A DNA stretch of 64,000 nucleotides, taken from a virus. The notes beneath the pieces were generated by a model that worked only from the letters and a program-made list of their open reading frames with translations, was not told the origin of the DNA and made no database searches. Within the stretch, counting starts at the first letter, position 1; every line of letters begins with the position of its first letter. Location of the stretch: positions 32,001 through 96,000 of the IMG/VR virus record IMGVR_UViG_3300032241_002567; one strand, given 5' to 3'. This document shows, piece after piece, positions 1 to 64,000 of this stretch. A program made the position numbers and the translations under genes.

Positions 1-48
1 TCTTATCGGCTCTTCTTTTTTAATTTTGCTAATTCTTTTAATTTTCAT
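1..48 (-). CDS. Partial ORF, probable C-terminal half of fractured UvsW (runs off window)
   Basis: ATG at 48 overlaps the end of the endonuclease ORF and reads MKIKRISKIKKEEPIR to the window edge. The basic MKIKxI start is typical of split-intein C-fragments. Confidence 0.5.
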   Translation of the reverse strand, partial: MKIKRISKIKKEEPIR

Positions 49-1276
49 TTGCTAATTCTTTTTTTAAAATTTCATTAATCTTTTTAATATTCCAATATGG
101 AATTCTAATTAATTTTTCATTATTTACTTTGAGTAATTCTTCTTTTAATACATCTCTGTGTTTTTGATATTCGAATTTTTTTAATCCACCAAAATATTCA
201 ATCGGTTCAAAATGCTGTTTACCATCAAATTCAATAAATATATTTTTTTCGGGGAGATAAAAATCAAAGTAGAACCCATATTTTGGATATTGTTGATTAA
301 ATTTATAAAAATTTTCTTCTAGAAATATTCTTATTGTTTTTTCACCCTTTGTTTCTTTACATATAGGGCATCCTTTGCTATAATTTAAATAATATCCCGC
401 TTTTTGTTTAAAAATTCCATGTTTATCACAAGTTGCACTTATATATTCATTGATTCCTTTATATTCTGTTATACTATGATCTATTTCGGGATATCGCAAT
501 TTGCAAATATTTAAAAATTCATCATTTGTATATTTTTTACTTTCTATTCCACATAAATTACAACCATGTCCTGATAATAAAATTTCTGGTTTAGATGAAA
601 AGTCTCCGTGTTTATTACAAGTTATTATTACCTTATTTTTGAAGTCTATAAAATTACATTTTTCAAAAGAATAGTTATTAAATTTATTCTTTAAGCATTC
701 AATAAAAAAATTATTATCATATTTTTTTTTCTTAGAACATTTTCTACATCCATATCCAAGTAAATGTTTATCTTTTCTTATTGTAAAATCTCCATGTAAT
801 TTACAGGACACAATTATATTTTCTTTATTTAAAAATCCGTCTTTATACGAATATTTATTATTATGTGTTGTTAATAATTTATTTCTTAAATCATTTTCAT
901 CCCATATTTTACCTTTACAATAAATACAAGCTTGTCCATCTAAAAGTTGAGTAACTCTTATTAGTTTTTCGCCGTGTTTACATTTCATCAAAATTTTTGA
1001 TTTAGTGTTGACATAACCGGAAAAATCAAATTCATAATTTTTGTGTAAATTTAAAATCTTAATCTTAACCTCTTCTATTGAATATGAATTACTACAAATT
1101 TTACAACCTTGACCTTTTATATGTTTTGCAGCAGATTGTAAAAACCCCCCATGTATTTTGCATTTTATTATTGATTTATTATGATAATTTTTGTAAATAA
1201 AATTATCATAATTATATCTATCACCATGTAATTTAGTGAAATCTATCAGTATTTCTTCTCTTGTTTTTTTCCTCAT
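38..1276 (-). CDS. Free-standing homing endonuclease (repeated CxxHG..CxxC Zn modules plus C-terminal Vsr/PD-(D/E)xK-like nuclease)
   Basis: Five CxxHG...CxxC repeats; C-terminal FDFYLPEKNIFIEFDGKQHF; lies inside the uvsW locus. Confidence 0.8.
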   Translation of the reverse strand: MRKKTREEILIDFTKLHGDRYNYDNFIYKNYHNKSIIKCKIHGGFLQSAAKHIKGQGCKICSNSYSIEEVKIKILNLHKNYEFDFSGYVNTKSKILMKCKHGEKLIRVTQLLDGQACIYCKGKIWDENDLRNKLLTTHNNKYSYKDGFLNKENIIVSCKLHGDFTIRKDKHLLGYGCRKCSKKKKYDNNFFIECLKNKFNNYSFEKCNFIDFKNKVIITCNKHGDFSSKPEILLSGHGCNLCGIESKKYTNDEFLNICKLRYPEIDHSITEYKGINEYISATCDKHGIFKQKAGYYLNYSKGCPICKETKGEKTIRIFLEENFYKFNQQYPKYGFYFDFYLPEKNIFIEFDGKQHFEPIEYFGGLKKFEYQKHRDVLKEELLKVNNEKLIRIPYWNIKKINEILKKELANEN

Positions 1277-1998
1277 ATTTCGTCAGTGCTTTTTAATTCA
1301 TAACAGAAAATTTCACCTCTATTTTTTGTTAAAATTTTTTCACCTGGATTTTTTCTTAAAATTGTACCATCTTCCAATTCTAATTCTATTTCATAATCAT
1401 ATATATTATTAATATTATTCTCCCCATAGAAGTTTTTTAGAAAGTCATCATACATTTGTGTCACCAATGAGATGGAAGGCACAATTAACAACATTTTAGC
1501 ATCTTGATTAAGATGTGTTATAGTATAAAAATAAACAATAGAAATAATTAAAGATTTACCACCAGAAGTGGCAACTTCTGCCAAACAATAACGATTTTTT
1601 AAGATTTTAAATGCAGTTTCTATTTGGTGATCATATGGCATAAATGGAATCCATTGTTCGTCTTTTTTAACTTTATGATTTTTAAAAAATTCTTTACAAA
1701 AGTCTTGCACTGATTCTAATGTAACATTTCTATTAATAGGAAATTCTTCTTTATTTGTAATAGTGAATTTTGCACCTATTATTTGACACGCTTTAAGACA
1801 TTCTTTCCATAGACCTTGATTTATTTTACCACCATTAAAAACTGAATCTTTACCGTCCCAATACCCTGCTTTAAATGCAGGTGTAAAGCGATATCCCTTA
1901 GGATTTCTAGTAAGCCATATATCTAATTGATGATATTCGGTTCTTGTTGCTTCTGTCACAACAAGTTTTTCAGTTTTCGGATCATATTTTAGTTCCAT
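1273..1998 (-). CDS. uvsW: UvsW-like SF2 helicase, N-terminal fragment
   Basis: GYWDGK, PYDHQ (Q motif), ATSGGKS (Walker A), LLIVPSISLVTQ (motif Ia). Ends before the DExH motif in a Hint-like tail. Confidence 0.85.
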   Translation of the reverse strand: MELKYDPKTEKLVVTEATRTEYHQLDIWLTRNPKGYRFTPAFKAGYWDGKDSVFNGGKINQGLWKECLKACQIIGAKFTITNKEEFPINRNVTLESVQDFCKEFFKNHKVKKDEQWIPFMPYDHQIETAFKILKNRYCLAEVATSGGKSLIISIVYFYTITHLNQDAKMLLIVPSISLVTQMYDDFLKNFYGENNINNIYDYEIELELEDGTILRKNPGEKILTKNRGEIFCYELKSTDEI

Positions 1999-2029
1999 GC
2001 AGATTATATTAAAAAAAGTTATAGTGGTT

Positions 2030-2038
2030 TAATATATA
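2030..2038 (+). promoter_or_regulatory. Putative late promoter TAATATATA (first of many copies)
   Basis: The same 9-mer precedes many structural and tagged genes (+ strand 4583, 5481, 9875, 19857, 21785, 23179, 27058, 35694, 36724, 47282, 56308, 57882). Analogous to T4 TATAAATA. Confidence 0.7.
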
Positions 2039-2044
2039 TTCTAT

Positions 2045-2974
2045 ATGAAATATTTAAAGTATTTTGAAGCAAAAGTAATACACTTTAAAACACCATATGC
2101 TAATTACCCAACTTATAGGATAATTAATTTTGAAAAATTAGAACCTTTAAAAGATTCTGATATAATAATTGTTTATCACGGATTTTATAGCAAATCTGAT
2201 GTTGAGATTGCATTAACAAAAGGATTATCTGGGCAAGAAATTGCTAGAAGAGTTTATAGCTACGAATCAGGCAATAATAAAAAAGGATTATTTGTTTCAA
2301 TAGATTTTAATAGTGTTAAAAGATTTGCATCATCTGGTATAATTATAGAATTTGCTACTAAAGTATCTGATTTAGAATCACCTATGTGGGTAGGTGGAAG
2401 ATATTTCAAACAGGGAGAATATACCAAATCTTTTACTGATTGGAATAATGAAACAGGAACTTCTGAACAAAGAGAAGAAGAAAGATTAAGAAAAAGAAAA
2501 GAAGCAAATAATAGTGAATATAATTATATAAGATTAAGTGATAGACCAGAATTAGCGCAATCTTTATATTTAGAATCTGAACACCAAGCACTTTTTACTG
2601 GCAATTTAAATCCAAATATGATAAGAGCAGTTTGGTATAATCCAAAAAACAGATATGATGATAAGTGGGAAAGATTGTCTAGAAAAGAGTTTATTGAGAG
2701 GTTCAATATAAAAAAAGAAAAAGGACAATACCCTAATCGTGAATATTTACCTAATGATGAATTTACAATAGAAGATTTTAGGAAAAGATGTATTGAATAT
2801 AGTAATGATGAGAATGAAGGCGAAGAAATATTTCAAAGTTATTTAAAACACTATCTTAAAGATAGATATGCTAATAGATTTGAATTAAAACAAATGGGGT
2901 TTTTCCCAAAACAAATTGAAGAAATACTTCGTTTAAGAAATAGTGGTGAATTTCAAAAATGGATTAAAAATTAA
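2045..2974 (+). CDS. ADP-ribosyltransferase-fold-like protein with N-terminal MKYLKYFE tag
   Basis: VYHG...GLFVS...F...EHQALFTG spacing fits the H-S-E arrangement of ART-like folds; late promoter upstream. Confidence 0.5.
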   Translation: MKYLKYFEAKVIHFKTPYANYPTYRIINFEKLEPLKDSDIIIVYHGFYSKSDVEIALTKGLSGQEIARRVYSYESGNNKKGLFVSIDFNSVKRFASSGIIIEFATKVSDLESPMWVGGRYFKQGEYTKSFTDWNNETGTSEQREEERLRKRKEANNSEYNYIRLSDRPELAQSLYLESEHQALFTGNLNPNMIRAVWYNPKNRYDDKWERLSRKEFIERFNIKKEKGQYPNREYLPNDEFTIEDFRKRCIEYSNDENEGEEIFQSYLKHYLKDRYANRFELKQMGFFPKQIEEILRLRNSGEFQKWIKN

Positions 2975-3012
2975 ACATTCTAATTAGAATGTTTAATTTT
3001 TAATCCATTTTT
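2955..3012. terminator. 58-bp perfect palindrome between convergent genes (bidirectional terminator-like)
   Basis: 29-nt arms with no spacer; the left arm covers the last codons of 2045..2974. Confidence 0.7.
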
Positions 3013-3018
3013 CTTTTT

Positions 3019-3861
3019 TTAAGAAATTTTTCTTTTTTTAAGAAAATTATAAACTAATTTTTTATACCAAGGTAAATCATCAATAAGTTTTACATTTATT
3101 AATTCAAACATATATTGTGAAGTTGGTGAGTATTCTTCAATTGCTCCTATCCAGGTAATATGTTTAGTATCAATTTGAATATCATTTTCAATCAAAGCTA
3201 CGCCAGCTAAATTATTTTGACTACTATATCTTCCAACTAAAATTATATCATCATGTGAATCATAATTTACAAAAACAGATAACCCCATTACATTTCCAAT
3301 TTGTGTTATAACTTCATATTCTTTAATTTTGCCATTTGTATCATAAATAAATCCTGGTATATTTTGAATTAAGTGAACTAATTTTGGACTAATAACCATA
3401 AAAGTAGCCGGACCAATTCTATTATTTACTGCTATACTATTACCAACATGCATAATTCTTGTTATTAATCTTTTTGCATCAATATCATTATTACCAATAA
3501 GTATGTCAGAATTACTGTTTATCCATCTTAATAAGAGTTTAGATTTAGGTTTTAATGTAGTTTTTCTTATACTTTTATCGTTAATTGTCGCTAATTGAAT
3601 ATATTTGTTGAATAGTTTAGAAATTAAAGTATTTATTAATATAAAAGTATTTTTTTCATCTTTTGTAAAGATAATTTTATCACAATAAATATCCTCTTGT
3701 TTTATTTTTAATCCAAATTCTTTCATTGGAAAGCCATTTGGACCATTTGTTTCACCAAGATCGATTTGTTCGATATATGAAATTGAAGCTTTTGTTTCAG
3801 GTGCTTTATAAAAATAAGCTGTATTTAAAAATTCGGAATTTAGATAACTTTTTGAGTTCAT
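3019..3861 (-). CDS. Truncated major capsid protein (gp23/gp24)-like paralogue
   Basis: KEFGLKIKQEDI, RLITRIMHVGNSIAVNNRIGPATFMVISP and IGNVMGLSVFVN..DDIILVGR..AG align by eye with the C-terminal half of T4 gp23. Confidence 0.65.
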   Translation of the reverse strand: MNSKSYLNSEFLNTAYFYKAPETKASISYIEQIDLGETNGPNGFPMKEFGLKIKQEDIYCDKIIFTKDEKNTFILINTLISKLFNKYIQLATINDKSIRKTTLKPKSKLLLRWINSNSDILIGNNDIDAKRLITRIMHVGNSIAVNNRIGPATFMVISPKLVHLIQNIPGFIYDTNGKIKEYEVITQIGNVMGLSVFVNYDSHDDIILVGRYSSQNNLAGVALIENDIQIDTKHITWIGAIEEYSPTSQYMFELINVKLIDDLPWYKKLVYNFLKKRKIS

Positions 3862-3869
3862 TTGTCATA

Positions 3870-4532
3870 TTATTTTTTTCTTGGTTTAATAACTTCGTCT
3901 ATCATACCATAATTTTTAGCCTCAAGAGAATTCATCCAATAATCTCTATCAGCATCTTGCTCAACCTTTTTAATATCTTGACCAGTTTTTTCTGATATTA
4001 TCTCATATAATTCTATTTTTAGCGTATTTATTTCTTTAGCATCGATAGTAATATCCGAAGCCTGATATACGCCATAAGAGCCAGACATTGGTTGATGTAT
4101 CATCGTTCTTGCACGTTTTAGAGATTTTCTTTTTCCATTTGAACCAGAACAAAGAATTACTGCTGCCATAGAAGCTGCTAATCCAGTATTAATAGTTATG
4201 ATATCAGGACGAATAAAATCCATAGTATCTAAAATGCCAAGTCCATCATAAACAGAACCACCTGGTGAATTGATATACATTTTTATATCCTTTTTATGAT
4301 CTAATTGTTCTAAATAAAGAAGTTGATTTTTAACTAGTTCAGAAGTATAATTATCGATTTCATCGTTTAAAAAAACAATTCTATCATTTAGCAATTTGGT
4401 ATAAATATCTAACATAAAACCTTTTTCGTTGTCTATAATAAAGTTAGAGTTATTATGTATTGATTTCCTAATAATGCTTTCAGGAACTTTGGAGTAAAGA
4501 AATTTTTGATAATCTGATGCTAATTTTCTCAT
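3870..4532 (-). CDS. clpP: ATP-dependent Clp protease proteolytic subunit
   Basis: YINSPGGSV, GLAASMA (Ser), MIHQP (His), DRDYWM (Asp). Confidence 0.97.
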   Translation of the reverse strand: MRKLASDYQKFLYSKVPESIIRKSIHNNSNFIIDNEKGFMLDIYTKLLNDRIVFLNDEIDNYTSELVKNQLLYLEQLDHKKDIKMYINSPGGSVYDGLGILDTMDFIRPDIITINTGLAASMAAVILCSGSNGKRKSLKRARTMIHQPMSGSYGVYQASDITIDAKEINTLKIELYEIISEKTGQDIKKVEQDADRDYWMNSLEAKNYGMIDEVIKPRKK

Positions 4533-4608
4533 ATTTCTTATATTAATGTTTTTTCAAAAGATTAAATTGTAAAATTAATTTTTAATATATAAAAGAAAAA
4601 ATATTAAT

Positions 4609-4911
4609 ATGAAATTAACATTTGAAATGCATGGTTATACTATCGTCATAGAAGAGACTGAAGAAAATTTAATTAAAGTTTCGGCTGAAAAAGATGGCGA
4701 AGAAGTTGAATCTTTTGAGCTTGAAGGCGGTGAAGATCATCCAGGACACGAAGAAGAGCTTCCGGAAGCTGGCGAAGAAAGTGGCGAAGAAATCAAAGGT
4801 GAAACACCTGAATCTGATTTTGAAGAAACAGAAGAAACAGAAGAAACAGAAGAAAAGCCTATGGGTGAATCTAAATTATATAATTTCTCAGATTTCCTAA
4901 AAAGGAAATAA
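4609..4911 (+). CDS. Highly acidic hypothetical late protein (possible internal head protein)
   Basis: Glu-rich, EET x3 repeat, C-terminal KLYNFSDFLKRK tag-like motif, TAATATATA upstream. Confidence 0.6.
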   Translation: MKLTFEMHGYTIVIEETEENLIKVSAEKDGEEVESFELEGGEDHPGHEEELPEAGEESGEEIKGETPESDFEETEETEETEEKPMGESKLYNFSDFLKRK

Positions 4912-4918
4912 AAGAATA

Positions 4919-4969
4919 AATGAAAAAAAAATTACGAAAAGTTAAACTTTTCGTAATTTTTTTTTCATT
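4919..4969. terminator. Bidirectional terminator-like inverted repeat
   Basis: 25-nt perfect arms with A9/T9 tracts between convergent genes. Confidence 0.75.
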
Positions 4970-5384
4970 ATTCCTCTATCTGTTCAATTATAATTTTTTG
5001 TCCATAAGACCAAGGAGAAATATAAACTTCCAATTCTTCGCCATCTTCATCTTCTGTAATTAAACAGGGCTCTTGTTCAAATACTTCGCCTATTCCATCG
5101 CTCCATTGTCCTTGTGTATATTCAGATAATATCTCTAATTCATCATTTGTTAATTTTTCGTTGCAATGATATTCGGTTATAGTCCATAAATTATTATTCT
5201 CGAAAGAGAAATGCATATAACCATTATTTACTTTTTTATTAATTAAAGATTGCTCATTTTCTCTATCCTTATATTTACCCTGAAAATATTCGGTAAATTC
5301 TTCTTGACAATCAATACCATCAAGTTCAGACAAATCATAATGATCTGTTTTTGCTATTCCTTTTACTATAATTTTATAACTCAT
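4968..5384 (-). CDS. Hypothetical early protein
   Basis: Acidic ORF (GQWSDGIGE) preceded by a Bacteroidota-type promoter. Confidence 0.7.
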   Translation of the reverse strand: MSYKIIVKGIAKTDHYDLSELDGIDCQEEFTEYFQGKYKDRENEQSLINKKVNNGYMHFSFENNNLWTITEYHCNEKLTNDELEILSEYTQGQWSDGIGEVFEQEPCLITEDEDGEELEVYISPWSYGQKIIIEQIEE

Positions 5385-5395
5385 ATTGTTTTATA

Positions 5396-5426
5396 CAAAA
5401 ATAAGAAAATTTTTTGAATTAACAAA
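5396..5426 (-). promoter_or_regulatory. Bacteroidota-type housekeeping promoter TTTG-N19-TATTTTTG
   Basis: Minus strand TTTG (5426-5423), 19-nt spacer, TAnnTTTG (5403-5396), just upstream of ATG 5384. Confidence 0.7.
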
Positions 5427-5544
5427 TTTTTGTCATGTATTTTTTAAATTTATATTTAATGGTAATCTTATTATAGATTTTAATATATAAATTAAAATTT
5501 GTTGATTTGATAAAATAATACTATCTTTACAACAAATAAAAAGT

Positions 5545-6645
5545 ATGAAAAAAATAAGCAATTATGCTTCATTCATTAAGCAAAATAAATTAAAGTATTA
5601 TTCATTTGACTGGGATGATAATATTTTACATATGTCGACTCCTATTCATATGGATAAGTTAATTGAAGGTAATTGGGAGCCTATTTCAGTTTTTCCTTCT
5701 GAATTTGCTCATATTCGTAATAATTTAAATTTCAGAAACAGAGAAAATAATCCTCATAAAGCTTATGAAGAATTTAGAGATATAGGACCAAGAGGTAATA
5801 TGGCTTTTTTGCTTGATATGCAAAAATCAATTTCTGAATCAAAATTTGGTCCTTCTTGGAATAAATTTATTCAATGTTTAGTTGAAGGTTCTTTATTCTC
5901 TATTGTAACAGCAAGAGCACATGAATATCAAACACTTAAAGAAGGTGTTAAATGGATTATAGATAATTGTCTTATAAAGCAGCAACAAGATTTAATGTAT
6001 GAAAATTGTCAAAAATTTCTTCAATTATTTGAAGGTAAATCATTTGTAAGAGAAAATAATATAAATATATCGGATACTAAATTAATAAACTATTACTTAG
6101 ATAAGTGTAAGTTTTATGGCGTTGGATTTCCTTTTTCAAATTCATTCAAGTCTGAATTTAATTTAGATCCTTCAATTAAAATTGAAGAAGCAAAGAAAAT
6201 TGCATTAGATAAATTTTTAGAAATTTGCAACTCTTATGGTAAACAATCTAATAGAAATGTTTCTGTTGGGTTTTCTGATGATGATAAAAAGAATATTGAA
6301 CATGTAAAAAAATTCTTTGAATTTAAATCAACTATCTATGATAGAATGAAATTAAATATTTATGATACATCTAAACTATCTAGTCATAAAATTAGATTTG
6401 AGAATGGTATAAAAGAAGATATGGGTCCATCTTCCTCTGGTAAAGAAAATTCTATTTTATTATATATGAGTCCTAATTCTATGCCAAATACATTACAAAA
6501 TGCTACTAATGATTGGAGCCAACCAAATTATACACTTTTACAAAAATCAAAAGTAGCTACTCTGTTAACAAAAGATGTTGTGAAAAAGAAAGCCAAACTT
6601 AAAAAGAAAAATGCAAAATCTAAAAGTAACAATAATCCAGCCTGA
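5545..6645 (+). CDS. HAD-superfamily phosphatase-like protein
   Basis: FDWDDNI (motif I), IVTAR (motif II), GFSDDD (motif IV). Confidence 0.7.
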   Translation: MKKISNYASFIKQNKLKYYSFDWDDNILHMSTPIHMDKLIEGNWEPISVFPSEFAHIRNNLNFRNRENNPHKAYEEFRDIGPRGNMAFLLDMQKSISESKFGPSWNKFIQCLVEGSLFSIVTARAHEYQTLKEGVKWIIDNCLIKQQQDLMYENCQKFLQLFEGKSFVRENNINISDTKLINYYLDKCKFYGVGFPFSNSFKSEFNLDPSIKIEEAKKIALDKFLEICNSYGKQSNRNVSVGFSDDDKKNIEHVKKFFEFKSTIYDRMKLNIYDTSKLSSHKIRFENGIKEDMGPSSSGKENSILLYMSPNSMPNTLQNATNDWSQPNYTLLQKSKVATLLTKDVVKKKAKLKKKNAKSKSNNNPA

Positions 6646-7378
6646 TATTATTTGGGAAAATAAGATTTCTAATTTATTAAAATATGAAGATATTATTAAA
6701 AATATAACATCCAATCCGGATGTTATTATTTTACCTGAAATGTTTACTACGGGATTTACTATGGAAAATAAATTATCCGAAAAATCTTGTGGATATACTG
6801 TTGAATGGATGAAAATAATGTCTATGAATAAGAATGCTCATATAATGGGTAGTGTTATAATAGAAGGTGATGATGGAAACATATATAATCGATTATTATC
6901 AGTTAAGGATAATTTTATTGAATTTTATGATAAGAAGCATCTATTTGCTTATGCAGGTGAAGATAAATTTTACACTGCTGGAAATCAAAGAAAAATAGTT
7001 AATATAAATGGTTGGAGAATACTTTTACAAATATGTTATGATTTAAGATTTCCAGTTTTTTCTCGCAATCAAGATGATTATGATGCCATTGTTTATGTGT
7101 CCAATTGGCCAGAAAAAAGAAACATGTCTTGGAAAATACTTTTAAAAGCCAGAGCAATAGAAAACCAAAGCTATGTAATTGGGGTAAATAGAGTTGGCAC
7201 AGATGGCAATGGACATAATTATTTAGGAGAAAGTCAAGTAATAAATCCACTTGGTAATATAATTTGTATTTCAAATAAACCCGAAATTATAGACGTTGAA
7301 TTGGATTTAGATTATTTAAAAAAAATAAGAATTGAACTACCTTTTCTTAAAGATAGAGATTTTTTTGATTTAAAATAA
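6611..7378 (+). CDS. Nitrilase-family amidohydrolase (omega-amidase, YafV/Nit2-like)
   Basis: LPEMFTTGF, YDKKHLF, ICYDLRFP (Glu-Lys-Cys triad), ARAIENQ. Confidence 0.93.
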   Translation: MQNLKVTIIQPDIIWENKISNLLKYEDIIKNITSNPDVIILPEMFTTGFTMENKLSEKSCGYTVEWMKIMSMNKNAHIMGSVIIEGDDGNIYNRLLSVKDNFIEFYDKKHLFAYAGEDKFYTAGNQRKIVNINGWRILLQICYDLRFPVFSRNQDDYDAIVYVSNWPEKRNMSWKILLKARAIENQSYVIGVNRVGTDGNGHNYLGESQVINPLGNIICISNKPEIIDVELDLDYLKKIRIELPFLKDRDFFDLK

Positions 7379-7380
7379 AA

Positions 7381-7725
7381 TTAATTTATTTTATCATCTG
7401 GTTCTGGTTTATCATCTGGTTCTGGTTTATCATCTGGTTCTGGTTGATTATCTTTTTTATCATCTGTAACGTCTTTAGCTGCTTCTGCAATTTTTCCGTC
7501 TGATTTTTTAAAAATGCTTTCAGTCATATTAAACCCAAATAATCCAGCTACTACAAGTAATAAACCATTATACATAGTATCCGGGCATATCCATTTGTTA
7601 TGTGAGGCAGCTATAAAAGCTAATATTATACAAGAAAATAATGTTATAAGTGCTGCAAATCTTTTTGAACTTAAAGGGCTGTTGGCACTTAATAAATCAA
7701 GTAAAAACTTTTTCATGTTAAACAA
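7381..7725 (-). CDS. Two-TM membrane protein, holin-like, with C-terminal PEPDDK repeats
   Basis: SSKRF followed by two hydrophobic helices; late promoter on minus strand at 7741-7749. Confidence 0.55.
   Translation of the reverse strand: MFNMKKFLLDLLSANSPLSSKRFAALITLFSCIILAFIAASHNKWICPDTMYNGLLLVVAGLFGFNMTESIFKKSDGKIAEAAKDVTDDKKDNQPEPDDKPEPDDKPEPDDKIN
7390..7443. repeat. 18-bp tandem repeat x3
   Basis: TTTATCATCTGGTTCTGG three times, encoding PEPDDK. Confidence 0.95.
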
Positions 7726-7791
7726 TAATTTTTTATATGATATATATTATATAAAAAAAATAAAATTCATGAAAGTGGATTCTGGTGAATA

Positions 7792-8280
7792 ATGTTTGGA
7801 AAATTAAAAGATGATTTCCAAAAATTAAAAAAGATTTTTAAAGCAAAAAACGAACACTTTCTAAAAGCTGATTTCGTTTTTTACAAAAGATGGAAATTAC
7901 TAATTAAATTATTAGTTTATTTTAATAAAAATTATGTAAGTTGTGAAATTGCTAGAAAACGATTCAAATCACATCGTAATTTTATAGTTATTGGTCTTAA
8001 ATGGAATGGTAAAAACGTTAAACGTAGAACGATAGGTTTTGCTAAAGAATTTGTAAATTCTAACAAAAACGCTAAGTGTATTTATTGTGAAACTAAATTA
8101 ACAGAAGAAAATGCGACAACAGATCATATTATTCCAATTGCCTCTGGTGGAAATAATTGTAAAGTTAATCTCATGGTTTGTTGCCAGCCATGTAATTCTG
8201 AAAGAGGAACTATGCCTTTTAATAAGTATTTAAAGTTAAAAAATGAAAAATATAAAAAAAGTAAATACACCTTTATATAA
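7792..8280 (+). CDS. HNH endonuclease
   Basis: CIYC...TTDHIIPIASGGNN...NLMVCCQPCNSERG. Confidence 0.9.
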   Translation: MFGKLKDDFQKLKKIFKAKNEHFLKADFVFYKRWKLLIKLLVYFNKNYVSCEIARKRFKSHRNFIVIGLKWNGKNVKRRTIGFAKEFVNSNKNAKCIYCETKLTEENATTDHIIPIASGGNNCKVNLMVCCQPCNSERGTMPFNKYLKLKNEKYKKSKYTFI

Positions 8281-8671
8281 ATTAATTTTTCCTTGGAAAA
8301 TTATGTTCGATACTTTTAATATAAAACAACGACAAAAAGATGTTGCTTCACATTTACGCAGTGTTTCACACGATCCATCTGGATATATAACTATTAGATT
8401 TCATAATTCGAACAATATTTCTGAAATTCAGAAGAATTGCATGGATGACTTTTCAATTTATTCAATTTATAAAAAAATTAATATTAATTTATTAATTGTT
8501 AATGATGATTGTTCCTCTACTTTATCTATGTTGGCAGGCGCAAGACTCTGTGATGTAAATTATGATAAATTTGAAATTGAATTTTATTTTGATGCTTATT
8601 TTTATATGGAAGATTCAGTAGAGGCAATACCTTATATTGGGGATATAAAAATTAATCAAGCAATTGATTAA
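8243..8671 (+). CDS. Hypothetical protein
   Basis: Open frame; true start probably downstream (MFDTF); ends in IGDIKINQAID. Confidence 0.55.
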   Translation: MKNIKKVNTPLYKLIFPWKIMFDTFNIKQRQKDVASHLRSVSHDPSGYITIRFHNSNNISEIQKNCMDDFSIYSIYKKININLLIVNDDCSSTLSMLAGARLCDVNYDKFEIEFYFDAYFYMEDSVEAIPYIGDIKINQAID

Positions 8672-8674
8672 TTT

Positions 8675-9832
8675 TTATATCCATTTTTTATAAGTTTTTT
8701 GTTTCTTTGGAATCCATTTTAAATCATAAACATCTTGACTGAAAAACTTATCTAATTCTAATTTTTGATAAGGATTTTGCACTAAACATGCTAATTTGTT
8801 TAAATCTTTTACTTGTGAAATCCGATACATTAAGGAATAAGGATCTGTTGCTTTTTTCTTATCAACTATTTCTTCGAATAATTTTTTCCAAAGAAAAATT
8901 TTCCAACCTGCTTTAATCTTTTCTTCTGATTTTAAGAAACCTGCTTCATCATTATCAAAAAAATATTGAACATCTAAATTGTTATTTTCTAACAAACTCA
9001 TATTAGTATTAACACCAACAACACCAACTGAATTAGGATAAAATAAAGAATCTAAATATCCTTCAAAAACAGTTATAGTTGATTCAAAATCTATATTTAG
9101 AATATTAAAGAAATAACTTAATTTATTATAAATTAATAATTGATTCAAATCAACCCCTTCAATTTCTTCTTCATTAATCTTGTTAATCCATTTATAAAGA
9201 GTTTCAAAATTATAGATTTTAAAACTTCTAAATTTACCAGATTTTAGATTTCTAGTTTGAATACCAAGTATTTTATCGTCTTTTCTATTTAAAAGAACCA
9301 TTACCCATTCATATCTATCTTCATTTAACCAATTCTTGGCTTGATAAATATTTTTGTGCATAGATTCAGTAATTCCTCTTTCTAAGAGATAATTATAAAC
9401 TAAACTGCCTCTTATAAGTGGTTTAAATTCGCTAAGTATAGATTCGCCAGAATTAAATAGCATTTCTAAATCGGAAAGGTTTAGAAGTTCGTCTATATTA
9501 ATATCGGACATATCAGATTTGTAATCTGAATTACTAACTACCTGACTCAAATACTCAATCATTTCCATCTTTTTAGCTGGATCAATTTGTATTTTAAATT
9601 GGTTACATAATTTGTTTAATGACGAATTAAATCCACAATTAAAACATTTAAAGAATAATTTATCAAGAAATAAATTACCTCTTTTTTTTGCTGCTGAACG
9701 AGCTGAATCACCACAAACTGGGCAACAAAAATTAATACGATTATCGTATGATATAATATTTCGTCTATTTTCAGCGGTAAATGCTTTATTTAATATTGTT
9801 TGAACTAATGATTTGACGTATGTTAAATCCAT
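8675..9832 (-). CDS. DNA primase (T4 gp61-like)
   Basis: CPVCGDS...KRG...CFNCG zinc finger; VFEGYLDS and FDNDEAG TOPRIM motifs. Confidence 0.92.
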   Translation of the reverse strand: MDLTYVKSLVQTILNKAFTAENRRNIISYDNRINFCCPVCGDSARSAAKKRGNLFLDKLFFKCFNCGFNSSLNKLCNQFKIQIDPAKKMEMIEYLSQVVSNSDYKSDMSDINIDELLNLSDLEMLFNSGESILSEFKPLIRGSLVYNYLLERGITESMHKNIYQAKNWLNEDRYEWVMVLLNRKDDKILGIQTRNLKSGKFRSFKIYNFETLYKWINKINEEEIEGVDLNQLLIYNKLSYFFNILNIDFESTITVFEGYLDSLFYPNSVGVVGVNTNMSLLENNNLDVQYFFDNDEAGFLKSEEKIKAGWKIFLWKKLFEEIVDKKKATDPYSLMYRISQVKDLNKLACLVQNPYQKLELDKFFSQDVYDLKWIPKKQKTYKKWI

Positions 9833-9888
9833 AAAAATTATATCTTTAAAAATAAGTAAGTTGTTACTTAAAAATAATATATATGTTT

Positions 9889-11103
9889 ATGAGATATTTA
9901 AAAAGTATAAATGAATTATATAAATCTCCCGGTTATTTGAATAGAATTTCCACACCTGATTCAGAAACAGGTGATATAAATCTATCAAGATTTGTGGAAT
10001 GGACTCCAAAATATACTCAAGGATGGGAATTAATGGGTATGCATGAAGTTGATGAAGATGGTTATGAATTATCAGATAGATATATTGCAATTGATAAATT
10101 TATATTTGAACAAAACTTAAGTGATGAAGAAATAAATACTATTAAACTTTCAATTACGGCTGCATTGGGTCAGATTGGTAATGCTAAATGGATTGATGGA
10201 TTTAAATTTGAATATAATAAAGCCAATGCTATAATATGTCTTGGTAAATTAGGTTTAATTTTTAAAAACAGGTATTATACACCAGTTTTTAGGATTTCAA
10301 AAAGAGAAGGTAGTTTATTTTGGATCGTAGCTGATTTTTATAAAGGTAACCAAATTGCTAGAAGTATTATGGTTACAAAATCAGATATTTCGAATCATGA
10401 ATTAGAGAGAAATTCTATTGAAATACAAAATGCACATTATCGTAAAGAATTTGAAGAAGAAAATAAAGAAAGACGCAAAGAAGGAAAGTCATTATTGTTA
10501 AAACCAAAAGAAGTTAAAGATGAAAGAAATTTTGTTAATCAATTATCAATAGTAAGAGACACAGGTGAAAAACAATTTTTCGTTATTTATATTGATATAT
10601 CAAAATATGATAGAATACAATTTGCTAAAAAAATGACTGGTGCTGATATAACATTAGAATCGCCAAGAACGGTTGCTGTAAAAACATCTAAAAAAAGAGA
10701 ATATGTTAAATCTGGAAATTATTTTTATTTTGATGTAAATAATGATCCTAAATATAAATATCTTTTAGCAAAAAATAAAGATTATCCAGAAAAATTAAAA
10801 GAGGTGAAAGATTTAGGTGGAAGAATGAAAGTTATTTTATATGAAGAAACACCAGGTGTGTTTAAATATGCCACGATAAAAAATATAGCGGCAACTGCTC
10901 AAAATTTAAAATCTAATTCATTAACACTTATTTTAAGTGCAAATAAAGTAGAAAAAATTCTAAAATTAGAATCGGGTGTTAAATTAAGAATACCTGTTTT
11001 AAATACCGATTATACAGATAGATTTGATTTATTTGAAGTTGAAGTTGGAAAAGTTGATCCAAAAGATAAAAAGAAAATACCAGTAATTAGAATACAAAAA
11101 TAA
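9889..11103 (+). CDS. Hypothetical late protein with MRYLKSINE tag
   Basis: Long ORF; TAATATATA overlaps the first ATG (9883), so 9889 is the likelier start. Confidence 0.7.
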   Translation: MRYLKSINELYKSPGYLNRISTPDSETGDINLSRFVEWTPKYTQGWELMGMHEVDEDGYELSDRYIAIDKFIFEQNLSDEEINTIKLSITAALGQIGNAKWIDGFKFEYNKANAIICLGKLGLIFKNRYYTPVFRISKREGSLFWIVADFYKGNQIARSIMVTKSDISNHELERNSIEIQNAHYRKEFEEENKERRKEGKSLLLKPKEVKDERNFVNQLSIVRDTGEKQFFVIYIDISKYDRIQFAKKMTGADITLESPRTVAVKTSKKREYVKSGNYFYFDVNNDPKYKYLLAKNKDYPEKLKEVKDLGGRMKVILYEETPGVFKYATIKNIAATAQNLKSNSLTLILSANKVEKILKLESGVKLRIPVLNTDYTDRFDLFEVEVGKVDPKDKKKIPVIRIQK

Positions 11104-11149
11104 ATAATATTTAATTGCTTATTTTTAATCTTCTAAAATCTGATCAATT

Positions 11150-11647
11150 TTATAGTTTCTCAAATAAGCAATTAAATAAATTATAACTTTTGCCATTTAT
11201 TATTTCATATCTATTTTTTGGATTTCTCAATATGTTATTATTCAAAGTCCAGACAGCATTTGAAGCATATAATATCTCAGTTGGTGTTATTCTTAAATAA
11301 GGAGGATTAGTTAAATCTAAATTCATATTTGCTAAGAAAATTGCTATATTATTATAATTAAAACAAAATTTATTCAATTCTACTGAAAAAACCCTTTTAC
11401 CGCCAAAATTTTTTGGGTTTGGCAAATTTTTTAAATCAATTAAAAATACCTTATTTGAAAAATTGTATTTTTCAATATCTTTATATGTTTCTATATTTTC
11501 CAAAGTAATAAATTCTTTTGATTTTAATTTAGAAAAAATATCTTTGAGAAAGATATTTAATAATTCTTCAGACTCAAAAGTAGAACCAAATGTAAAAATT
11601 CCATTATGACAGTCTATTAAGTTTGCTATTTGTATGCTTATTTCCAC
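11150..11647 (-). CDS. Hypothetical protein, possibly a degenerate DnaB/RecA-fold fragment
   Basis: IAIFLANMN...ILYASNAVWTL...KNRY resembles DnaB C-terminal motifs; no Walker A. Confidence 0.4.
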   Translation of the reverse strand: MEISIQIANLIDCHNGIFTFGSTFESEELLNIFLKDIFSKLKSKEFITLENIETYKDIEKYNFSNKVFLIDLKNLPNPKNFGGKRVFSVELNKFCFNYNNIAIFLANMNLDLTNPPYLRITPTEILYASNAVWTLNNNILRNPKNRYEIINGKSYNLFNCLFEKL

Positions 11648-12053
11648 TACTTTCTAAGATTTGGTTTTGTTTCTCTATTTCGACCATTTTTTCTAAAACT
11701 TTTTCCGAAGCTCTTTTTATTTTACGCATTTGAAATAAAGTTTTTTCTGAACTTTCATAAAGCAATTTGTAATATGACTCTGGATTTGTAGTTTTTAAAT
11801 CAACAGATATATAATCATAAGTTACTTCATCAGGTTGAAAATCAAAATAATCAGAGTTCATTTCTGATTGCATTTTATCTTGCGTTAGATCTAATCCTAT
11901 TGTTTGTGCTGCTATTTTTATATTATTAGGTAATTCTTCTTCAAATGGATGATTAATAAATTTCCATTCTTCTGTAGATTCAGGTTTAACATCATAAATT
12001 AAAATATCGTTTCCTTTTTTTGATTTGAATAAGTTTTTAATTTTTTGTAACAT
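11604..12053 (-). CDS. Hypothetical protein containing a capsid-like LPxxxKIAAQTIGLDL segment
   Basis: Segment matches LPLVRRVAAQTLSM in 15736..16488. Confidence 0.6.
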   Translation of the reverse strand: MLQKIKNLFKSKKGNDILIYDVKPESTEEWKFINHPFEEELPNNIKIAAQTIGLDLTQDKMQSEMNSDYFDFQPDEVTYDYISVDLKTTNPESYYKLLYESSEKTLFQMRKIKRASEKVLEKMVEIEKQNQILESSGNKHTNSKLNRLS

Positions 12054-12056
12054 AAT

Positions 12057-12368
12057 TTAAATTTTATTTTGTAAATATAATTGGTTTGAAATATATTCTG
12101 AATAAGCAATAGATTCGTCTATTTGCTTACAAAGATACGAATTAATTCCGTAATAATTCATATAGTTTTTATAAGTATCTGTTTCTTCCACAGTTAATGG
12201 TATATACTCTATATCCTTTAAAATAGAATCTATTTTTCTATCTCTATTAACCGCTTTTAATTCTCTTTCTATTTCTTTAGCAAGAAAAATATCTTTTTCG
12301 TAAATATCAGAATGCATAGTTATATTAAAATTCCCATTCATCCCATTTTTGTTTGTTAAATTCATCAT
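12057..12368 (-). CDS. Small NRDRKIDSIL-module protein
   Basis: KAVNRDRKIDSILKDIEYIPLTVEETDTYKNY; start uncertain (overlaps polymerase end). Confidence 0.65.
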   Translation of the reverse strand: MMNLTNKNGMNGNFNITMHSDIYEKDIFLAKEIERELKAVNRDRKIDSILKDIEYIPLTVEETDTYKNYMNYYGINSYLCKQIDESIAYSEYISNQLYLQNKI

Positions 12369-13857
12369 CTGTATAATCTTCATCAGTTTCTTCTTGTTTT
12401 TTCTTTTGTAATGAACTACCAAATATATCCAATACAACTGATAATCTTTTTGTTATTTCTGGCATTCCTAATGGTTCTATAATTGAATTGATAGGAGATA
12501 AGATACATTTATCAAATTGTTCGTCTAAATCTATTTCAGGCGCAATTTCAATAGGATAAGAACCACGATTAAATGCGAATACCGAATTAATTTTTTTATT
12601 CTTACAATAATAATATTTTATTTTAGAACCAGATTTTAAGAATTCATATTTAGATTGTAAATCTTTATTTTTATATAACAACCAATTATAATAAGCGGAA
12701 GCTTTTACCGCAAAATGAGCACCGTTTACAAATAATAATTTATTTTTATCATCCAAAACTTTTTCATTATAATTAGAGCAACTAGATTGCATACTAATCT
12801 CATCAATTCTATCCGGAACACATAAATCAAATTCTTTTTTAAGATTTTTAACCAATTTAAGTAATTCCCGAATGTTAAAAGTATCTGGGTGACTAAATAA
12901 ATATTTAATAATATCTACGATTTTATCTCTCGCAAATGATGGTGTAGAACGTCTAACTAGCTCAACTCCCTTTGGATAGATATAATTTAATCTTTCATAA
13001 GGTATGCCATCTTCAAATACTATGTGTTGAATATATTTCTTTTTGGCAATATAAATAACAGATTCACTAATTCTTTCTAATTCAAAATCTTCTTTATTTG
13101 TAACTCCATAACTTTCAGCATATTCTTCAAGACATTTCTTAAAATATCCAGCATAACGATAATAGTCAAGTCCATGTATATAATCTAATTCATAAGACCA
13201 GTTCCATTTAAGTTTTGATTCTAATTTATTATCATTGATAAACTTATCAAAATCACGATTTTTGATCCATTTACCATCCGCTATAAATAATTCTATTTCA
13301 TCTAAATTTTGAATATCGGACAAATTTTCATAAATACCTAAACAATTAGGATTATCTGATTTAATTTCTTCTCTACCTTTTAGAATTATATGCTTTTTAG
13401 TTATTTTATCTAAATTAGAAAAGAAAAGATTTTTCCAATCTGAATGTGTTATTGCTGGTTTAAATGATACGAATAAAGAATCTGTGTCAGCGTAAATGCT
13501 AACTGGCTCTTTTTCTATTTGCTTTATTTTTCTAATGCAAACTTTTTGATGTAATTCTGTATCTTTATGCCATTGATTATACCAATAATCTTCGTTAACA
13601 CGATTCATTGTTTTAGTCAAATCTCTACCCTGAGCTGTGATTGAAGATGCCACATGGTTATTAAATAGAACGAAATAGGATGCCGCGAAGGCGCCATATG
13701 ATTTTTGCCCCACCATTTCTGGTGGGGCCATTTAAGATCCATTAAGAACTAACTTGAGTGCTAATTGTAAGGCATTGAAATAATCAACATCCTTTTTCAA
13801 GTTAGCAGCTTGAGTTCTTAATGAATCTAATTGTATTAATTTTTCTTCTTTTGTCAT
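12325..13857 (-). CDS. Family B DNA polymerase, C-terminal subunit (gp43B-like), interrupted in motif B by a 36-nt insert
   Basis: Unannotated 41-aa 5' ORF 13857-13732 ends QLALKLVLNGS*. The same frame resumes YGAFA...ITAQG...YADTDS...KKKY...KGVELVRRSTP. No exonuclease domain or motif A. Confidence 0.93.
13699..13734 (-). other. Candidate translational-bypass element (stop, hairpin, landing codon)
   Basis: mRNA GGA UCU [UAA AUG GCCCCACCA GAAA UGGUGGGGC AAAAA UCA] UAU GGC; perfect 9-bp stem at 13707-13728. Confidence 0.6.
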
Positions 13858-13866
13858 TAAAAAGAT

Positions 13867-14772
13867 ATGTTTTTAACTTATAAAACTAAACTAAAAGAAA
13901 GTTTTTTATATAAAAATATATATTTTATTATTATGTTAAAAAACAAAAAGATTGAAGTTTATATTTCATACAGAAATATAACTCACTATAAAAAATTAGG
14001 CTATAACCCCGAATTAAATGAGAATTTGGAAATCGATGTTTATGATTTACCGACATCTTCACATGTTAAAATTGATGCTATTTGTGAAATCTGTAAAGCG
14101 GAAATAAATATAAGATATCATAAATATATTGAAAATAAGAAAAGGCATGGTTTTTATGGCTGTAAAAAATGTTCAAGACAAAAAGCTTCTTTAACTATGT
14201 TCGATAAATATGGAGTTTATAATGTTTCAGAATTAGAGGAATGTAAGAATAAAAAAGAAGAAACATATTTAAAAAAATATGGATATAAAACCAATTTAAT
14301 TTCCCCAGATTATATTTCACTTATAAAAGAAAAATTGAAAGAAAAATATAATACAGAAAATTGGTATGAGATTAGAAACGGTCAAGGTTCTCCTAAAAAA
14401 TTAATAATTTTTGCAGAATCAAAAGAATATACCGAGATAAGTTTTAATTATGATAATCAATTCATGAATAGTGACTATATTATGTATAGGAATGAAGTTC
14501 GTAGACTTACTAAGACTAATGAAAAATTGTTATTCCAAAATTGGAATGGTGAAGATTTTTATGATAAAGAAATTATAAGTAATAATTTTATTTTAGATTT
14601 TAATGACCCAAATTATCCAACTATCGATCATAAAATATCTATTTATTATGGTTTCAAAAATAATATGCAGCCAAAAGATATCGCAAAAATAGAAAATCTT
14701 TGTATCACAAAGAGAAGTATTAATTCTTCAAAAAATAGTAAAAATGAATCAGAATTTATTCGTGAAGATTAA
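13867..14772 (+). CDS. Free-standing HNH-type homing endonuclease
   Basis: CEIC..CKKC, KYGV/KYGY repeats, PTIDHKISI...NLCITKRSINSSKN; start may be the second Met (13933); divergent from the polymerase. Confidence 0.75.
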   Translation: MFLTYKTKLKESFLYKNIYFIIMLKNKKIEVYISYRNITHYKKLGYNPELNENLEIDVYDLPTSSHVKIDAICEICKAEINIRYHKYIENKKRHGFYGCKKCSRQKASLTMFDKYGVYNVSELEECKNKKEETYLKKYGYKTNLISPDYISLIKEKLKEKYNTENWYEIRNGQGSPKKLIIFAESKEYTEISFNYDNQFMNSDYIMYRNEVRRLTKTNEKLLFQNWNGEDFYDKEIISNNFILDFNDPNYPTIDHKISIYYGFKNNMQPKDIAKIENLCITKRSINSSKNSKNESEFIRED

Positions 14773-15256
14773 CTGGTTTTGACATCATAGTAAATGGAAT
14801 CACAACGTCTTTTAGAGACTCCAAAGTTTTTAAGGTTTGTTGATAATTTGTAAAAAGATTTATTTTATTTACTTTTGAAGTTATTTCCCATAGAGGAGTT
14901 TTGGTATTATTTAATACAATACCATCAGAAGTCATATTTAGATATTTAATTTTTTTATCACTATCAATAAATCCAATTTTTTCTGGCATTATTTTATCTT
15001 CTAAGTGTTTTTTTAAAATATAAAATGTTCCAGTTAATAAAACTTCATACTGGTCATTTTTGCCTTTTCTGATTTTATCAATTATTCCCATATAAATTTT
15101 TCTTTTACCTTCAAAAATTGGGTTACTTAAAATTAAAACACAACCACTTTCAATTGGTTCAGTATGTGAAGCTTTCATTGTGGAAAATGGATGTTTGGGC
15201 TTTCTAAGATGTTTATAATTCTCATTAAATGATTTGAAATTAAATATATAATTCAT
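14756..15256 (-). CDS. Hypothetical late protein with MNYIFNFKSFNE tag
   Basis: Shares a divergent TATATATA promoter core with 15273. Confidence 0.65.
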   Translation of the reverse strand: MNYIFNFKSFNENYKHLRKPKHPFSTMKASHTEPIESGCVLILSNPIFEGKRKIYMGIIDKIRKGKNDQYEVLLTGTFYILKKHLEDKIMPEKIGFIDSDKKIKYLNMTSDGIVLNNTKTPLWEITSKVNKINLFTNYQQTLKTLESLKDVVIPFTMMSKPVNLHE

Positions 15257-15272
15257 AGTATATATATTTATT

Positions 15273-15734
15273 ATGAGATTACAAAAATTTTTGGAACATG
15301 TATTAGCAAATGGACTTACTTTTAAAGTAAAAGAAACTAAAAAAACTATTTTAATAGAATCTTATTCTGAGGAAAAATTAAAATTGGATTCTTGGATTTC
15401 TATGAATAAATTTTATTCTTATGATGATGCAGAGTCAACACTTAAAGGATTAATTGATGAAGATGAATATGAATTATTAACAAATGATAAACCAGTTATT
15501 TTTATTGATAAAATAGGAGTTAGAAAATCTATACAAAGAATAGGAATAGGATCTAATTTGTTAGATAAATGTTTTGAAGTAGCACTCAATAAAAATATAA
15601 ATATTATTTTATTAAATGCATTTCCTCTTGATGATTCAATTACTCCAGAAAAGTTAGTTAATTGGTATAAAAAAAGAGGATTTAAATTAATAAAATCTAT
15701 CGGTAAGAATAATTTAATGATTAAAAGATTGTAA
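15273..15734 (+). CDS. GNAT acetyltransferase with MRLQKFLE tag
   Basis: IGVRKSIQRIGIGSNLL (acetyl-CoA motif A), LVNWYKKRGF (motif B). Confidence 0.85.
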   Translation: MRLQKFLEHVLANGLTFKVKETKKTILIESYSEEKLKLDSWISMNKFYSYDDAESTLKGLIDEDEYELLTNDKPVIFIDKIGVRKSIQRIGIGSNLLDKCFEVALNKNINIILLNAFPLDDSITPEKLVNWYKKRGFKLIKSIGKNNLMIKRL

Positions 15735-15735
15735 T

Positions 15736-16488
15736 TTATTTTTTATCATCATATTTAAAATCCAGATAAAATAATAGATCAGTAGGAGCCGACATTGGTT
15801 GAACAGAAGCTAAACCTGATTTTAAATATTCTTGATATTCTTCTGTATCCTCTAATTTTAATTCTTCATAATCTTCATCAAAAAGAATCGAATCAATTTT
15901 CCTATCACGATTAGTAGCAGTCACTTTTATTTCTGCTTCTTCTAATAGTTTTTCATCACCCATAGATAAAGTTTGAGCAGCAACTCTTCTTACAAGTGGA
16001 AGAACCGCACTAGCAAATGGATTACTTGAAGTTGCGGTATGTTGACTCCATAGTGTTTGTTGCTGTTGCCAAACACTATTAGAATCAGATTCGCTTATTG
16101 AATGTGCTTGTGCATATTCGTGCATCCAATCTGCTCTGCTTCTTGTAATTTCCATAGAATCTAATACAGGTTGCCATTTATCTATTGTTTCTTGTTTATA
16201 TTTTTCTATATGACATGTTGTGTATTTTAGATTTTTAACTGGTTTAAACCAAGTTTCGGAAAATTTTTTATATTCTTCTGTATCTTCAATTTTATATTCT
16301 TGGAATTCTGTATCTTCCAAAATAGAATCAATTTTTCTATCCCTATTTACTGCTATAACTTTTAATTTTGCTGCTTCTAATAGAGGACTTGATATTGTGG
16401 TGGTTGTTAATTGTATAATATATGGAGCATATATTATTTTTGATTCTTGACTTTTATATCCAATTACAATTTTATTTGAATCTTCCAT
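15736..16488 (-). CDS. Mosaic of major-capsid fragments plus two NRDRKIDSIL modules
   Basis: IGYK..IIYAPYI; IDKWQPVLD; AVLPLVRRVAAQT...SVQPMSAPTDLLFYLDFKY match T4 gp23 segments. Confidence 0.75.
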   Translation of the reverse strand: MEDSNKIVIGYKSQESKIIYAPYIIQLTTTTISSPLLEAAKLKVIAVNRDRKIDSILEDTEFQEYKIEDTEEYKKFSETWFKPVKNLKYTTCHIEKYKQETIDKWQPVLDSMEITRSRADWMHEYAQAHSISESDSNSVWQQQQTLWSQHTATSSNPFASAVLPLVRRVAAQTLSMGDEKLLEEAEIKVTATNRDRKIDSILFDEDYEELKLEDTEEYQEYLKSGLASVQPMSAPTDLLFYLDFKYDDKK

Positions 16489-16801
16489 ATTTTATCCATT
16501 CTTCTTTATATTTATCAGACAATCTTTTAAATTCTTCTGTGTCTTCTATATTAGTTGGTGTAAATTCTTTATCTTCTAAAATAGAATTAAGTTTTCCTTC
16601 TCTATTTTGAGCAGTTATTCCAGCAGCAAATTTTTCAAAATTTGCTGCTATTAATTCAGATGCTAAAATATTTTCTAGTGCAGCCTCTACATCTATTCCA
16701 CATTGTGCATACAATCCAGCAGCCTGTTCTCTTGTAATAGAAGCTTTAATTGTTTGAGTTCCAATTTTTATTTCTTTACTTATATTATTTAAGTTTGCCA
16801 T
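16472..16801 (-). CDS. Capsid backbone-helix fragment plus NREGKLNSIL module
   Basis: IKASITREQAAGLYAQCGIDVEAALENILASEL vs T4 gp23 LKAAYSIELAQDLRAVHGMDADAELSGILATEI. Confidence 0.75.
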   Translation of the reverse strand: MANLNNISKEIKIGTQTIKASITREQAAGLYAQCGIDVEAALENILASELIAANFEKFAAGITAQNREGKLNSILEDKEFTPTNIEDTEEFKRLSDKYKEEWIKYGRFK

Positions 16802-17015
16802 TTTTTATCCATTTTTCTTTATCTTCATCCGAAAGCAATTCAAATAATCTTGTTTCTTCGATATTTATTTCGGTATAATCTTTATCTTCCAAAATAGAAT
16901 TAAGTTTTCTTTCTCTATTTTATGCTTTTACACTAGCAGCAACGCACTACATTTTGTAAAATTACTTTACTATTTCTTGTTGCAGAAGTTGTGAATCAAT
17001 TTTATTACTACTCAT
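16785..17015 (-). pseudogene. Pseudogenised paralogue of the NRxRKLNSIL family
   Basis: MSSNKIDSQLLQQEIVK*FYKM*CVAASVKA*NRERKLNSILEDKDYTEINIEETRLFELLSDEDKEKWIKNGKLK*; C-terminal half closely parallels 16472..16801. Confidence 0.75.
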
Positions 17016-17796
17016 CGTCTTCGTCAAATGTTTGTTCGAAGGACAGCATTAAATTAGATATATTGTCCTTTACTAAAATAAATGTTTCAAACATATAAAA
17101 ATCAATCATATCCATGTCATCATTTATGTTTGATAAATATTTCTTATTGAATACTATATTTTGATTAATAGACGAATCAATTTCTCCAAGTTGCAATTCC
17201 CATTTAGAAGTTTCATTGGCTGCTATTTTGCCGTTATCAATTTCAATGGAAAGTATTTTGTCCTCTGAATCAATAGCACATAATTTCTTTATATCGTAAA
17301 AATCCTTTTTACTTATTTGGAAATTATAAATAGAATTATCTATATCTGTCCTTGCTTCTATTAAATCAGAATTAAGATCTTTTATATTAGATTCTTCGCC
17401 ACCAATACAATTAATCTTTAATTTACCGTTTGTAAATTGTGCTGAACGAATTTGCATAACTCCTTTATTTTCATGGTGAGGTTTATAAATAATGTCCATT
17501 TTAACCTGTGTATCTATATCAAAAAATTTTAATGATTTAATAAGTTTTGGAGCATTAACTATTATAAAATCATACATTTCTTCTTGCTCAAAGTTATCGA
17601 AATAATTTGTGGTTGGGAGAATATATGATTTCAAAGCCAAAACAGCTGAATCGTTGGCTTTCATGGAATACATAAGCACTTTATCAGATTCTATTTTCAG
17701 TTTTACAACTTCATTTATATTTGATAAGTCTTGTATTTTAGTAATAAAATCAGGGAAATAACGCTTATTTAAGTTGATTGATAATTTTTTGCTCAT
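17008..17796 (-). CDS. Sliding clamp (gp45/PCNA-like)
   Basis: Size, acidic two-domain alpha/beta pattern, position in the replication cluster. Confidence 0.65.
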   Translation of the reverse strand: MSKKLSINLNKRYFPDFITKIQDLSNINEVVKLKIESDKVLMYSMKANDSAVLALKSYILPTTNYFDNFEQEEMYDFIIVNAPKLIKSLKFFDIDTQVKMDIIYKPHHENKGVMQIRSAQFTNGKLKINCIGGEESNIKDLNSDLIEARTDIDNSIYNFQISKKDFYDIKKLCAIDSEDKILSIEIDNGKIAANETSKWELQLGEIDSSINQNIVFNKKYLSNINDDMDMIDFYMFETFILVKDNISNLMLSFEQTFDEDDE

Positions 17797-17828
17797 ACAA
17801 CATGTATTATTAAGTAATAAGAAGTTTA

Positions 17829-18344
17829 TTAGTTTTTAGATAAAAAATTATATAATTCAATAGTATTCTTTACTTGATAACCTACGTCAGATAATAATTT
17901 TACTAAAGATCTTAAATGTTCGATATGTGTTTCTATAATCTCTGTTGCTCTTTTTGCTTCAACCAAATGTCCTTCAATAATAGCCGTCATTTGACCGCCA
18001 CTAACTTTTCCATTAACATTTAATGGAACTTTTCCAAGTGCATACCAAACAATTTTATCTTGCTCTTGTCTTTTGAATTTAACTTTTTCTTTTGAAAGTT
18101 GATTAAGATAAAAAGCAATTTCATTTTGTAATCTTTCTCTATGCACCAAAGCATCAACCTGTAAATCAACTATTTTCTGTGCATTTTCGGCGTTATATTG
18201 TAATTTGGCAATTTCTAAAACTGGATGTATATCTTTTGTCCATTCATCTCTTTTTCCTTTAAAGAATTCTTCCATTCTATTATTAGACTCTTCTTTTTTG
18301 GCAATTGCTTCTAATTCTTCCTTTTCGTATAAACTAAATGTCAT
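17829..18344 (-). CDS. UvsY-like recombination mediator
   Basis: Helical; C-terminal LSDVGYQVKNTIELYNF resembles the UvsY C-terminus. Confidence 0.55.
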   Translation of the reverse strand: MTFSLYEKEELEAIAKKEESNNRMEEFFKGKRDEWTKDIHPVLEIAKLQYNAENAQKIVDLQVDALVHRERLQNEIAFYLNQLSKEKVKFKRQEQDKIVWYALGKVPLNVNGKVSGGQMTAIIEGHLVEAKRATEIIETHIEHLRSLVKLLSDVGYQVKNTIELYNFLSKN

Positions 18345-18399
18345 GAAATTTTTTGTTTTTATATATCTAAATTATTCTTTTGTTTTTATATATAACAAT

Positions 18400-18866
18400 A
18401 TGAATTATTTATTAAAATATATTTTGTTTGAAAGAAATAAAAATGATAATATATTATACCATGGAAGTCTTAAAAAATATGATATTTTAAAACCATTTAA
18501 ATCATCATTGATAAATGATGAACAGTTGTTTTTGCTACTAATAAAAAATGGATTGCGTTATGTTTTATAATAAAATTCAAAGATTCTGATATAGAAGTTG
18601 GATTTATAAATGATACTCCATATATAATGGAATTAAAAAAGAATGCTTTTGATATTTTTAAAACAAAAGGGTTTATACATAAAGTTAATAAAAAAGGATT
18701 TAAAAGTAATAAAAATTTAGGATTAAAAGGAACTGAATTTATAAATAAATCACAAGTGAAAGTTATAGATTCAGAAGAAATTGATGATGTTTATATGGCT
18801 CTTAAAAATACAGAAGTGTTTTTAATACCTTACGATATATCTCTAATAATAAAAGAAAAAAATTAG
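18400..18866 (+). pseudogene. Frameshifted ART-fold-like gene with MNYLLKYILFE tag
   Basis: The frame from 18400 (ILYHGS...INDE) joins by a -1 shift near 18522 to TVVFATNKKWIALCF...MELKKNAF...TEF. The two track ORFs are one gene. Confidence 0.7.
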
Positions 18867-19600
18867 TGTTTATCTATAAATTTTAATTCTATATTACCTT
18901 CTAAATCTTCAATTATATAAGAGCATGATTCTACGAAATCTCCTGTATTATAATACTCACCAAGTATTATTTCTGGGCTATGTGTATGTCCTATCATTAT
19001 AGAATCACAACTTTTGTTTTTTACAAGTTCCATAGATGCTTTTTTATATTCAGTTAAGAATTTTATTATATTTTTAACTTTCTTTTTTATATAAGCAGAA
19101 AAACTCCAATAATTTAATCCTAATAATTTTCTTATTTTATTATATACCCAATTTATTTTCATAGACAACTCATAACCTAGATCGCCTATTAAATAAAGTA
19201 ATTTATGCGTGGCTACAAAACCATCAAAACAATCTCCATGAACCAATAATATTTTTTCATTTTTAATTGAGGTGTAAATACATTCATCACATATTAAAAT
19301 ATTTCCAAGATTTATATTTCCTTCCTTTATTAAATCTCTAATGTAGTAATCATGATTGCCTATCAATAGTGTTATTTGAACTCCATTTCTACTATATTTA
19401 AGAACTTTTTGTATAACAGTAGAGTGATCTTGATTCCAATAAAATTTTCTTTTTAAAGAAGTAAGATCCAAAAAATCACCTATAATAAATAATTTTTTAA
19501 ATTCATATTGCTTAAAAACTTCTAATAATTTATCAGCTTGTGAATTTTTGTTACCCAGATGTATATCGCTAATGAATAAACTTTCTATTTTAATTTTCAT
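18863..19600 (-). CDS. Metallophosphoesterase, UDP-2,3-diacylglucosamine hydrolase (LpxH)-like
   Basis: ISDIHLG, IGDFLD, GNHD, HGDCFD, GHTH, NTGDFVESCS. Confidence 0.88.
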   Translation of the reverse strand: MKIKIESLFISDIHLGNKNSQADKLLEVFKQYEFKKLFIIGDFLDLTSLKRKFYWNQDHSTVIQKVLKYSRNGVQITLLIGNHDYYIRDLIKEGNINLGNILICDECIYTSIKNEKILLVHGDCFDGFVATHKLLYLIGDLGYELSMKINWVYNKIRKLLGLNYWSFSAYIKKKVKNIIKFLTEYKKASMELVKNKSCDSIMIGHTHSPEIILGEYYNTGDFVESCSYIIEDLEGNIELKFIDKH

Positions 19601-19838
19601 ATTTCCATTTTCTTTTTAATACTGGTAAAGATTTTTCATCTATAAACTTATTTAAATAATCAAATATGGTGTTACCACAAATAGTTAAACTAGCATATCC
19701 TCTATTATTAATTCTTACTTTGGTTCTTACTTTCTTTATTAAATTTATTTTATTTAATATTAAATTTAAAAAATCAAACCATGAACTATGTATAAAATTA
19801 TAATCACTCGAAATAAATAAAGTTTTGATTTTTTGCAT
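19590..19838 (-). CDS. Small hypothetical protein (possible LAGLIDADG remnant)
   Basis: Likely start MQKIK; ends LPVLKRKW. Confidence 0.35.
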   Translation of the reverse strand: MQKIKTLFISSDYNFIHSSWFDFLNLILNKINLIKKVRTKVRINNRGYASLTICGNTIFDYLNKFIDEKSLPVLKRKWKYEN

Positions 19839-19886
19839 AGAGGACTTTTTATTATCTAATATATATAAATAATAAAGTTTCCAATT

Positions 19887-20843
19887 ATGAAAATTCTTTA
19901 CGGTATACAATGCACAGGCAATGGACACTTAACTAGATCAATTAAAATTATCAATAAATTGAATCTGTTAGGACATAAAGTAGATATTCTTTTGTCTGGA
20001 AAAAATTTCGAATTAGAATTTCCATTTCCTGTTAAATATCGTTTTAAAGGTTTTACTTTTTATAACACTAAAAGTGGTGGTATAGATTATTTAAAAACTA
20101 TTCTATCATTTGATTTAATTGATTTTATTAAACATATTAAATTAGATTTGAAAAATTATGATAAAGTTATAACTGATTTCGAACCAATTACAGCATGGGC
20201 TTGTAAATTACAAGAAAAATCTTGTTATGGTATATCTAATCAATATTCTTTTATTAGTAAAAAGACGCCAAGAAATGGTAAAGATTTATTAGGGGAAACT
20301 ATTTTAAAATGGATGGCACCTGTTGAAACTCCAATAGGATTGCATTATAAAAAATATGATAATTTTATACATAAACCTATTATTAATGATGAGATAATTG
20401 AAATAAAACCAGTAGATGCTGGACATTATACTGTTTATTTACCTTCTTATAGTTTAGTTAAAACAATTGAGGAATTAACATGTTATAATAATAAATTTCA
20501 AATTTTTCACTCTGATATAAAAACAGTATATCGTTTTAAAAATTGCATAATTTATCCAATTGATCACAAAACTTTTGTAGATAGTTTTAGAAATTCACAC
20601 GGTGTAATTACTAATGCTGGATTTCAAACTTCCTCAGAAGCACTTTATATGGGTAAAAAATTAATGGTTATTCCAGTAAAAGGACAATATGAGCAAGAAT
20701 GTAATGCCAAAGCGTTAAGTGATATGGGTATAATAACTGGCAAATTAGAAGATGTAGAATTATTTTTACAATCCGATAAAATTATATTTGATAAATGGAA
20801 CGATCCAACTAATCAAATATTAGAAATTATACTTTCCTCATAA
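19887..20843 (+). CDS. GT-B glycosyltransferase (MJ1255/VC2487-like, GT28-related)
   Basis: MKILYGIQCTGNGHLTRS, ITDFEP, NAGFQTSSEAL, GQYEQECNA. Confidence 0.9.
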   Translation: MKILYGIQCTGNGHLTRSIKIINKLNLLGHKVDILLSGKNFELEFPFPVKYRFKGFTFYNTKSGGIDYLKTILSFDLIDFIKHIKLDLKNYDKVITDFEPITAWACKLQEKSCYGISNQYSFISKKTPRNGKDLLGETILKWMAPVETPIGLHYKKYDNFIHKPIINDEIIEIKPVDAGHYTVYLPSYSLVKTIEELTCYNNKFQIFHSDIKTVYRFKNCIIYPIDHKTFVDSFRNSHGVITNAGFQTSSEALYMGKKLMVIPVKGQYEQECNAKALSDMGIITGKLEDVELFLQSDKIIFDKWNDPTNQILEIILSS

Positions 20844-21759
20844 AAGTATAAAGTTTAAAGATTTTATTTCCTTTTACTATAGAAGAATCTTCGGCAACTT
20901 TTTTTAAATCTTTGCCTGTAATAGTTTGTAAAACTTTAAATTGTCCAACATTTTCAACATTAACTTGATTTCCTTTTTCTCCTTCTGTTCCAAGAATAGC
21001 AATGTAATTTTCACCATAAATAGATTTTAAGAAAGTAATTCTCAAATTAGCAGCATTTTGTTCGTTTTTAATATACTGATTTTCATAAGGTTCATCTAAA
21101 TTAAGTTCAGTATTGGTATTAATAACTTTAATTTTAGTAGGTTGTGTTTTAACTTCTGGTTGAAGTTGAATATCGGTTCTACTTTGTATTTCTTCTGCTT
21201 TTAAAAGAGTTTCTTGATTTCTTCTAATTTCATTAAAGTCGGCACGAGCAATAATTCCACCACGCATTCCTTTATCATACATATTATAACCTGCTGGTGG
21301 TAATCTATAAAATGAGCCAGTAAATATAATAGATTTAATCCTATCATATCTAAACATTCTCCAAATTTTTTCAATATTTCTATTATTTGAAACAGACCAA
21401 CCTTTTAAGTGATATCCTCTAATTAATAATTTACCAACTGATGAGCGACCAAAAACCATAGGATAAATAACTCTTTCGTGTCCTACCGTATGGTCATCTT
21501 TGGCTCCTTTATAAGTAATTAAAAAAATCATACCATATTTAATAGCTTTAATAATTAAATCTTCTGTTGGAGCAATAGGTTTATTTATGGGTATATTTTG
21601 GAAACCTTCAACATTACCTAATGAAAAACGAGGAGCACTAGCTCCACCAGACGGTATGTATTCATTATCTTCGAAAACGAAATATTTTGGTTTTAATACA
21701 AATTCAACTGATTCAGAATTTTCATGAAGAAGAATATTGGATAATTTTTCTAATATCAT
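20827..21759 (-). CDS. WYL-domain protein
   Basis: ITY...ERVIYPMVFG...LIRGYHL...WRMFRYDRIKSI. Confidence 0.7.
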   Translation of the reverse strand: MILEKLSNILLHENSESVEFVLKPKYFVFEDNEYIPSGGASAPRFSLGNVEGFQNIPINKPIAPTEDLIIKAIKYGMIFLITYKGAKDDHTVGHERVIYPMVFGRSSVGKLLIRGYHLKGWSVSNNRNIEKIWRMFRYDRIKSIIFTGSFYRLPPAGYNMYDKGMRGGIIARADFNEIRRNQETLLKAEEIQSRTDIQLQPEVKTQPTKIKVINTNTELNLDEPYENQYIKNEQNAANLRITFLKSIYGENYIAILGTEGEKGNQVNVENVGQFKVLQTITGKDLKKVAEDSSIVKGNKIFKLYTFMRKV

Positions 21760-21798
21760 AGATTATATATTAAAAAATAAGATTTAATATATAGTAAT

Positions 21799-22563
21799 AT
21801 GAAAAAGAAAATTTCTAATTCACAAGAATTGAATCATTATTATAATTTGGTTAATACTAAATTAAAAAAATATTCAGAAATGGATATTTCTCCTGAAAGT
21901 ATTGCTAAATATTTAGCACCTGGAACACAAAATTTTAATAATTTTATTAGCGAAGATGATGATTTAAAAGATGTAGATGGTATTGAAGTTGTATTGAAAG
22001 ATATAATACAAGATACTTATGCTGCCTTTAAAGATGGTTTATTTAAAAAGATTCAAAAAGGTTATGTTAAAAAATTTGAAAATTATGCTATAAATGAAAA
22101 TATTTTCAATTTTGAAACTAATGAAGAAGATGTTAAACATCACCAAAAAGCTTTAGCAGATATTTATAAGACTAGTTTATCTTATATAGATATAATTAGA
22201 AAGGATATACATTTATATTATGTAAATGATGAAGGTATAATAAGAAATGTTATGGTATTTACACAAGAAGAATTAGATAAGGTAAAAGAGAATATATTAA
22301 AAGAGTTAGTAAATAGCACTAAAAATAAGTATTATCTTTTTAATGATATACATGCGATTGGATTTGAAATTAATAAAAAAATTAAGATTGAAGATATTTT
22401 AAATTATGATAAATTAAAAGGACTTTTAAATAAAGAAATTACCGAAGATGATGTAGTCGAAACAATTGCGGCTAATTATGGTGGTTTAAATTTAGAAGTT
22501 AAATCTCATAAAAAAACTAATCTTAATTCAAAAAACTATTATTTATTTGAGGTAGATGCATGA
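21799..22563 (+). CDS. Hypothetical late protein
   Basis: TAATATATA upstream; internal YVKKFENYAINE tag-like motif. Confidence 0.7.
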   Translation: MKKKISNSQELNHYYNLVNTKLKKYSEMDISPESIAKYLAPGTQNFNNFISEDDDLKDVDGIEVVLKDIIQDTYAAFKDGLFKKIQKGYVKKFENYAINENIFNFETNEEDVKHHQKALADIYKTSLSYIDIIRKDIHLYYVNDEGIIRNVMVFTQEELDKVKENILKELVNSTKNKYYLFNDIHAIGFEINKKIKIEDILNYDKLKGLLNKEITEDDVVETIAANYGGLNLEVKSHKKTNLNSKNYYLFEVDA

Positions 22564-22564
22564 T

Positions 22565-22888
22565 ATGAAATATTTATCAATTTTTGAATTGTATAATCCG
22601 TGGTATGTTCCGTTAGAAAAATGCGAAACAGGTAAAATATGTTATCCTGATAAAAAAACGGCAGAAACTCAAAAGAATTTACTAAATAAAAATATAGAAA
22701 ATAAATCCAAAATGTATAAAAGATTAGGTGGATTTATTAAAAATGTGTATCTATGTAAAATGTGTGGCAATTGGCACTTAACTACAACTTCTGAAGAAGA
22801 AATGATGCAAACAAGAATAGCAGCATTACATCATCAACCCTTAAAACATTTACAAAGTTTTCAAAAATATATGAAACATGAAGATTAA
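22565..22888 (+). CDS. Small Zn-binding protein with MKYLSIFE tag
   Basis: CETGKICY...YLCKMCGNWHLTT. Confidence 0.65.
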   Translation: MKYLSIFELYNPWYVPLEKCETGKICYPDKKTAETQKNLLNKNIENKSKMYKRLGGFIKNVYLCKMCGNWHLTTTSEEEMMQTRIAALHHQPLKHLQSFQKYMKHED

Positions 22889-23121
22889 TAGTTAAAATAA
22901 GTATTTTCATGATCTAAAATTTTAGTTTTAAAATCAATTAAAACCTGGCATTTTTCATATTCTTCTAAATCTTCGAAATATAAAACCATATTATCTATAA
23001 TTTTAATATTATATGGTTTTTTATTTATGTCTAAAAATTTACCAGATTTAATTCTTTTAAAGTTACTTTCCATTTGAAAATTGAATGCAGAATCAACAAG
23101 TTTATCTATAAGTTTTTTCAT
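22885..23121 (-). CDS. Small protein with UVR-like helical hairpin
   Basis: YFEDLEEYEKCQVL. Confidence 0.55.
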   Translation of the reverse strand: MKKLIDKLVDSAFNFQMESNFKRIKSGKFLDINKKPYNIKIIDNMVLYFEDLEEYEKCQVLIDFKTKILDHENTYFNY

Positions 23122-23202
23122 TTGTTATAATTTTGTTAAAGATACGAAAAATTATATTTAAAAAAGAATATGTTTTTTTAATATATAAAAATAAAACCAT
23201 TT

Positions 23203-24207
23203 ATGTCAACATACGGTGTAACAGGCTCATTAACTTATTCTGTCAGCTATCCTAGTTTAGATGCCATGATGACTGATTTAAAAGATAATAGTAGTGGTGC
23301 CATACAAGCCATTCAATTAAGAAATTCTGTTTTGACATTATGGGATATGTCTGGTAGTGGCTCTGCATCGTCAAATTCTATTTTTTATGGTAGTAATACT
23401 GCTAGCACAATTGCAATAGGTGGATTACCAGTTGGAACTTCTTTTAATCCTGCTATATCATTTCAACAACTATTTGATTCAATGTTTCATCCATATGTTG
23501 CACCAATTATATCTTCTTTAAGTTTAGGCAATTCTATTAGTGGACCTTGGTATAATCAATTATATTTGGAAAATGGAACTTCTTTGTCAAATAATATTTA
23601 TATTAATTGGAATATAATTCAAGGTAGTATTTTATTATCCTCTGTAATTAATAGTATTAAACAAACAGGTAATCCTTATTTCAGATATAATGGTAATGCT
23701 ACACAGTATTATAATGTTTTAGCAACACAAAGTGGTATAATTATTGTTGGTTCGCAATCTAATTCTACTCAATATATAAATTTAATTGTGAATGATGGCT
23801 TAAATTCGATAACAGCAACCGTAAGTGTTACCTTTTTAAATAAATTTTATTGGGGAAATTTTGCTACTAATCCAGCAACTTATAGTTGGAGTAATTCTGA
23901 TATTTCAAATCTTAATGGAGCAAGCGTTAGTTTGCCCGATATTTATGGTGTTTATAATAGTGGAAATATACTTACTAATACAAAAACCCAAACTTTAAAT
24001 GGAATAAATGGTTCTGGAAATTATTTAGTTTTTGCTTTTCCAAATTCATTTGGTACGCCTGTTTTTGTTACTAATGGCTTGGTAAATACAGCCTTTGGTT
24101 TTGCATCCGTTGTTTATACGAATACACATGGTGTAACACAATCATATAGTATTTGGTATTCAAATACTGTACAAAATTCGCCAATTACCTATTTTCAAAT
24201 AAATTAA
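23203..24207 (+). CDS. Virion structural protein (beta-rich, S/T/N-rich)
   Basis: Late promoter; paralogous C-terminal domain with 27089..28432 (FYWG/VYYG...YLVFAFP/YIMVP). Confidence 0.7.
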   Translation: MSTYGVTGSLTYSVSYPSLDAMMTDLKDNSSGAIQAIQLRNSVLTLWDMSGSGSASSNSIFYGSNTASTIAIGGLPVGTSFNPAISFQQLFDSMFHPYVAPIISSLSLGNSISGPWYNQLYLENGTSLSNNIYINWNIIQGSILLSSVINSIKQTGNPYFRYNGNATQYYNVLATQSGIIIVGSQSNSTQYINLIVNDGLNSITATVSVTFLNKFYWGNFATNPATYSWSNSDISNLNGASVSLPDIYGVYNSGNILTNTKTQTLNGINGSGNYLVFAFPNSFGTPVFVTNGLVNTAFGFASVVYTNTHGVTQSYSIWYSNTVQNSPITYFQIN

Positions 24208-24217
24208 ATAAATTAAT

Positions 24218-27037
24218 ATGTCTCAAAATACCGGAACACTTGTAACTTCAACTCTTAGACCAAATGATTCATTAGATCCAATAGCAGTCATATTTTCAAA
24301 TGAAGCTAAGGGCGGACATCATTCCTATATAACTTATGCTAGTTTATTAGCCGATCAAGCTTCTTATCCTAATAGATTTGATTTTGGTATGTTGGCAACT
24401 GTTTATGCTGATCCTACTGCTTCAAATAATAATACTTATATTTTACAATATAATTATGCTAGTACAGCTTCTTCTGATCCAAATAACTGGGTTCAGTATA
24501 GCAATATACCACAGATAAATACTTCTGAATGGCAAAATTCTGTAATTTCAAGAACAAGTTCTATACCATCTATAATTAATAATGGTGATAGATATTTAAT
24601 TACAGGTATAATTGGTGGAACATCGACAGACATTAAAAGCTACAATTGGAATGGACATGTTGATAATATTGCTACTTATGATAATAGGGTTAATTTTTGG
24701 AATTTTACTTTTCCAAGAGAAGGTATGACAGTTCGTGTTGATAACGAAAATGATGTTTTATATAAATATATTGGAATATATGCTTCTGGTGGAACTTGGA
24801 TAAAAGAATATGTTAATCAAGTTTATTCATTAACTGCATCATCAACTGATGGTATTAATTTTACCGCAAATGCTAACTTGGTTGGTTATTATAAACCTTC
24901 TGTTTTTTATACAAGATTTTTAACATCTAGTGTTGGACATAACATGTATTTTAATATAAATAATATAGGTTCAGCTTCAGTAGTAAAAATTATTGGAAAT
25001 ACTTTACAACCATCTCTTAGTAATGGTGATTTTAATACTTCAATTGAGTATCAATTAATATGGGACGGAAGTCAATTTCAAGTGCCATTTAATTCAAGTA
25101 TTACAAATATAGGAAATCCAGAAGTTGGAAATACATATTCTGGCGGTGTATATAATTGGAACACAAGTCCAAGTTTTACACCATCTACTTCTATTGGCAC
25201 AGCAATAGACAGATTTAATAAAATTCTAGCTGGTCTAGTTCCATCTCCTTCTCCAGTATTAACAAATATGCAACCTATAGTTGGTTTTAGTGGTAGATTA
25301 ACATTTCCAATAAGTCCATCGCTCGTAAATAATTTTAATCCAGCAACTCCTTCTGTTCCATCTGGCTATGGTTCGGTAGGCATAGATGGATTATTCTCAA
25401 GTAATGGAAATAGAATTGGTATTTTAGCTGCTACAACTAGTAGTAATCGAAATTTAACAATATCCGGTATAATTAATTTGAATAGTAGTGGGACAAGCAG
25501 TGGTATTCCTTATTATCAAAATTCATTTGCCGACGCAAATCATGGATATCTTTATTTAGTTGTTAATGGTTTAACTATATCAACAGCAACTTTATCTAAT
25601 TTAGGTTCAATAGATACTACTTTTGGTTTAACACAACCAGGTTTTATTTTATCAGCAGCAACCGCTTCAAAATTTGCAACTGGAGCTGAGTTTGAGATTT
25701 ATTATGGTAGAACAGGTTCATATTATATACCAAATACTTCATATTTAGGTCCATATTCATATACTTCTTCAATTGGTTTAACAGCTAATCAATTTGGTTT
25801 TACAAGAGGATATAATTATGTAAAAATAATTCAAGATACGACTACTAATATAATAAATGTCCCTGGAATAGATTTTGTTATAGATGATAATCCAACAAAT
25901 ATAACTATAACATCTAATTCAATATCTTCAACTATTGGACCATCATATTATACTTTATCTGGTATAAAATATTATAATTATATACAAACTACTTATACGA
26001 CTAATATTAATAATGGTTATGGAAGCATTTATGCTGATGGAAATGCTATAACTATTACTGATTATTCTAATTCATTATCGACAAATGCTTCACCTGCTAC
26101 AAATTTAGCTGATGTTTATCAAAGTTTTCCTACTTTGAGTTCTAATCCATCTAATTTTAGTAGTTTTCAAATAACACCATATGTTAAAACATGGAATGTA
26201 AGTGGGCCTAATTTAAGAAGAATAAATGATTCTATTGCTTTTTATATTAAACAAGTTAATAAACCAGCAGTTAATAATGGCTATTTTTCATTTAATACTT
26301 CTTCAGGCGGAGGTTCTAATATTACAGGATTAGTATTTGATAATATGATAGGACAACTTTCAGTTGGATATACTGAATATTTCAGAGAGGAAAGTTTTAG
26401 ATTAGCATATATAATTGGATATCCATATGATAATACAAATCAGATTTCTAATAATCCTTATAATCCGACAGCCTCTTTGGCTACAGTTAATACTAATGAT
26501 TTACAGATTTATAATAATGCTTTACAATATCCAACTATTAATTTTTCAACAATAGGCTCTTCTACACTAACTAATTTAAATTATGGAATTAGCAGTGCTA
26601 ATTATTCTGGACTTTCTGGTAATAGATATTATTATCGTTGGTTTTATTTTTCTGGTTATGGCGCTAATTATAATTTTACATTAAATTTTACTGCATCTAA
26701 TACAACTATAGTTCCTTTAACAACTGCATTAAGTGGAAATAATATTCATGTTGAAGTTAAATTGCCATTTTTTGGCAGCAGTAGTGGACCATACGGTGGT
26801 ATAACTGGCTGGTTAGATGCTGCAACTACATTAAATACAGGAACTTATCCTAATCCAATAAATGGGGCTGGATGTATGTCTTCGACTTTGCCAATATTAG
26901 GTGGATATAATATTCAAATTGGTTGGTCTGGAACAAATATAGGTTCTGGTGGAAGTAATGGCTATTTATTAATGAGAATATCGGCTCCTAGTAGTTGGTC
27001 TGGTAATATAAGACAAATAACTGTAACACCTTTCTAA
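24218..27037 (+). CDS. Virion/tail-fibre-associated protein with DUF2793-like domain
   Basis: GDRYLI...WNGHVDNIA...WNFTFPREGMTVRVDNE; S/T/N-rich. Confidence 0.7.
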   Translation: MSQNTGTLVTSTLRPNDSLDPIAVIFSNEAKGGHHSYITYASLLADQASYPNRFDFGMLATVYADPTASNNNTYILQYNYASTASSDPNNWVQYSNIPQINTSEWQNSVISRTSSIPSIINNGDRYLITGIIGGTSTDIKSYNWNGHVDNIATYDNRVNFWNFTFPREGMTVRVDNENDVLYKYIGIYASGGTWIKEYVNQVYSLTASSTDGINFTANANLVGYYKPSVFYTRFLTSSVGHNMYFNINNIGSASVVKIIGNTLQPSLSNGDFNTSIEYQLIWDGSQFQVPFNSSITNIGNPEVGNTYSGGVYNWNTSPSFTPSTSIGTAIDRFNKILAGLVPSPSPVLTNMQPIVGFSGRLTFPISPSLVNNFNPATPSVPSGYGSVGIDGLFSSNGNRIGILAATTSSNRNLTISGIINLNSSGTSSGIPYYQNSFADANHGYLYLVVNGLTISTATLSNLGSIDTTFGLTQPGFILSAATASKFATGAEFEIYYGRTGSYYIPNTSYLGPYSYTSSIGLTANQFGFTRGYNYVKIIQDTTTNIINVPGIDFVIDDNPTNITITSNSISSTIGPSYYTLSGIKYYNYIQTTYTTNINNGYGSIYADGNAITITDYSNSLSTNASPATNLADVYQSFPTLSSNPSNFSSFQITPYVKTWNVSGPNLRRINDSIAFYIKQVNKPAVNNGYFSFNTSSGGGSNITGLVFDNMIGQLSVGYTEYFREESFRLAYIIGYPYDNTNQISNNPYNPTASLATVNTNDLQIYNNALQYPTINFSTIGSSTLTNLNYGISSANYSGLSGNRYYYRWFYFSGYGANYNFTLNFTASNTTIVPLTTALSGNNIHVEVKLPFFGSSSGPYGGITGWLDAATTLNTGTYPNPINGAGCMSSTLPILGGYNIQIGWSGTNIGSGGSNGYLLMRISAPSSWSGNIRQITVTPF

Positions 27038-27088
27038 TAAGTAAGAGATTTAAAATTTAATATATAAAATAAATAAATTAAATTTTAA

Positions 27089-28432
27089 ATGGGGTTATCA
27101 TCACTTACACTGACAAATATTGCGTTTAAAAATGTAATAGGCAAAGCATTAGGATGGACAGCAAATGATTGGTATGTAGAGCAAAGACCTATTAGCTTTA
27201 ATATTACTTCTGATACGGTTTGGTTAGATACGATTAGTTCGACCCCATCAATTTCTGTTTCTAATAATATTGCCTTATCTGTAACTGCTTCTATGATTCC
27301 TGTTTCAGAATCACAACAAGGAAGCACATATCATGCTTATTTATTAATTTGGCCGCCAACACCACCTTCTGGTATAGATCCATTAACAGATGGAACTTTT
27401 TCTTATGGTTATGGTGTTTTAAGTGGTATATCATCAGGAAATACAATTAGAAATATTATACCAGATAAATTTGGAGTTGGTTATCGCCCAAATATATTAT
27501 TAACAGATAATACTATATTAAATCCTAATGATTCTAGGGCTTGGTATTTGCAATATAATGCTGGTGTATATTATCAGGATTCAATGCCTACCCCTAATCC
27601 AGCAACAGCATCAGTTTATGTCTATATTGGTAACACTTTAAAATCAAGACCAAATATACCTTATAATAATAGTAATTTAACTTCTAATAATGTTGGTGGT
27701 ATTTTAAGTAATACATCATTTAATAATGTTACTAGTAATGCTATATTTGATATGCTGCTTTATCCAGCTTTACAACCTAGTTTTATATCATTTAATATAC
27801 AAAATATTAATTCACCATACGAAATTGGATCCAATTTTTCATCAGGTTCATATACGATGAGTTATGTTATTGCTAATTCAGCAAGCATTATAAGTAATAG
27901 TATATATGCTTATGGACCGACAAATTCTATAATTTATGGACCGACAAATAATAATGGTATAATACCAAATACTTTTTTATCTACTTCTTATAATGTGCCT
28001 ACTAATTTAACTTATAGTATAAGCGCTCAAACTACAGCTGGTATAATAATAGAGACTTATTCAACCATTAGATGGAACTATGGAGTTTACTATGGTAATT
28101 CAACTCAATCTCTATTGACTGATTATCATAATTTTATAAGTTATCAAACTAGTTTGAATGGTTTGTCACTTGGAAGATATACTTTACCAGGTGGAACTTA
28201 TTCAACATATAAATATATTATGGTGCCTGATTCATTTGTAACAATTAGCAATATATTATGGAATGGCTTGCCAGTGGTATTGGCTGACTTAACAGATGGT
28301 TACACATTTAGTAGCAATAATTTGAATTATAATTTTATTAATTTTTCAAATGTTAATGGAATTTCATCGAATTATAAAATATATAGAACTAAGAATATGT
28401 TGGCGGCAACAATGTCAATAAATATTGTATAA
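27089..28432 (+). CDS. Virion structural protein
   Basis: Late promoter; composition as neighbours. Confidence 0.7.
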   Translation: MGLSSLTLTNIAFKNVIGKALGWTANDWYVEQRPISFNITSDTVWLDTISSTPSISVSNNIALSVTASMIPVSESQQGSTYHAYLLIWPPTPPSGIDPLTDGTFSYGYGVLSGISSGNTIRNIIPDKFGVGYRPNILLTDNTILNPNDSRAWYLQYNAGVYYQDSMPTPNPATASVYVYIGNTLKSRPNIPYNNSNLTSNNVGGILSNTSFNNVTSNAIFDMLLYPALQPSFISFNIQNINSPYEIGSNFSSGSYTMSYVIANSASIISNSIYAYGPTNSIIYGPTNNNGIIPNTFLSTSYNVPTNLTYSISAQTTAGIIIETYSTIRWNYGVYYGNSTQSLLTDYHNFISYQTSLNGLSLGRYTLPGGTYSTYKYIMVPDSFVTISNILWNGLPVVLADLTDGYTFSSNNLNYNFINFSNVNGISSNYKIYRTKNMLAATMSINIV

Positions 28433-28446
28433 AAAAAATTAAAAAA

Positions 28447-29184
28447 ATGGCAGGATATACAGGCTCGATACCACTCACAGGATTTATAGCTCCAACAGAT
28501 ACAGCAGATACTTATCCAGTTATTGATCCTTTATTTGGAATCGACGGTTTCAGAAATGTACCTACTGAAACTGATATGAACAACATACCTTTTAATAGAA
28601 GAAGACAAGGAATGGTGGTTGGTTGTAATGGAAGTGGAATTTATTATAAGTTATTACCTGGTCCTTGGACAGGAACAATTACGGATTGGAATAATTTTAT
28701 AACTTCGCCGTTAGCTGGAAATGTATCTAGAACGCAATATTTAATTGCGGGAGGTTCTGTAAGCATACCACAGAATTATCAGTATTTGGTATACGGTGGG
28801 CTTATCATTGGCGCTTCAGGCTCATTACAAAATGATGGTAGAGTAATTATAATCAATGGAACTTTATCTTTTGTAGGCAATGGTACTTACTCAGGAGCCG
28901 GAACATTAACCTATTTAACTGATTTCAGTAGATACAATGATTTAACAGGACCCGTACCAAACTGGAATGCAACACCTCCAAGTGTAAAATATTCAGCAAG
29001 TTTTAGTAGCACTGCTAATGTTCCATTAACTATTACACATGGATTAGGAACTACTGATATAGTATATTCTGTAAGAGAAAATAATAATTTCATCACATCT
29101 AATATACAAATCAATGATTTAAACTCAGTTATATTAACTACTGATGCGACAATAATAAATGGAAGGATAAATATTATAGGATAA
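28447..29184 (+). CDS. Virion structural protein (ITHGLGT C-terminal domain)
   Basis: RRRQGMVV motif; ITHGLG domain shared with 29187 (ITHNLN). Confidence 0.65.
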   Translation: MAGYTGSIPLTGFIAPTDTADTYPVIDPLFGIDGFRNVPTETDMNNIPFNRRRQGMVVGCNGSGIYYKLLPGPWTGTITDWNNFITSPLAGNVSRTQYLIAGGSVSIPQNYQYLVYGGLIIGASGSLQNDGRVIIINGTLSFVGNGTYSGAGTLTYLTDFSRYNDLTGPVPNWNATPPSVKYSASFSSTANVPLTITHGLGTTDIVYSVRENNNFITSNIQINDLNSVILTTDATIINGRINIIG

Positions 29185-29186
29185 AA

Positions 29187-31523
29187 ATGAGCGTAAATAA
29201 AATATACAATATACAAGAATGGCAACAAATTATCACTGCCTCTACACCAAGTGCTACTGCGAGTATCATTTATCCTAAGATAGATGGCAATTGGTATTAT
29301 ATGAATAGTGATGGAGTAGAAAGAATAATTTCTTTATCGTATAATTTAGGATATGGTTTGACATCTAGCACCTCTTATTCACCTTATAATTATATTTTAA
29401 ATCTTAATATTGATGGCTCAAGTCTAACTTTTTCTAATTCTCAATTGAGAGTTGGATATTTAACTTCTTCAGTTTTTTCACAATTAGGTCCATCAACAGC
29501 AAGTTATATTTTAAGTGTAAATACCACTGGTATTCCATATTGGATTCCATTTTCAGCACCAGGAATAAATGGTAATATAAATTATATTTCAAAATTTGGA
29601 ACTTCTACTTCTTTAACTAATTCAAATATTTACGATGGTGGTACTTGGATAAGCATGTTTACATCGTCTAATAGTGCTATATCACCTAAATTATTTATAA
29701 ATGGTGGTATAGACGCAACAACTTATTATGTAAATTCTAATGTTACTTCAAATATTAATATAAGTTCGAATTCAGGAATTAATAATTTATTAAAAATACA
29801 AGCTCCTAGTTTTAATATATTTGACCCTTCTAATTTTAGTTTTGTTTTAGGAACAGATAATTCTAATGGTAATTCTTTATCATTACTAAGCAATCTTATA
29901 CAATTAACAGCTACTTCATCTTCTAATTTAACAGCATCTGTAGTTATGCCATTTGTTAAAGTTATTGGAATTGGAACAGCAAGCCCCACACATCTATTAA
30001 CTATATTTGCAACACAATCAGCATTTAGATTAATAGATGGTTCACAAGGTGCAAATAAATATTTAGTTTCTGATTCTAATGGTGTTGGAACATGGCAAAA
30101 TTTATTTATATCTGGTAGTGTATCATTGAATTTTGCAACAGCTTCTGGGTTGACAGTAAGCAATTATCAATATTCCATATTACTTGCTCCTAATTCTGGT
30201 TTAACTTTGAGCACTTTGGGTATTTCAATAAATCCATCTTCTGCTGGATATGGCTTGACTTATAGTTCTGGAAGTTTTAGTGTAATTAGAAATTTTTTCA
30301 ATTTTGGAAATGGTTTAACATTTTCTGGTAATACTTATTCTGTGAATCTTGGAATTAATAGTGGTTTGACATATAGCAATTCAAGTATAATAGTAGAAAT
30401 AGGAAGTGGGTTGACTATATCTAATGGAATAATTATTTCTACTAGTCAAATTCAAGATGGCATAACTTATTCTTTTCCTTATTATAATACAAGTTCTTTA
30501 TTTACAAGTTCAGTTATTTCACAAATATCAAACAATATATTAATAGGGGCTACTTCAAATTTTGGTTATAAACTTTATATTGCTGGTTCTTTTAGCTCAA
30601 CGGGTGACGCTTTTATAAACAATATTAATATTGGTAGAGGTTTAGGTATTAATAATTTAATTTTTGGAAATACTAATTTTGCAACAAACATTACACCAGG
30701 TAGTCAAAGTATAGCAATAGGTGATAATACATTATCAATTAGCAGTGGTGGCAGCGGTGCCAATATTGCAATTGGGTTTAATTCATTAACGAATCTAACT
30801 TCTGGTGTAAATAATATAGCAATAGGAAATAATTCTGGTGAAAGTAGTAATTCAAATTATTCAGTAGTAATAGGTTATAATAACACAAATTTTGGAAATA
30901 ATAGTGTAATAGTTGGTGCTGATTCTGGAAATAGTGGTGCTAATAATGTAACAATTGGTTATAAAAGTGGAGCTAATTCTACCAATTCTCAAAATGTATT
31001 TTTAGGATATAAAGCTGGGACAAGTTTTAATGGTAGTTATAGCGTATTTATAGGTGGTTATGATTCTAGTGTTAATGCTTCCAATAATATATTTATATCA
31101 GATGGTCAGGGAAATTTAAGAATTTATTCGCCATCTTCTGGTAATGTTTTAATTGGCACAATGTCTGAAACTGGTTCAAAATTAGTAGTTTCCGGCAGTG
31201 CATCTTTTTATGGTTATCTAAATATTGTTGATGGAACGCAAGCAAGTGGTAGAGTATTAACATCTGACGCAAATGGTATATCTACTTGGCAATCTTTAAC
31301 CGCTTCTGGTGTTGCGTATAAATATGCTTCTACACAATCGTTTATATCTTCTACACCTAATGTAATAACACACAATTTGAATACTATGTTTTATATTATT
31401 CAATTATTTGATTATTTAACTGGCGACGAAATAATGGGTTCTTATACTAATCGCGGATTAACTCAAGCAACAATCACATTATCATCTAATGTATCAAATG
31501 TTGGGATAATAATTATGGGATAA
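29187..31523 (+). CDS. Tail fibre / adhesin-like protein
   Basis: GLTxS beta-spiral-like repeats, NIAIG/SVVIG YadA-head-like repeats, duplicated DGxQ..LxSDxNG..TWQ motif. Confidence 0.75.
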   Translation: MSVNKIYNIQEWQQIITASTPSATASIIYPKIDGNWYYMNSDGVERIISLSYNLGYGLTSSTSYSPYNYILNLNIDGSSLTFSNSQLRVGYLTSSVFSQLGPSTASYILSVNTTGIPYWIPFSAPGINGNINYISKFGTSTSLTNSNIYDGGTWISMFTSSNSAISPKLFINGGIDATTYYVNSNVTSNINISSNSGINNLLKIQAPSFNIFDPSNFSFVLGTDNSNGNSLSLLSNLIQLTATSSSNLTASVVMPFVKVIGIGTASPTHLLTIFATQSAFRLIDGSQGANKYLVSDSNGVGTWQNLFISGSVSLNFATASGLTVSNYQYSILLAPNSGLTLSTLGISINPSSAGYGLTYSSGSFSVIRNFFNFGNGLTFSGNTYSVNLGINSGLTYSNSSIIVEIGSGLTISNGIIISTSQIQDGITYSFPYYNTSSLFTSSVISQISNNILIGATSNFGYKLYIAGSFSSTGDAFINNINIGRGLGINNLIFGNTNFATNITPGSQSIAIGDNTLSISSGGSGANIAIGFNSLTNLTSGVNNIAIGNNSGESSNSNYSVVIGYNNTNFGNNSVIVGADSGNSGANNVTIGYKSGANSTNSQNVFLGYKAGTSFNGSYSVFIGGYDSSVNASNNIFISDGQGNLRIYSPSSGNVLIGTMSETGSKLVVSGSASFYGYLNIVDGTQASGRVLTSDANGISTWQSLTASGVAYKYASTQSFISSTPNVITHNLNTMFYIIQLFDYLTGDEIMGSYTNRGLTQATITLSSNVSNVGIIIMG

Positions 31524-31602
31524 TATAAACAATTATATTTTATTTTAATATAGATAGAGGAACAAAAATAACTTATATATATTAAAAATAAAATATAATT
31601 CT

Positions 31603-32541
31603 ATGGAACAAGAACAAAAAGCTATGACCGAAGAAGATTATCTTAAAAGACATTTTGAGAAAATTGAACACAAAAAAACATTTACAGAACCTCAACAAAA
31701 TTTACCAAAACAACAAAAGGATAATTCCCGTTTTACAGATTTACAATACCAATCTTTTGATTGTAGTATTTTTCCTTGTGGTATGTTTTACCCAATCGGT
31801 ACTACTATTAAAATTAGACCAGCTTTAGTTAAAGAAATACAAGCTTATTCTATGGTTGATGATAATAATTTTCCAGATATTATTGATAAAATGAATGATA
31901 TGTTAATGGCTTGTGTAAGAGTCCAATATCCCAATGGTGATGTTGCATCTTATTTAGATATTAAAGAGCAGGACAGAATTTATATTTTATTTCTAATTAG
32001 AGATTTGACTTTTCAACAGGGTATGTATTTAACAGTAAATAAGGAATGCTCTTGTAAAAATGAAGTGCAAATTGAGTTGAAACCAGCACATTTTCAATAT
32101 TTTCAATTAAATCATACTATGGAAAAATATTTTGATGTATATAGTAGAAGTTTTGTATTTGATTATAAAGGACGAGAGTTTAAATTAACTATGCCAAATA
32201 TTGGTATTCAAAAATCTTTTACTGAGTATATTACAGAAGAAGTAAACCAAAAGAAGGATCCTAATTTAAGTTTCTTAAAGATTATGCCTTTCTTACTTGG
32301 TGAAAGAAATAATATTGATAAAAAAGAAATCAAAGATCTTTTAAAAACTTTTCAAGATTTGTCTGTGGATTCTTTTCAATTTTTAAATTCAGCAATTAAT
32401 CATATGAAATTTGGAATTGAAAAATTAAGAAAAATTTGTAGTGCGTGTGGTAAAGAGGTCCACACAGATATGACATTTCCCAACGGAGCGTCAGGTATTT
32501 TCGTTATTCATGATGCCTTTGAGAGATATCTTGAAGAATAA
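31603..32541 (+). CDS. Baseplate hub / tail assembly protein (T4 gp26-like)
   Basis: IRPALVKE, D..YILFLIR..T, CSC and CSAC zinc knuckles. Confidence 0.65.
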   Translation: MEQEQKAMTEEDYLKRHFEKIEHKKTFTEPQQNLPKQQKDNSRFTDLQYQSFDCSIFPCGMFYPIGTTIKIRPALVKEIQAYSMVDDNNFPDIIDKMNDMLMACVRVQYPNGDVASYLDIKEQDRIYILFLIRDLTFQQGMYLTVNKECSCKNEVQIELKPAHFQYFQLNHTMEKYFDVYSRSFVFDYKGREFKLTMPNIGIQKSFTEYITEEVNQKKDPNLSFLKIMPFLLGERNNIDKKEIKDLLKTFQDLSVDSFQFLNSAINHMKFGIEKLRKICSACGKEVHTDMTFPNGASGIFVIHDAFERYLEE

Positions 32542-32764
32542 ATTATTACTTCAAGAAAATTTTCATACTAGCGAAACTTCTATGGACGATTGGGCTTTTT
32601 GGCAATTTGAAGAAAATATTAAAATAGCTAATTCTATTATAGAGGAAAAAGAAAAAGCTAGAAAGAAAGATGAAGATGAACAAAGAAAGAATATGCCAAG
32701 CATGCCAAGCATGAGCGGTATGAATAATAATATGTCTAACATGATGAATAAATTTAAAAAGTAA
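32510..32764 (+). CDS. Small partner ORF of gp26-like gene (possibly reached by +1 frameshift)
   Basis: Overlaps the upstream gene in the +1 frame, open from 32474. Confidence 0.6.
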   Translation: MMPLRDILKNKLLLQENFHTSETSMDDWAFWQFEENIKIANSIIEEKEKARKKDEDEQRKNMPSMPSMSGMNNNMSNMMNKFKK

Positions 32765-32783
32765 CCAAATTTGGTTACTTTTT
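32756..32783. terminator. Rho-independent terminator
   Basis: AAAAAGTAACCAAATTTGGTTACTTTTT. Confidence 0.75.
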
Positions 32784-33047
32784 TATCTATAATAGATAGG
32801 ATAAGGTTTTTAAAAGTTTATTTGCTAACTTAGCACTATATTTTAAGTCAATATGGATGTTTTTAATATCATTTTATTTTGTTGATAATATCATGCATCT
32901 TGTTTATACACTCTTCTATTTCTGATAACATATTATATAAAAATATTTTATATTCATAAATTAAAAAAAGTTGATATGTAATATAAAATTTTTTATATAT
33001 AACTTATAACTAGAAATATCTAGTAATAAAAAATAATTATAAAAATT

Positions 33048-33662
33048 ATGCCATTACCACATTATAATAATTTAGATATCACAGGAGCGCCAGGTGGTCC
33101 AGGAACTACTCCGCAAGAACCTGTATTTTTAAACCTATTTGAGATTGGGTTTGTTTTACCGACAATTTTACAAAATCAAGGTCGTAGCACATTCTTATTA
33201 CTTGAACAAGCTACAAATGTAACTTTAAATTTAAGTCCTGAAATTGCACAAGCTTCACAACGTTTTAAATATTCAACAAGAGTATTCTTAAAAACTCCTG
33301 ATAAAACTGATACAGAATTTACAATAAAATTTAATGTGAATGTTAATAATTCTGGAGCTATGGAAGTTTGGAATACTTTAAAAGCTTGGTATGATTTGGC
33401 TTGGAACTCTCAAACTGGTGCATTACATTATAAAGCCGATACAATTGGAACTGTAATAGTAAACGAACATGATAAAAAAGGTTTAGTTTTAAGAAGAGTT
33501 CAATATGTTAATGCACAATTAGCTAGTTTATCTACGACAGATTTAAATTGGGAAACAAATGATATTTGGAGTTGTGAAGCTAAATTTGTGGCTGATTACT
33601 GGCTTGACGATTATATTGATAATGGTGTTACACTTACAAATCCTTATATATCTGGATATTAA
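33048..33662 (+). CDS. Tail tube protein (gp19-like)
   Basis: NLFEI..., LKAWYDL.WN.QTG, G.V.V..HDKKG, LNWE...FVADYW. Confidence 0.8.
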   Translation: MPLPHYNNLDITGAPGGPGTTPQEPVFLNLFEIGFVLPTILQNQGRSTFLLLEQATNVTLNLSPEIAQASQRFKYSTRVFLKTPDKTDTEFTIKFNVNVNNSGAMEVWNTLKAWYDLAWNSQTGALHYKADTIGTVIVNEHDKKGLVLRRVQYVNAQLASLSTTDLNWETNDIWSCEAKFVADYWLDDYIDNGVTLTNPYISGY

Positions 33663-33696
33663 AAAAAAGAAGAACTTAAATAAGTTCTTCTTTTTT
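33663..33696. terminator. Rho-independent terminator
   Basis: AAAAAAGAAGAACTTA-AA-TAAGTTCTTCTTTTTT. Confidence 0.8.
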
Positions 33697-33755
33697 ATAT
33701 ATACTATAATTATTGGTATCTTTCTATTTAGAAATAACATTACATAACATTAAAT

Positions 33756-34364
33756 ATGCAACGTACAAAAGAACAAAGATTCTTAAAATATATACTTTTT
33801 AAAGAATCTTTTGATTTAGATAAATTGAAATTAAGTATTTTATCCGGAAATCCTGATAAAAAATTATTATATTCAAATCCAAAATATTTAAAACAAAGAA
33901 CTTATCCTGCAGTAGATTTAGAAAACCAACTTGGATTTAATGGCATCTCACAAGAATATAAAATGCCATTTGGTTTAACTAATATTGAAACAGAAAATAT
34001 TGCTATAATTTTTCAAAAAGATGAAGATGTTATTAAATTTTTATATTATCAAATGAAGAAATTAAATCCAGAACTTCCTGATGTATATAATACAGAAAAA
34101 ATGTATGATGTAATAGGTGGTGCTTTTTCTAAATATAATTCAGATGATATTAAAGATTATATTGAAAATTATATTGAAAATGAATATAAAATAGATAAAG
34201 AAAGTAGCACAATGGATTTAAGAAGATTATTTAATAGAAAAAATGATAAAATCGCCTATGATTTAATGTGGAATAAAATTGCAGATTTAGGACTTAAACC
34301 CAATTGGTTCCCTTCTATTAAAACTCTTAATTATATTTATCAAAAATTAAAGCAAACTATTTAG
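33756..34364 (+). CDS. Hypothetical protein with FLKYILFKESF tag-like N-terminus
   Basis: Open frame; TTTATATATA upstream. Confidence 0.65.
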   Translation: MQRTKEQRFLKYILFKESFDLDKLKLSILSGNPDKKLLYSNPKYLKQRTYPAVDLENQLGFNGISQEYKMPFGLTNIETENIAIIFQKDEDVIKFLYYQMKKLNPELPDVYNTEKMYDVIGGAFSKYNSDDIKDYIENYIENEYKIDKESSTMDLRRLFNRKNDKIAYDLMWNKIADLGLKPNWFPSIKTLNYIYQKLKQTI

Positions 34365-34590
34365 AAAAAACCCCCTTATTGTATTTAATATCATTCTTTT
34401 TACAATAATTATAAATTTTCCTCAACAACAATTGAAAAGAATAGTTAATTCTTTCATATTCAATCCGCTATTAATTTTTTCAACTAATTCATTTTTACTT
34501 CTTTTTGGACGATTTTGAATTATTAACTTACAAAACTTTTCGCTGTATGTTTCGTATAATATAAATTAAAATAATTCTGTCCCTATACAC

Positions 34591-35691
34591 ATGAGTAAAA
34601 TATTATTAATTGGTGATTGTCACCTAGGATTAGGCTTTCCCAATAAAACTGAACACTTTTTTAAAGTATCAAAAGATTATTTTGAGAATTTTTTATTTCC
34701 TATTATTGAAACAAAATTAACTAAGGATGACATAATCGTTCAATTAGGTGATCTATTTGATAATAGAAATATCGTTCCTATAAATATATTAAATTATGCG
34801 CAAAATATAATAGAAAGAATGTCTAAAATATGTCAAGTACATATTTTAATCGGTAATCATGATATTTATAATAAATCAGATAATAACATAAATTCCTTAA
34901 AACCCTTTAACTACATACCTAATGTATTTGTATATGAAACTCCAACAAAAATTTTATTTAATAATAAACAAATACTAATGATGCCTTGGATAGAAGATAA
35001 AAAAGAACAGATAAATATACTTAAAAAATATTCTGGTTGTGATTATCTTTTTTGTCATTCTGATTTAAATGGTGCTAAAATGCACTTAACTTCCGTGGCG
35101 CATAGAAACTCTGATAAAATCGATATTGAAGAATTTAGTGGATATGGTAAAGTCATGAGCGCACATATACATTTAGTACAAAAAAATAAAAATTTCACCT
35201 TTGTTGGCTCTATTCATGAGATGGATAGAAATGATATTGATAATCAAAAAGGTATATTTGTATTAGATACTAATAAGGAGACAGAAATATTTATTCCTAA
35301 TAATATTTCTCCAAAATTCAAAAAAGTTTATGTGAATAAGGAAGAAGATGTAGAATTATTAAATGAAGGAATGACAAAAGATTGGATTGATTTATTTGTA
35401 TCGAATAGTTTATTAGTAAATAATAGAAAGTTAAGAAGAAAAATGGAATCTATATTACAAACAGGTTCATTTGCTTCTGTAGAATATATTGATGATATTT
35501 CTTCTGATGAAGAAGCAAAAGAAGATGAATTAATTAATGAATCTTTATCTATTAATTTGGATTATAGTGAATATATAAAAAATTATATAAATTCAAATAC
35601 TTATGAATCTGATAAAATAAAAAGTGGTATTTTATCGGAATTTGAAACTATTATAGAAATTTACAAGGAATCTAAAAAGAAATTGGATTAA
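34591..35691 (+). CDS. Recombination nuclease subunit (T4 gp47 / SbcD / Mre11)
   Basis: IGDCHLG, LGDLFDNR, IGNHD, MMPWI, AHIH, FVGS. Confidence 0.92.
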   Translation: MSKILLIGDCHLGLGFPNKTEHFFKVSKDYFENFLFPIIETKLTKDDIIVQLGDLFDNRNIVPINILNYAQNIIERMSKICQVHILIGNHDIYNKSDNNINSLKPFNYIPNVFVYETPTKILFNNKQILMMPWIEDKKEQINILKKYSGCDYLFCHSDLNGAKMHLTSVAHRNSDKIDIEEFSGYGKVMSAHIHLVQKNKNFTFVGSIHEMDRNDIDNQKGIFVLDTNKETEIFIPNNISPKFKKVYVNKEEDVELLNEGMTKDWIDLFVSNSLLVNNRKLRRKMESILQTGSFASVEYIDDISSDEEAKEDELINESLSINLDYSEYIKNYINSNTYESDKIKSGILSEFETIIEIYKESKKKLD

Positions 35692-35716
35692 TTTAATATA
35701 TAAAATAAAAAATTTT

Positions 35717-35863
35717 ATGTTAAAAACTATAATTGGAATTGCATTATTAATATCTGTTGGTTCTGGGTTTGCTTTTCGCAAATTTTGGTCAAAAGGTTAC
35801 AATGCTATTATCCTTGGTGTAATAACACTTGCTTTAATTCTTGCTTTATTTTTTATTAAGTAA
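35717..35863 (+). CDS. Unannotated 48-aa two-TM membrane peptide
   Basis: MLKTIIGIALLISVGSGFAFRKFWSKGYNAIILGVITLALILALFFIK; TAATATATA at 35694. Confidence 0.65.
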   Translation: MLKTIIGIALLISVGSGFAFRKFWSKGYNAIILGVITLALILALFFIK

Positions 35864-36688
35864 TTAAATTATTATTTGTATCTGATTTGTATAAAATACC
35901 GCAATAATATCTGGTATTTTAACATCTATATCAGCAAATCTATCAATTTTACCAGTGATATAAAAGGCATCATATCCATCTGATATTAATTTTAGACGTA
36001 AATTATTAAAATAATTTACGTCTTTTGCATGTGAAATTCTGATTGCATCCCATTTATTGCTAGAAATTATATAAGGATTTTTATAAGTTAATTTTGCTGA
36101 AATTATTTTATTTCCGAAATACTGTGTATAATCTTTATCTTTTGTAAACCAAATACCCAATTTAGAAGTTGGTTTTGTTGTATCATTTGGTTCTTTAAAT
36201 TCTGAGAATTCGGCATCAGTTCCATGATACCAAACTTCTTCATTTAATTCTTCATTTAAAATTTGAAGTTTATCAGTTGTATCAAATAATTTATCTAATA
36301 ATTTTATTTTATCATTAACATCAAAAAATGTGGTTATATTATCTGTTAAAGTTTCTGTATTATTATTTTTAAAAAAATATAAATCATTATAATTTTTAAC
36401 ACCATTATAATTATACCCATCATAATATTTATTATTATTTTTAATAAAAGAATGATATGGAGCCATTAGCATTTCTGATTCAGGAAATAACCATTTTATA
36501 AAAATTGTTACATCATTACAATATCCGTCTATTAAAGATATTCTTGTTATTTTTAAATTTTTTTCGTAGGCTGCATATCTATAAGCATTATTAAGAAATA
36601 TTTGAAAATCTTTATTTGTTGGTAAATTTTTAAGTATTTTACTAATTTTATTATTAGAGAAATTTTCAAATAATTTTAGGTATTTCAT
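35864..36688 (-). CDS. MKYLKLFENF-tagged protein with C-terminal ART-PolyVal-like ADP-ribosyltransferase domain
   Basis: WYHGT..F..F...GIWFT...A.L..KNP...GYDA...AVFYTNQI; N-terminal part has GYC...H..IK...YYDG. Confidence 0.75.
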   Translation of the reverse strand: MKYLKLFENFSNNKISKILKNLPTNKDFQIFLNNAYRYAAYEKNLKITRISLIDGYCNDVTIFIKWLFPESEMLMAPYHSFIKNNNKYYDGYNYNGVKNYNDLYFFKNNNTETLTDNITTFFDVNDKIKLLDKLFDTTDKLQILNEELNEEVWYHGTDAEFSEFKEPNDTTKPTSKLGIWFTKDKDYTQYFGNKIISAKLTYKNPYIISSNKWDAIRISHAKDVNYFNNLRLKLISDGYDAFYITGKIDRFADIDVKIPDIIAVFYTNQIQIII

Positions 36689-36736
36689 ATTTTATATATT
36701 TATTCTAACAAATCTTATTTATTTAATATATAATAT

Positions 36737-39700
36737 ATGAATAATTTGTTATGGTTTAATTCTCAAGGAGATGCTCTCAATTTACCACCTGATCCTAATA
36801 CAGGGATTTATACAGGTACATTATTTTTTGAAGAAAATAGCTCCGATACATATAAGACGATTGGTTTATATCTTTTTGAATCAGTACCATCTGTATCTTT
36901 ACAATCTATAAATGGTGATTTAAGTACCCAAAAATTTCAATTATTTAATGAAAATCGTTTTACTATAACAGGTAATTCATTCTTCACACAAAGTGTTATA
37001 TCAATACAAGCATCTAATAATCGTCCAGATTTTTATTCAAAATGGATTTATGGAAATAATTTTGATACTATGTATCCAGTTGGTTCTTCTATTCAATTCA
37101 GCAAACCTGTTTTTGAATTTGTTAATCCTTTAGAAACTTACACGGTAACTAGTGTTCAAAAAGATGCTATAATGATTATAAGTTCAACTGATAATAAAAG
37201 TTTTACTACATTATATTCAAGTTTAACTTTTTCAAATGTTTATATAAGTGGTGTAAATACTATCGGTATTTATGATTATAGAAGAGGATTTATAGATGAA
37301 CTTTCTACTTGGAATGAGCAAAAGTTTTATAATTTAGTTTATAATGGTAAAAAACTAACAATAGTAAATTCAACAGCTAGTTCTGATACACTTATAAAAA
37401 GTAGCGATAATAATCAGATAGTAACTATTCAAAATAGCACTTTGCTTGATAGGAAGTATTGGAAATATAATATAAATGCGCTTAGTTATACACAAAGTAT
37501 AGATTTGAATGTTACATTAACTTTAACAGGTGATTTACCTTCTGTGTATAATGGTAGAATTACTTTAACTGGTAGTTCGGTTTATTTTAGTAATCCAATT
37601 CCTCAAACTATTTTTAAACCAGGAATTCAATTTACTATTGCAAATAGTCTTTATAATTCTAATGAAATTACAGTTGCTTCAATACCTAATTTTATAACAA
37701 CTAATGTTTTAACTTATTATGCAACTCAATCACAAACTATTTGGAATAATTTGATTTATCAATGTCTGCAATCTTATACATGGACAGCAACTTCAAGTAT
37801 AAATCCAGATAATAGTAATTATTGGACTAGTTCTATTACATATTTACCATCTCAAAATGCTTTAATTTATGAGGATATTTTAAATACTCAAGTACATTTA
37901 GTAAATAATGTTTTTAATTATATACAAGCTTATACACAAAGCAATGCTGTGACTATGGCATCATTTGCTCAAAATTATAGTTCTACTTTTGAGATTTTTG
38001 ATATTAATTTATACTATCAAAATAATCAGCTTAATTCAGATTTAATTTGGAGTTCGAATTATGCTCAGGTAGATTATAAAATAGGCACACAATCCATTAC
38101 TAATATAGATGTAGTTTCCGAATTTATATTTTCTACAAATGAAATTTTAACTCCACAAATTAATACTAATATTTCTGAAAATTTCAATTATTCAATAGTA
38201 ATTAGTTCAATTGATGAATTTGGAATTAGATTTAACATAAATGGTCAGATATATTCTGAAAATACTGAATGGGTTTATAATGGATTAGATGTTGATCAAA
38301 GGAAAACTATTGATTTGACACTTCGAAATTTTGTATTTAATAATTTTGCTACATTAGCATCATTAGGTGTAAATATAATTTTAGATTCTTATATCTATGA
38401 AGCAGAATTTGATTTTTATAAAGATACAATTTCATTTCAAACAATTTATCCTAATGTTCCATTTAATGTATCTGTAAAATTAGGTTCGTTAGCTAATTAT
38501 TATGTTAAAAATAAACAAATAATTTTTAATGATTTAGGAAGCTATTTAAGTATAAATATTAATAATAAAACTTATGGACAAGTTGTAACTTCAGCAACTT
38601 CAAGTTATTTTAGTCCTGATATAGCAACATCGTTAACAAAATGGGTTTCTAACAACTATTCTACTTTAAGAGGTTATGGTATAATTGTTTCTAATATAAG
38701 AAATATTTTATACTTAAATACGGTAGATGCTACAACAATATTAAATTTAAATATAACAACTAATAAATCTTCAACGCCTGGTATAAGTCAATGGGTAATA
38801 AAAGATTTTACACCCGGTAATTTTGGAATTTTAATTGCTGGTAATGAAGTTGTATTAGCAGCAACAAGTAGTCAAAGTTTTGAATTTTCTAATTTTGCCA
38901 CTGGCATGGTAATGTCAGTAAACAATACTCCATTTCCTTATAATAATCAAGAATATGGTCTTATATATGTAGATACTAATCAAGTTGGATTGAGCTATCA
39001 AGGTCCATTTTTTGCAGAAACTTTAAATGAATGTACTCTTTCGTCCTTTACAACTTTAGCTTTTTCACCTTTATGGTATGACGTTGAAACATGCCCTCCA
39101 GCTATATCTATTACAGGAAGTTCTGGTGCATATGACACTAATATGTATGGTAATGGGTTTCAAATAAATTATATTTTCACAAACAGTTATGATGTTTTAA
39201 CTTATGATTCTCAAAATTCAAATGTTAAAGATTTAATTTATTTGAATCAATATGATTCAATTTATATTGGAGGTGAAAATATAACAGTAGTAACAGCTGA
39301 TACATTATCTTACATTACTACTATTAATTTACCAACGTCTGGTATTATAAGATTAATTTATAATAGTTTTAACAATTATATTTATGCATTAACTAATACA
39401 AATATTTTAATTATTGATCCAGCTTCTAATTCTTATGTAACTACTATTAACATAATTCCATTTGATATTTTAGTTAATCAGTCAAATGGTGATGTTTACA
39501 TCACCGACGGTAGTAGTAGTTTGTCTATTTTTTATTCAAATAACTTTACACCAACGGCAAATGTTATAATAACATTATCCGGAGCAGGCAAAATTGAATA
39601 TAATATAGTTGACGAGTTTATTTATGTAATAGGAAATTCTTTATATCAAATTAATGCAACCTTTAGAACACTAGAGTCAACTATTGCGATATTAAATCCA

Positions 39701-42541
39701 GATAATAATTATATATTTACAGAACCAGAATATGGTTCAGTTTATATATGGGGTAATTTATCTGCTGGAATTAGTAATACACTTTTTAAATATTTGAATG
39801 GTATAATAACAAGTATTTCATTAACAAATTCAGGTAATAATAAATTAATTTATGATAATTTTACAGGAGATTTATTTTTGTCACAACAAACAGGAAATAA
39901 ATTTAGTAGAATAACTTCAAATGATGTAATAGTTTACACACAAGTTATAGATTATGGTGATTTTGTAATTAGTCAATTTGATGGAGATATTTATTTAATA
40001 TCAAATAGTGGATGTTTATATGTTATTGATTCTAATACTGGTTTTGTAAAGTATAATAATACAACTTCGCCATTTGGTGTAGTTTCATATAAATTAATAT
40101 ATGATCCTGAAAGGGAAAGTATAATTATAGGACAGTATTCTGGTAATTTAATGGAAATTCAAGTTGAATTAAATTCTTCTATAACTTTAGCTTTTAGTCA
40201 TTCAACTGTTCAATCTATAAATGATGGCTATTACGGCACATTAAATTCATCTTATGAGCCTATTAATGATATATGGCTGAAAACTAGACAATATTTAAGA
40301 GATCCAAGATATAATTATAGCAATTCGGGTGAATTACCAGCACAATTTGTTTATAAATTTATTGATGACCAAACTCCACAAATTTTTATGTATGACGTTT
40401 CGGGAAATCAATTATTAACAGGAACTTCATATTCTTATATTGGTCCTAAACCATTAGAAAATGCTGTTCTAAATTCCTCGCCAAATATGGATTTATCTTT
40501 AGTTAGCGATCCGACAGCTCAACAAACTATTTTCTCAGAAATTAAATATACATTAGATTATTTGGATTCATCAACAGATATTTCTTTATTACCAACTCCA
40601 TTAGAATTGTTTTTAGGTTATAATAATATAAATGAAGGTTATGATACAACTACATTAAAAATGTATATGAGATGGGATGTTTCTTTAACGATAAATTATA
40701 ACAGTATTTTATCCAATGACATCACATTTACAGATAAGGGAACTTCTTCAACATATCCAAATGGTTACGGTTACATTACATTCGATATAAATTCAACTGA
40801 ATCATTTTTATATAAAAGCGATGGAAGTGTTACAGGTTTACAAGCTGGGCAAAGTATTCAATTAAGTGTTACAGATGTAACTAATTTAAATAATAAATAT
40901 TTGTCTATGAATAATGGACAACAATTTATTATTGATTCAATTTCTAATAACCAAATAGTTGTAGAATATATTATAAATAGTTATGGTTATAAGTCATATT
41001 TAACTGATGAAAATACAATTATAACAAATTATCCACAATCAGGTGGTGAAACTTATTTACAAGTAACTTTTACAACAATAGATAGAGAAGTTGCTTCTAT
41101 GAAATTATATGGACAAACAGAAATAGAAGATGTAAGATATGCTATTGAATTATATAATTCCGGAGGACATGTTATAAATCCAGAGGATGCTTTTATTTTT
41201 AAAACTTATGATATAAATGAAGGTGGTGTTGATTGGAGATTTCTTAATAAGAAAAGAAAAGAAATGTTAATTGTTAGAAATCAAATATTTCCTTATGTTG
41301 GTTCTTATAGAGCTATAATAAATGCAATAAATTATTTTGGTTACAATGATTTAGTTTTAAATGAATACTATAGAAATATAAATATTAATTCTCCTAATTT
41401 TTATAAATTATTTAAGGTACAAATACCTGATATTTTCCAAAATAATACAGGTTTCACAGTTATGGATTATATAGCAGATACTATGCCTAATCCAAATTTT
41501 GAAGAAACTAATCTATTAAATTTAACCTTTCCTATTACAGATTTTTACGGTAATTGGATTCTTTTATATTCATTAGACGAAATAATAATTAAATTACAAG
41601 GTTTGAAAAATTGGTTAGAAGCACACGTTATACCAATTCAATTTAGAATTTTAGATATTTCAGGAGATGCTCATTTTCCAGCTCCGGTTTCAATAATTCA
41701 TAAACCATTTTCTAAAAAGACATTTAAAGTTTCACAAACTATGACTCCAATTGATTTTGATATGAATGAAGCATATTTGATGCCAGTAAATAGTGGTTCA
41801 ACTGTTTACAATGCTGTGATTGATTTTAAGTGTTCTAAAACTCAATTAGATAAAGTCCCAAACTACTTTACTATTTTAATAAGAACTTATAAAACATATA
41901 AAGAATGGGATCCATTTATCATCTATAGTATAGGAGACGAAGTTACATATTACGGAAAAATTTATGAATCTGCTATAAATAATAATAAATTAAATAATCC
42001 TACACAATACGATTATGTAAATCAATGGTATGCAACTACTGAATATTTTAATGGACAGTTAGTTAATTATAATAATCATATATATGAATATTTAGGAACA
42101 GAATCTTCTTTTATAGTTTTTGCAACACAATCTTCTTCCGGAACATATTCAATACCAACACCTTATCAAAGTTCATTATGGTTAGATATAAGTCAATGGA
42201 TTCAACAGGATTTAGTTCCAGTTCAAACTATATTTGAATATAGAAATGTGGATATTAATTCTCTAACTTATTCAGAGTCAACTTATAAACCTTTATTTTA
42301 TCCTAATAATCCACCAGAATTGTTAACTATACAAGTTTCTAAACCTTTCAATTTTAGTGTTGATTCTAATATAGATCCATTTATTACAATAGAAGTAACA
42401 TCAGATAATGGTTATGGATTAACCTATACTTATAAAAAGAATTATGAAATTAGAGGTCTAAACGATTTATCTTCAGGAATACAACCAACTGATTCAATAG
42501 GGCCTTTTACACCAATTAATCCAATCACTAATCATATATAA
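36737..42541 (+). CDS. Large virion/baseplate protein (1934 aa) with beta-propeller-like region
   Basis: Late promoter; GSYRAIINAINYFGY..L...EY baseplate-wedge-like motif; W.....Y..GD.V.Y.G..Y carbohydrate-binding-like repeats. Confidence 0.75.
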   Translation: MNNLLWFNSQGDALNLPPDPNTGIYTGTLFFEENSSDTYKTIGLYLFESVPSVSLQSINGDLSTQKFQLFNENRFTITGNSFFTQSVISIQASNNRPDFYSKWIYGNNFDTMYPVGSSIQFSKPVFEFVNPLETYTVTSVQKDAIMIISSTDNKSFTTLYSSLTFSNVYISGVNTIGIYDYRRGFIDELSTWNEQKFYNLVYNGKKLTIVNSTASSDTLIKSSDNNQIVTIQNSTLLDRKYWKYNINALSYTQSIDLNVTLTLTGDLPSVYNGRITLTGSSVYFSNPIPQTIFKPGIQFTIANSLYNSNEITVASIPNFITTNVLTYYATQSQTIWNNLIYQCLQSYTWTATSSINPDNSNYWTSSITYLPSQNALIYEDILNTQVHLVNNVFNYIQAYTQSNAVTMASFAQNYSSTFEIFDINLYYQNNQLNSDLIWSSNYAQVDYKIGTQSITNIDVVSEFIFSTNEILTPQINTNISENFNYSIVISSIDEFGIRFNINGQIYSENTEWVYNGLDVDQRKTIDLTLRNFVFNNFATLASLGVNIILDSYIYEAEFDFYKDTISFQTIYPNVPFNVSVKLGSLANYYVKNKQIIFNDLGSYLSININNKTYGQVVTSATSSYFSPDIATSLTKWVSNNYSTLRGYGIIVSNIRNILYLNTVDATTILNLNITTNKSSTPGISQWVIKDFTPGNFGILIAGNEVVLAATSSQSFEFSNFATGMVMSVNNTPFPYNNQEYGLIYVDTNQVGLSYQGPFFAETLNECTLSSFTTLAFSPLWYDVETCPPAISITGSSGAYDTNMYGNGFQINYIFTNSYDVLTYDSQNSNVKDLIYLNQYDSIYIGGENITVVTADTLSYITTINLPTSGIIRLIYNSFNNYIYALTNTNILIIDPASNSYVTTINIIPFDILVNQSNGDVYITDGSSSLSIFYSNNFTPTANVIITLSGAGKIEYNIVDEFIYVIGNSLYQINATFRTLESTIAILNPDNNYIFTEPEYGSVYIWGNLSAGISNTLFKYLNGIITSISLTNSGNNKLIYDNFTGDLFLSQQTGNKFSRITSNDVIVYTQVIDYGDFVISQFDGDIYLISNSGCLYVIDSNTGFVKYNNTTSPFGVVSYKLIYDPERESIIIGQYSGNLMEIQVELNSSITLAFSHSTVQSINDGYYGTLNSSYEPINDIWLKTRQYLRDPRYNYSNSGELPAQFVYKFIDDQTPQIFMYDVSGNQLLTGTSYSYIGPKPLENAVLNSSPNMDLSLVSDPTAQQTIFSEIKYTLDYLDSSTDISLLPTPLELFLGYNNINEGYDTTTLKMYMRWDVSLTINYNSILSNDITFTDKGTSSTYPNGYGYITFDINSTESFLYKSDGSVTGLQAGQSIQLSVTDVTNLNNKYLSMNNGQQFIIDSISNNQIVVEYIINSYGYKSYLTDENTIITNYPQSGGETYLQVTFTTIDREVASMKLYGQTEIEDVRYAIELYNSGGHVINPEDAFIFKTYDINEGGVDWRFLNKKRKEMLIVRNQIFPYVGSYRAIINAINYFGYNDLVLNEYYRNININSPNFYKLFKVQIPDIFQNNTGFTVMDYIADTMPNPNFEETNLLNLTFPITDFYGNWILLYSLDEIIIKLQGLKNWLEAHVIPIQFRILDISGDAHFPAPVSIIHKPFSKKTFKVSQTMTPIDFDMNEAYLMPVNSGSTVYNAVIDFKCSKTQLDKVPNYFTILIRTYKTYKEWDPFIIYSIGDEVTYYGKIYESAINNNKLNNPTQYDYVNQWYATTEYFNGQLVNYNNHIYEYLGTESSFIVFATQSSSGTYSIPTPYQSSLWLDISQWIQQDLVPVQTIFEYRNVDINSLTYSESTYKPLFYPNNPPELLTIQVSKPFNFSVDSNIDPFITIEVTSDNGYGLTYTYKKNYEIRGLNDLSSGIQPTDSIGPFTPINPITNHI

Positions 42542-42576
42542 TTAAAAAACCTCTCAAATTGAGAGGTTTTTTAATT
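42540..42576. terminator. Bidirectional terminator
   Basis: 18-nt perfect arms between convergent genes. Confidence 0.8.
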
Positions 42577-43328
42577 TAAGCCTTTTCTTCTTCTTTTTGT
42601 TCAGTTTCCTTCTTTTTAGAAGATTTTTTATTTTTTTCTTTTGATTTGTCAGCAGTTATTCCAAGAGCCGCCGCTTCTTTTCTACCCCATTCTTTACCTT
42701 CAATATAAACGCCTTCTTCAAATGTTGCAGCCCAATCTTGTATATCCTTATTCAAGGATTTGGCATTAGTATCATAATAAGATATTACTTTTGATATAAA
42801 ACCAATTTTTCTTAAAATTTCAGCAAACAAATAAGTATCAGATGTTAAACCTTTTGGTTTATATGTGGCTATTAGATGATAAATATATGTAATTTCAGTT
42901 GCATCCGCTGTATAAGTTTTTAACTCTGTATCATTTTTTGCGTCTTTATTAGTTTTAGATATTTCCCATTTACCCAACATATCAGTTAATTCTATAGCTA
43001 GAAATACTGTATTTACATCATATTCTAATTTAGAAATAAGAAGATTTGTTAAGAAATTATATTGCTTTCTATTTAAATAGAAAGTAAATTTCATACCTTT
43101 TAATTTTTGAACGTATTCTTTCCAAGCTGATTGCGCTGAATAATAAAGATTATCTTTCTCATGTTCACTTTTGCCTAAACCATGTTCGTTAGACATTAAA
43201 TTTTCCAACTGAGAGATTTTTGTGTCTAAAAAAATTTCATCCTCAAATGAAATGACTCTTAAATTTTGATTATTTTCAAATGTTGAAACTTCCGGTTTCA
43301 CTACATGTGTTTCAATTAAATTTTGCAT
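42576..43328 (-). CDS. Hypothetical protein
   Basis: Open frame with typical codon usage. Confidence 0.7.
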   Translation of the reverse strand: MQNLIETHVVKPEVSTFENNQNLRVISFEDEIFLDTKISQLENLMSNEHGLGKSEHEKDNLYYSAQSAWKEYVQKLKGMKFTFYLNRKQYNFLTNLLISKLEYDVNTVFLAIELTDMLGKWEISKTNKDAKNDTELKTYTADATEITYIYHLIATYKPKGLTSDTYLFAEILRKIGFISKVISYYDTNAKSLNKDIQDWAATFEEGVYIEGKEWGRKEAAALGITADKSKEKNKKSSKKKETEQKEEEKA

Positions 43329-43372
43329 ATTTTTTTTATTTTTGTATTAACAATTTATTAATTTGTTTATTT

Positions 43373-43822
43373 TTAGCTTATAAAATCATTATCAAAATCT
43401 GTACTTACAGTCAATTCTTTTGATAAATCTGCTAATTGATTAGCTCTTGATATTTTTTCAATGCCCCATTTTTTGATTAATGAAGAAAATGTGCTAATAT
43501 CTGGTTTTATCAATTTAACTTTACCAGTTTCAATATTAAAAGATATTTTATCTATCTCTTGTTCAAAGAGAATATTTATAGATTCGTCATCAAATTTAAC
43601 CATTAATTCTTCATTTATAGAAACTAAAATATGTTTATTCAAAATATATTCATATTGATCTGATAATTTTGATATTTTACAAACTACTTTTTGAGATGAA
43701 TTTCCAATGAAATGAAATGATACATCATTTAATAATTTTTTCCTAACTATTTCCGAAAATGTATTAATTGTTTCTTCAGAAACTTCATAATACTTAACTA
43801 TGGCTTTTATTTCTTTACTCAT
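43373..43822 (-). CDS. Hypothetical protein (possibly degenerate phage metallopeptidase-like)
   Basis: ILFEQEI...KPDI..F...KKWG; no HExxH. Confidence 0.6.
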   Translation of the reverse strand: MSKEIKAIVKYYEVSEETINTFSEIVRKKLLNDVSFHFIGNSSQKVVCKISKLSDQYEYILNKHILVSINEELMVKFDDESINILFEQEIDKISFNIETGKVKLIKPDISTFSSLIKKWGIEKISRANQLADLSKELTVSTDFDNDFIS

Positions 43823-43866
43823 AAATTTTTATTTTTTAATTATACTTATGATTTCTGAGAAGTTTA

Positions 43867-44301
43867 TTAATGTAATAGATATTTTATAATACAAGCAAGT
43901 AATAAACTTACAATAATATAAGGAATGCTTTTATAAAGATTCATATAAAGATTATTTGATTTAAATAGAGAAAATCCATAAATAATTAAATAACTATATT
44001 TATCAACCTTTTTAATATCATAAAAATCATATAATTCATTAAGTCCTTTTTGATTTAAAAATTTAGATAATTCATTAGTATAATCTTTAATAAAATTTTG
44101 TGATATAGAATTTATATCAGCTGTCCTCATACTAAAATTTTCACCAAAATTTTCTTCGGCTATATTAAGTACAGTGTACATTCTACTTGCTCTATCGATT
44201 CTTATTTTGAATTGAGCTTCCAGTTGAGTCTCAATTTCTTTAATCGTTTTCTTATAAAAGAAAAACAATTTAACTTTTTTCCAAAAAGATATATTTTTCA
44301 T
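43867..44301 (-). CDS. Hypothetical protein with C-terminal TM anchor
   Basis: RIDRASRMYTVLN; hydrophobic C-terminus. Confidence 0.65.
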   Translation of the reverse strand: MKNISFWKKVKLFFFYKKTIKEIETQLEAQFKIRIDRASRMYTVLNIAEENFGENFSMRTADINSISQNFIKDYTNELSKFLNQKGLNELYDFYDIKKVDKYSYLIIYGFSLFKSNNLYMNLYKSIPYIIVSLLLACIIKYLLH

Positions 44302-44332
44302 AAAAGTTTTTATTTCTATTTATTAAGAAAGT

Positions 44333-47221
44333 TTATCTTCCATGTGTTTTTCTTGACATTGTATCATGTTTTAATTCTGAAATAAGATTATCAAGTCCGG
44401 TTTTTAAACTTCTAATTGCTGCTGGTATTTGGTTAAGTGTAGCAAGATTATCGGTATTTGTTTTTATATTATTTAAAACTTCTAAAATTTCATTATTTTT
44501 ACCACCTTTTGTTGGCACATTAAGTGTTTTTGAAGCTGTTGTTTCACCACCTTCTTGTAACATATTAATAGTTTTAACAAATATTCCAGCTTTTTCTTCA
44601 AGAGCATCCATCATCTTTTCGAATTGATCAGAATCCATTAAAGACATTAAAACTATGCTACCAGACATCATGTTTAATGCATTTAATTTTTCTATATTAA
44701 TTTTATTCAATTCTGAATTGAGATTTTTTACACCTTTAGCTAATAAATTATAATCATCAGCTAATCGAGCAATCCCTGAAGATATACCCAATAATGAACC
44801 AAAATTAAAATCATCATCATATCCATTATCTTTTAAATATTTAATTATATCAACATAAGATTTTATGTTACCAGAAATACTTTCAACAAAATTTGATGGT
44901 ATTATTGTAGTAAAATTACCACCACTTAAAGATTCAGCTAAATCTACTATACCTCTACCAATTGCTTTTGGCATTCTTTCTAATGTATCAGTGCTAATAT
45001 CCTTTGCATTAACCATAGCATCAAGAGCGGGTTGGAAAGCAGATATTGCTTTACTTATTGAATCCGACCAATCTGATTTTGGTCCTCCTTTCCATATATC
45101 TCCTAGTTTTGGATCTCCGAGTAATTGTGCTGTAGAAACCAGAGCTTTTCCTATGCCATAAAACATATTTTCGATTTCTTCTGGTGTAATTTTATTAAAA
45201 AATCCACTTCTTTCTTTAAGCACATCAAATACAGGAGCAAAAGCACCAATTGCAGCGCCAACACCTGCAGACCAATCGGATGATGGATATGAACCTTTAA
45301 AGGTAACTTTATTTTCATTGAAAAATTCAGCAGCTTTTACTATTGCATTGCTAATTCCAACAATTATACCGTTATCGCCTGTAAAATCTTTTATATTTAA
45401 ACCGCCTTTAAATAATCCTAATATACCACCTTTATTTAAATTTTGAATTACGGGAGCAAAGGCTGATATTGCTAAACCCACACCTTCGGCCCATTTTTCC
45501 GTTGGACCATCTTTATAATTTCCATCTTTTAATTTTTTTGATACTTCAACTATTGAATCAGCAATAACAACCATTCCGATAGCACCGGCAGCTAAAATGC
45601 CAAGTCCCGCCCCAAAAGAACCAACTATAAATCCACCAAGCATCAACATATTTAAACCGAAAGCTGTAATAGAAAGTCCAACACCTTGTGCCCAATCTAA
45701 AGATGGATAATTTTTAAAATCAGCTTCTTCAAATATTTTAGCAACTCCCAAAATTGCCCCACTAATTAAAATGACACCTACAACACCTAATAAAAGAGCA
45801 CCAGCGCCAATTCCACTTGTCATTGCTGCTCCAATTAATATCATATTAAGTCCAAAAGCTAGTATTGATAATCCAGTTCCTATTGCCCAATCAATAGGTG
45901 GTTGATTGGTATAATTTCCCATTGCTATAAGATGTGAAGCACCAGCCATAGCTCCTGCAATTATTACGACTGCTAATCCTCCTAAAAATGCTTCTTCTGG
46001 TCCGACTCCCATTGATTTAAGTGCCCATATACCAAATCCAAGAGCAACTGTCATTACAGCTAAAGCTATTGATTGTAAAACTATATTAAATAATAATCCT
46101 TTATCAATATTAGCAACTTTTGTTAGTATCCATGAAGATGTCCAAATTGCACCTGCTAATAGGGGAATAATTAAAGTCATTAAAGCAACATCTTTAATGT
46201 TTGTATTTCTCACAGCATAAGATAAAACTATCAAAGGTAATGACATAGCTGTTAAGACTAATGCAATTTCAACAGCTGCTATAGATTTCTTTAAACTTAA
46301 AGGCACTATAAATTGTAAAGCTATTGAGGCACCAACCATCGCAATACTAAATGGTATTAATATTAGTGGTATTTTTATGATATCTTCAGATTTAATATTT
46401 TTTAAATTTTTAGCAATTGTGCCTATTGAATAACCAATTATAGCAAATGTTGCTGCAATAAAAATTGCAGTAAATCCTTTTCTAAAACTTAATGGAATTA
46501 TTGCTTGCATAACTACAGAAGCACCAGCAATAGATAAACCCATTACTAGCATTACAATTGGAATTTTAATTAAATCAACTAAATTAACATCCTTAACCCC
46601 CTTTGTTATTTTTTCTATACTAAATCCCATTAATGCAAATGTTCCTGAAATTAATATAGCTGTTAAACTCTGTGCAATACTTATTGGCACAATAGCACTC
46701 ATTATCCATGACGCAACTGTAATTGAAGATGCCATGGTGACTATTACAAAGAAAATATCTTTCATATCTTCCTTTTTAATCTTCATGTCCGCAATCAATT
46801 CAAAAGATTTAGCTATCAAAGGTAGTGCAATAGAAAGAGCAATTACAGATAAAAAATTAACTTGACCTATTAATTTAAAAGCCAAACCAATTGCTAAAAC
46901 ACCAGATGCTATCAGCAAAACTGTATTAACTCCATCTTTTATTTTGGATTTTTTATCACTCGCTGTTTCAAAAGTGCTTGGATTTTTCTTTTCTTTTGAA
47001 AGTCTTATTAAAGTCTCTTGATTTTTAAGAATTTGTGTAGTATCTTTTTTAATATCCTGAATGCCTTTGTTAATAGCGTCAATTTTCTTATCTAAATTAT
47101 TAATTTTTTGTATTAATTTACCAGCATCAGATTTCGCTCCTGTTTTATCTTTTACAGCCTCAGCAACTTTATCTAATGCTTTTGTTAGATCATTAAATGC
47201 TTCTAGTATTTTAGCGTCCAT
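44333..47221 (-). CDS. Tape-measure-like protein
   Basis: Coiled-coil N-terminus, long A/G/I/L hydrophobic stretch, repeated P..W..GVG.AI.AFAP, late promoter, near the sheath gene. Confidence 0.6.
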   Translation of the reverse strand: MDAKILEAFNDLTKALDKVAEAVKDKTGAKSDAGKLIQKINNLDKKIDAINKGIQDIKKDTTQILKNQETLIRLSKEKKNPSTFETASDKKSKIKDGVNTVLLIASGVLAIGLAFKLIGQVNFLSVIALSIALPLIAKSFELIADMKIKKEDMKDIFFVIVTMASSITVASWIMSAIVPISIAQSLTAILISGTFALMGFSIEKITKGVKDVNLVDLIKIPIVMLVMGLSIAGASVVMQAIIPLSFRKGFTAIFIAATFAIIGYSIGTIAKNLKNIKSEDIIKIPLILIPFSIAMVGASIALQFIVPLSLKKSIAAVEIALVLTAMSLPLIVLSYAVRNTNIKDVALMTLIIPLLAGAIWTSSWILTKVANIDKGLLFNIVLQSIALAVMTVALGFGIWALKSMGVGPEEAFLGGLAVVIIAGAMAGASHLIAMGNYTNQPPIDWAIGTGLSILAFGLNMILIGAAMTSGIGAGALLLGVVGVILISGAILGVAKIFEEADFKNYPSLDWAQGVGLSITAFGLNMLMLGGFIVGSFGAGLGILAAGAIGMVVIADSIVEVSKKLKDGNYKDGPTEKWAEGVGLAISAFAPVIQNLNKGGILGLFKGGLNIKDFTGDNGIIVGISNAIVKAAEFFNENKVTFKGSYPSSDWSAGVGAAIGAFAPVFDVLKERSGFFNKITPEEIENMFYGIGKALVSTAQLLGDPKLGDIWKGGPKSDWSDSISKAISAFQPALDAMVNAKDISTDTLERMPKAIGRGIVDLAESLSGGNFTTIIPSNFVESISGNIKSYVDIIKYLKDNGYDDDFNFGSLLGISSGIARLADDYNLLAKGVKNLNSELNKINIEKLNALNMMSGSIVLMSLMDSDQFEKMMDALEEKAGIFVKTINMLQEGGETTASKTLNVPTKGGKNNEILEVLNNIKTNTDNLATLNQIPAAIRSLKTGLDNLISELKHDTMSRKTHGR

Positions 47222-47311
47222 ATTAGTATATATTAAATAAATAACTTCTTAGTGGTTTAAACATAACTTATTAAAATATTTTAATATATAAAGTATAAAA
47301 ATTAATCTGTA

Positions 47312-47746
47312 ATGATTAAAAAATGGTATAAATATTATGTTCTAAAAGAATCTGTAAAAGAGATAGAACTTAATAAAATTTTGGATAAAATATCCAAAGG
47401 CGAAAGTTTAACCATTAGAGAAGATAATTTTTTGAATCTTTATAATCAAACACAAGACGATGATTTAAATGATTATGCTTATCTTTCAAGAAATATAGCA
47501 ATATCTAAAGTTTCTGATTATTTAGAAAAAAAGAAAAAAATCTGGTGTGATTTGAACGATAGAGATGGTAAAATTGGAGATTTAATTATTAAAGTTTATA
47601 AATCAGAATACAAATTGATACTTAGGCACGGAGAATATATGATGAGTGATAATATGTTATACAACATAACTTATAATATTAAAAAGGATGAATATTCATT
47701 AACAACACAAGATGAATATTATGAAGAAATAAATGTAAATAAATGA
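47312..47746 (+). CDS. Hypothetical late protein
   Basis: LNKILDKISKG..LT..E..FL (DUF6576-like); TAATATATA upstream. Confidence 0.65.
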   Translation: MIKKWYKYYVLKESVKEIELNKILDKISKGESLTIREDNFLNLYNQTQDDDLNDYAYLSRNIAISKVSDYLEKKKKIWCDLNDRDGKIGDLIIKVYKSEYKLILRHGEYMMSDNMLYNITYNIKKDEYSLTTQDEYYEEINVNK

Positions 47747-48009
47747 AAATAAAGAAATTCCAACAATTTTTAGAATCTATCTCTGGCACAGAACTTATAG
47801 GCTCATTAGGTCCAGGTATTGGTAGTCAAAAATTGTCTAACACAATTACATCTAATGATACATCAGTTATTGCATCTGATATAACTGGGAAAATATATAC
47901 TTTTGATGATTATAATGATTTATATGAAGAATATTTAAAAAAAGGTGGCAAACCACTCAAAGATGGATTTATAAAATCTAATTTGGAAATTATTTTAACT
48001 AAACTATAA
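47743..48009 (+). CDS. Hypothetical protein with MKIKKFQQFLES tag
   Basis: ATGA overlap with the upstream gene. Confidence 0.7.
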   Translation: MKIKKFQQFLESISGTELIGSLGPGIGSQKLSNTITSNDTSVIASDITGKIYTFDDYNDLYEEYLKKGGKPLKDGFIKSNLEIILTKL

Positions 48010-48025
48010 AACCATCAAAATAAAT

Positions 48026-48082
48026 AAACATCAAAATAAAAAAAAGCTTCCAATTTGGAAGCTTTTTTTTATTTTGATGTTT
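48026..48082. terminator. Bidirectional terminator, 28-nt arms
   Basis: Perfect inverted repeat around T48054. Confidence 0.8.
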
Positions 48083-51000
48083 TTATAGCGATTGAAATCC
48101 TCCCGCTTGAATTGCTCCTGTTTTAAGTACTGTAATATTATTTACAATAACTGACATTCCCTTAATCGGTTCTATATATGTGTCTAATACACCTATTTGA
48201 TTATCAATTAATGTAGTTGTATTATTCTCTGAATCACACTTGTTGAAGTAATTATATAAACCATTTTTATTAACAAATCCTGCACAAATAACATCAGCTC
48301 TTAATTTAATTTCAGCTCTAGTATCTTGTGTGTTAAATTGCCATTGATAATTTAATAACATATCAACTAAGGCATTTTCTAATTCAATAAGAACTTCTCT
48401 AACATGTAAAAAAGATAATGCTGATTTATAAAGTGTTAATGCTGTATTTTCTGTATCAATTATCCAACCTCTATTCTTTTTATAAATAATTGGATTCATT
48501 TGAGCACCGTTTAAATTATTTATATCAGTTGGTGAAAAATCCATTTCAACACCTGCAATTCCTTGTATTAATCCATTTTGCACGCCAGCCGCAATAGTCC
48601 AAGGAACAATTGAAGTTACATTTGTAGTAAATTTCCTCATATAAGTTGAAGCTACAAACATTGCTGGCGGAACACTTATCGGATTACCATTATCATTTAC
48701 AGTTAAATATGGAGTAAAATAACCTACACAAGTTGTACCTGCACCTTCACCAAAAGAATATAAGAAAGCTGGATTGTTATTTATATCTCCACCTTGTGCT
48801 ATTAATGCTGTATCTAAAACCTTAGTTCCATTTGATAGTGTGTTTGTAAAACTTGGTGAAGATGAATTTTTAAATTGTTTTAATGAAGGCATATTAATGA
48901 AACCTAAACAATTTAATCTACCACCACATATATCAACTAATTGTTGTTTTGAAAATTCTGTTAAACCAAGACCAAAAGAATCAACTAAATATCTAAAATC
49001 AATTGCATCTTTATTGATAAGAGCATTATATAAAGGTGTTCCTTTAGCAACTAAATTTAAAATATTATTTTGTGTTGCTTCTGTACCATCTGGAAGAGAA
49101 GCTTGACGAATTCTAAATCCTTGAAGTGGTATAGCTTTATAAGTAGTCACATAATTATCAAGAGATGAATATCTCATTGTTTGATAAGTAGTTGATGTAG
49201 GGCTTCCAACTGGGAATTTAAATATTGCCGCATCACATGTTATTAAGGATAATGTTGTATCTGCGCTATAAACTTTTTTAGAAATAATTCTTGTTAAATT
49301 TTTAGCTTGTTGTCCTACTTGTAAATCAGCAGAAGAATTATCTTGAAGTAAGAAATCTCCTACAGCTAAATTAGAATATCTACTAGAATTTATAAGTATT
49401 TGATTAGAAACTTGTGTATAACCACTAGGTACAACTATCTCAATTGTTTCTTGATAATTAGATTCATACGAATTAATATTAAATGTCCCATTAATTCCCC
49501 AATTATTAAATAATGAAGTATGATTACCTTGATAAGTATAAAGATCATTTCCAGTTATTTTAATTGTTAAATTATTATTTGAATTTATATTCATTGCTAA
49601 ATAATATTTAGTATCAGTGCTCCATATTCTATTAATATTATATAAAGTTTCAGATGTAACCGAATCAGAAACTAAATAAGTATAAGTATTTGATGTTGTA
49701 ATACCTAAAATAGTAGTATAATTATACCCTATAGGATGTGAACCATATGGATCTGTTTCAATTGTTAAGACTCCATTATTTAATACTGAATCTGGAACCA
49801 TTAGATTGAAATATGATACTCCTAAATTATTATTAAATGGATTACCACTTTGTGCACCCTGTATTGAGATAAAGTTTAAACCATTATAAACAGCTGATGA
49901 ACCAGTCAATCCAGATGTATTTATAAAATGTATTGTTGAGGCTGTATATGTTGCTGTTCCATTTGTTGAAAGAACATTTGCATAAAAATAATCACCTGTA
50001 TTAATTTCACCATTATAATAATCTTGATAAATAGTTGAATATTGTCCTGCTACACCATATGCACTTGCTCCAATTAGTGAATTGCTTGCTGGTAATGAAC
50101 TAGTAATAATTTCATTATCAGAAAGTATTAATTCATTATCACTTGCATAAATTAAAAATCCATTAGCACTATTAAATGTAGGTAAAACATAATTATAAAA
50201 TTGGGTACTTGTAAAGCCCATATTCGAAATAGTTATTGATTTGTTTAATGTATTATCAGTAACTGCACTTATAGACATATTAGCCATACTAAACTTTTGA
50301 TAAACACCTGTACTGTCAATAACAGTCATAATTGCTGCCTTTTCGATTTCAACGGATTCTAATAAAGTTCTTAAAGCATTGAATCTTTTAATTCTTCTAT
50401 ATTGTGTATAGTTTGATGTATCCGGAAATGCTGCTGAATTAGTAAAAGTTAATGTAATAGAATTTAATCCACTTGATGTAATAACATAATCTGTATTATA
50501 TTGCAAATCATTATAAGCAAAACTACCATTACTAGCTGAATTTGTACCAATTGTAATATTACTGTAACTTAGACCGACTATATTTCCACTATTTAAATTT
50601 AATTGCATATAACCTAAAACTATATCAGTAGTGGCTACTGTAGGATTTACACCAGGTGTTGTTGAAGTCACATTGGTAATTGCGCCGGTTGTATCTAATT
50701 TAATAGTGCTTATATAGGAATAAGTTCCTGAAGCTGATGCAAAATTTGTTGCTGGAACAGAAAACGTATAAACACCGCTATAAATATTCACTAAATTACC
50801 ACCAATAATTGCGTATGCTGATTGATTATTATAAACGTTATTTCCAGAGGCAACTGTGTAACTTACAGCAGCTGTAAGTGAACTAAAAGTTGAAGTATTA
50901 AAATAAACACCACTAACTCTTTCTTCTGCAAAAGTATTAGTTCTAATAGAACCACCATATCCATTATAAAAATCATAACTTGGTCCAGGATCTATTGAAT

Positions 51001-52063
51001 AAACATTACCTACTGTATCTAAATAAGTATTAGTATAACTATTTATAGTTACTAACTGTTGATTATAAGATAAAAAATCTATTGATTGCTGGTTTGAATC
51101 TAATAAACTATCGCTATTTATTAAGTTATTACCAAGTAAATCAATTGCTCCTGTTGGAAAATCTTGTTCTAATAAATCAGAATTAAAAGCGCAGAATAAA
51201 CCAGTAACTTGTGTGTCTTGATTTATAACATTTTCAATAAAAATATTTTGATTATTTTGATCTCTAAAATATGGAATAAAACTTAAACCTTGATAATATT
51301 TAAGTAAAGTAACATTTCTATCATTAATAAAATTTTGAACTTGTCCTTTTAATAAACCAGTTGAATCAAAATATTTAGACCAATTAGTATCAACTGATAG
51401 AGATTGATAATTTGACCAATCACCTGCTACTACTACTACATCTACCATGTAATCTGATACATAATCAGTTGGATAAACATATGACGGGATATTTGTAACT
51501 GAACCATACCATTGAGTCATAGTAACATCAAATCCAGTTGCGGTTGTTTTGAAAACAAATGCTGTTATATAAGATCCAGATACATTAGTAAAATTAAGAA
51601 GTCTTTTAGAATAATTTTCATTATTTGAAACTAATGATAAGAAAGAATCTGTGCTTAATTTCCAAAAACCAGTTGTGTCATAAAAAGCACTTAATGATCC
51701 AGTTTTAATAACATCATTAGAATTGTTAGTAGATGTTGATAAAGGTTCATATTGTATTTGATCTAAAATAGGATCTGTTTCTAGAAGGTTTAAAGCATAT
51801 ACTGGTGAAGATTGAATCATCTGAGCAATTGTTCTTTGAAAAAAAGAACCTTTTCTTTCTAATGTTCTATCAATACCACCGAAATAGTTTGTTAAATCTT
51901 GTGTTGTTTGAATAAGCACAGGAGTATTTATAGGACCAGTCTTAGAAACACCTATAACTAAATTTGTAATACCTTGAACTGTGTTACTAGATAATACGCT
52001 ATTGTCATATTCGTTTATAAAAATTCCTGGTCTTTTATAATTACTTATTATTACTGCTGGCAT
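48083..52063 (-). CDS. Tail sheath protein (gp18-like) with large insertions
   Basis: RPGIFINEYD..., GPINTP, VPPA, AAG..G, MNPI, LHVREVLI, QFNT..TR, CDSENNT. Confidence 0.92.
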   Translation of the reverse strand: MPAVIISNYKRPGIFINEYDNSVLSSNTVQGITNLVIGVSKTGPINTPVLIQTTQDLTNYFGGIDRTLERKGSFFQRTIAQMIQSSPVYALNLLETDPILDQIQYEPLSTSTNNSNDVIKTGSLSAFYDTTGFWKLSTDSFLSLVSNNENYSKRLLNFTNVSGSYITAFVFKTTATGFDVTMTQWYGSVTNIPSYVYPTDYVSDYMVDVVVVAGDWSNYQSLSVDTNWSKYFDSTGLLKGQVQNFINDRNVTLLKYYQGLSFIPYFRDQNNQNIFIENVINQDTQVTGLFCAFNSDLLEQDFPTGAIDLLGNNLINSDSLLDSNQQSIDFLSYNQQLVTINSYTNTYLDTVGNVYSIDPGPSYDFYNGYGGSIRTNTFAEERVSGVYFNTSTFSSLTAAVSYTVASGNNVYNNQSAYAIIGGNLVNIYSGVYTFSVPATNFASASGTYSYISTIKLDTTGAITNVTSTTPGVNPTVATTDIVLGYMQLNLNSGNIVGLSYSNITIGTNSASNGSFAYNDLQYNTDYVITSSGLNSITLTFTNSAAFPDTSNYTQYRRIKRFNALRTLLESVEIEKAAIMTVIDSTGVYQKFSMANMSISAVTDNTLNKSITISNMGFTSTQFYNYVLPTFNSANGFLIYASDNELILSDNEIITSSLPASNSLIGASAYGVAGQYSTIYQDYYNGEINTGDYFYANVLSTNGTATYTASTIHFINTSGLTGSSAVYNGLNFISIQGAQSGNPFNNNLGVSYFNLMVPDSVLNNGVLTIETDPYGSHPIGYNYTTILGITTSNTYTYLVSDSVTSETLYNINRIWSTDTKYYLAMNINSNNNLTIKITGNDLYTYQGNHTSLFNNWGINGTFNINSYESNYQETIEIVVPSGYTQVSNQILINSSRYSNLAVGDFLLQDNSSADLQVGQQAKNLTRIISKKVYSADTTLSLITCDAAIFKFPVGSPTSTTYQTMRYSSLDNYVTTYKAIPLQGFRIRQASLPDGTEATQNNILNLVAKGTPLYNALINKDAIDFRYLVDSFGLGLTEFSKQQLVDICGGRLNCLGFINMPSLKQFKNSSSPSFTNTLSNGTKVLDTALIAQGGDINNNPAFLYSFGEGAGTTCVGYFTPYLTVNDNGNPISVPPAMFVASTYMRKFTTNVTSIVPWTIAAGVQNGLIQGIAGVEMDFSPTDINNLNGAQMNPIIYKKNRGWIIDTENTALTLYKSALSFLHVREVLIELENALVDMLLNYQWQFNTQDTRAEIKLRADVICAGFVNKNGLYNYFNKCDSENNTTTLIDNQIGVLDTYIEPIKGMSVIVNNITVLKTGAIQAGGFQSL

Positions 52064-52140
52064 AATTGTATATTATTTTTATATTTATGTTATATATTAA
52101 TATCTAAAATCATTTTTTGTCGATTTTAATTTCCATTAGA

Positions 52141-52761
52141 TTATTGTTTTAGATTTTGAATCCTCTTCTTAGCCTCTTCTAATTCTTTTTTCTTTAAATC
52201 TAATTCTTTTTTAGCTTGTATCTTAAGATTAGCGGCATTAGAATTTGCATCTTTCATTTTATTTTCTTGATCTTTTATATCATTTTGTGCTGTTTGAATA
52301 TCATTTCTAGTAACTTGACTATCTCCTTGATTTTGTTGTAAATCTTTTTGTTTTTCTTCTAAATCTTTTTGTTTTTGTTGTAAAGTTTCCTCAGATTTTT
52401 TAACATTTCTTTCTTGTTCTAATTCTTCGGCATATTTAGCAAAAAGAGGATTAGATGGAGTATTAGGATCATCTTTTTGATCTGGATTTTTCCAAAGTAT
52501 TTGTCCTTTAGTTTTAGAAGTTGGGTGTTTAAGAAACTTTGCTGCTAATAATTTATTATATAAATCTTGTGCTATACCTGTTTCAGATGGTTTTTCATCA
52601 TCGATATAAGTATCGTATATTTGTTTTAATTTAGCTTTATATTTATCAAATTGCTTTTTATTCATTTCAGATTGATTAAAAAGAGTCATGTCTGCCTTTA
52701 TATCTAAAGGTACTTGCTCTTTATCTAAATCAAAATTTTCGTATGTTTTTAAATATTTCAT
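52141..52761 (-). CDS. Coiled-coil protein with MKYLKTYENF tag
   Basis: Q/K/E-rich C-terminal coiled coil. Confidence 0.7.
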   Translation of the reverse strand: MKYLKTYENFDLDKEQVPLDIKADMTLFNQSEMNKKQFDKYKAKLKQIYDTYIDDEKPSETGIAQDLYNKLLAAKFLKHPTSKTKGQILWKNPDQKDDPNTPSNPLFAKYAEELEQERNVKKSEETLQQKQKDLEEKQKDLQQNQGDSQVTRNDIQTAQNDIKDQENKMKDANSNAANLKIQAKKELDLKKKELEEAKKRIQNLKQ

Positions 52762-55361
52762 TTTCCTGCTAATAAATTATAATATGTTTCATATGAAATA
52801 CCTTCAAAATCTTTTTTAAGTCTTGTAGGATCACTGAGTGTTTTACCAACAACAGATTCATCGCCAAATTCAGAACCTTTCATCAATTTAGCTAATGGTG
52901 CTCTAAGTTGTGTTTTTCTACCAATCCCTTTATCAGCACCAATAATAGTTGGCATAATGATTTCTTCTTCTATTTGGTCTGATAAATTTTTTTGATTCGT
53001 TGCTTTTTTTATACTTTTGAATTTAAATTTATTACCGTCTGATATAGGTTTTTCCATTTTAATTAATCCCATAAAGACATCACAATTAGCTTTGATTGGC
53101 TCATTGAAATAACTTTTTTCTAGTTGTGATCCACCATAGTAAGCCCATATAAGACTTTCATTAAGCTTAGTGTATTTTACTAGTATATTGTTTTCTTGTT
53201 TTTCTATTACTTCACAAACTAATGTTGGATGTTTTGTTTTGATTATTTTTTTACCACTATTATCTTCTACTTCTTTTGAAGAAGTATATGTTATAGCAAA
53301 AAAGTTTCCTTTATCTAATTGATTATATGATAAACTTTTAGTTTCTTGCCAAAACAATTTATCACTAGTTTTAGTTTCATTTTCTAAATCTTTTTTATCA
53401 TCAGAATATTTAGTTTCAATATCTTTCATATCTAGTCCAAAATATTTACTTATTAAAGTTGCTCTATTTTTTTCGTAAGATTTTAAAGTATTTTCATTAA
53501 TCATATCTCTAATAAATTGCCCTAATGGATTGCCTGTAACAATTTTTTTACCCAATGTTGTTTTCATTTGCCCCCCACTTAATAACTTTTGATATCTAGG
53601 ATTTTCTAATAAAGCAGAAATTTGATCAGTAAATTTATCATATATTTTAATATTTACCCAAGGGCCATATCCAGGGCCAGCATTTTCACTAGGCACCGGC
53701 GCACTTTCTCTACTAGAACCAATATATTTATATTCACTATAAGTTTGCATAGAAATTTTTCCATTAGGTCTATTTGAAGGTATAGTATTATGTTTATATA
53801 AACGATAGGCTTGACCAAATAAATTAGCAATAGAAATTATACTTTCTCTTGCATCTTTATTTTGTTTCATTTCTTCTTTCATTTTATTGGTATTTGCTGG
53901 CATTTCAACACTATTTTCAACTTTTTCTGCAATTTCATTTGCTTTTTTTAGTTCAACTTTCCATTTATTTTCTTCACCTTCAGAAAAATATTTTTCCCAA
54001 ATTGTTTTAACGTTTTTTTCTTCACTTTCTTCGGTTTCATTTTCTTCTATCGATTCAACTTCTTCTTTTGATATATTTTCTTCTTCTGGTGATGGGGGAA
54101 GTGTAGCAATTTCCTCAAAAATTAAAGATTCTTTTTTAAGTGAGGAAATATTATATTCTTTTAACATAGATTCATATAAATTTATTATATTATCTATGTT
54201 AAGATATTTTTTATCTTTTAATGAATAAAATATTTGTAACATTGAAGCTATATCTTTTGAAATTTTATCAATATTTAAAGATTCGGTTACTGAAAAGCCT
54301 TTTATTTCATTAAAATTTTCTATAATAGAATAACCTAATTTTTTCAACTCATCTGAATTCTGATTATTTACCAATGTTCTTATTTCATTTAAATTTGATT
54401 TTAAATTTAAGTTAAAGACTCTTAATAGATTTTCATATGTTTTATCAGTTTGAATATGTACTGGTAAATTACTTTCTTTTATAAAATTAAAATATTTTAA
54501 TTGTAAAAAATTTTCTTGTAATAAGCCATTTTTAACAATTAAAACTTTTTTTGTCTTTGGATCAGTATAATCAATATTTATAACTGGTTCTAATTTTACA
54601 TTTTTTGGATCAATAGTAAATATTGTTTTTGGGTATGTTATATATTGCAATTTTAAACCATTTGTATCTATATCTAAAATTTTAACAAATCCAATTTTAT
54701 TGTCCTTTGATGTATATTTATAAATTTTTCCCTTTTCAAATTTAGATTCTTCTTGTTTTTTTGGTTCATTTTGTATTTCATTGCCAAATATTAATAATTC
54801 TTTCAAAAATGATAAAACAGAATCATCAAAATTATCTTCTATTTGTTCTTCTTGTTTTGGAATTTTCATTTTTTCAAGTTCTTCTTTGAATTTTTCTAAT
54901 TTATCAATTAAATCTTGTTTATTTCCTCCTTCGAAACTATCATCAGGAAGTTTATTTATGAAATCTATGCAACCTGATATTAAACCATTTTCACCATTTT
55001 CTTTATCTAAAAGAAATTTAATTTTTTCTTCATCTGTTCGCTCACCAGCTACTATATTATAAATTTCTCTTAAAATTTCTTTGACTAATAAATCATTAGC
55101 AGCATTTTTTTCATCTGAAAAAGCAACTGCTATATTTTCTAATTCTTTTTCAATTGATTTAACTACTCCATCAATTTTAGTTAAATTATACCCAATTTTT
55201 AATTTTCTAATAGCTGAATTAATAAATCTACCTAATAAAGATCCACCAAAAGTAATATTATTTGTTAATGAAGATTCATTTATTTTAAATTCTTCTTTTG
55301 TTTCAACTTTTATATCGTTAATTGTGGATAAAAATCCATTCCTATTGTATAAATATTTCAT
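52758..55361 (-). CDS. Large putative internal head protein with MKYL tag
   Basis: Late promoter 55384-55392; several (I/L/V)xES putative prohead-protease sites. Confidence 0.65.
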   Translation of the reverse strand: MKYLYNRNGFLSTINDIKVETKEEFKINESSLTNNITFGGSLLGRFINSAIRKLKIGYNLTKIDGVVKSIEKELENIAVAFSDEKNAANDLLVKEILREIYNIVAGERTDEEKIKFLLDKENGENGLISGCIDFINKLPDDSFEGGNKQDLIDKLEKFKEELEKMKIPKQEEQIEDNFDDSVLSFLKELLIFGNEIQNEPKKQEESKFEKGKIYKYTSKDNKIGFVKILDIDTNGLKLQYITYPKTIFTIDPKNVKLEPVINIDYTDPKTKKVLIVKNGLLQENFLQLKYFNFIKESNLPVHIQTDKTYENLLRVFNLNLKSNLNEIRTLVNNQNSDELKKLGYSIIENFNEIKGFSVTESLNIDKISKDIASMLQIFYSLKDKKYLNIDNIINLYESMLKEYNISSLKKESLIFEEIATLPPSPEEENISKEEVESIEENETEESEEKNVKTIWEKYFSEGEENKWKVELKKANEIAEKVENSVEMPANTNKMKEEMKQNKDARESIISIANLFGQAYRLYKHNTIPSNRPNGKISMQTYSEYKYIGSSRESAPVPSENAGPGYGPWVNIKIYDKFTDQISALLENPRYQKLLSGGQMKTTLGKKIVTGNPLGQFIRDMINENTLKSYEKNRATLISKYFGLDMKDIETKYSDDKKDLENETKTSDKLFWQETKSLSYNQLDKGNFFAITYTSSKEVEDNSGKKIIKTKHPTLVCEVIEKQENNILVKYTKLNESLIWAYYGGSQLEKSYFNEPIKANCDVFMGLIKMEKPISDGNKFKFKSIKKATNQKNLSDQIEEEIIMPTIIGADKGIGRKTQLRAPLAKLMKGSEFGDESVVGKTLSDPTRLKKDFEGISYETYYNLLAGK

Positions 55362-55496
55362 GAAAAAATATAATATTTTTAAGTATATATTAAACCTCTA
55401 AATCCTATTATAAAAAATTATAAAAAAACCTAATTTGAGGCATAAAATCTAATTTTTTTTGAAATATATAATGTATTAATTTAATAAATTAATTTT

Positions 55497-55781
55497 ATGA
55501 GATTCAAGGAATTAAAGGTAGGTGAAAAGATTTTAACAAATTCTATGAATATAGAAGAAGAACTTACCAAACACAATATGCAGTGGTTAATTAACTCTGA
55601 AATAGAGAATGCTGTAGTGGAAATCAAAAACAATACATTAATCTGGAAAAATGGGACTTTTTTTGCTGGCAATTGGTATTATGGTATATGGCAAGATGGC
55701 AATTTTCACGGAACATGGGAAAATGGTATATGGGAAAATGGTCACTTTGACGGTAAATGGAAGTCTGGGATTAAAAACTAA
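55497..55781 (+). CDS. Gx(W/F)xx pentapeptide-repeat protein
   Basis: WKNGTFFAGNWYYGIWQDGNFHGTWENGIWENG. Confidence 0.75.
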   Translation: MRFKELKVGEKILTNSMNIEEELTKHNMQWLINSEIENAVVEIKNNTLIWKNGTFFAGNWYYGIWQDGNFHGTWENGIWENGHFDGKWKSGIKN

Positions 55782-55815
55782 TCCAGAAATGGATATAAAA
55801 AATAAATTTTCTTTT

Positions 55816-56274
55816 ATGAAAAAGAAAAGGGTTTTAACGAAAGTAAAAGAAATAACTGAAGTTATTTATGCATCAAGTAGAGTTAGAGTAAGTAAAGAAT
55901 TAAACGGCGAATTATTTTTTGAAATTGAAAATGAAATTACATCAGATTTATCAGAGGCAATAGCAATAGCATTACATAAGGGAATTATAGATAAAGAATT
56001 TTGGAAAATAACATTTAATATTGATATAAATAATATATCTCCTGATAAAGCTTTATACTGGCTTTCAGGCGGTGACATAGAATGGATTTCTAAAAACCAT
56101 TATAACTTTAATTGGTCAGAAGTTTATTTAGCTTACCAGGAAGAATTTGGACTAAGTATCATAGATATTATATCTAATTCATATAATTTTGAAGAAATTA
56201 AAAAAGAATTTTTAAATAAATTAAATCTTTCTATCTTATATGAATTCGCACTTGAAAATAATTTTGTTAAATAA
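55816..56274 (+). CDS. Hypothetical protein
   Basis: Start likely MKKKRV (55816) or 55789. Confidence 0.6.
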   Translation: MKKKRVLTKVKEITEVIYASSRVRVSKELNGELFFEIENEITSDLSEAIAIALHKGIIDKEFWKITFNIDINNISPDKALYWLSGGDIEWISKNHYNFNWSEVYLAYQEEFGLSIIDIISNSYNFEEIKKEFLNKLNLSILYEFALENNFVK

Positions 56275-56310
56275 TTAAAAAGGAAGGCATATTAATGCCT
56301 TCCTTTTTAA
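56275..56310. terminator. Rho-independent terminator
   Basis: AAAAAGGAAGGCAT-ATTA-ATGCCTTCCTTTTT; right arm abuts a late promoter. Confidence 0.8.
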
Positions 56311-56320
56311 TATATACACT

Positions 56321-56590
56321 ATGGAAAATAAATCAATTTGCTCAAATCCATGGTGTAAAGCACCTTATTCATATGAAGGAGATATTGCTCCTGGTCAATG
56401 TCCTAAATGTATAAGTTTTGATAAAGACTTATCAGGTGGAGTTACTTGGGTTACGAAAAATTATACAGAACCAAGAGACGATGGTAGAGTACACGAAATT
56501 ATGATAAATATGGATGGAATGAGTAAATCAAATTATAGTGGAAATGGAAGACCTTTATTGGGTTTAATTAAAAAATTTTTAGGAAAATGA
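56321..56590 (+). CDS. Zinc-ribbon protein
   Basis: CSNPWC...CPKC. Confidence 0.7.
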   Translation: MENKSICSNPWCKAPYSYEGDIAPGQCPKCISFDKDLSGGVTWVTKNYTEPRDDGRVHEIMINMDGMSKSNYSGNGRPLLGLIKKFLGK

Positions 56591-57429
56591 TAGGACACAT
56601 TTTTGATATTGATACATTAATTAGTGTTGATTCACATCCTTGGATTGTTGATAAAAATAATCCAAATAATCCGTTAATGAAAATTTCTAAAACAGATTAT
56701 AATTTATTTAAAAATGGAGTTTATAAAAAGCAAGGAAATAAAATCGAATATAATGGAAAAACATATTGGCTTCCAAGTGATGTGTTTGAAAAATTAAAAG
56801 TTATTGCTAAAAAAAATAAAATTGGATTGAATGACTTTGCTATATCTTTAAAAGAATTTTTAAATGAAGATATGGCTGATGAATTAAATTTTGAAATAAA
56901 TTGGGAATCTATTAAACATTTAAAAAATAAAAACGAAGATATTTATATAGTTTGCTCTAATAATACTGAAAAATATTATGGAAAAATTTTAAAGAAATTA
57001 ATGGAAAAATTAAAATGGGAAGGAATAGATGTTAAGAAATTTTATTATATTAATGAAACATTTTACAATATTAATACCGATGAAATAATTTTTAAAAAGG
57101 CATTAATTAATTTACAACATTTAATAGGATATGAAATTCAAAAAGAAAAGTTTATAGATAAAGAAGTTACAAAATATTCAAAATTAAATTTTTATGATAA
57201 TGACTTTGACACATTAAAAATGATAGATGAAATTAATTCATATTTAAGGTTTATATTATCTAAATCAGATGTTGGAATCAAACAAGTTGTAAAAGAAGGA
57301 ATTGACTATGATAAACCAGAATTTGTAGTAAATAAAATAACAGGAAATAAATATAATAATATTATAACAAAATCAGTTAAAATTAATAATTCTTATCTAA
57401 TGAAATTTGAAAATTTTAAATGGAAATAA
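56587..57429 (+). CDS. HAD-like protein with C-terminal YLMKFENF motif
   Basis: FDIDTL, IVCS, FYDND. Confidence 0.55.
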   Translation: MIGHIFDIDTLISVDSHPWIVDKNNPNNPLMKISKTDYNLFKNGVYKKQGNKIEYNGKTYWLPSDVFEKLKVIAKKNKIGLNDFAISLKEFLNEDMADELNFEINWESIKHLKNKNEDIYIVCSNNTEKYYGKILKKLMEKLKWEGIDVKKFYYINETFYNINTDEIIFKKALINLQHLIGYEIQKEKFIDKEVTKYSKLNFYDNDFDTLKMIDEINSYLRFILSKSDVGIKQVVKEGIDYDKPEFVVNKITGNKYNNIITKSVKINNSYLMKFENFKWK

Positions 57430-57461
57430 AAAAAGCGGTTTTAAACCGCTTTTTTTATTTC
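57423..57461. terminator. Bidirectional terminator including both stop codons
   Basis: 19-nt perfect arms. Confidence 0.8.
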
Positions 57462-57820
57462 TTTTTCTTCCTTGCTTTAGCTTTTTTTGCCTGTGCCCAT
57501 AATTTAGCATCCGCCTTTCTTGCTCCGCCAGCACCAGTTATAAACGAATTGACTCTTCCGGTTGCCCAAGCTTCCTGAGGTGTACCAGGACGATGTCCGG
57601 AATTCCAAGCGGCTCTTCCTTTTTTATATACTTTTTTTAGAATAGAAGAAGGTATACCACTTGCCTTTGATTTATTTGCTATCATTTTTGCGGCTTTTGA
57701 ATTTGGATTATCAACCGAACCTGATTCTGAGCCTTCTAAAATAATATCTTCTATTAAATAGAAATAATCTTTAAAATCAATATCTTCGCAAAAATTTTCA
57801 AAAGTTTTAATATTTACCAT
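57455..57820 (-). CDS. DUF5824-like protein (C-terminal domain) with MVNIKTFENF tag
   Basis: SGIP..IL..VY..G.AAW.SGHRPG..Q.AWA..RVNSF..G...RKAD. Confidence 0.7.
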   Translation of the reverse strand: MVNIKTFENFCEDIDFKDYFYLIEDIILEGSESGSVDNPNSKAAKMIANKSKASGIPSSILKKVYKKGRAAWNSGHRPGTPQEAWATGRVNSFITGAGGARKADAKLWAQAKKAKARKKKK

Positions 57821-57894
57821 AAATAAGTTATTTACTTATATATTTTGAATAAAATCATAACACCAGGAACGTGCCCACTATTAATATATAATAT

Positions 57895-58938
57895 ATGAAA
57901 CATAAACATCATATTATACCAAAACACATGGGAGGTTCGAATGAAAACGAAAATTTAATTGAATTGACGATTGAAGAACATGCTGAGGCGCATAAAATTT
58001 TATATGAAAAATATGGCAAATTAGAAGACTTTTTAGCTTGGCGAGGTCTATTAGGTCAGATAAGTAAAGAAGAAATAATTTCAGAAATTTCAAAACAGAA
58101 TGGCAAAATTAATGGTAAATTTTGTTTTGAAAATAAATTAGGTATATTTTCTTTAACAGACAAAGAGAAAAAACTAAAAAATTATAAAGGCGGAAAAATA
58201 AGTGGTCTAAAAAATGCCAAATCAGGGCATTGTGCTAAAATTGCCAATTTGGGTGGTAAAGCATCTTCTGGTATGAAATTTTGGTTTAATCCAAAAACTA
58301 ATAAAGAAACCAGGTCTTTTGAATGTCCGGGAAAAGAATGGATACCTGGTATTAAAATGGAACGAATAAATATAGAAAATTTAAAAAAACACTCTAATAA
58401 TGTTAAAGGAAAATTTTGGATTCACAATCCAGATACAAATGAGTCTAAAATGATATCATCAATAGATGAAATGCCTGAAGAGTTTATTTATGGTAGAAAA
58501 ATTGAAATTAAAAATACCATTGAATTAATAAATGTTGGTTTTAATTTTAAATCAGAATTACCAAAAATAAAGTCAGAATTTAAAGATATTAGATTTGATA
58601 ATTCATACAAAAGATGGATATTTGAATTTGAATTAAATAATAAAAAACATAAAATTACACACATAGATTATTATGGACTTTTATGGAGTAGAGATTGTAT
58701 TATTAATTATTATAAATTAGATAAGATAAAATCAAAAAAAATAGAAGATTCATTATCTAAAGAAGAAATTTCAGAATTGCTTAAAGATTTTAAAGAATAT
58801 TTAAAAATTAAAAATATTTTGGCAAAAAAACTAAAAAAATCAAAAAAAGATGCATATTTTAAAAAATTATTAGAATATGAAAAAAATTATGATATTGTAT
58901 TAGAAAAAATTCAAATTTATGATAAAAAAGAGGATTAA
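57895..58938 (+). CDS. HNH homing endonuclease
   Basis: HKHHIIPKHMGG.N...NL..LT.EEH..AH; W..NP.T.E repeats. Confidence 0.88.
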   Translation: MKHKHHIIPKHMGGSNENENLIELTIEEHAEAHKILYEKYGKLEDFLAWRGLLGQISKEEIISEISKQNGKINGKFCFENKLGIFSLTDKEKKLKNYKGGKISGLKNAKSGHCAKIANLGGKASSGMKFWFNPKTNKETRSFECPGKEWIPGIKMERINIENLKKHSNNVKGKFWIHNPDTNESKMISSIDEMPEEFIYGRKIEIKNTIELINVGFNFKSELPKIKSEFKDIRFDNSYKRWIFEFELNNKKHKITHIDYYGLLWSRDCIINYYKLDKIKSKKIEDSLSKEEISELLKDFKEYLKIKNILAKKLKKSKKDAYFKKLLEYEKNYDIVLEKIQIYDKKED

Positions 58939-58958
58939 ATTAATCCTCTTTTTTATCA
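58920..58958. repeat. Inverted repeat formed by the 3' ends of two convergent genes (both end DKKED*)
   Basis: TGATAAAAAAGAGGATTAA-A-TTAATCCTCTTTTTTATCA. Confidence 0.95.
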
Positions 58959-59209
58959 AACATTCTTTGATAAGCTTTGGTTGCTGCGGATTTTTTAGTT
59001 TTTACTCTTTTGCCTTTACCACCTTTTCCAGAAGTATAATCAGCATCCCAGTCTTTTTTATATTCTTTTTTACCACGAAATCTATCAATTTCTTTTTTCA
59101 TAGCACCAGGATTTTTTGTCAAATATTTACCTGGTATTTTATGACCTTTATAATATTCAGATTTCTTTTTTTCAAGTAAAAATTCTTCAAAAGTAAAAAT
59201 ATTTTCCAT
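58940..59209 (-). CDS. Basic protein (DUF5824-like N-terminal part) with MENIFTFEEFLLE tag
   Basis: P.KYL...KTKKS..T..Y..MF. Confidence 0.65.
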   Translation of the reverse strand: MENIFTFEEFLLEKKKSEYYKGHKIPGKYLTKNPGAMKKEIDRFRGKKEYKKDWDADYTSGKGGKGKRVKTKKSAATKAYQRMFDKKED

Positions 59210-59219
59210 TAACTATATA

Positions 59220-59831
59220 TTATGGTTTATTTTTCAAATATTTTGATATTGCATCATTAAGATTTCTAGAATCCATTACTATATTATCTTTTGTTTCTTC
59301 GTCTTCAAATTCTTCTTCAACCATTTGATTTTGAACTTCATTTAATCCAAAATCTTTTCTCATTTCTTTCCAGAATTTTTCTAAATCTGTTTTAACTGAT
59401 GTATTAAATTTAATATTATCTCTCATCTGTGCCATAGTTTGATTTACAACTTCATGCATCCTTGCATTATTTTCACCATTATCAACTTGTCTTAATTGTG
59501 ATATTAATGTTTTTCTTGTCATCTTAATTAAGAATAAAGTTTCGGCATAGTTTTGAGCGTCTTCTTCTATTTTATTTTTGATATACTGGTGTTCTTTCAT
59601 CTTGGGCGCATCACCTAAATAAAGATCTAATAAGGAATTTAATACATTATCTGCACGATTTTTTGACTCTGATAAATCATTTTCGTAATTATAAATTTCA
59701 ATCTCACCTAATTCTGGCAAATCATCTAATTTAGCGAGATACATATTAACATCTAAATCTTTATTTTCTTCTTGAATTTTGTTAAATTCTTCTTGAAGAT
59801 TATTTATTTTTTCATTTTTCTTATCCGCCAT
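59220..59831 (-). CDS. Putative terminase small subunit
   Basis: Helical, ARMHEV motif, divergent from the large terminase. Confidence 0.5.
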   Translation of the reverse strand: MADKKNEKINNLQEEFNKIQEENKDLDVNMYLAKLDDLPELGEIEIYNYENDLSESKNRADNVLNSLLDLYLGDAPKMKEHQYIKNKIEEDAQNYAETLFLIKMTRKTLISQLRQVDNGENNARMHEVVNQTMAQMRDNIKFNTSVKTDLEKFWKEMRKDFGLNEVQNQMVEEEFEDEETKDNIVMDSRNLNDAISKYLKNKP

Positions 59832-59876
59832 AGGAATTCAATTTTTTATTATATATATTAAAAAATTACATTTCTT

Positions 59877-62800
59877 ATGACAATAGCCAAAAAGCAACAA
59901 CAACAAGAAGAAAACAAGAAATTTATATTTACAACCAAAAATGTATCAGAAATTTCTGAACAAATGAGCGATGGTGTTATTATTAAAAGATACATGAATC
60001 CATGGTTTAAAGGTGAAGTTGGAGTTCGAAGATCTGGTATATCTTTTGGTATAACTCAAGATGAAGTGCAAGAATATATTAGATGTATGGATGACGTACA
60101 ATATTTTGCAGAAAAATATTGTCAAATCAAAAGAGAAGATGGTTCTATTGGACCAATTAAATTAAGAGATTATCAAAAAGGTATATTAGATCTTTATAAA
60201 AATCCAAGAGTTATATTATGCGCCAGTCGTCAAAGTGGTAAGGCATTACGTGACAATTCCTATGTGTGGACCATTTATGGTAAGAAATTTATTTCTGATT
60301 TAAAAGTGGGAGAAAAAATATTTGGGGATGATGGTAAATTAACTACAGTCACCGGAGTATTTCCACAGGGCAAAAAACAGCTTTATAAAATAACATTCTC
60401 GGATAATACATCAGTTGAATGTTGTGGTGAACATCTTTGGGGATTATATAACCATGAAAGAATTTATAAAGTTATGCAATTAAATGATTTTAAAGATAAC
60501 TATTTAACTAAAAGAGGGGATAGTAAATTTTACACAAAAGTAGCACCTTGTGTTGAATATGAAACGAAAGAGTTGAAAATAGATCCTTATTTTTTAGGGT
60601 TATTAATTGGTGATGGTGGTATTTCAAATAAAGGAAATTATATAACATCAATAGATGAATCAATTATAAATTATTGTAGAGAAGAGGTAAAAAATTATAA
60701 TTGTGAATTAGTTTTATCAGATAGATGTACATATAGAATAACCACTTTAACTAAAGGTAAAAACAATATATTAACTGGGTTATTAGATGAATTTAATTTA
60801 AAAGTTAAATCATACGAAAAACATATTCCAAATATTTATTTAACTTCGGATAAATCACAAAGAATTCAATTATTACAAGGTTTAATGGATACTGATGGTT
60901 GCGTTGATTCAAAAAAAGGTGGTGTTGAATTTTGCACCACTTCCAAACAATTATCTATTGATTTTGTTGAATTATGCAATTCTCTTGGTATAAAAACATC
61001 AGCAACTACAAGACAAACTTCATTTACCTATAAAGGTGAAAAAAAATTAGGTAGATTGTCATATCTTATAAAAATGTATGTTAATAACACCGATTTTAAT
61101 ATCTTTAAATTAGAGAGAAAAAATGTCAATGTTAGAAAAGATAAAAAATTTAATTTGGCAACATATAGAGGTATTGAAAAAATTGAAAAAATTGAAATTG
61201 ATAATTGTACATGCATTTCAGTGGACAATAAAAGTAAATTATTTTTAACAAATAATTTTATACCAACACATAATACAATCAATGCGGCAATCTCAATTTT
61301 GCATTTTATTACTTTTAATAATGATAAAAATGTCATGATTGTGGCAAATCTTCGTGATACTACTATCGAAATTGTAGATAAGATAAAATCTATTTATGTT
61401 AATTTACCTTTCTTTTTAAAAGTAGGTATTAAAAACTGGAATCAAAAATCTATGGTTTGCGAAAATGGATGTAAAATTAGAACAGCTGCGAGAAGTAAAG
61501 CTCCTGCGATTGGTTTTACAATTGACTTCCTTTATTTGGACGAATTTGCGCATATTCCATCGAATATTATTGAGCCTTATTATACAGCAGTTTATCCTAT
61601 CGTATCAGCGGTTAATAATTCTAAGATAGTTATAACATCAACCCCAAAGGGTATGAATTTATTTTATAAATTATTAATAGATTCAGAAAGAGATGAATTA
61701 GATCCTTTAAAAACTAATTTTAAATCAAAAAGAATATATTGGTATGAAGTAGAAGGAAGATTTGTCACATATTTTCGTTTATTTGATAATAAATTATTTG
61801 AATATGGTTTAACAAAAGAAGATGTTTTTGAACAGGTTAAAGCAGCATTTCCACAAACTAAAGTTGAAATGAAATGGATAGCTGATTTAGAAAAACATGT
61901 AATTCATATTTATAATAAACATGAAGGTATCATTACACCGTCAGAAGATGTCAAAAAATTCATGGTTGAAAAAGACGATAAACAAATATTTATTCAACAA
62001 CTTGCATATGTAACTACTTGGCAAGAAGAAACAATAAAAGAAATTGGTGGCGAAGATGCCTTTAACCAAGAATATGGATTGAGATTTGTTGATGGCTCGC
62101 GTTCGTTGTTGAGCGAGGCATTAATCGATGATTTATTAAAAAATAAAAAACCTTATATACATTATCCTTCTTATGAATTTGATAGAAAATTGAAGTTTAA
62201 TTATGAAGATTTAAAGTTTGTTGATGATACTTCAATATTTTCTCCACTTGATAGGAAAAAAATGAAAATTATTTTATCAGTAGATATATCAGAAGGATTA
62301 GGACAAGATTATTCAGTAATTAATATGTTTAGAATTACACCAAAACCAATCGAAACAATTGAAAATTATAAAAGGGAATATAAATATTTATCTGACTTTT
62401 TTCATTTACAACAATTTGGTATATATAGATCAAACCTTGTATCTGTAAGACAATTGGCGGAATTGTTTTATGTATTATCTTTTGAGTATTTTGATCCAGA
62501 AAATGTTAAAGCAGTAGTAGAATATAATACTTATGGAGGACAATTTTTAGCGGAAATGCCACATCTATTTGATGGTAATAATAATTACGGTTCTGGAATA
62601 TTTTTCCGTTATAAACATAGAATAGACTCAGAAGAAGAAAAAATAGGTTTAAGAATTACTAGTAATAAAGAATTTTTAGTTAAGGATTATCAGGAACATA
62701 TGAATAAAAGAAATTTTGAAATTAATAATGCAACAAATATAAATGAAATAACCACATTTATAAAACATGTATTGCCTTCTGGAAATATAAGATATGCGGC

Positions 62801-63071
62801 TGATACTGGTAATGATGATACAGTAATGACTATTGTAAATGCATCAAGTGTTTTTTCAAAATTTATATTTAGAGAAATGGTAGAATCCGCAGCAGTCGAA
62901 TTAGTTGATGCTAATACAATTAAATATTTTAATGATATTTTAAAAAATCAAGAGTATCCTGATTATGATAAGGCGGATTATTCTGCTCTAAATAATATAA
63001 CTAGACAAAGAAAATTTGTAAATCAATACGGTAATAAAAATACTTATGGTGGACAAAATAATTGGTTTTAA
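59877..63071 (+). CDS. Terminase large subunit (gp17-like) containing an intein
   Basis: YFAEKY, LRDYQ, SRQSGK|T, LYLDEFAH, ITSTPKG, FNQEY, VDISEGLGQDYS, DDTVM. Confidence 0.97.
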   Translation: MTIAKKQQQQEENKKFIFTTKNVSEISEQMSDGVIIKRYMNPWFKGEVGVRRSGISFGITQDEVQEYIRCMDDVQYFAEKYCQIKREDGSIGPIKLRDYQKGILDLYKNPRVILCASRQSGKALRDNSYVWTIYGKKFISDLKVGEKIFGDDGKLTTVTGVFPQGKKQLYKITFSDNTSVECCGEHLWGLYNHERIYKVMQLNDFKDNYLTKRGDSKFYTKVAPCVEYETKELKIDPYFLGLLIGDGGISNKGNYITSIDESIINYCREEVKNYNCELVLSDRCTYRITTLTKGKNNILTGLLDEFNLKVKSYEKHIPNIYLTSDKSQRIQLLQGLMDTDGCVDSKKGGVEFCTTSKQLSIDFVELCNSLGIKTSATTRQTSFTYKGEKKLGRLSYLIKMYVNNTDFNIFKLERKNVNVRKDKKFNLATYRGIEKIEKIEIDNCTCISVDNKSKLFLTNNFIPTHNTINAAISILHFITFNNDKNVMIVANLRDTTIEIVDKIKSIYVNLPFFLKVGIKNWNQKSMVCENGCKIRTAARSKAPAIGFTIDFLYLDEFAHIPSNIIEPYYTAVYPIVSAVNNSKIVITSTPKGMNLFYKLLIDSERDELDPLKTNFKSKRIYWYEVEGRFVTYFRLFDNKLFEYGLTKEDVFEQVKAAFPQTKVEMKWIADLEKHVIHIYNKHEGIITPSEDVKKFMVEKDDKQIFIQQLAYVTTWQEETIKEIGGEDAFNQEYGLRFVDGSRSLLSEALIDDLLKNKKPYIHYPSYEFDRKLKFNYEDLKFVDDTSIFSPLDRKKMKIILSVDISEGLGQDYSVINMFRITPKPIETIENYKREYKYLSDFFHLQQFGIYRSNLVSVRQLAELFYVLSFEYFDPENVKAVVEYNTYGGQFLAEMPHLFDGNNNYGSGIFFRYKHRIDSEEEKIGLRITSNKEFLVKDYQEHMNKRNFEINNATNINEITTFIKHVLPSGNIRYAADTGNDDTVMTIVNASSVFSKFIFREMVESAAVELVDANTIKYFNDILKNQEYPDYDKADYSALNNITRQRKFVNQYGNKNTYGGQNNWF
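60243..61274 (+). mobile_element. Class-3 intein with LAGLIDADG endonuclease in Walker A of terminase
   Basis: Starts with Ala (ALRDNS); CCGEHLW, CTCISV, IPTHN|T (WCT triad); LGLLIGDG and LQGLMDTDG; 344 aa. Confidence 0.92.
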
Positions 63072-63350
63072 TTATAATTCTTCTAAAGTCGTAGTTAAAC
63101 CACAAGCGGATAATTTTTCATTTATTACATACATTTTATCTTTTGAGCCTCTTTTAACATCACATTTACCTTTAAAGTGTATTAAAAAAGTGCATTGTTC
63201 CGCTTGCTGTAATTCATGTCCAGCGTATTTCATAAGACAATCTATTACATAGTCAAAACTATGCACGTCATCATTCCAAACAATGACGGCGTAAACACCA
63301 CCTATTATTTCATCTAATTCTGAGGTTTCTAATTCTTTAGTTTGAGGCAT
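63072..63350 (-). CDS. clpS: Clp protease adaptor ClpS
   Basis: VWNDDVHSFDYVIDCL...QAEQC..LIH.KGKC.VK.G. Confidence 0.92.
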   Translation of the reverse strand: MPQTKELETSELDEIIGGVYAVIVWNDDVHSFDYVIDCLMKYAGHELQQAEQCTFLIHFKGKCDVKRGSKDKMYVINEKLSACGLTTTLEEL

Positions 63351-63762
63351 TTTCTAATTTTTTAATTTCTTCGTTTAATAAATTAGCAAGTTCGTAATTT
63401 TCTTTATTAATAGCATTTTGCATTTCTTTTTCTAAATCTTTTTTGGATTTATTTTTATTTTTGATTTTATGTTCATTTTTTATATTTAATAAAATAAAAT
63501 CACGAAATATTTCAGATTCGTAAGATTTTACAAAACTAATTTGATTACCTTCAACATTTTGATAAAACCATATTTTTTTAGATATAGGGTCATTATTAAA
63601 AATTGTAATGGTTATTACTTGATCTTTATATTTTTCTCCTCCTATACTAGTATAGAATCCATTAGGTGTATAAATATTAATTTTATCACCACTATAAAGT
63701 TTTTTCAAATTTTTAGTCTTTCTTATTTCTTTCAAAGAAAAAATTTTTTTTAAAAATTTCAT
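63337..63762 (-). CDS. Protein with C-terminal UvrB/UvrC (UVR) motif
   Basis: LEKEMQNAINKENYELANLLNEEIKKL. Confidence 0.8.
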   Translation of the reverse strand: MKFLKKIFSLKEIRKTKNLKKLYSGDKINIYTPNGFYTSIGGEKYKDQVITITIFNNDPISKKIWFYQNVEGNQISFVKSYESEIFRDFILLNIKNEHKIKNKNKSKKDLEKEMQNAINKENYELANLLNEEIKKLENASN

Positions 63763-63763
63763 A

Positions 63764-64000
63764 TTAGTAAATTTGAATTTTATTAATTACATCAATAATT
63801 GAAATCTTTGTATTTATATTTTTTTCAACTAAGGATGCCCATTCTGTAAATTTAACCAAATGTTCTTGTCTATCATCGTAAATGATTAAATCTGTGGCAT
63901 TTAAATTTTTACGAATAATTTGTTCAAATAATCTAGTTTTGAACTTGAATGTTTCACCACCCCAGTTACAAAAAACATCATGGAATCTTAAATCATGAAA
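63764..64000 (-). CDS. Partial HAD-like protein (RNA-repair Swiss-Army-knife type)
   Basis: ...GETFKFKTRLFE...IIYDDRQEHLVKF; runs off the window. Confidence 0.6.
   Translation of the reverse strand, partial: FHDLRFHDVFCNWGGETFKFKTRLFEQIIRKNLNATDLIIYDDRQEHLVKFTEWASLVEKNINTKISIIDVINKIQIY

Follow-up and report, generated by a model that had tools for sequence, protein, structure and literature searches.

Otherwise unrelated genes of an uncultured huge phage of Bacteroidota share a short N-terminal tag, a peptide of 10–12 residues with the consensus M-K-[YH]-[LI]-K-x-[FY]-E-[NED]-[FY]. In our judgement the chances are about even that it is a capsid-loading propeptide, functionally like the CTS of phage T4 and used on a far larger scale. 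The T4 CTS is carried by the internal proteins IPI, IPII, IPIII and Alt, and is cleaved off by gp21, the prohead protease (Mullaney and Black 1996; PMC3012670, PMC8442874, PMC5694885). The stretch of DNA analysed here (64,000 nucleotides, hereafter the window) is part of a 144-kb fragment of the phage, with 26% GC. The window's own genome is labelled G000 in the tag counts, and the complete 642-kb genome of a relative, LR756502, served as the comparison genome.

Definition and frequency of the tag

A 10-residue position-specific scoring matrix (PSSM) for the tag was built iteratively on G000 and LR756502. The scores are bimodal in distribution, and 15 of the 168 called ORFs of G000 (9%) and 136 of the 982 of LR756502 (14%) reach at least 15 bits at their N-terminus. 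The controls gave 0 of 106 and 1 of 795, respectively, for overlapping spurious ORFs, and 0 of 688 and 4 of 3591 for internal Met windows; internal windows of all kinds reach this score at a rate of about 1e-4. Scoring of all ATG codons in the window, on either strand, gave ten sites with at least 14.5 bits, all of them real gene starts. The tag is thus discrete and N-terminal only, and internal copies are essentially absent. The excess over chance holds against a rate of about 0.1% in spurious ORFs and at internal Met sites of the same AT-rich DNA.

A first-pass annotation of the window had listed about 15 genes as tagged. All 15 N-termini are present at the positions given; 10 of them fit the PSSM (14.5–27.6 bits), one is borderline and four are misfits. 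As an estimate of the tagged set the figure was too small, since there are about 19 tagged genes on the G000 contig and about 140 in the complete relative.

Tagged genes in the window

The best score of the window (27.6 bits) belongs to a gene for a 206-aa protein (52141..52761, minus strand) starting with M-K-Y-L-K-T-Y-E-N-F, an exact match to the DNA pattern. It is the second gene of an operon whose first gene (52758..55361, minus strand) encodes an 867-aa protein with a partial tag, M-K-Y-L-Y-N-R-N-G-F (15.8 bits; ATATATA motif 22 nt upstream); the LR756502 orthologue of this protein has 797 aa and begins M-R-Y-L-K-Q-R-E-E-F. The tag M-K-Y-L-K-L-F-E-N-F (26.0 bits; motif 4 nt upstream) is found on an ADP-ribosyltransferase of 274 aa (35864..36688, minus strand), which matches Pfam ART-PolyVal with E = 3e-9 and 38.2 bits (cut-off 31.2). 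The 309-aa product of 2045..2974 (plus strand; M-K-Y-L-K-Y-F-E, 19.3 bits, end of the ATATATA motif 6 nt upstream) has neither a Pfam nor a PHROG match and no known domain. At 22565..22888 (plus strand), a 107-aa protein read from an internal Met starts with M-K-Y-L-S-I-F-E-L-Y (17.9 bits) and has PHROG matches only to families of unknown function; by the operon rule, its gene is assigned to an operon served by the promoter of the gene at 21799.

Scores between 16 and 18 bits were obtained for a 121-aa protein (57455..57820, minus strand; M-V-N-I-K-T-F-E-N-F, 17.4 bits) whose body is Pfam DUF5824 (E = 9e-14), for a 404-aa protein read from its second Met (9889..11103, plus strand; M-R-Y-L-K-S-I-N-E-L, 17.1 bits, motif 5 nt upstream), and for proteins of 89 aa (58940..59209, minus strand; M-E-N-I-F-T-F-E-E-F, 16.4 bits) and 166 aa (14756..15256, minus strand; M-N-Y-I-F-N-F-K-S-F-N-E, 16.1 bits), both with the motif 4 nt upstream. 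The I-N-E-L of the 404-aa protein is also found in the start of T4 gp24, M-A-K-I-N-E-L. The weakest of the ten, on a 366-aa protein (5545..6645, plus strand; M-K-K-I-S-N-Y-A-S-F, 14.5 bits), is doubtful: the late motif is absent within 60 nt and the LR756502 orthologue begins M-D-I-L-R-F-D-Q-F-I-R-E-S. The borderline case is a 56-aa ORF (18400..18570, plus strand; M-N-Y-L-L-K-Y-I-L-F-E, 11.8 bits, motif 5 nt upstream).

The four misfits, all on the plus strand, are non-members when scored in register: 15273..15734 (M-R-L-Q-K-F-L-E, -13.9 bits), 33756..34364 (-20.8 bits, with F-L-K-Y-I-L-F-K-E-S 8 residues in), and the genes at 47312 and 47743 (within 47312..48009), which begin M-I-K-K-W-Y-K-Y-Y-V-L-K-E-S and M-K-I-K-K-F-Q-Q-F-L-E-S (-23.6 and -7.6 bits). 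Their N-termini are akin to a looser variant of the tag found in LR756501, with starts such as M-I-K-K-[FY]... and M-K-I-K-K-F-N-E..., which compare with those at 47312 and 47743.

Selection on the tag peptide

Synonymous variation within the tag matches that of the rest of the genome: K5 is encoded by AAA in 59% of cases (61% genome-wide) and E9 by GAA in 62% (59% genome-wide), with a mild over-representation of A-ending codons at positions 2, 6 and 9. The motif is retained across contigs of 22–45% GC, and in more than 100 sequenced orthologues of 60–97% identity. Because synonymous sites are free and residues are kept across these orthologues and contigs, the sequences indicate that selection acts on the tag peptide, at the amino-acid level.

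In the AlphaFold model of one conserved tagged protein (pTM 0.82), most of the fold has a pLDDT of 83–97, and residues 1–11 have a pLDDT of 39 and are unpacked against the body. The tag is accordingly modelled as a free, flexible N-terminal extension, separate from the folded body. A Sec, Tat or lipoprotein signal peptide, which would need a hydrophobic core of at least 10 residues behind a basic N-region and then a signal-peptidase or lipobox site, was ruled out from the sequences, the tag being 10–12 residues long with Lys/Glu throughout, and having neither a hydrophobic run nor a Cys.

Association with the late promoter

The tag had been reported to lie behind an ATATATA-type promoter, and this link is borne out: counting operons, the promoter serves 95% of tagged versus 56% of untagged genes in G000, and 90% versus 32% in LR756502 (p = 4e-42). 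A motif of their own within 60 nt upstream is found for 74% of tagged versus 40% of untagged genes in G000, and for 56% versus 20% in LR756502. The further proposal that promoter and tag form one plug-in unit stands only as far as their association goes, as they are separable: in 26% to 44% of cases a tagged gene lacks its own promoter, and the promoter also serves many genes without the tag. The same promoter type lies upstream of the capsid and portal genes and, in the window, of the untagged genes for the tail sheath (48083..52063, minus strand; phrog_34521 tail sheath, E = 5e-81) and for a T4-type large terminase interrupted by an intein (59877..63071, plus strand; Pfam Terminase_6N, LAGLIDADG_3, Hom_end and Hint). 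Because the promoter is common to capsid, portal, sheath and terminase genes, and a gp55-like late sigma factor is encoded in the genome, the tagged genes would, by proxy, be expressed late, with the head genes. About a third of the late-class genes of LR756502 are tagged, which is hard to explain unless the tagged proteins are virion-associated.

The ATATATA motif mostly ends 4–8 nt before the ATG of tagged genes, so that promoter and first codons could have been copied as one inherited or recombination module, with no targeting role for the peptide. Mobile promoter cassettes are found in T4-type phages, and up to 10 tagged genes follow one another in tandem; there are also hot spots, such as 20–40 kb of LR756502, where 23 of the 37 genes carry the tag. 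We nevertheless find this account improbable, in view of the free synonymous sites and the residues kept in more than 100 orthologues and across contigs of 22–45% GC, of the tagged genes that have no promoter of their own, and of the differing Pfam domains of the bodies, which cannot be paralogues.

The same spacing means that many transcripts may be leaderless, and the conserved start could be an RNA- or translation-level signal of leaderless late mRNAs in an AT-rich genome, which would also fit the mild excess of A-ending codons. This is very improbable, given that just as many untagged genes share the leaderless layout, that operon-internal tagged genes retain the tag, and that codon choice equals genome usage at most tag positions. 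Moreover, the motif is absent from spurious ORFs and internal Met sites of the same AT-rich DNA, and AT-rich cellular genomes do not have the tag.

Tagged proteins

That the bodies are mutually unrelated was confirmed at the level of BLAST, by which 168 tagged proteins fall into 151 clusters, 138 of them singletons. Among them are an ADP-ribosyltransferase, a NUDIX protein, a nicotinamidase-like hydrolase, HNH nucleases, a GNAT protein, a SET-domain protein, a lysozyme, an RNA ligase and many small acidic ORFans. ADP-ribosyltransferases (ART) and NUDIX enzymes are classes that have been argued to be head-packaged in myoviruses (PMC9503650). An M28-like body occurs in both tagged and untagged form, and one tagged protein has a PQ-loop membrane domain. 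The tagged proteins are acidic (median pI 5.2), while the T4 internal proteins are basic. Their genes are scattered, and one recurring enzyme neighbour was not seen.

Head machinery and tag ends

The capsid protein of the phage is of the gp23 type, and its gp21-type protease is joined to a gp22-type scaffold in one polypeptide; the PHROG matches in the head module are phrog_207, phrog_138 and phrog_213. The fusion protein has 713 aa and aligns across the gp21|gp22 gene pair of cyanophages; its protease part matches phrog_207 (E = 1.5e-30), with a weak match to Peptidase_S77. Its gp22-like part contains about ten 14-residue repeats ending in [LI]-A-E, and the repeat, Y-x-E-Y-[LI]-A-E-N, is close to the T4 CTS, ...Y-Q-E-F-I-A-E (PMC8442874). 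The head module is readable in 9 of the tag-bearing contigs, and all 9 have the fusion; a gp23-type capsid gene is present on 22 of 50 tag-bearing contigs, which are mostly fragments. Lak-A1 has a scaffold without these repeats and no tag, and LR756501 has the same scaffold repeats and a tag that is spelled differently; this co-occurrence of tag and scaffold is a correlation at the level of the clade, not a set of independent events.

Many tags end in I-F-E-S, L-F-E-N or I-N-E-L, and the same peptides are found at (L/I)-x-E sites of gp22, gp23 and gp24 in the T4 record. A Glu is present within residues 4–14 of 95% of tags; the strict T4 form, [LI]-x-E, is found in 43% of tags versus 15% of other N-termini, and [LIVMFY]-x-E in 77% versus 23%. 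Of 120 orthologues of a conserved 203-aa protein, 11 carry Asp in place of Glu at position 8 and lack any Glu ahead of the first strand, which is at odds with an obligatory cleavage after Glu.

The comparison with T4 drawn in the first-pass annotation is upheld by the gp23-type capsid protein, the gp21/gp22-type fusion, the tag ends resembling T4 sites and the tagged ADP-ribosyltransferase, which recalls T4 Alt. It does not extend to kinship of sequence: the T4 CTS scores -9.9 bits on the tag PSSM, with no sequence similarity, and a search of the T4 genome with the tag pattern, allowing up to 2 mismatches, gave no match. By these comparisons the tag would be a functional analogue of the T4 CTS at most, and not a sequence homologue.

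A discrete, flexible and modular N-terminal motif suits any receptor equally, and the tag may be an address or docking peptide for another common partner, such as a chaperone, a modifying enzyme, a membrane or compartment, the tail or baseplate, or a host factor, instead of serving capsid loading. The Asp variants, the acidic cargo and the sheer number of tagged genes fit such a role at least as well. We consider it rather unlikely all the same: a candidate partner was not seen, with the tagged genes scattered and no recurring enzyme adjoining them, the hydrophobic-x-Glu at the end of the tags is the signature of the (L/I)-x-E sites of T4, the tags co-occur with one particular protease-scaffold, and the late timing of enzymes like ART makes most sense if they are injected.

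Distribution of the tag

The tag was not found in the eight cultured phages tested (T4, KVP40, P-SSM2, HTVC008M, PTm1, PAU, RaK2 and phage G). A search of 596 Gb of cellular genomes returned 29 matches, mostly on MAG contigs, and IMG/VR gave more than 119 among the matches listed. The tag therefore seems to be virus-specific and nearly absent from cellular genomes.

A putative capsid-loading system

For the tagged proteins we infer scaffold binding, cleavage, packaging and injection, as follows. Late in infection, the gp55-type sigma factor would drive the TTAATATATA promoters, so that tagged pre-proteins are made alongside the head proteins. The flexible N-terminal peptide would dock on the prohead core, which the gp22-like portion of the protease-scaffold fusion would form. 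Once the gp23-like shell has closed, the gp21-like protease would cut the scaffold at its repeats and also the tag, after hydrophobic-x-Glu; the fragments of both would exit, and the cargo would stay with the DNA. It would then enter the next host cell with the DNA, and act ahead of any phage gene expression. Evidence against capsid loading comes from the acidic cargo, the PQ-loop membrane protein, the Asp variants, the different spelling of the tag in LR756501, its dissimilarity to the T4 CTS and the low share of tags (43%) with the strict [LI]-x-E form. To our knowledge, about 140 cargo species in a single capsid would also be without precedent.

More tentatively, and with somewhat less than even confidence, we suggest that the clade pre-loads its capsid with at least 100 different small proteins (about 1 gene in 7) by means of one scaffold-mimicking peptide that is clipped by the head protease. 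The T4 CTS, which is nearly equal to the scaffold repeat Y-Q-E-Y-[LI]-A-E found here, would on that reading be a small-scale relic of the same principle.

Like the T4 CTS, the tag is an N-terminal peptide of about 10 residues common to otherwise unrelated, fast-evolving late proteins, which ends in hydrophobic-x-Glu and occurs together with a gp21-type protease, a gp22-type scaffold, a gp23-type shell and an ADP-ribosyltransferase among the tagged proteins. It differs in its spelling and in being found on 9–14% of genes, compared with about four proteins in T4; in addition, the genes are scattered, most of the putative cargo is acidic, and one protein with regular 14-residue repeats combines protease and scaffold. 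Short linear peptides on unrelated cargo are also known from encapsulins, where they dock inside an HK97-fold shell, but there the peptide is mostly at the C-terminus, attaches to the shell protein itself and stays uncleaved, and the particle is a cellular compartment and not a virion.

In phiKZ, 201phi2-1 and SPN3US, head and ejection proteins carry long N-terminal propeptides (PMC5694885, PMC7411985). There too, many head-internal proteins are cut after Glu by a gp21-related protease, and the propeptides are thought to direct proteins into the prohead. However, they are mostly 79–161 residues long (20 in one case, gp45) and protein-specific, the cleavage motif is A/S/G-x-E, and about 8–20 proteins are processed, compared with about 140 sharing one short tag. 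Effector domains fused to MuF or portal proteins, and the phage polyvalent proteins (Iyer et al. 2017; PMC9503650), likewise deliver ART, NUDIX and other conflict enzymes by the virion, and the ART of the window belongs to a Pfam family named after polyvalent proteins. In those systems a folded structural domain, or a single giant polypeptide, serves as the address, unlike the 10-residue linear tag on separate small proteins described here. A discrete linear motif on 9–14% of the genes of one phage was not found in the open-access literature searched, and this observation appears to be new, whatever the receptor of the tag.

If the tag does load the capsid, genome sequence would suffice to name the proteins that a large clade of uncultured phages injects, yielding hundreds of candidate host-takeover and counter-defence families, mostly ORFans. 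The number of known capsid-cargo species would rise from a few tens to more than 100, and a sizeable share of those huge-phage genes that are so far unexplained would be accounted for. It would also bring a testable idea of the way in which such tags act, namely possible mimicry of the scaffold repeat and of the protease site.

Fit and frequency of the N-terminal tag

The first-pass annotation had listed 15 late genes of the window as sharing an N-terminal tag, and all 15 N-termini were found where it had placed them. Their fit was scored with a 10-residue position matrix (PSSM), iterated over the called ORFs of the source contig and of the entire genome of the 642-kb 'huge phage' LR756502 (Al-Shayeb et al.). 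Ten of the 15 share the tag, at 14.5-27.6 bits, and the one at 18400 is borderline, while those at 15273, 33756, 47312 and 47743 do not fit in register. The consensus reads M-K-[HY]-[LI]-K-x-[YF]-[EN]-E/x-[FS], and a longer form, M-K-[HY]-L-K-x-Y-K-[IL]-F-E-S, is also present. When every ATG of the window was scored on both strands, 10 sites reached at least 14.5 bits, all of them true gene starts.

At a threshold of at least 15 bits, the tag is carried by 15 of the 168 called ORFs of the source contig (8.9%) and by 136 of the 982 of LR756502 (13.9%). The same score is reached by 0/106 and 1/795 overlapping spurious ORFs, by 0/688 and 4/3591 windows beginning at an internal Met, respectively, and, over all internal windows, by about 1 in 10,000; scores are distributed bimodally. 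Chance through AT-rich codon bias at gene starts, which the first-pass annotation had itself raised, does not account for the motif, as other frames of the same AT-rich DNA lack it. A degenerate DNA pattern of the tag has 6 and 11 sites in the source contig and LR756502, and none when read backwards; it matches more than 119 stretches in IMG/VR and only 29, mostly on MAG contigs, in 596 Gb of prokaryotic genomes. A clamp-binding motif was rejected, since the likeness (x-L-x-L-F) is limited to a subset of the tags.

Conservation of the peptide

Synonymous codons at the conserved tag positions track genome usage: for LR756502, Lys5 is AAA in 59% of tags (genome 61%), Glu9 is GAA in 62% (59%) and Phe7 is TTT in 73% (70%). 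The tag residues are conserved across contigs of 22 to 45% GC, and in the 120 listed of 1075 orthologues of one conserved tagged protein of 203 aa (source contig 99508-100119 (-)); database sequences of this protein exceed 1000 in number and hardly differ in length. Conservation acts on the protein level, not on the RNA level. That the conserved start is an RNA-level signal is highly improbable in view of these codon data and of the tagged genes lying inside operons, and the same two observations speak against a shared start that is purely a module of recombination or inheritance, which we also regard as improbable.

The AlphaFold model of the 203-aa protein (pTM 0.82; pLDDT 83-97 for the greater part of the fold) has a body resembling nicotinamidase/isochorismatase hydrolases, preceded by residues 1-11 with a pLDDT of 39 and without contacts to the body. 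Given that these residues are kept and yet modelled with low confidence and free of contacts, the tag is predicted to be a conserved but free linear motif.

Association with the late promoter

In the source contig as in LR756502, no word is more enriched in front of genes than the octamer AATATATA; among the genes that it stands before are those for capsid, portal, sheath and terminase and those of the baseplate region. A promoter of this type lies at most 60 nt upstream of 74% of tagged and 40% of untagged genes in the source contig, and of 56% and 20%, respectively, in LR756502 (p = 1e-18). With members of operons included, as the first-pass annotation had done in proposing the association, the figures rise to 95% vs 56% and to 90% vs 32% (p = 4e-42), which bears the proposal out. 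Host-type promoters are depleted in tagged genes.

The late motif TTAATATATA mostly ends 4-8 nt before the ATG (for example at window 2028-2044, 36689-36710 and 59210-59230), which suggests that late mRNAs may be leaderless or nearly so; in a second group of genes it lies 16-30 nt upstream of the start. The 4-8-nt layout is as common in untagged genes as in tagged ones, and between a quarter and almost half of the tagged genes lack their own promoter, so promoter and tag are associated yet separable.

Tagged bodies

As had been proposed, the bodies behind the tag are unrelated: 168 tagged proteins, stripped of their first 14 residues, fall into 151 BLAST clusters, 138 of which are singletons. 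Between the source contig and LR756502, BLAST pairs up few of the tagged genes. Domains were recognised in only a few bodies and differ in every case: an ART-PolyVal ADP-ribosyltransferase (ART; window 35864-36688) and a DUF5824 body (window 57455-57820), a NUDIX protein and a weakly matched M28-like peptidase on the source contig outside the window, and lysozyme, Rnl1-type RNA ligase, SET, GNAT, HNH and PQ-loop proteins in LR756502. Pfam and PHROG searches of the bodies gave almost no functional assignment, about 94% of the 133 LR756502 tagged proteins scanned having no Pfam domain. Untagged versions of the M28-like body exist too, some with a different N-terminal domain and some with none, and the tag thus behaves as a module. 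The tagged set is more acidic than the other proteins.

Source genome

The source contig (IMG/VR viral, 143,836 bp, GC 26%; the window is its bases 32001-96000) codes for tail sheath, portal, a gp23-type major capsid protein and a head maturation protease. Its other products include a DNA polymerase of family B and a gp55-like late sigma factor. Its T4-type large terminase (window 59877-63071 (+)), which contains an intein, is 58% identical to that of LR756502, and a 962-aa protein of the contig also matches the LR756502 group. Bacteroidota host-type promoter motifs (TA-n-n-TTTG) stand upstream of some non-structural genes. Taken together, the terminase kinship, T4-type head and tail genes, polymerase, sigma factor and promoters identify the contig, on predicted gene content, as a genome fragment (about one quarter) of a T4-related Bacteroidota megaphage. 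A giant eukaryotic virus had been suspected from the 25% GC, the genes on both strands and the DUF5824 match, and was ruled out by the T4-type terminase, sheath, portal and capsid; an NCLDV capsid gene was found in none of the 30 tag-bearing contigs searched, in a search run without a positive control.

The terminase intein has Hint and LAGLIDADG homing-endonuclease domains. The DNA polymerase gene (window 12325-13857 (-)) is apparently split, with a 41-aa ORF (13732-13857) immediately preceding the polymerase ORF of 468 aa. The tail sheath (window 48083-52063 (-)) is unusually long at 1326 aa, and a 1934-aa protein (window 36737-42541 (+)) gives only a weak CBM_5_12 match. Small ORFs consisting of major-capsid-protein fragments are found repeatedly in the clade (LR756502 315773-316270 and 277261-277446; several in the IMG/VR contigs G034, G018, G026 and G029).

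Head protease, scaffold and cleavage sites

Outside the window, the source contig encodes a 713-aa protein (117764-119905) whose residues 1-319 match the head maturation protease family phrog_207 (E = 1.5e-30), and Peptidase_S77 weakly. In cyanophages its tblastn match spans the adjacent genes for gp21 (the T4-type protease) and gp22 (the scaffold), from which it is read as a protease-scaffold fusion with a probably gp22-like scaffold part. Its middle consists of about ten 14-residue repeats, ...I-x-Y-x-E-Y-[LI]-A-E-N-L-D-K..., each terminated by (L/I)-x-Glu, a motif that Black et al. reportedly described in 1994 as the cleavage site of T4 gp21. The N-termini of the protease and of the capsid protein were also considered as tag members and ruled out by the PSSM. 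The capsid-protein propeptide has a related conserved S/A-E-Y-A-E-Y-H-x-I-N-E-N.

Cleavage after Glu within a short motif is known for T4 and the phiKZ group (PMC5694885). The scaffold repeat, Y-Q-E-Y-[LI]-A-E, is nearly identical to the capsid-targeting sequence (CTS) of T4, ...Y-Q-E-F-I-A-E (PMC8442874), and the CTS may itself imitate a scaffold unit. By the PSSM, the tag and the CTS are not related in sequence. Tag ends such as K-I-F-E-S, L-F-E-N-F and S-I-N-E-L are the same peptides as (L/I)-x-E sites of head proteins in the T4 record, which include I-F-E-S and L-F-E-S (gp22), I-F-E-N and L-T-E-A (gp23, the capsid protein) and M-A-K-I-N-E-L-L-R-E-S (gp24). A Glu within residues 4-14 occurs in 95% of tags and 49% of other N-termini, hydrophobic-x-Glu in 77% and 23%, and strict [LI]-x-Glu in 43% and 15%. 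In 11 of the 120 listed orthologues of the 203-aa protein, Asp stands in for Glu and the stretch before the fold contains no further Glu.

Distribution in related phages

A gp23-type capsid gene is present in 22 of 50 tag-bearing IMG/VR contigs, mostly fragments, and all nine tag-bearing contigs whose head module was read have the protease-scaffold fusion with the same repeats, including contigs of 35-37% GC with a capsid protein only ~30% identical. Exact pattern matches number 2-3 per gp23-positive contig at ~35-37% GC and dozens per megaphage contig. The tag is present in the genomes LR756504 and LR756500. In LR756501 (735 kb; first 400 kb covered) the scaffold repeats are present and the tag is spelled differently, M-I-[KT]-K-[FY]-x-[IL]-F-E or M-x-K-[FY]-x-x-[FY]-I-N-E, keeping the hydrophobic-x-Glu end. 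Its N-termini include M-I-K-K-[FY]... and M-K-I-K-K-F..., which the window misfits at 47312 and 47743 resemble, and a single genome may harbour more than one dialect of the tag. Anecdotally, tags and protease N-terminus both begin M-I-K in LR756501 and both M-K in the source genome. Lak-A1 has no tag, and its scaffold has no repeats; the tag was not found in eight cultured phages (T4, KVP40, P-SSM2, HTVC008M, PTm1, PAU, RaK2 and phage G), and tblastn with a tagged 185-aa protein from a gp23-positive contig (PF07068 1e-49; GC ~0.37) gave no match among cultured phages.

Several contigs that are rich in tags and rated 78-100% complete, yet without capsid, protease or terminase, appeared to refute a link with the head, and turned out to be incomplete members of the same clade. 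Contigs G006 (rated 84% complete) and G012 (347,857 bp, 'inverted terminal repeats', 100%) have no head or terminase genes; they have 114/260 and 96/604 genes in common with the source contig or LR756502, and tag sites of the 636-kb LR756504 recur in G012. CheckV and ITR completeness labels are unreliable for this clade, since these 'complete' contigs are fragments that have many genes in common with the ~640-kb genomes.

Interpretation of the tag

In T4, Alt and internal proteins that are otherwise unrelated enter the scaffolding core by means of an N-terminal peptide of ~10 residues, which gp21 then removes (PMC3012670, PMC5694885, PMC8442874). The most economical reading is that the tag would be a capsid-loading propeptide working like this CTS, which we hold with middling confidence only, because packaging and cleavage are deduced, kinship with the T4 CTS is lacking and many tags have no strict T4 site. 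The Asp variants, the acidic cargo and a load of some 140 cargo species per capsid, which would be without precedent, weigh in the same direction, and the link between tag and scaffold is a clade-level correlation. The main rival, to which we give a smaller though real chance, is that the same address tag is read by another receptor and does not serve capsid loading.

The principle is already known from T4. In the open-access literature searched, we found no report of the tag's spelling, of such a tag in this phage clade, of a scale of 9-14% of genes, or of the resemblance between scaffold repeat, protease site and tag. Under capsid loading, tagged proteins would be synthesised late and carried into the next cell, which would make it easily understood that about a third of the LR756502 late-class genes are tagged. 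The tagged ART parallels T4 Alt, and packaging of ARTs and NUDIX proteins in the head has been argued for in myoviruses (PMC9503650). Together with the nicotinamidase-like protein, the tagged ART and NUDIX proteins point to NAD/ADP-ribose biology within the tagged set.

Follow-up and report, generated by a model that had tools for sequence, protein, structure and literature searches.

A candidate translational bypass element in motif B of a phage family B DNA polymerase gene

Laboratory experiments have demonstrated efficient translational bypass over tens of nucleotides for a single phage gene, T4 gene 60, and the only other known setting is mitochondria of one yeast lineage. The T4 element is a 50-nucleotide bypass inside the cassette of the HNH endonuclease MobA, and consists of a take-off codon, a stop codon, a hairpin and a matched landing codon (bioRxiv 10.1101/2022.08.31.505936, Manning and Atkins; PMC5462505). 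Among gene 60 homologs there are take-off and landing codons that differ only by wobble, several homologs combine a weak take-off with a strong landing codon, and in some the endonuclease has been lost or swapped; published homology searches found further phage bypass cases only in topoisomerase genes (10.1101/2022.08.31.505936; PMC5462505). The mitochondrial byps of Magnusiomyces capitatus are GC-rich hairpins of 27–55 nucleotides that occupy 81 places in 12 genes (PMC5009743). Every bypass cassette that our full-text literature searches turned up lies in a topoisomerase gene rather than a polymerase gene, and they returned no publication of the insert family described here.

We analyzed a 64,000-nucleotide stretch of viral DNA (hereafter, the window), corresponding to bases 32001–96000 of a 143.8-kb IMG/VR viral contig with a GC content of 26%, in which the gene for a family B DNA polymerase (PolB) subunit is interrupted by 36 nucleotides at motif B. 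With moderate confidence, and from comparative sequence analysis, we interpret these nucleotides as a gene-60-like translational bypass element within a mobile cassette that would protect the polymerase from the cassette's own endonuclease. The resemblance to T4 gene 60 extends to several features: an essential replication gene is split after a short first segment (41 codons here, 46 in gene 60), a stop codon opens the gap, a stable tetraloop hairpin follows, the landing codon matches the take-off codon or differs from it by wobble, and an HNH endonuclease gene is adjacent, with the nuclease lost or swapped in relatives (here for a GIY-YIG gene in locus L005). The byps are likewise short GC-rich hairpin inserts of frame-independent length in an AT-rich genome, and their take-off and landing triplets sometimes match at only two of three positions, as do some elements described below. 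A third comparison is with the free-standing homing endonucleases and the intron and intein insertions in polymerase motifs of T4-like phages (PMC2988022), where selfish nucleases also occupy the most conserved DNA of an essential gene, are patchily distributed and co-convert flanking sequence; unlike those insertions, the interruption here is removed neither by a self-splicing intron nor by an intein.

Layout of the interrupted polymerase gene

The features of the locus are listed below in the direction of polymerase transcription, preceded by the divergent endonuclease gene; coordinates are those of the window.

13933..14772, plus strand: HNH-type homing endonuclease gene, divergent, 279 amino acids from the start shared with homologs, at a distance of 76 nucleotides from the start codon of the polymerase gene (PHROG 'homing endonuclease', E = 7e-7)
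13858..13932, no strand: AT-rich intergenic stretch separating the divergent starts of the endonuclease and the polymerase (read from the sequence)
13735..13857, minus strand: PolB C-terminal subunit gene, 5' coding segment of 41 codons from ATG to Ser41, comprising the fingers helix and the first half of motif B, K-x3-N-G-S (codon-for-codon alignment with the N-termini of uninterrupted homologs)
13855-13857, minus strand: start ATG of the 5' segment (read from the sequence)
13732-13857, minus strand: open reading frame of 41 codons, TAA included in the coordinates, with the C-terminal end KLVLNGS (ORF translation)
13735..13737, minus strand: proposed take-off codon, Ser TCT (UCU), the last codon matching homologs before the insert
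13732..13734, minus strand: in-frame TAA directly after the take-off codon (read from the sequence)
13729-13731, minus strand: ATG adjoining the TAA, start of a 468-codon open reading frame at 12325-13731 (read from the sequence)
13707..13728, minus strand: GC-rich hairpin with a perfect stem of 9 bp and a GNRA tetraloop (GAAA), beginning 6 nucleotides past the take-off codon (sequence and fold)
13702..13706, minus strand: AAAAA spacer between hairpin and landing codon (read from the sequence)
13699..13701, minus strand: Ser TCA (UCA), the proposed landing codon, encoding the same residue as the take-off codon (one Ser in the protein motif, two Ser codons in the DNA)
13693-13698, minus strand: resume codons TAT GGC, where decoding would resume at TAT 13696-13698 (read from the sequence)
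12325..13698, minus strand: PolB C-terminal subunit, 3' coding segment, comprising the Y-G of motif B, motif C (YADTDS) and the thumb (Pfam DNA_pol_B, E = 9e-15)
12325-12327, minus strand: stop codon of the 3' segment (read from the sequence)

The initial annotation had described a polymerase split at motif B by 36 nucleotides, and this layout was recovered exactly on the minus strand, with precisely 36 nucleotides separating TCT from TAT. The 9-bp stem, GAAA loop, AAAAA spacer and synonymous UCA that it had reported are all present, as is the imperfect direct repeat at the insert flanks (ATCTTA/ATCATA). It had also suggested confirmation with sequencing reads, and the likely source run contains the insert stretch unchanged; no RNA run was listed as containing it. 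A contig of a different study is identical to the window on one side and departs from it exactly at the 3' end of the insert. The 91-nucleotide region around the insert folds at -30 kcal/mol (z = -3.6 relative to shuffled sequences), and the hairpin itself, directly after the AUG of the insert, folds at -20 kcal/mol. It is the sole hairpin of the form C4...G4 with a stem of at least 6 bp in the whole 143.8-kb contig, and no further copies of it with up to three mismatches were found elsewhere in the window. Inspection of the sequence revealed no Shine-Dalgarno-like sequence before the polymerase ATG, and we therefore claim no Shine-Dalgarno role for the G-rich arm of the hairpin.

More than 100 homologs of 475–500 amino acids begin with MTKEEK and carry the motif KLVLNGSYGAF unbroken (alignment of 14 homologs; N-termini of 120). 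Relative to these, the window gene is 12 codons longer, and the skip from UCU to UCA that was originally proposed as restoring the motif would yield this same uninterrupted reading. The 3' segment is 75% identical to uninterrupted homologs of 499 amino acids, and the 41 upstream residues are ordinary conserved polymerase sequence that is found with or without an insert, with no recognizable insert-specific nascent-peptide signal. Comparison with homologs, together with purifying selection, indicates that the two flanks of the non-coding gap jointly encode one conserved protein. For the 5' segment, the 30 codons preceding the insert give a pN/pS ratio of 0.26 where the gene carries an insert and 0.22 where it has none; purifying selection acts on both flanks, as in intact genes.

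The polymerase is a two-gene enzyme across the whole phage group. In two relatives, the gene for the N-terminal subunit, which ends in the fingers domain, lies approximately 100 kb distant; it is not on the window's contig, which represents about 26% of the estimated genome (CheckV). The window also encodes an intein-bearing T4-type large terminase, a primase and a UvsY-like protein, and the closest named phage records are uncultured 'huge phages' of 634–642 kb. Near-identical phage DNA was not found by megablast, an exact look-up of the 468-amino-acid open reading frame returned no record, and no tRNA genes were found on the contig (about 26% of the genome).

A family of hairpin inserts at motif B

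Truncated homologs of the polymerase pointed to loci where similar inserts lie six codons upstream. A census of 80 viral and 80 metagenomic loci yielded 142 polymerase loci containing both anchors. The homolog alignment called for in the initial annotation thus recovered both states: 80 of the 142 loci carry inserts (56 unique sequences) and 62 do not. Statistics for individual elements are given for 55 unique inserts; the loci share ancestry, and the counts are not phylogenetically independent. The inserts are 36–48 nucleotides long and occupy five sites within 10 codons at motif B, with 5 unique inserts after Ala, 24 after Leu, 2 after Val, 23 after Tyr and 1, that of the window, after Ser. 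One gene (L138) contains two inserts, at the Leu and Tyr sites. No other insert at the after-Ser site was present among the 142 loci, and a scan of viral contigs with a degenerate pattern for Ser-site elements returned only two chance matches in unrelated genes, leaving the window sequence as the sole site-specific support for this site. The element type closest to that of the window, found in locus L006, is also 36 nucleotides long with a GAAA loop and an adjacent stop codon, but lies three codons away, with the codon pair GUU/GUA.

The final codon of the insert is synonymous with the codon preceding the insert in 40 of the 55 unique inserts, and the protein has the corresponding residue once. 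The pairs track the site of insertion (CUU/CUA at Leu, GUU/GUA or GUU at Val, UCU/UCA at Ser, UAU/UAC or UAU at Tyr, and GCU/GCA or GCU at Ala), and the identity of the pair at each site varies only synonymously. The match is complete at four of the five sites, and at the Tyr site it holds for a third of the elements: of the 23 unique ones there, 15 have no synonymous landing codon, 11 of these 15 matching at two of three bases and 4 at only one. A landing codon that matches the take-off codon had been named in advance as a feature to look for, and this is the pattern that the family displays. Of the 55 take-off codons, 51 have U as their last base, compared with a frequency of 0.27–0.65 for U at the same positions of insert-free genes; among landing codons, the A-ending member of the codon box predominates, or the C-ending one for Tyr. 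By general wobble rules, the landing codons would be expected to pair better than the take-off codons, giving a weak take-off and a strong landing.

An in-frame stop codon occurs within two codons of the take-off codon in 46 of 55 inserts, and TAG, TAA and TGA are all used; in most relatives a sense codon lies between the take-off codon and the stop. Every insert contains a stable hairpin that opens with a run of C and closes with a run of G (mean -20.7 kcal/mol), with GNRA or UUCG tetraloops in 20 of the 55. Covariation of the stem, which the initial annotation had anticipated, is evident across 41 distinct arms, positions 6–10 each showing four to six pair types with pairing retained. G:U pairs in the stems outnumber C/A mismatches by 56 to 2, and for 48 of 55 inserts the sense strand folds more stably than its complement, which shows that the structure is selected as mRNA rather than as DNA or antisense RNA. 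The hairpin begins at a constant 5–6 nucleotides after the take-off codon, whereas the A-rich 3' spacers vary from 0 to 10 nucleotides, measured from the last paired nucleotide of the predicted fold. A 3' spacer that varies in this way is what one would predict for a far end located through codon scanning rather than by a ruler.

The lengths of the inserts show no preference for multiples of three (15, 23 and 17 for the three remainders modulo 3), so that 40 of the 55 change the reading frame; this spread indicates that the inserts are not translated through. Together, the presence and absence of inserts among homologs, the covarying stems, matched codons, frame-free lengths and early stops are what a bypass model predicts, and they support the interpretation first put forward for this locus.

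Linkage to homing endonucleases and a proposed mechanism

The 279-amino-acid protein encoded next to the polymerase contains DUF7487 repeats, an invariant DHK...N...NL..TK..N motif and a zinc-finger-like CxxC...CxxC pair. Pfam did not recognize an HNH domain in it, and neither a sequence search of the PDB nor Foldseek with the whole model gave a clear match. In a wide structural search, however, its C-terminal domain matched HNH nucleases (4h9d, Z = 8.1, rmsd 3.6 over 86 residues; 5h0o, Z = 6.6). Among loci with enough upstream sequence, 48 of 73 with an insert have a homolog of this endonuclease directly upstream, as compared with 1 of 46 insert-free loci; some of the upstream copies are fragments. 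Two further insert-bearing loci have a match to a GIY-YIG query at the same upstream position, which was read directly in L005; this locus is the nearest relative of the window and combines the GIY-YIG gene with a Leu-site insert.

The distribution of the inserts also points to mobility. Mapped onto a tree with 103 polymerases, presence or absence of the insert requires at least 22 gains or losses, 15 of which are forced by supported branches. Loci L007 and L008 are nearly identical, but L007 has the endonuclease gene and a 39-nucleotide insert whereas L008 has neither. Loci L032 and L038 encode identical downstream proteins and yet have different cassettes and insert sites, with DNA homology beginning at the end of motif B. 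This distribution appears to be that of a homing cassette, in which the insert splits the probable target of the nuclease. Two purposes had been offered for the element at the outset. Protection against a homing endonuclease agrees with the close linkage to the neighboring HNH gene, and for a role as a regulatory valve we found no support.

On these grounds, we propose a mobile cassette with three parts: the gene for the HNH homing endonuclease, the opening 41 codons of the gene for the polymerase C-subunit, and the insert. A ribosome would translate the 41 codons and halt with UCU, paired to peptidyl-tRNA(Ser), in its P site and UAA in its A site, while the very stable hairpin 6 nucleotides downstream would block normal progress. 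The anticodon would then release the weakly paired U-ending codon, the ribosome would slide past 33 nucleotides, and the same tRNA would re-pair with the A-ending UCA, with decoding resuming at UAU. The predicted product is a single polypeptide in which K-x3-N-G-S-Y-G is intact. At the DNA level, the insert would split the conserved motif-B sequence, the presumed endonuclease target, making carriers immune, and the cassette could home into insert-free relatives.

Alternative explanations and comparison with known bypass systems

Of the competing explanations, the one that survives best is that the inserts are hairpin micro-introns of 36–48 nucleotides, excised and religated by an RNA endonuclease and ligase of the phage or its host, or by a trans-acting ribozyme; we consider this unlikely. 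Excision accounts for their frame-independent lengths and conserved flanks no less well than hopping does, it would need no special pleading for the 15 Tyr-site elements that lack a synonymous landing codon, and the nucleotide preceding the insert is almost invariably U, a feature shared with group I 5' splice sites. Excision nevertheless supplies no reason why a synonymous codon should occupy the 3' end in 40 of 55 inserts and change with the insertion site, or why in-frame stops should be present and vary in identity and position. Moreover, the distance of 0–10 nucleotides from the hairpin to the 3' boundary makes a structural ruler unlikely, and the inserts are far shorter than any self-splicing intron and lack a conserved terminal G. 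A search of Rfam with the insert at E values up to 10 returned no match to any family, intron or ribozyme, and no extended flank pairing resembling a bulge-helix-bulge splice motif was seen by eye in the window. We know of no mRNA cut-and-rejoin system of this kind in bacteria or phages; if the reading were true, these micro-introns would be the first protein-dependent mRNA splicing of such a kind in bacteria or their viruses. Group I and group II introns have conserved helices and a terminal G, and their catalytic core takes up a few hundred nucleotides. Self-splicing introns of both groups were rejected for this 36-nucleotide insert, which has no Rfam match and no conserved terminal G, in agreement with the earlier judgment that it is too short for a group I intron and has no such G.

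Termination at the UAA followed by re-initiation at the AUG appears improbable. It would produce a 41-amino-acid finger peptide and a 468-amino-acid protein and, with the N-terminal subunit, a three-piece polymerase. This alternative had been raised in the initial annotation, and features of the window element speak for it: the UAA and AUG are adjacent, the 36-nucleotide insert is in frame, and gene callers predict the 468-amino-acid open reading frame. Family B polymerases also tolerate a split near the finger tip and are naturally split in this phage group. An engineered split Pfu polymerase is described as active (PMC3061061). Here, however, the break would fall inside an invariant motif (between S and YG) and add 10 foreign residues, and the hairpin right behind the AUG, at -20 kcal/mol, should hinder initiation. 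For most relatives the explanation fails: 35 of 55 unique inserts contain no ATG, GTG or TTG in the frame that resumes, 40 of 55 change frame, and the motif residues after the insert are still conserved. Even the in-frame relative L024 has a second stop codon just before its resume codon.

We regard it as very improbable that the insert inactivates a decaying or immunity-only copy of the gene, with polymerase coming instead from a co-infecting phage or from a further copy in the three quarters of the genome outside the contig. The contig covers only about 26% of the estimated genome and thus leaves room for a second copy. Against this, purifying selection on the flanks equals that of intact genes, the inserts in 80 of the 142 loci are unaccompanied by other lesions, and nearly identical polymerases occur with and without an insert. 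A second intact polymerase gene, which the initial annotation had listed as evidence that would count against bypass, is absent from relatives that are 86–89% complete, where a single C-subunit gene is found and it is interrupted.

Less probable still is that the insert is translated, by stop-codon readthrough or recoding where it is in frame and by frameshifting elsewhere, which would add 12–16 residues to motif B. Stop-codon reassignment is known in some huge phages, and the relatives named in phage records are huge phages; in addition, a single early frameshift could link the frames in 21 of the 40 out-of-frame inserts. The remaining 19 of 40 cannot be bridged by one shift, however, and in 12 inserts none of the three frames is open. 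TAG, TAA and TGA are all found in the family, the other open reading frames of the window are long under the standard code, the RNA stem is conserved while the encoded peptides are not, and extra residues inside K-x3-N-S-x-Y-G would disrupt the catalytic helix. Two further candidates were rejected: a terminator, there being no U-run after the hairpin on either strand, and an intein, since the insert contains stop codons.

Translational bypass as the preferred reading also departs from the T4 precedent in several respects. The gene affected encodes a family B DNA polymerase, split at motif B, rather than a topoisomerase, unlike the MobA/gene 60 cassette, which splits the topoisomerase II large subunit into genes 39 and 60; no sequence similarity was seen, and the likely host group is different (AT-rich huge phages, in which the polymerase start lacks a visible Shine-Dalgarno sequence). 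Its gap spans fewer nucleotides (33 between the codons; 36–48 nucleotides for inserts of the family), and the hairpin starts 6 nucleotides past the take-off codon whereas that of gene 60 includes the codon, such that the mechanics may differ. Five alternative sites are used here, as opposed to one (plus or minus one codon) in gene 60. The upstream peptide is native, conserved enzyme, in contrast to the added extension of gene 60, which also needs a nascent-peptide signal. Finally, the endonuclease is divergently transcribed and a sense codon often precedes the stop. The byps differ in being many and dispersed, as compared with a hairpin that is unique in 143.8 kb (about 26% of the genome) here, and in that they are not tied to a homing endonuclease and rely on an unused A-site codon in relaxed mitochondrial decoding.

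These observations suggest that the polymerase inserts are most likely a second, unrelated family of phage bypass elements in a different essential gene. One practical consequence is that gene callers split such polymerases into two open reading frames or truncate them, which affects the annotation of polymerase markers in viromes. The family also constitutes a natural mutagenesis series, with dozens of variants at five sites, and one double insert, that differ in stem, loop, spacer, stop position and codon strength, and these natural variants could show which features ribosomes need for hopping. If confirmed, hopping would be a recurrent evolutionary solution that lets homing endonucleases immunize their own target.

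Split polymerase and predicted stem-loops at the proposed hop site

The polymerase is naturally split into two genes throughout this phage group. In the relatives G003 and G004, which hold the polymerase loci L090 and L091, the gene for the N-terminal subunit lies approximately 100 kb from that for the C-terminal subunit, and encodes a protein of about 515 amino acids that terminates in the fingers domain. Minimum-energy folding of the window sequence alone predicted stem-loops on both sides of the proposed hop in motif B of the C-terminal subunit gene: a small one directly past the landing site, and the following one, which precedes the take-off codon by 10-30 nt and falls within coding sequence.

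Window 13747-13766 (-): predicted 7-bp stem-loop

Bypass in T4 gene 60 likewise uses 5' and 3' stem-loops.

Endonuclease genes beside the insert

The closest relative of the window, L005, carries a Leu-site insert (a hairpin insert after that residue, near motif B) alongside an endonuclease ORF of a different type, which occupies the place of the window's HNH gene.

L005:1662-2426 (-): GIY-YIG-type endonuclease ORF, 254 aa

The nuclease seems to have been replaced in L005, with the gap retained. The window's own endonuclease ORF, as called mechanically, begins 22 codons upstream of the start common to all homologues (MLKNKK/MIKNDK).

Window 13867-13932 (+): upstream extension of the endonuclease ORF

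The true start of the window gene is probably 13933. Another essential gene of this phage harbours a second selfish element: an intein that has both a Hint and a LAGLIDADG homing-endonuclease domain.

Window 59877-63071 (+): intein-containing T4-type large terminase gene, 1064 aa

Candidate IF-3 ORFs and a double insert

Immediately upstream of the polymerase gene in the related loci L011, L030 and L038 are ORFs of 143-177 aa, whose N-termini, judged by eye, resemble that of the bacterial initiation factor of translation IF-3; these are candidates only. A phage-encoded IF-3, if real, would be of interest, as the gene it adjoins may have to be translated in an unusual way. At another locus, L138 (ERZ724522 NODE-30), the motif B region of a single polymerase gene contains two hairpin inserts, the first following Leu and the other Tyr, together adding 78 nt. 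If the bypass interpretation is right, this gene would need two hops within 10 codons.

Follow-up and report, generated by a model that had tools for sequence, protein, structure and literature searches.

Small genes in which short segments of the major capsid protein (MCP) stand beside a 44-aa module were found in the window, the 64,000-nucleotide stretch of DNA that was analysed (positions 32,001 to 96,000 of the IMG/VR record IMGVR_UViG_3300032241_002567). The proteins with this module are an undescribed family, found here only in uncultured, aquatic huge phages; no Pfam, PHROG or NCBIfam model, nor any paper found, describes the module or the fragment proteins. The best fit for these mini-proteins is a role as decoys or mimics, which is put forward here as a tentative reading.

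The source record is a 144-kb fragment, and its parent is an uncultured megaphage of roughly 550 kb and 25% GC. The mini-genes are located among replication genes on the minus strand, share a single direction of transcription and directly follow a UvsY-like and a putative clamp gene; the block encoding the MCP, protease and portal is elsewhere in the genome. Homing endonucleases are found nearby. The relevant features are the following.

17829..18344, minus strand: UvsY-like gene, first of a presumed operon (Pfam UvsY 0.01; PHROG 231 8e-4)
17008..17796, minus strand: putative sliding clamp, a conserved 262-aa ORF assigned by synteny, directly upstream of the mini-genes, its stop overlapping the ORF1 start in relatives
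16785..16949, minus strand: ORF0, a broken extra copy with only the module and an ORF1-type tail
16472..16801, minus strand: ORF1, 109 aa, an MCP piece, then the module, then a basic tail
15736..16488, minus strand: fusion of ORF2 and ORF3, 250 aa, six MCP and module parts in series
12057..12437, minus strand: second-site member, the module at 12147-12278 (HMM 1.5e-13) followed by about 1.5 copies of a 14-aa repeat
11604..12053, minus strand: 149-aa ORF with an MCP strand pair and without the module, residues 41-76 resembling residues 93-130 of the phage's own MCP

The first mini-ORF overlaps the end of the clamp gene in relatives, and the second-site member overlaps the end of the gene for the C-terminal part of DNA polymerase. 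The preliminary description had placed the mini-genes downstream of UvsY and the clamp: the position holds, the UvsY assignment is weak at the scores listed above, and the identity of the clamp is unconfirmed. The 262-aa ORF matched no family in Pfam, PHROG or NCBIfam and nothing in the PDB, the sole lead to a clamp being an ESM-Atlas hit to PCNA_N. A scan for promoters and terminators gave 74 sites where 65 were expected; in a genome of 25% GC it is uninformative and speaks neither for nor against the lack of a late promoter noted in the preliminary description. An A/T-rich motif of the TATATA type precedes structural genes and uvsY-like genes alike. Searches with blastn against phage genomes gave no matches.

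The capsid origin of the pieces, first proposed from an alignment by eye with T4 gp23, is borne out by short but significant matches of both ORFs to Pfam Gp23, PHROG 138 and the phage's own 590-aa MCP. In ORF1, the MCP piece (about 16649-16780) comprises the return strand of the E-loop and the spine helix; residues 9-51 match positions 141-183 of the Gp23 profile (PF07068; E 2.4e-5), a local match whose score of 24.4 bits is exactly the curated cut-off, and also PHROG 138, the major head protein (8.5e-5), while residues 8-50 are 33% identical to residues 338-380 of the own MCP (E 2e-6, single-subject BLASTP). The basic tail, 3' of the module at 16505-16636, overlaps the start of the next ORF by 17 nt. 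The 250-aa product consists of six parts, all on the minus strand.

About 16390-16482: part 1, MCP C-terminal strands
16246-16377: part 2, module
About 16204-16245: part 3, MCP-like C-terminal tail
About 15970-16197: part 4, MCP N-arm/propeptide and strand
15811-15942: part 5, module
About 15742-15816: part 6, conserved V-Q-P-M...F-Y-L-D-F-K-Y strand

Residues 225-249 of this ORF match Gp23 profile positions 23-47 (4.3e-5, Pfam), again locally and with a score of 23.5 bits, just below the curated cut-off; residues 98-173 match PHROG 138 positions 3-75 (2e-5), and residues 93-217 align with residues 3-138 of the own MCP (9e-13, BLASTP). The match of residues 3-33 to the C-terminal strands at MCP residues 518-550 (36% identity, E 0.005) is modest alone and gains support from a family of about 12 clusters. 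The strand of part 6 corresponds to what we take to be the Gol region of T4. Outside this array, the 149-aa ORF is 53% identical to the own MCP over its strand pair (E 4e-6, BLASTP), and the 14-aa repeat in the second-site member comes from the head protease/scaffold protein, whose 713-aa ORF is located upstream of the MCP gene. The cargo in the window amounts to three MCP regions and a scaffold repeat. The longest stretch shared with the MCP gene is 21 nt, and a recent gene conversion was therefore rejected.

The pieces had been described as being in scrambled order; they are indeed reordered, yet as a circular permutation of the MCP, running from the E-loop strand and spine helix through the C-terminal strands to the N-arm and strands. 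The MCP is represented by no more than the C-terminal strands and profile positions 3-75, 23-47 and 141-183, and a complete HK97 fold in native order (N-arm, E-loop, P-domain, A-domain) was not found, the pieces being permuted and interrupted. AlphaFold predicts the two modules of the 250-aa product as helix-loop-helix structures (pLDDT 87-97) and the strand pieces as disordered (pLDDT below 50), and no HK97-like sheet appears in the models. Since the A-domain and the insertion domain are absent and the strands are disordered in the predictions, the pieces cannot make the HK97 fold, which agrees with the earlier judgement that they are too incomplete for HK97 capsomers. A Foldseek search of the PDB with the 250-aa model, which is of low confidence outside the modules, and a search with the ORF3 profile against PDB sequences both returned no match.

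Relatives encode ORF2 (about 100 aa) and ORF3 (about 155 aa) separately; orthologues of ORF1 are also present in relatives, and L008 and L012 have orthologues of the second-site member. Every downstream mini-ORF is in the +1 frame relative to the preceding one. Programmed +1 frameshifting was considered and rejected, as the junctions have no common slippery site and the ORFs occur naturally in both fused and split form; it is simpler to assume translational coupling. ORF0 directly repeats 16469-16629 over 161 nt (76% identity) and has an in-frame TAA at 16922-16920, and a relative with GAA at this position has an intact 52-aa ORF (P0058). The 35-aa ORF is the tail of a module copy interrupted by this TAA; decoding of TAA as an amino acid is ruled out by the GAA in the relative and by the TAA codons that end other genes.

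The repeated module noticed in the preliminary description was recovered in five copies (16505-16636, 16246-16377, 15811-15942, 16818-16949 and 12147-12278) when its HMM was compared with the six-frame translation of the 144-kb record, with E-values from 1e-13 to 4e-23. Its core motif is N-R-[DE]-x-K-I-[DE]-x-I-L or, more narrowly, N-R-[DE]-x-K-I-[DE]-S-I-L. The motif is internal in the mini-genes of the window and in most family members, and it also occurs as a C-terminal tail of unrelated small proteins, in the forms R-[DE]-x-K-I-x-x-I-L or R-K-x-K-I-E-x-I-F; two of the three core-motif matches outside modules in the phage's own genome lie within two residues of a C-terminus. This occurrence on unrelated proteins suggests a general docking motif rather than a capsid-specific device. 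The module is not visibly capsid-derived, as judged by hhalign against the MCP alignment (E 0.55), and its profile has no match among PDB sequences. Paralogous copies share 52-72% nucleotide identity and keep the peptide motif with differing codons, for example AAC CGC versus AAT AGA. An RNA or DNA element in the module was rejected: the N-R and S-I codons form a small hairpin with no convincing covariation in the pairing of Arg and Ser codons, and fold z-scores are ordinary, ranging from +0.9 to -1.6. Nor is a T4-type protease site conserved: of 169 module copies, only about 33% have [LI]-x-E where the conserved I-E-[DE] stands.

Fusions of capsid fragments with the module belong to a large family. 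A module profile search of 1.8 billion proteins returned 161 clusters at 50% identity, nearly all of 50-190 aa, a diversity that implies long-term maintenance. About 60% of the family carry MCP segments, and full-MCP HMMs match 109 of the 167 collected proteins. The commonest type is ORF3, genes of which are widespread, one 635-kb genome having one strong copy and one weaker match. The remaining cargo includes a head protease fragment (P0121), which in its lineage is encoded among replication and repair genes, scaffold-like repeats and the N-terminus of a gp55-like late sigma factor (P0118); further carriers contain UVR motifs or collagen-like stretches and have no clear virion link. A small MCP paralogue of full size (P0046, P0056) likewise has the module inserted in it, and one chimera (P0029) was found. 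Depending on the lineage, the module occupies at least three different points within one 40-aa MCP region. In other lineages, family genes are located away from replication genes.

ORFs of 100-250 codons are open in every relative, and random sequence of 25% GC would be expected to contain a stop about every 11 codons. The dN/dS ratio, for which a value near 1 had been named at the outset as a sign of neutral decay, is 0.16-0.54 for ORF3 and 0.4-0.85 for ORF1 and ORF2, which indicates weak constraint on the latter two. Turnover of the locus is fast, and close relatives differ by ORF fusions, losses and one nonsense codon. Relative L012 has neither ORF2 nor the N-arm of ORF3, so not every piece is needed. 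Although the MCPs of the window phage and LR745206 are very alike by eye, their ORF3 proteins are only 38% identical over 71% of the length, and the LR745206 ORF3 is a close copy of the N-terminus of that phage's MCP. At the same locus, relative L119 encodes a portal core that is 58% identical to the real portal and lacks both ends, and a terminase with the ATPase domain only, 37-42% identical to the real one. Portal and terminase are triggers of Avs sensors.

Under the decoy reading, the mini-proteins would be made together with the replication genes, would be soluble and unable to assemble into capsids, and would act as competitive mimics whose copied strands bind the normal recognisers of those segments. 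Each cargo, predicted to be disordered, is a short copy of a segment that ranks among the most conserved in a late morphogenesis protein, and the module would serve all of them as handle or effector. Host immune sensors of conserved virion proteins would be the likeliest targets, with the mini-proteins as their decoys or antagonists. The Gol/Lit system of T4 gp23, CapRel and Avs7/Dsr1 are comparable in that ORF3 copies the presumed Gol strands and the MCP triggers Avs7/Dsr1, and they differ in being host sensors of the full capsid protein, whereas here the fragments are phage-encoded and split by the module at variable points. The MCP and many other core phage proteins directly trigger Avs-type sensors, and for Avs7/Dsr1, which senses with EF-Tu, the MCP is a proven trigger (bioRxiv 10.64898/2026.01.04.697583).

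The size of the family, the frames kept open, the fast turnover and the truncated portal and terminase paralogues of L119 speak in favour of decoys, as do the capsid homology itself, the helical modules beside disordered strands, the other head-protein cargo and the position behind the putative clamp gene. The module inside a full-size MCP paralogue and on UVR and collagen-like pieces, and the motif as a C-terminal tail, which is a better fit to a general docking tag, speak against them, as do the weak constraint on ORF1 and ORF2 and the losses in L012. Of the original decoy proposal, the capsid homology, the missing HK97 fold and the genomic position are retained; its restriction to capsid pieces is not, since the module also occurs on non-capsid pieces and in the full-size paralogue. 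A literature search found no precedent for capsid-fragment decoys and nothing relevant on capsid fragments in huge phages. A broader version, in which early operons of huge phages encode soluble, assembly-incompetent mimics of the conserved virion proteome, many with a shared helical docking module, that intercept or disarm host sensors such as Avs, CapRel or Lit ahead of the real structural proteins, is conceivable and doubtful; the mimic set may comprise MCP segments, portal core, terminase ATPase, head protease and scaffold pieces.

A role in the phage's own head assembly, in which capsid, scaffold and protease pieces anchor proteins in the procapsid and the module is a functional or docking element, is rather unlikely. 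Most carriers are head proteins (MCP, small MCP paralogue, head protease, scaffold repeats), the widespread ORF3 type keeps the propeptide region of the MCP N-terminus, to which the LR745206 copy is so close, and the module is tolerated inside a full-size paralogue. The closest analogues would be small prohead core proteins or capsid-targeted internal proteins. The internal proteins of T4 have an N-terminal capsid targeting sequence of about 10 aa that is cut at L-x-E; they too are variable small proteins with a common short portable element encoded at plastic loci, but the element here, of 10-44 aa, has an internal or C-terminal position, and the variable parts are head-protein fragments. No N-terminal tag ending in an L/I-x-E site was found in the module family, and the corresponding site within the module is confined to about a third of copies. 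The location among replication genes, apart from the MCP, protease and portal block, the rapid gain, loss and fusion of genes whose sequences evolve much faster than the MCP, and the poor fit to the truncated paralogues of L119 also argue against this role.

It is distinctly unlikely that the module is instead a tag that docks to a phage hub, for instance the sliding clamp, and recruits varied small cargo, including capsid fragments, to the clamp on DNA; replication might in this way be linked to late transcription and head production. In T4, the clamp-binding motifs of gp33, gp55 and gp43 are short, hydrophobic and basic and are carried on linkers as C-terminal tails, in diverse proteins often right at the C-terminus (PMC7892883). 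Here, a skeleton h-x-x-h-[LF] follows basic residues at the extreme C-terminus of several unrelated small proteins, two of the three non-module matches in the own genome lie within two residues of a C-terminus, one member carries the gp55-like N-terminus, and the gene arrays come directly after the putative clamp gene and the DNA polymerase gene, with overlap in both cases. Unlike the T4 motifs, however, the motif has an invariant N-R and polar positions, is internal in most members, those of the window included, and lies in a predicted helical hairpin; the adjoining clamp gene is putative, other lineages have their genes away from replication genes, and a docking tag gives no reason for 60% of the cargo being MCP segments.

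The fragments might also be dominant-negative weapons, soluble pieces that poison the capsids of T4-like phages in the same cell, or of satellites that hijack capsids, by co-assembling with them, which we consider very unlikely. The Ccm protein of SaPI satellites, an MCP homologue with a complete HK97 fold, redirects capsid size; it is likewise an extra capsid-protein homologue working through capsid-protein interfaces, as proposed for the mini-proteins, which differ in being 10-60-aa segments encoded by the phage itself. The mini-proteins are assembly-incompetent copies of interface elements, and L119 has truncated portal and terminase paralogues in the same locus. By eye, the strand motifs of ORF3 are nearer to the ordinary T4-like MCP consensus than to the own MCP, but the idea that ORF3 mimics ordinary T4-like capsids was an impression from three motifs and was dropped, the overall score of the window ORF3 being 182 with the megaphage MCP versus 147 with ordinary T4-like MCPs; in LR745206, the close mimicry of the own MCP would carry a risk of self-poisoning.

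That the genes are the debris of head-gene duplicates, decaying around a selfish element that inserts in frame, with no organismal function, is highly improbable. The shifting insertion points, the unrelated carriers and chimera P0029, the broken window copy, dN/dS values up to 0.85 in ORF1 and ORF2 and the nearby homing endonucleases speak for it; the long frames open in every relative, the old paralogous modules conserved as a peptide with varying codons and with neither convincing covariation nor an RNA fold signal, and the 161 maintained clusters speak against it. Rickettsia palindromic elements are likewise short and inserted in frame at varied positions in many unrelated genes; the module differs in being conserved as a peptide, with neither a covarying DNA palindrome nor a fold signal.

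The mini-genes point to a second route of capsid-gene evolution beside whole-gene paralogues, in which interface segments of 10-60 aa are copied, permuted and re-used beside a portable module. If the decoy reading is true, they would be the first phage counter-measure that mimics the structural patterns read by bacterial immune receptors, and if the module is a tag for docking to a hub, it would provide a handle for mapping protein networks in unculturable phages. Both readings are testable with synthetic genes in laboratory strains.

The 143,836-base IMG/VR virus record, of which the window covers bases 32001-96000, has a GC content of about 25% and is rated 26% complete by CheckV, so the whole genome is estimated at about 550 kb. 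At the nucleotide level none of 50,697 phage genomes gave a match, and protein searches found matches only in uncultured huge phages of 460-735 kb. The preliminary description had read two overlapping mini-genes as carrying pieces of the major capsid protein (MCP), and independent profile matches (Gp23, PHROG 138) bear out this capsid-family placement. The ORFs concerned and the phage's own MCP are:

16801-16472, minus strand: ORF1, 109 aa, with a remnant ORF upstream
16488-15736, minus strand: ORF2+ORF3 fusion, 250 aa
C1:120082-121854 (contig of the record, outside the window): own MCP, gp23-type, 590 aa (Pfam Gp23, E = 3e-25)

Residues 9-51 of the 109-aa ORF match Gp23 profile positions 141-183 (E = 2.4e-5), while the 250-aa ORF matches Gp23 positions 23-47 with residues 225-249 (4.3e-5) and PHROG 138 positions 3-75 with residues 98-173 (2e-5). 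Segments 3-138 and 518-550 of the own MCP correspond to residues 93-217 (E = 9e-13) and 3-33 (E = 0.005) of the 250-aa ORF, and segment 338-380 to residues 8-50 of the 109-aa ORF (E = 2e-6). Long nucleotide identity to the own MCP gene is absent, so the pieces are old paralogues and a recent conversion from that gene is ruled out. Along the strand, the E-loop return strand and spine helix are followed by the C-terminal strands and then by the N-arm, strand and first E-loop strand, an order that reads as a circular permutation of the MCP; its insertion domain and A-domain are absent from the mini-genes.

Searched with an HMM of the repeated unit, the 144-kb record shows five module copies, all within the window: the 109-aa and 250-aa ORFs hold three, the remnant holds one, and the fifth lies in a 126-aa ORF (12437-12057). 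Nucleotide identity between copies is 52-72%; the copies are old. The remnant directly repeats 161 nt of the ORF1 tail at 76% identity and is interrupted by an in-frame TAA; at this position one relative reads GAA and keeps a 52-aa ORF intact (P0058). The module consensus is ...V-K-A-x-N-R-D-R-K-I-D-S-I-L-x-D...[IL]-E-D-T-E-E-Y-K, with Arg invariant (169/169) and Asn nearly so (163/169) in a profile of 169 copies. For the 250-aa ORF, AlphaFold, at low global confidence, predicts a helix-loop-helix at each module (pLDDT about 87 and 95-97) and leaves the capsid strand pieces (residues 1-31 and 232-243) below 50; the ORF3 part folded separately is helical too, with low confidence. No PDB sequence match to the module was found, and no capsid origin of it is detectable.

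The core of the module also occurs as a C-terminal tail. In two other megaphages, G003 (L125-L128) and LR745206 (L129), scattered ORFs of 59-79 aa, each with one Gp23 segment, end in a basic tail, R-K-x-K-I-[EN]-x-I-F, which shares its skeleton with the module core, and a neighbouring 50-aa ORF bears this tail without a capsid piece. A related sequence, R-D-x-[KR]-I-D-x-I-L, forms the extreme C-terminus of unrelated small proteins, and four further huge-phage contigs have members of a 70-75-aa family with this tail. The tailed proteins are encoded at:

C1:9125-9661, minus strand (record, outside the window)
C1:14218-14445, minus strand (record, outside the window)
L006:5404-5631 (a distant megaphage)

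Since unrelated small proteins end in it as well, the core behaves like a short docking motif, of which the 44-aa module would be an elaborated form. This behaviour and the gene neighbourhood fit docking of the mini-proteins to a hub such as the putative clamp, the 262-aa ORF just upstream (cf. PMC7892883).

The module profile, run against 1.84 billion representative proteins, yielded 161 clusters at E ≤ 1e-3, nearly all of 50-190 aa. Full-MCP HMMs match 109 of the 167 collected proteins, the majority in the N-terminal 125 profile positions, about 14 in the spine helix and about 12 in the C-terminal strands. The point at which the module interrupts the strand region varies by lineage: 21 clusters have it ahead of V-Q-P-M and 18 behind, and in one case it falls inside the first strand. 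A complete 635-kb genome has a single strong module copy, of the ORF3 type, plus one weaker match. Further carriers are:

P0121: head-protease fragment (PHROG 207, 7e-5), matching the own protease
repeat unit (14 aa) of the 713-aa protease/scaffold protein; the window ORF at 12057 is of this type
P0118: N-terminus of a gp55-like late sigma factor
UVR motifs
collagen-like stretches
clusters P0046 and P0056: small MCP paralogue, 323-325 aa, module near the N-terminus

Related genes of the record itself are:

3019-3861, minus strand: module-free small Gp23-like paralogue, 280 aa (Pfam Gp23 1.9e-6, positions 220-312)
3870-4532, minus strand: adjoining ClpP-type protease (CLP_protease 9e-70)
C1:117764-119905 (L092), outside the window: head maturation protease, 713 aa (PHROG 207 1.5e-30)
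C1:105796-108070 (L098, L099), outside the window: gp55-like late sigma fragment, 123 aa (PHROG 234 1.2e-5)

In the 713-aa product of the gene that lies immediately upstream of the MCP gene, the protease is fused with roughly nine copies of a 14-aa repeat (A-Y-S-E-Y-I-A-E-N-L-D-K-S-I) and with an acidic region; the repeat pieces in module proteins come from this repeat. A 617-aa HNH homing endonuclease comes after the sigma fragment and may split the sigma gene. The 280-aa paralogue has homologues of 270-325 aa in G001 and LR745206, those of clusters P0046 and P0056 being the ones with the module, and is a candidate vertex or second shell protein. That head proteins are among the carriers, and that the module sits within a full MCP paralogue, would agree with the mini-proteins taking part in assembly of the phage's own head.

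With the 250-aa ORF as query, the last 60% of that ORF is matched by a family of about 155-aa proteins (ORF3 type), at 34-95% identity. Relatives' contigs keep the synteny of glycosyltransferase, metallophosphoesterase, uvsY-like gene, 262-aa ORF, overlapping small ORFs, homing endonuclease and DNA polymerase. In L007, L008 and L120, separate genes encode ORF1 (spine helix and module), ORF2 (C-terminal strands and module) and ORF3; ORF1 and ORF2 are fused in L010, as ORF2 and ORF3 are in the window. L008 has an additional ORF combining a UVR motif with the module, and L012 lacks ORF2 and the ORF3 N-arm, though its 262-aa ORF is 97% identical to that of L008. Nei-Gojobori dN/dS, with synonymous sites near saturation in most pairs, is 0.06-0.12 for the 262-aa ORF, 0.16-0.54 for ORF3, 0.44-0.77 for ORF2 and 0.43-0.85 for ORF1. 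ORF1 and ORF2, being weakly constrained, and the broken module copy fit partial decay; every frame is open, whereas random sequence of 25% GC would have a stop about every 11 codons.

Between the mini-genes and the split DNA polymerase lies an HNH/DUF7487 homing-endonuclease-like gene (13867-14772, plus strand), its position kept in all relatives. The C-terminal part of the polymerase (12325-12470, minus strand) contains L-S-V-V-L-D-I-F-G, some 35 residues from the acidic end, as a possible clamp-binding motif kept in L012. Two distant megaphages (L006:3990-4021 and L013:5940-5985) have a short A/T hairpin ahead of their ORF3-type genes; its loop contains T-A-T-A-A, and it could serve as promoter or terminator.

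Portal and terminase are sensed by bacterial receptors. In the relative L119 the variable locus that corresponds to window 15736-17000 (L119:4579-8027, after the 262-aa ORF) has an ORF3-type gene flanked by truncated, diverged paralogues of both, along with a 77-aa ORF made of a UVR motif and half a module. The portal paralogue (354 aa, Portal_T4 5e-27) is the core only, both ends absent, and is 58% identical to real portal residues 81-444; the terminase paralogue (485 aa) comprises the ATPase domain only and is 37-42% identical to real large terminase ORFs of 710-1069 aa. The large terminase ORF in the window (about 59928-62090, plus strand; C1:91928-94090) is 1069 aa long, against 710-725 aa in relatives, and has at least one insertion, because its match is split into three pieces.

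Capsid homology, module, family, open frames, fast turnover and operon position are established, and the family is confined so far to uncultured huge phages. The mini-genes would be co-expressed early with the replication genes, and their products would work by mimicry of interface or recognition segments, with the module as a common handle. Although several facts suit hub docking, head assembly or decay equally well or better, we rank first, tentatively and short of calling it probable, the reading that the mini-proteins are decoys or antagonists. The MCP and other core phage proteins are sensed by bacterial receptors (bioRxiv 10.64898/2026.01.04.697583). A decoy function would explain why the copied segments are the most conserved ones of receptor-sensed proteins, why the mini-genes sit among replication genes and turn over, and why truncated paralogues of portal and terminase occur.
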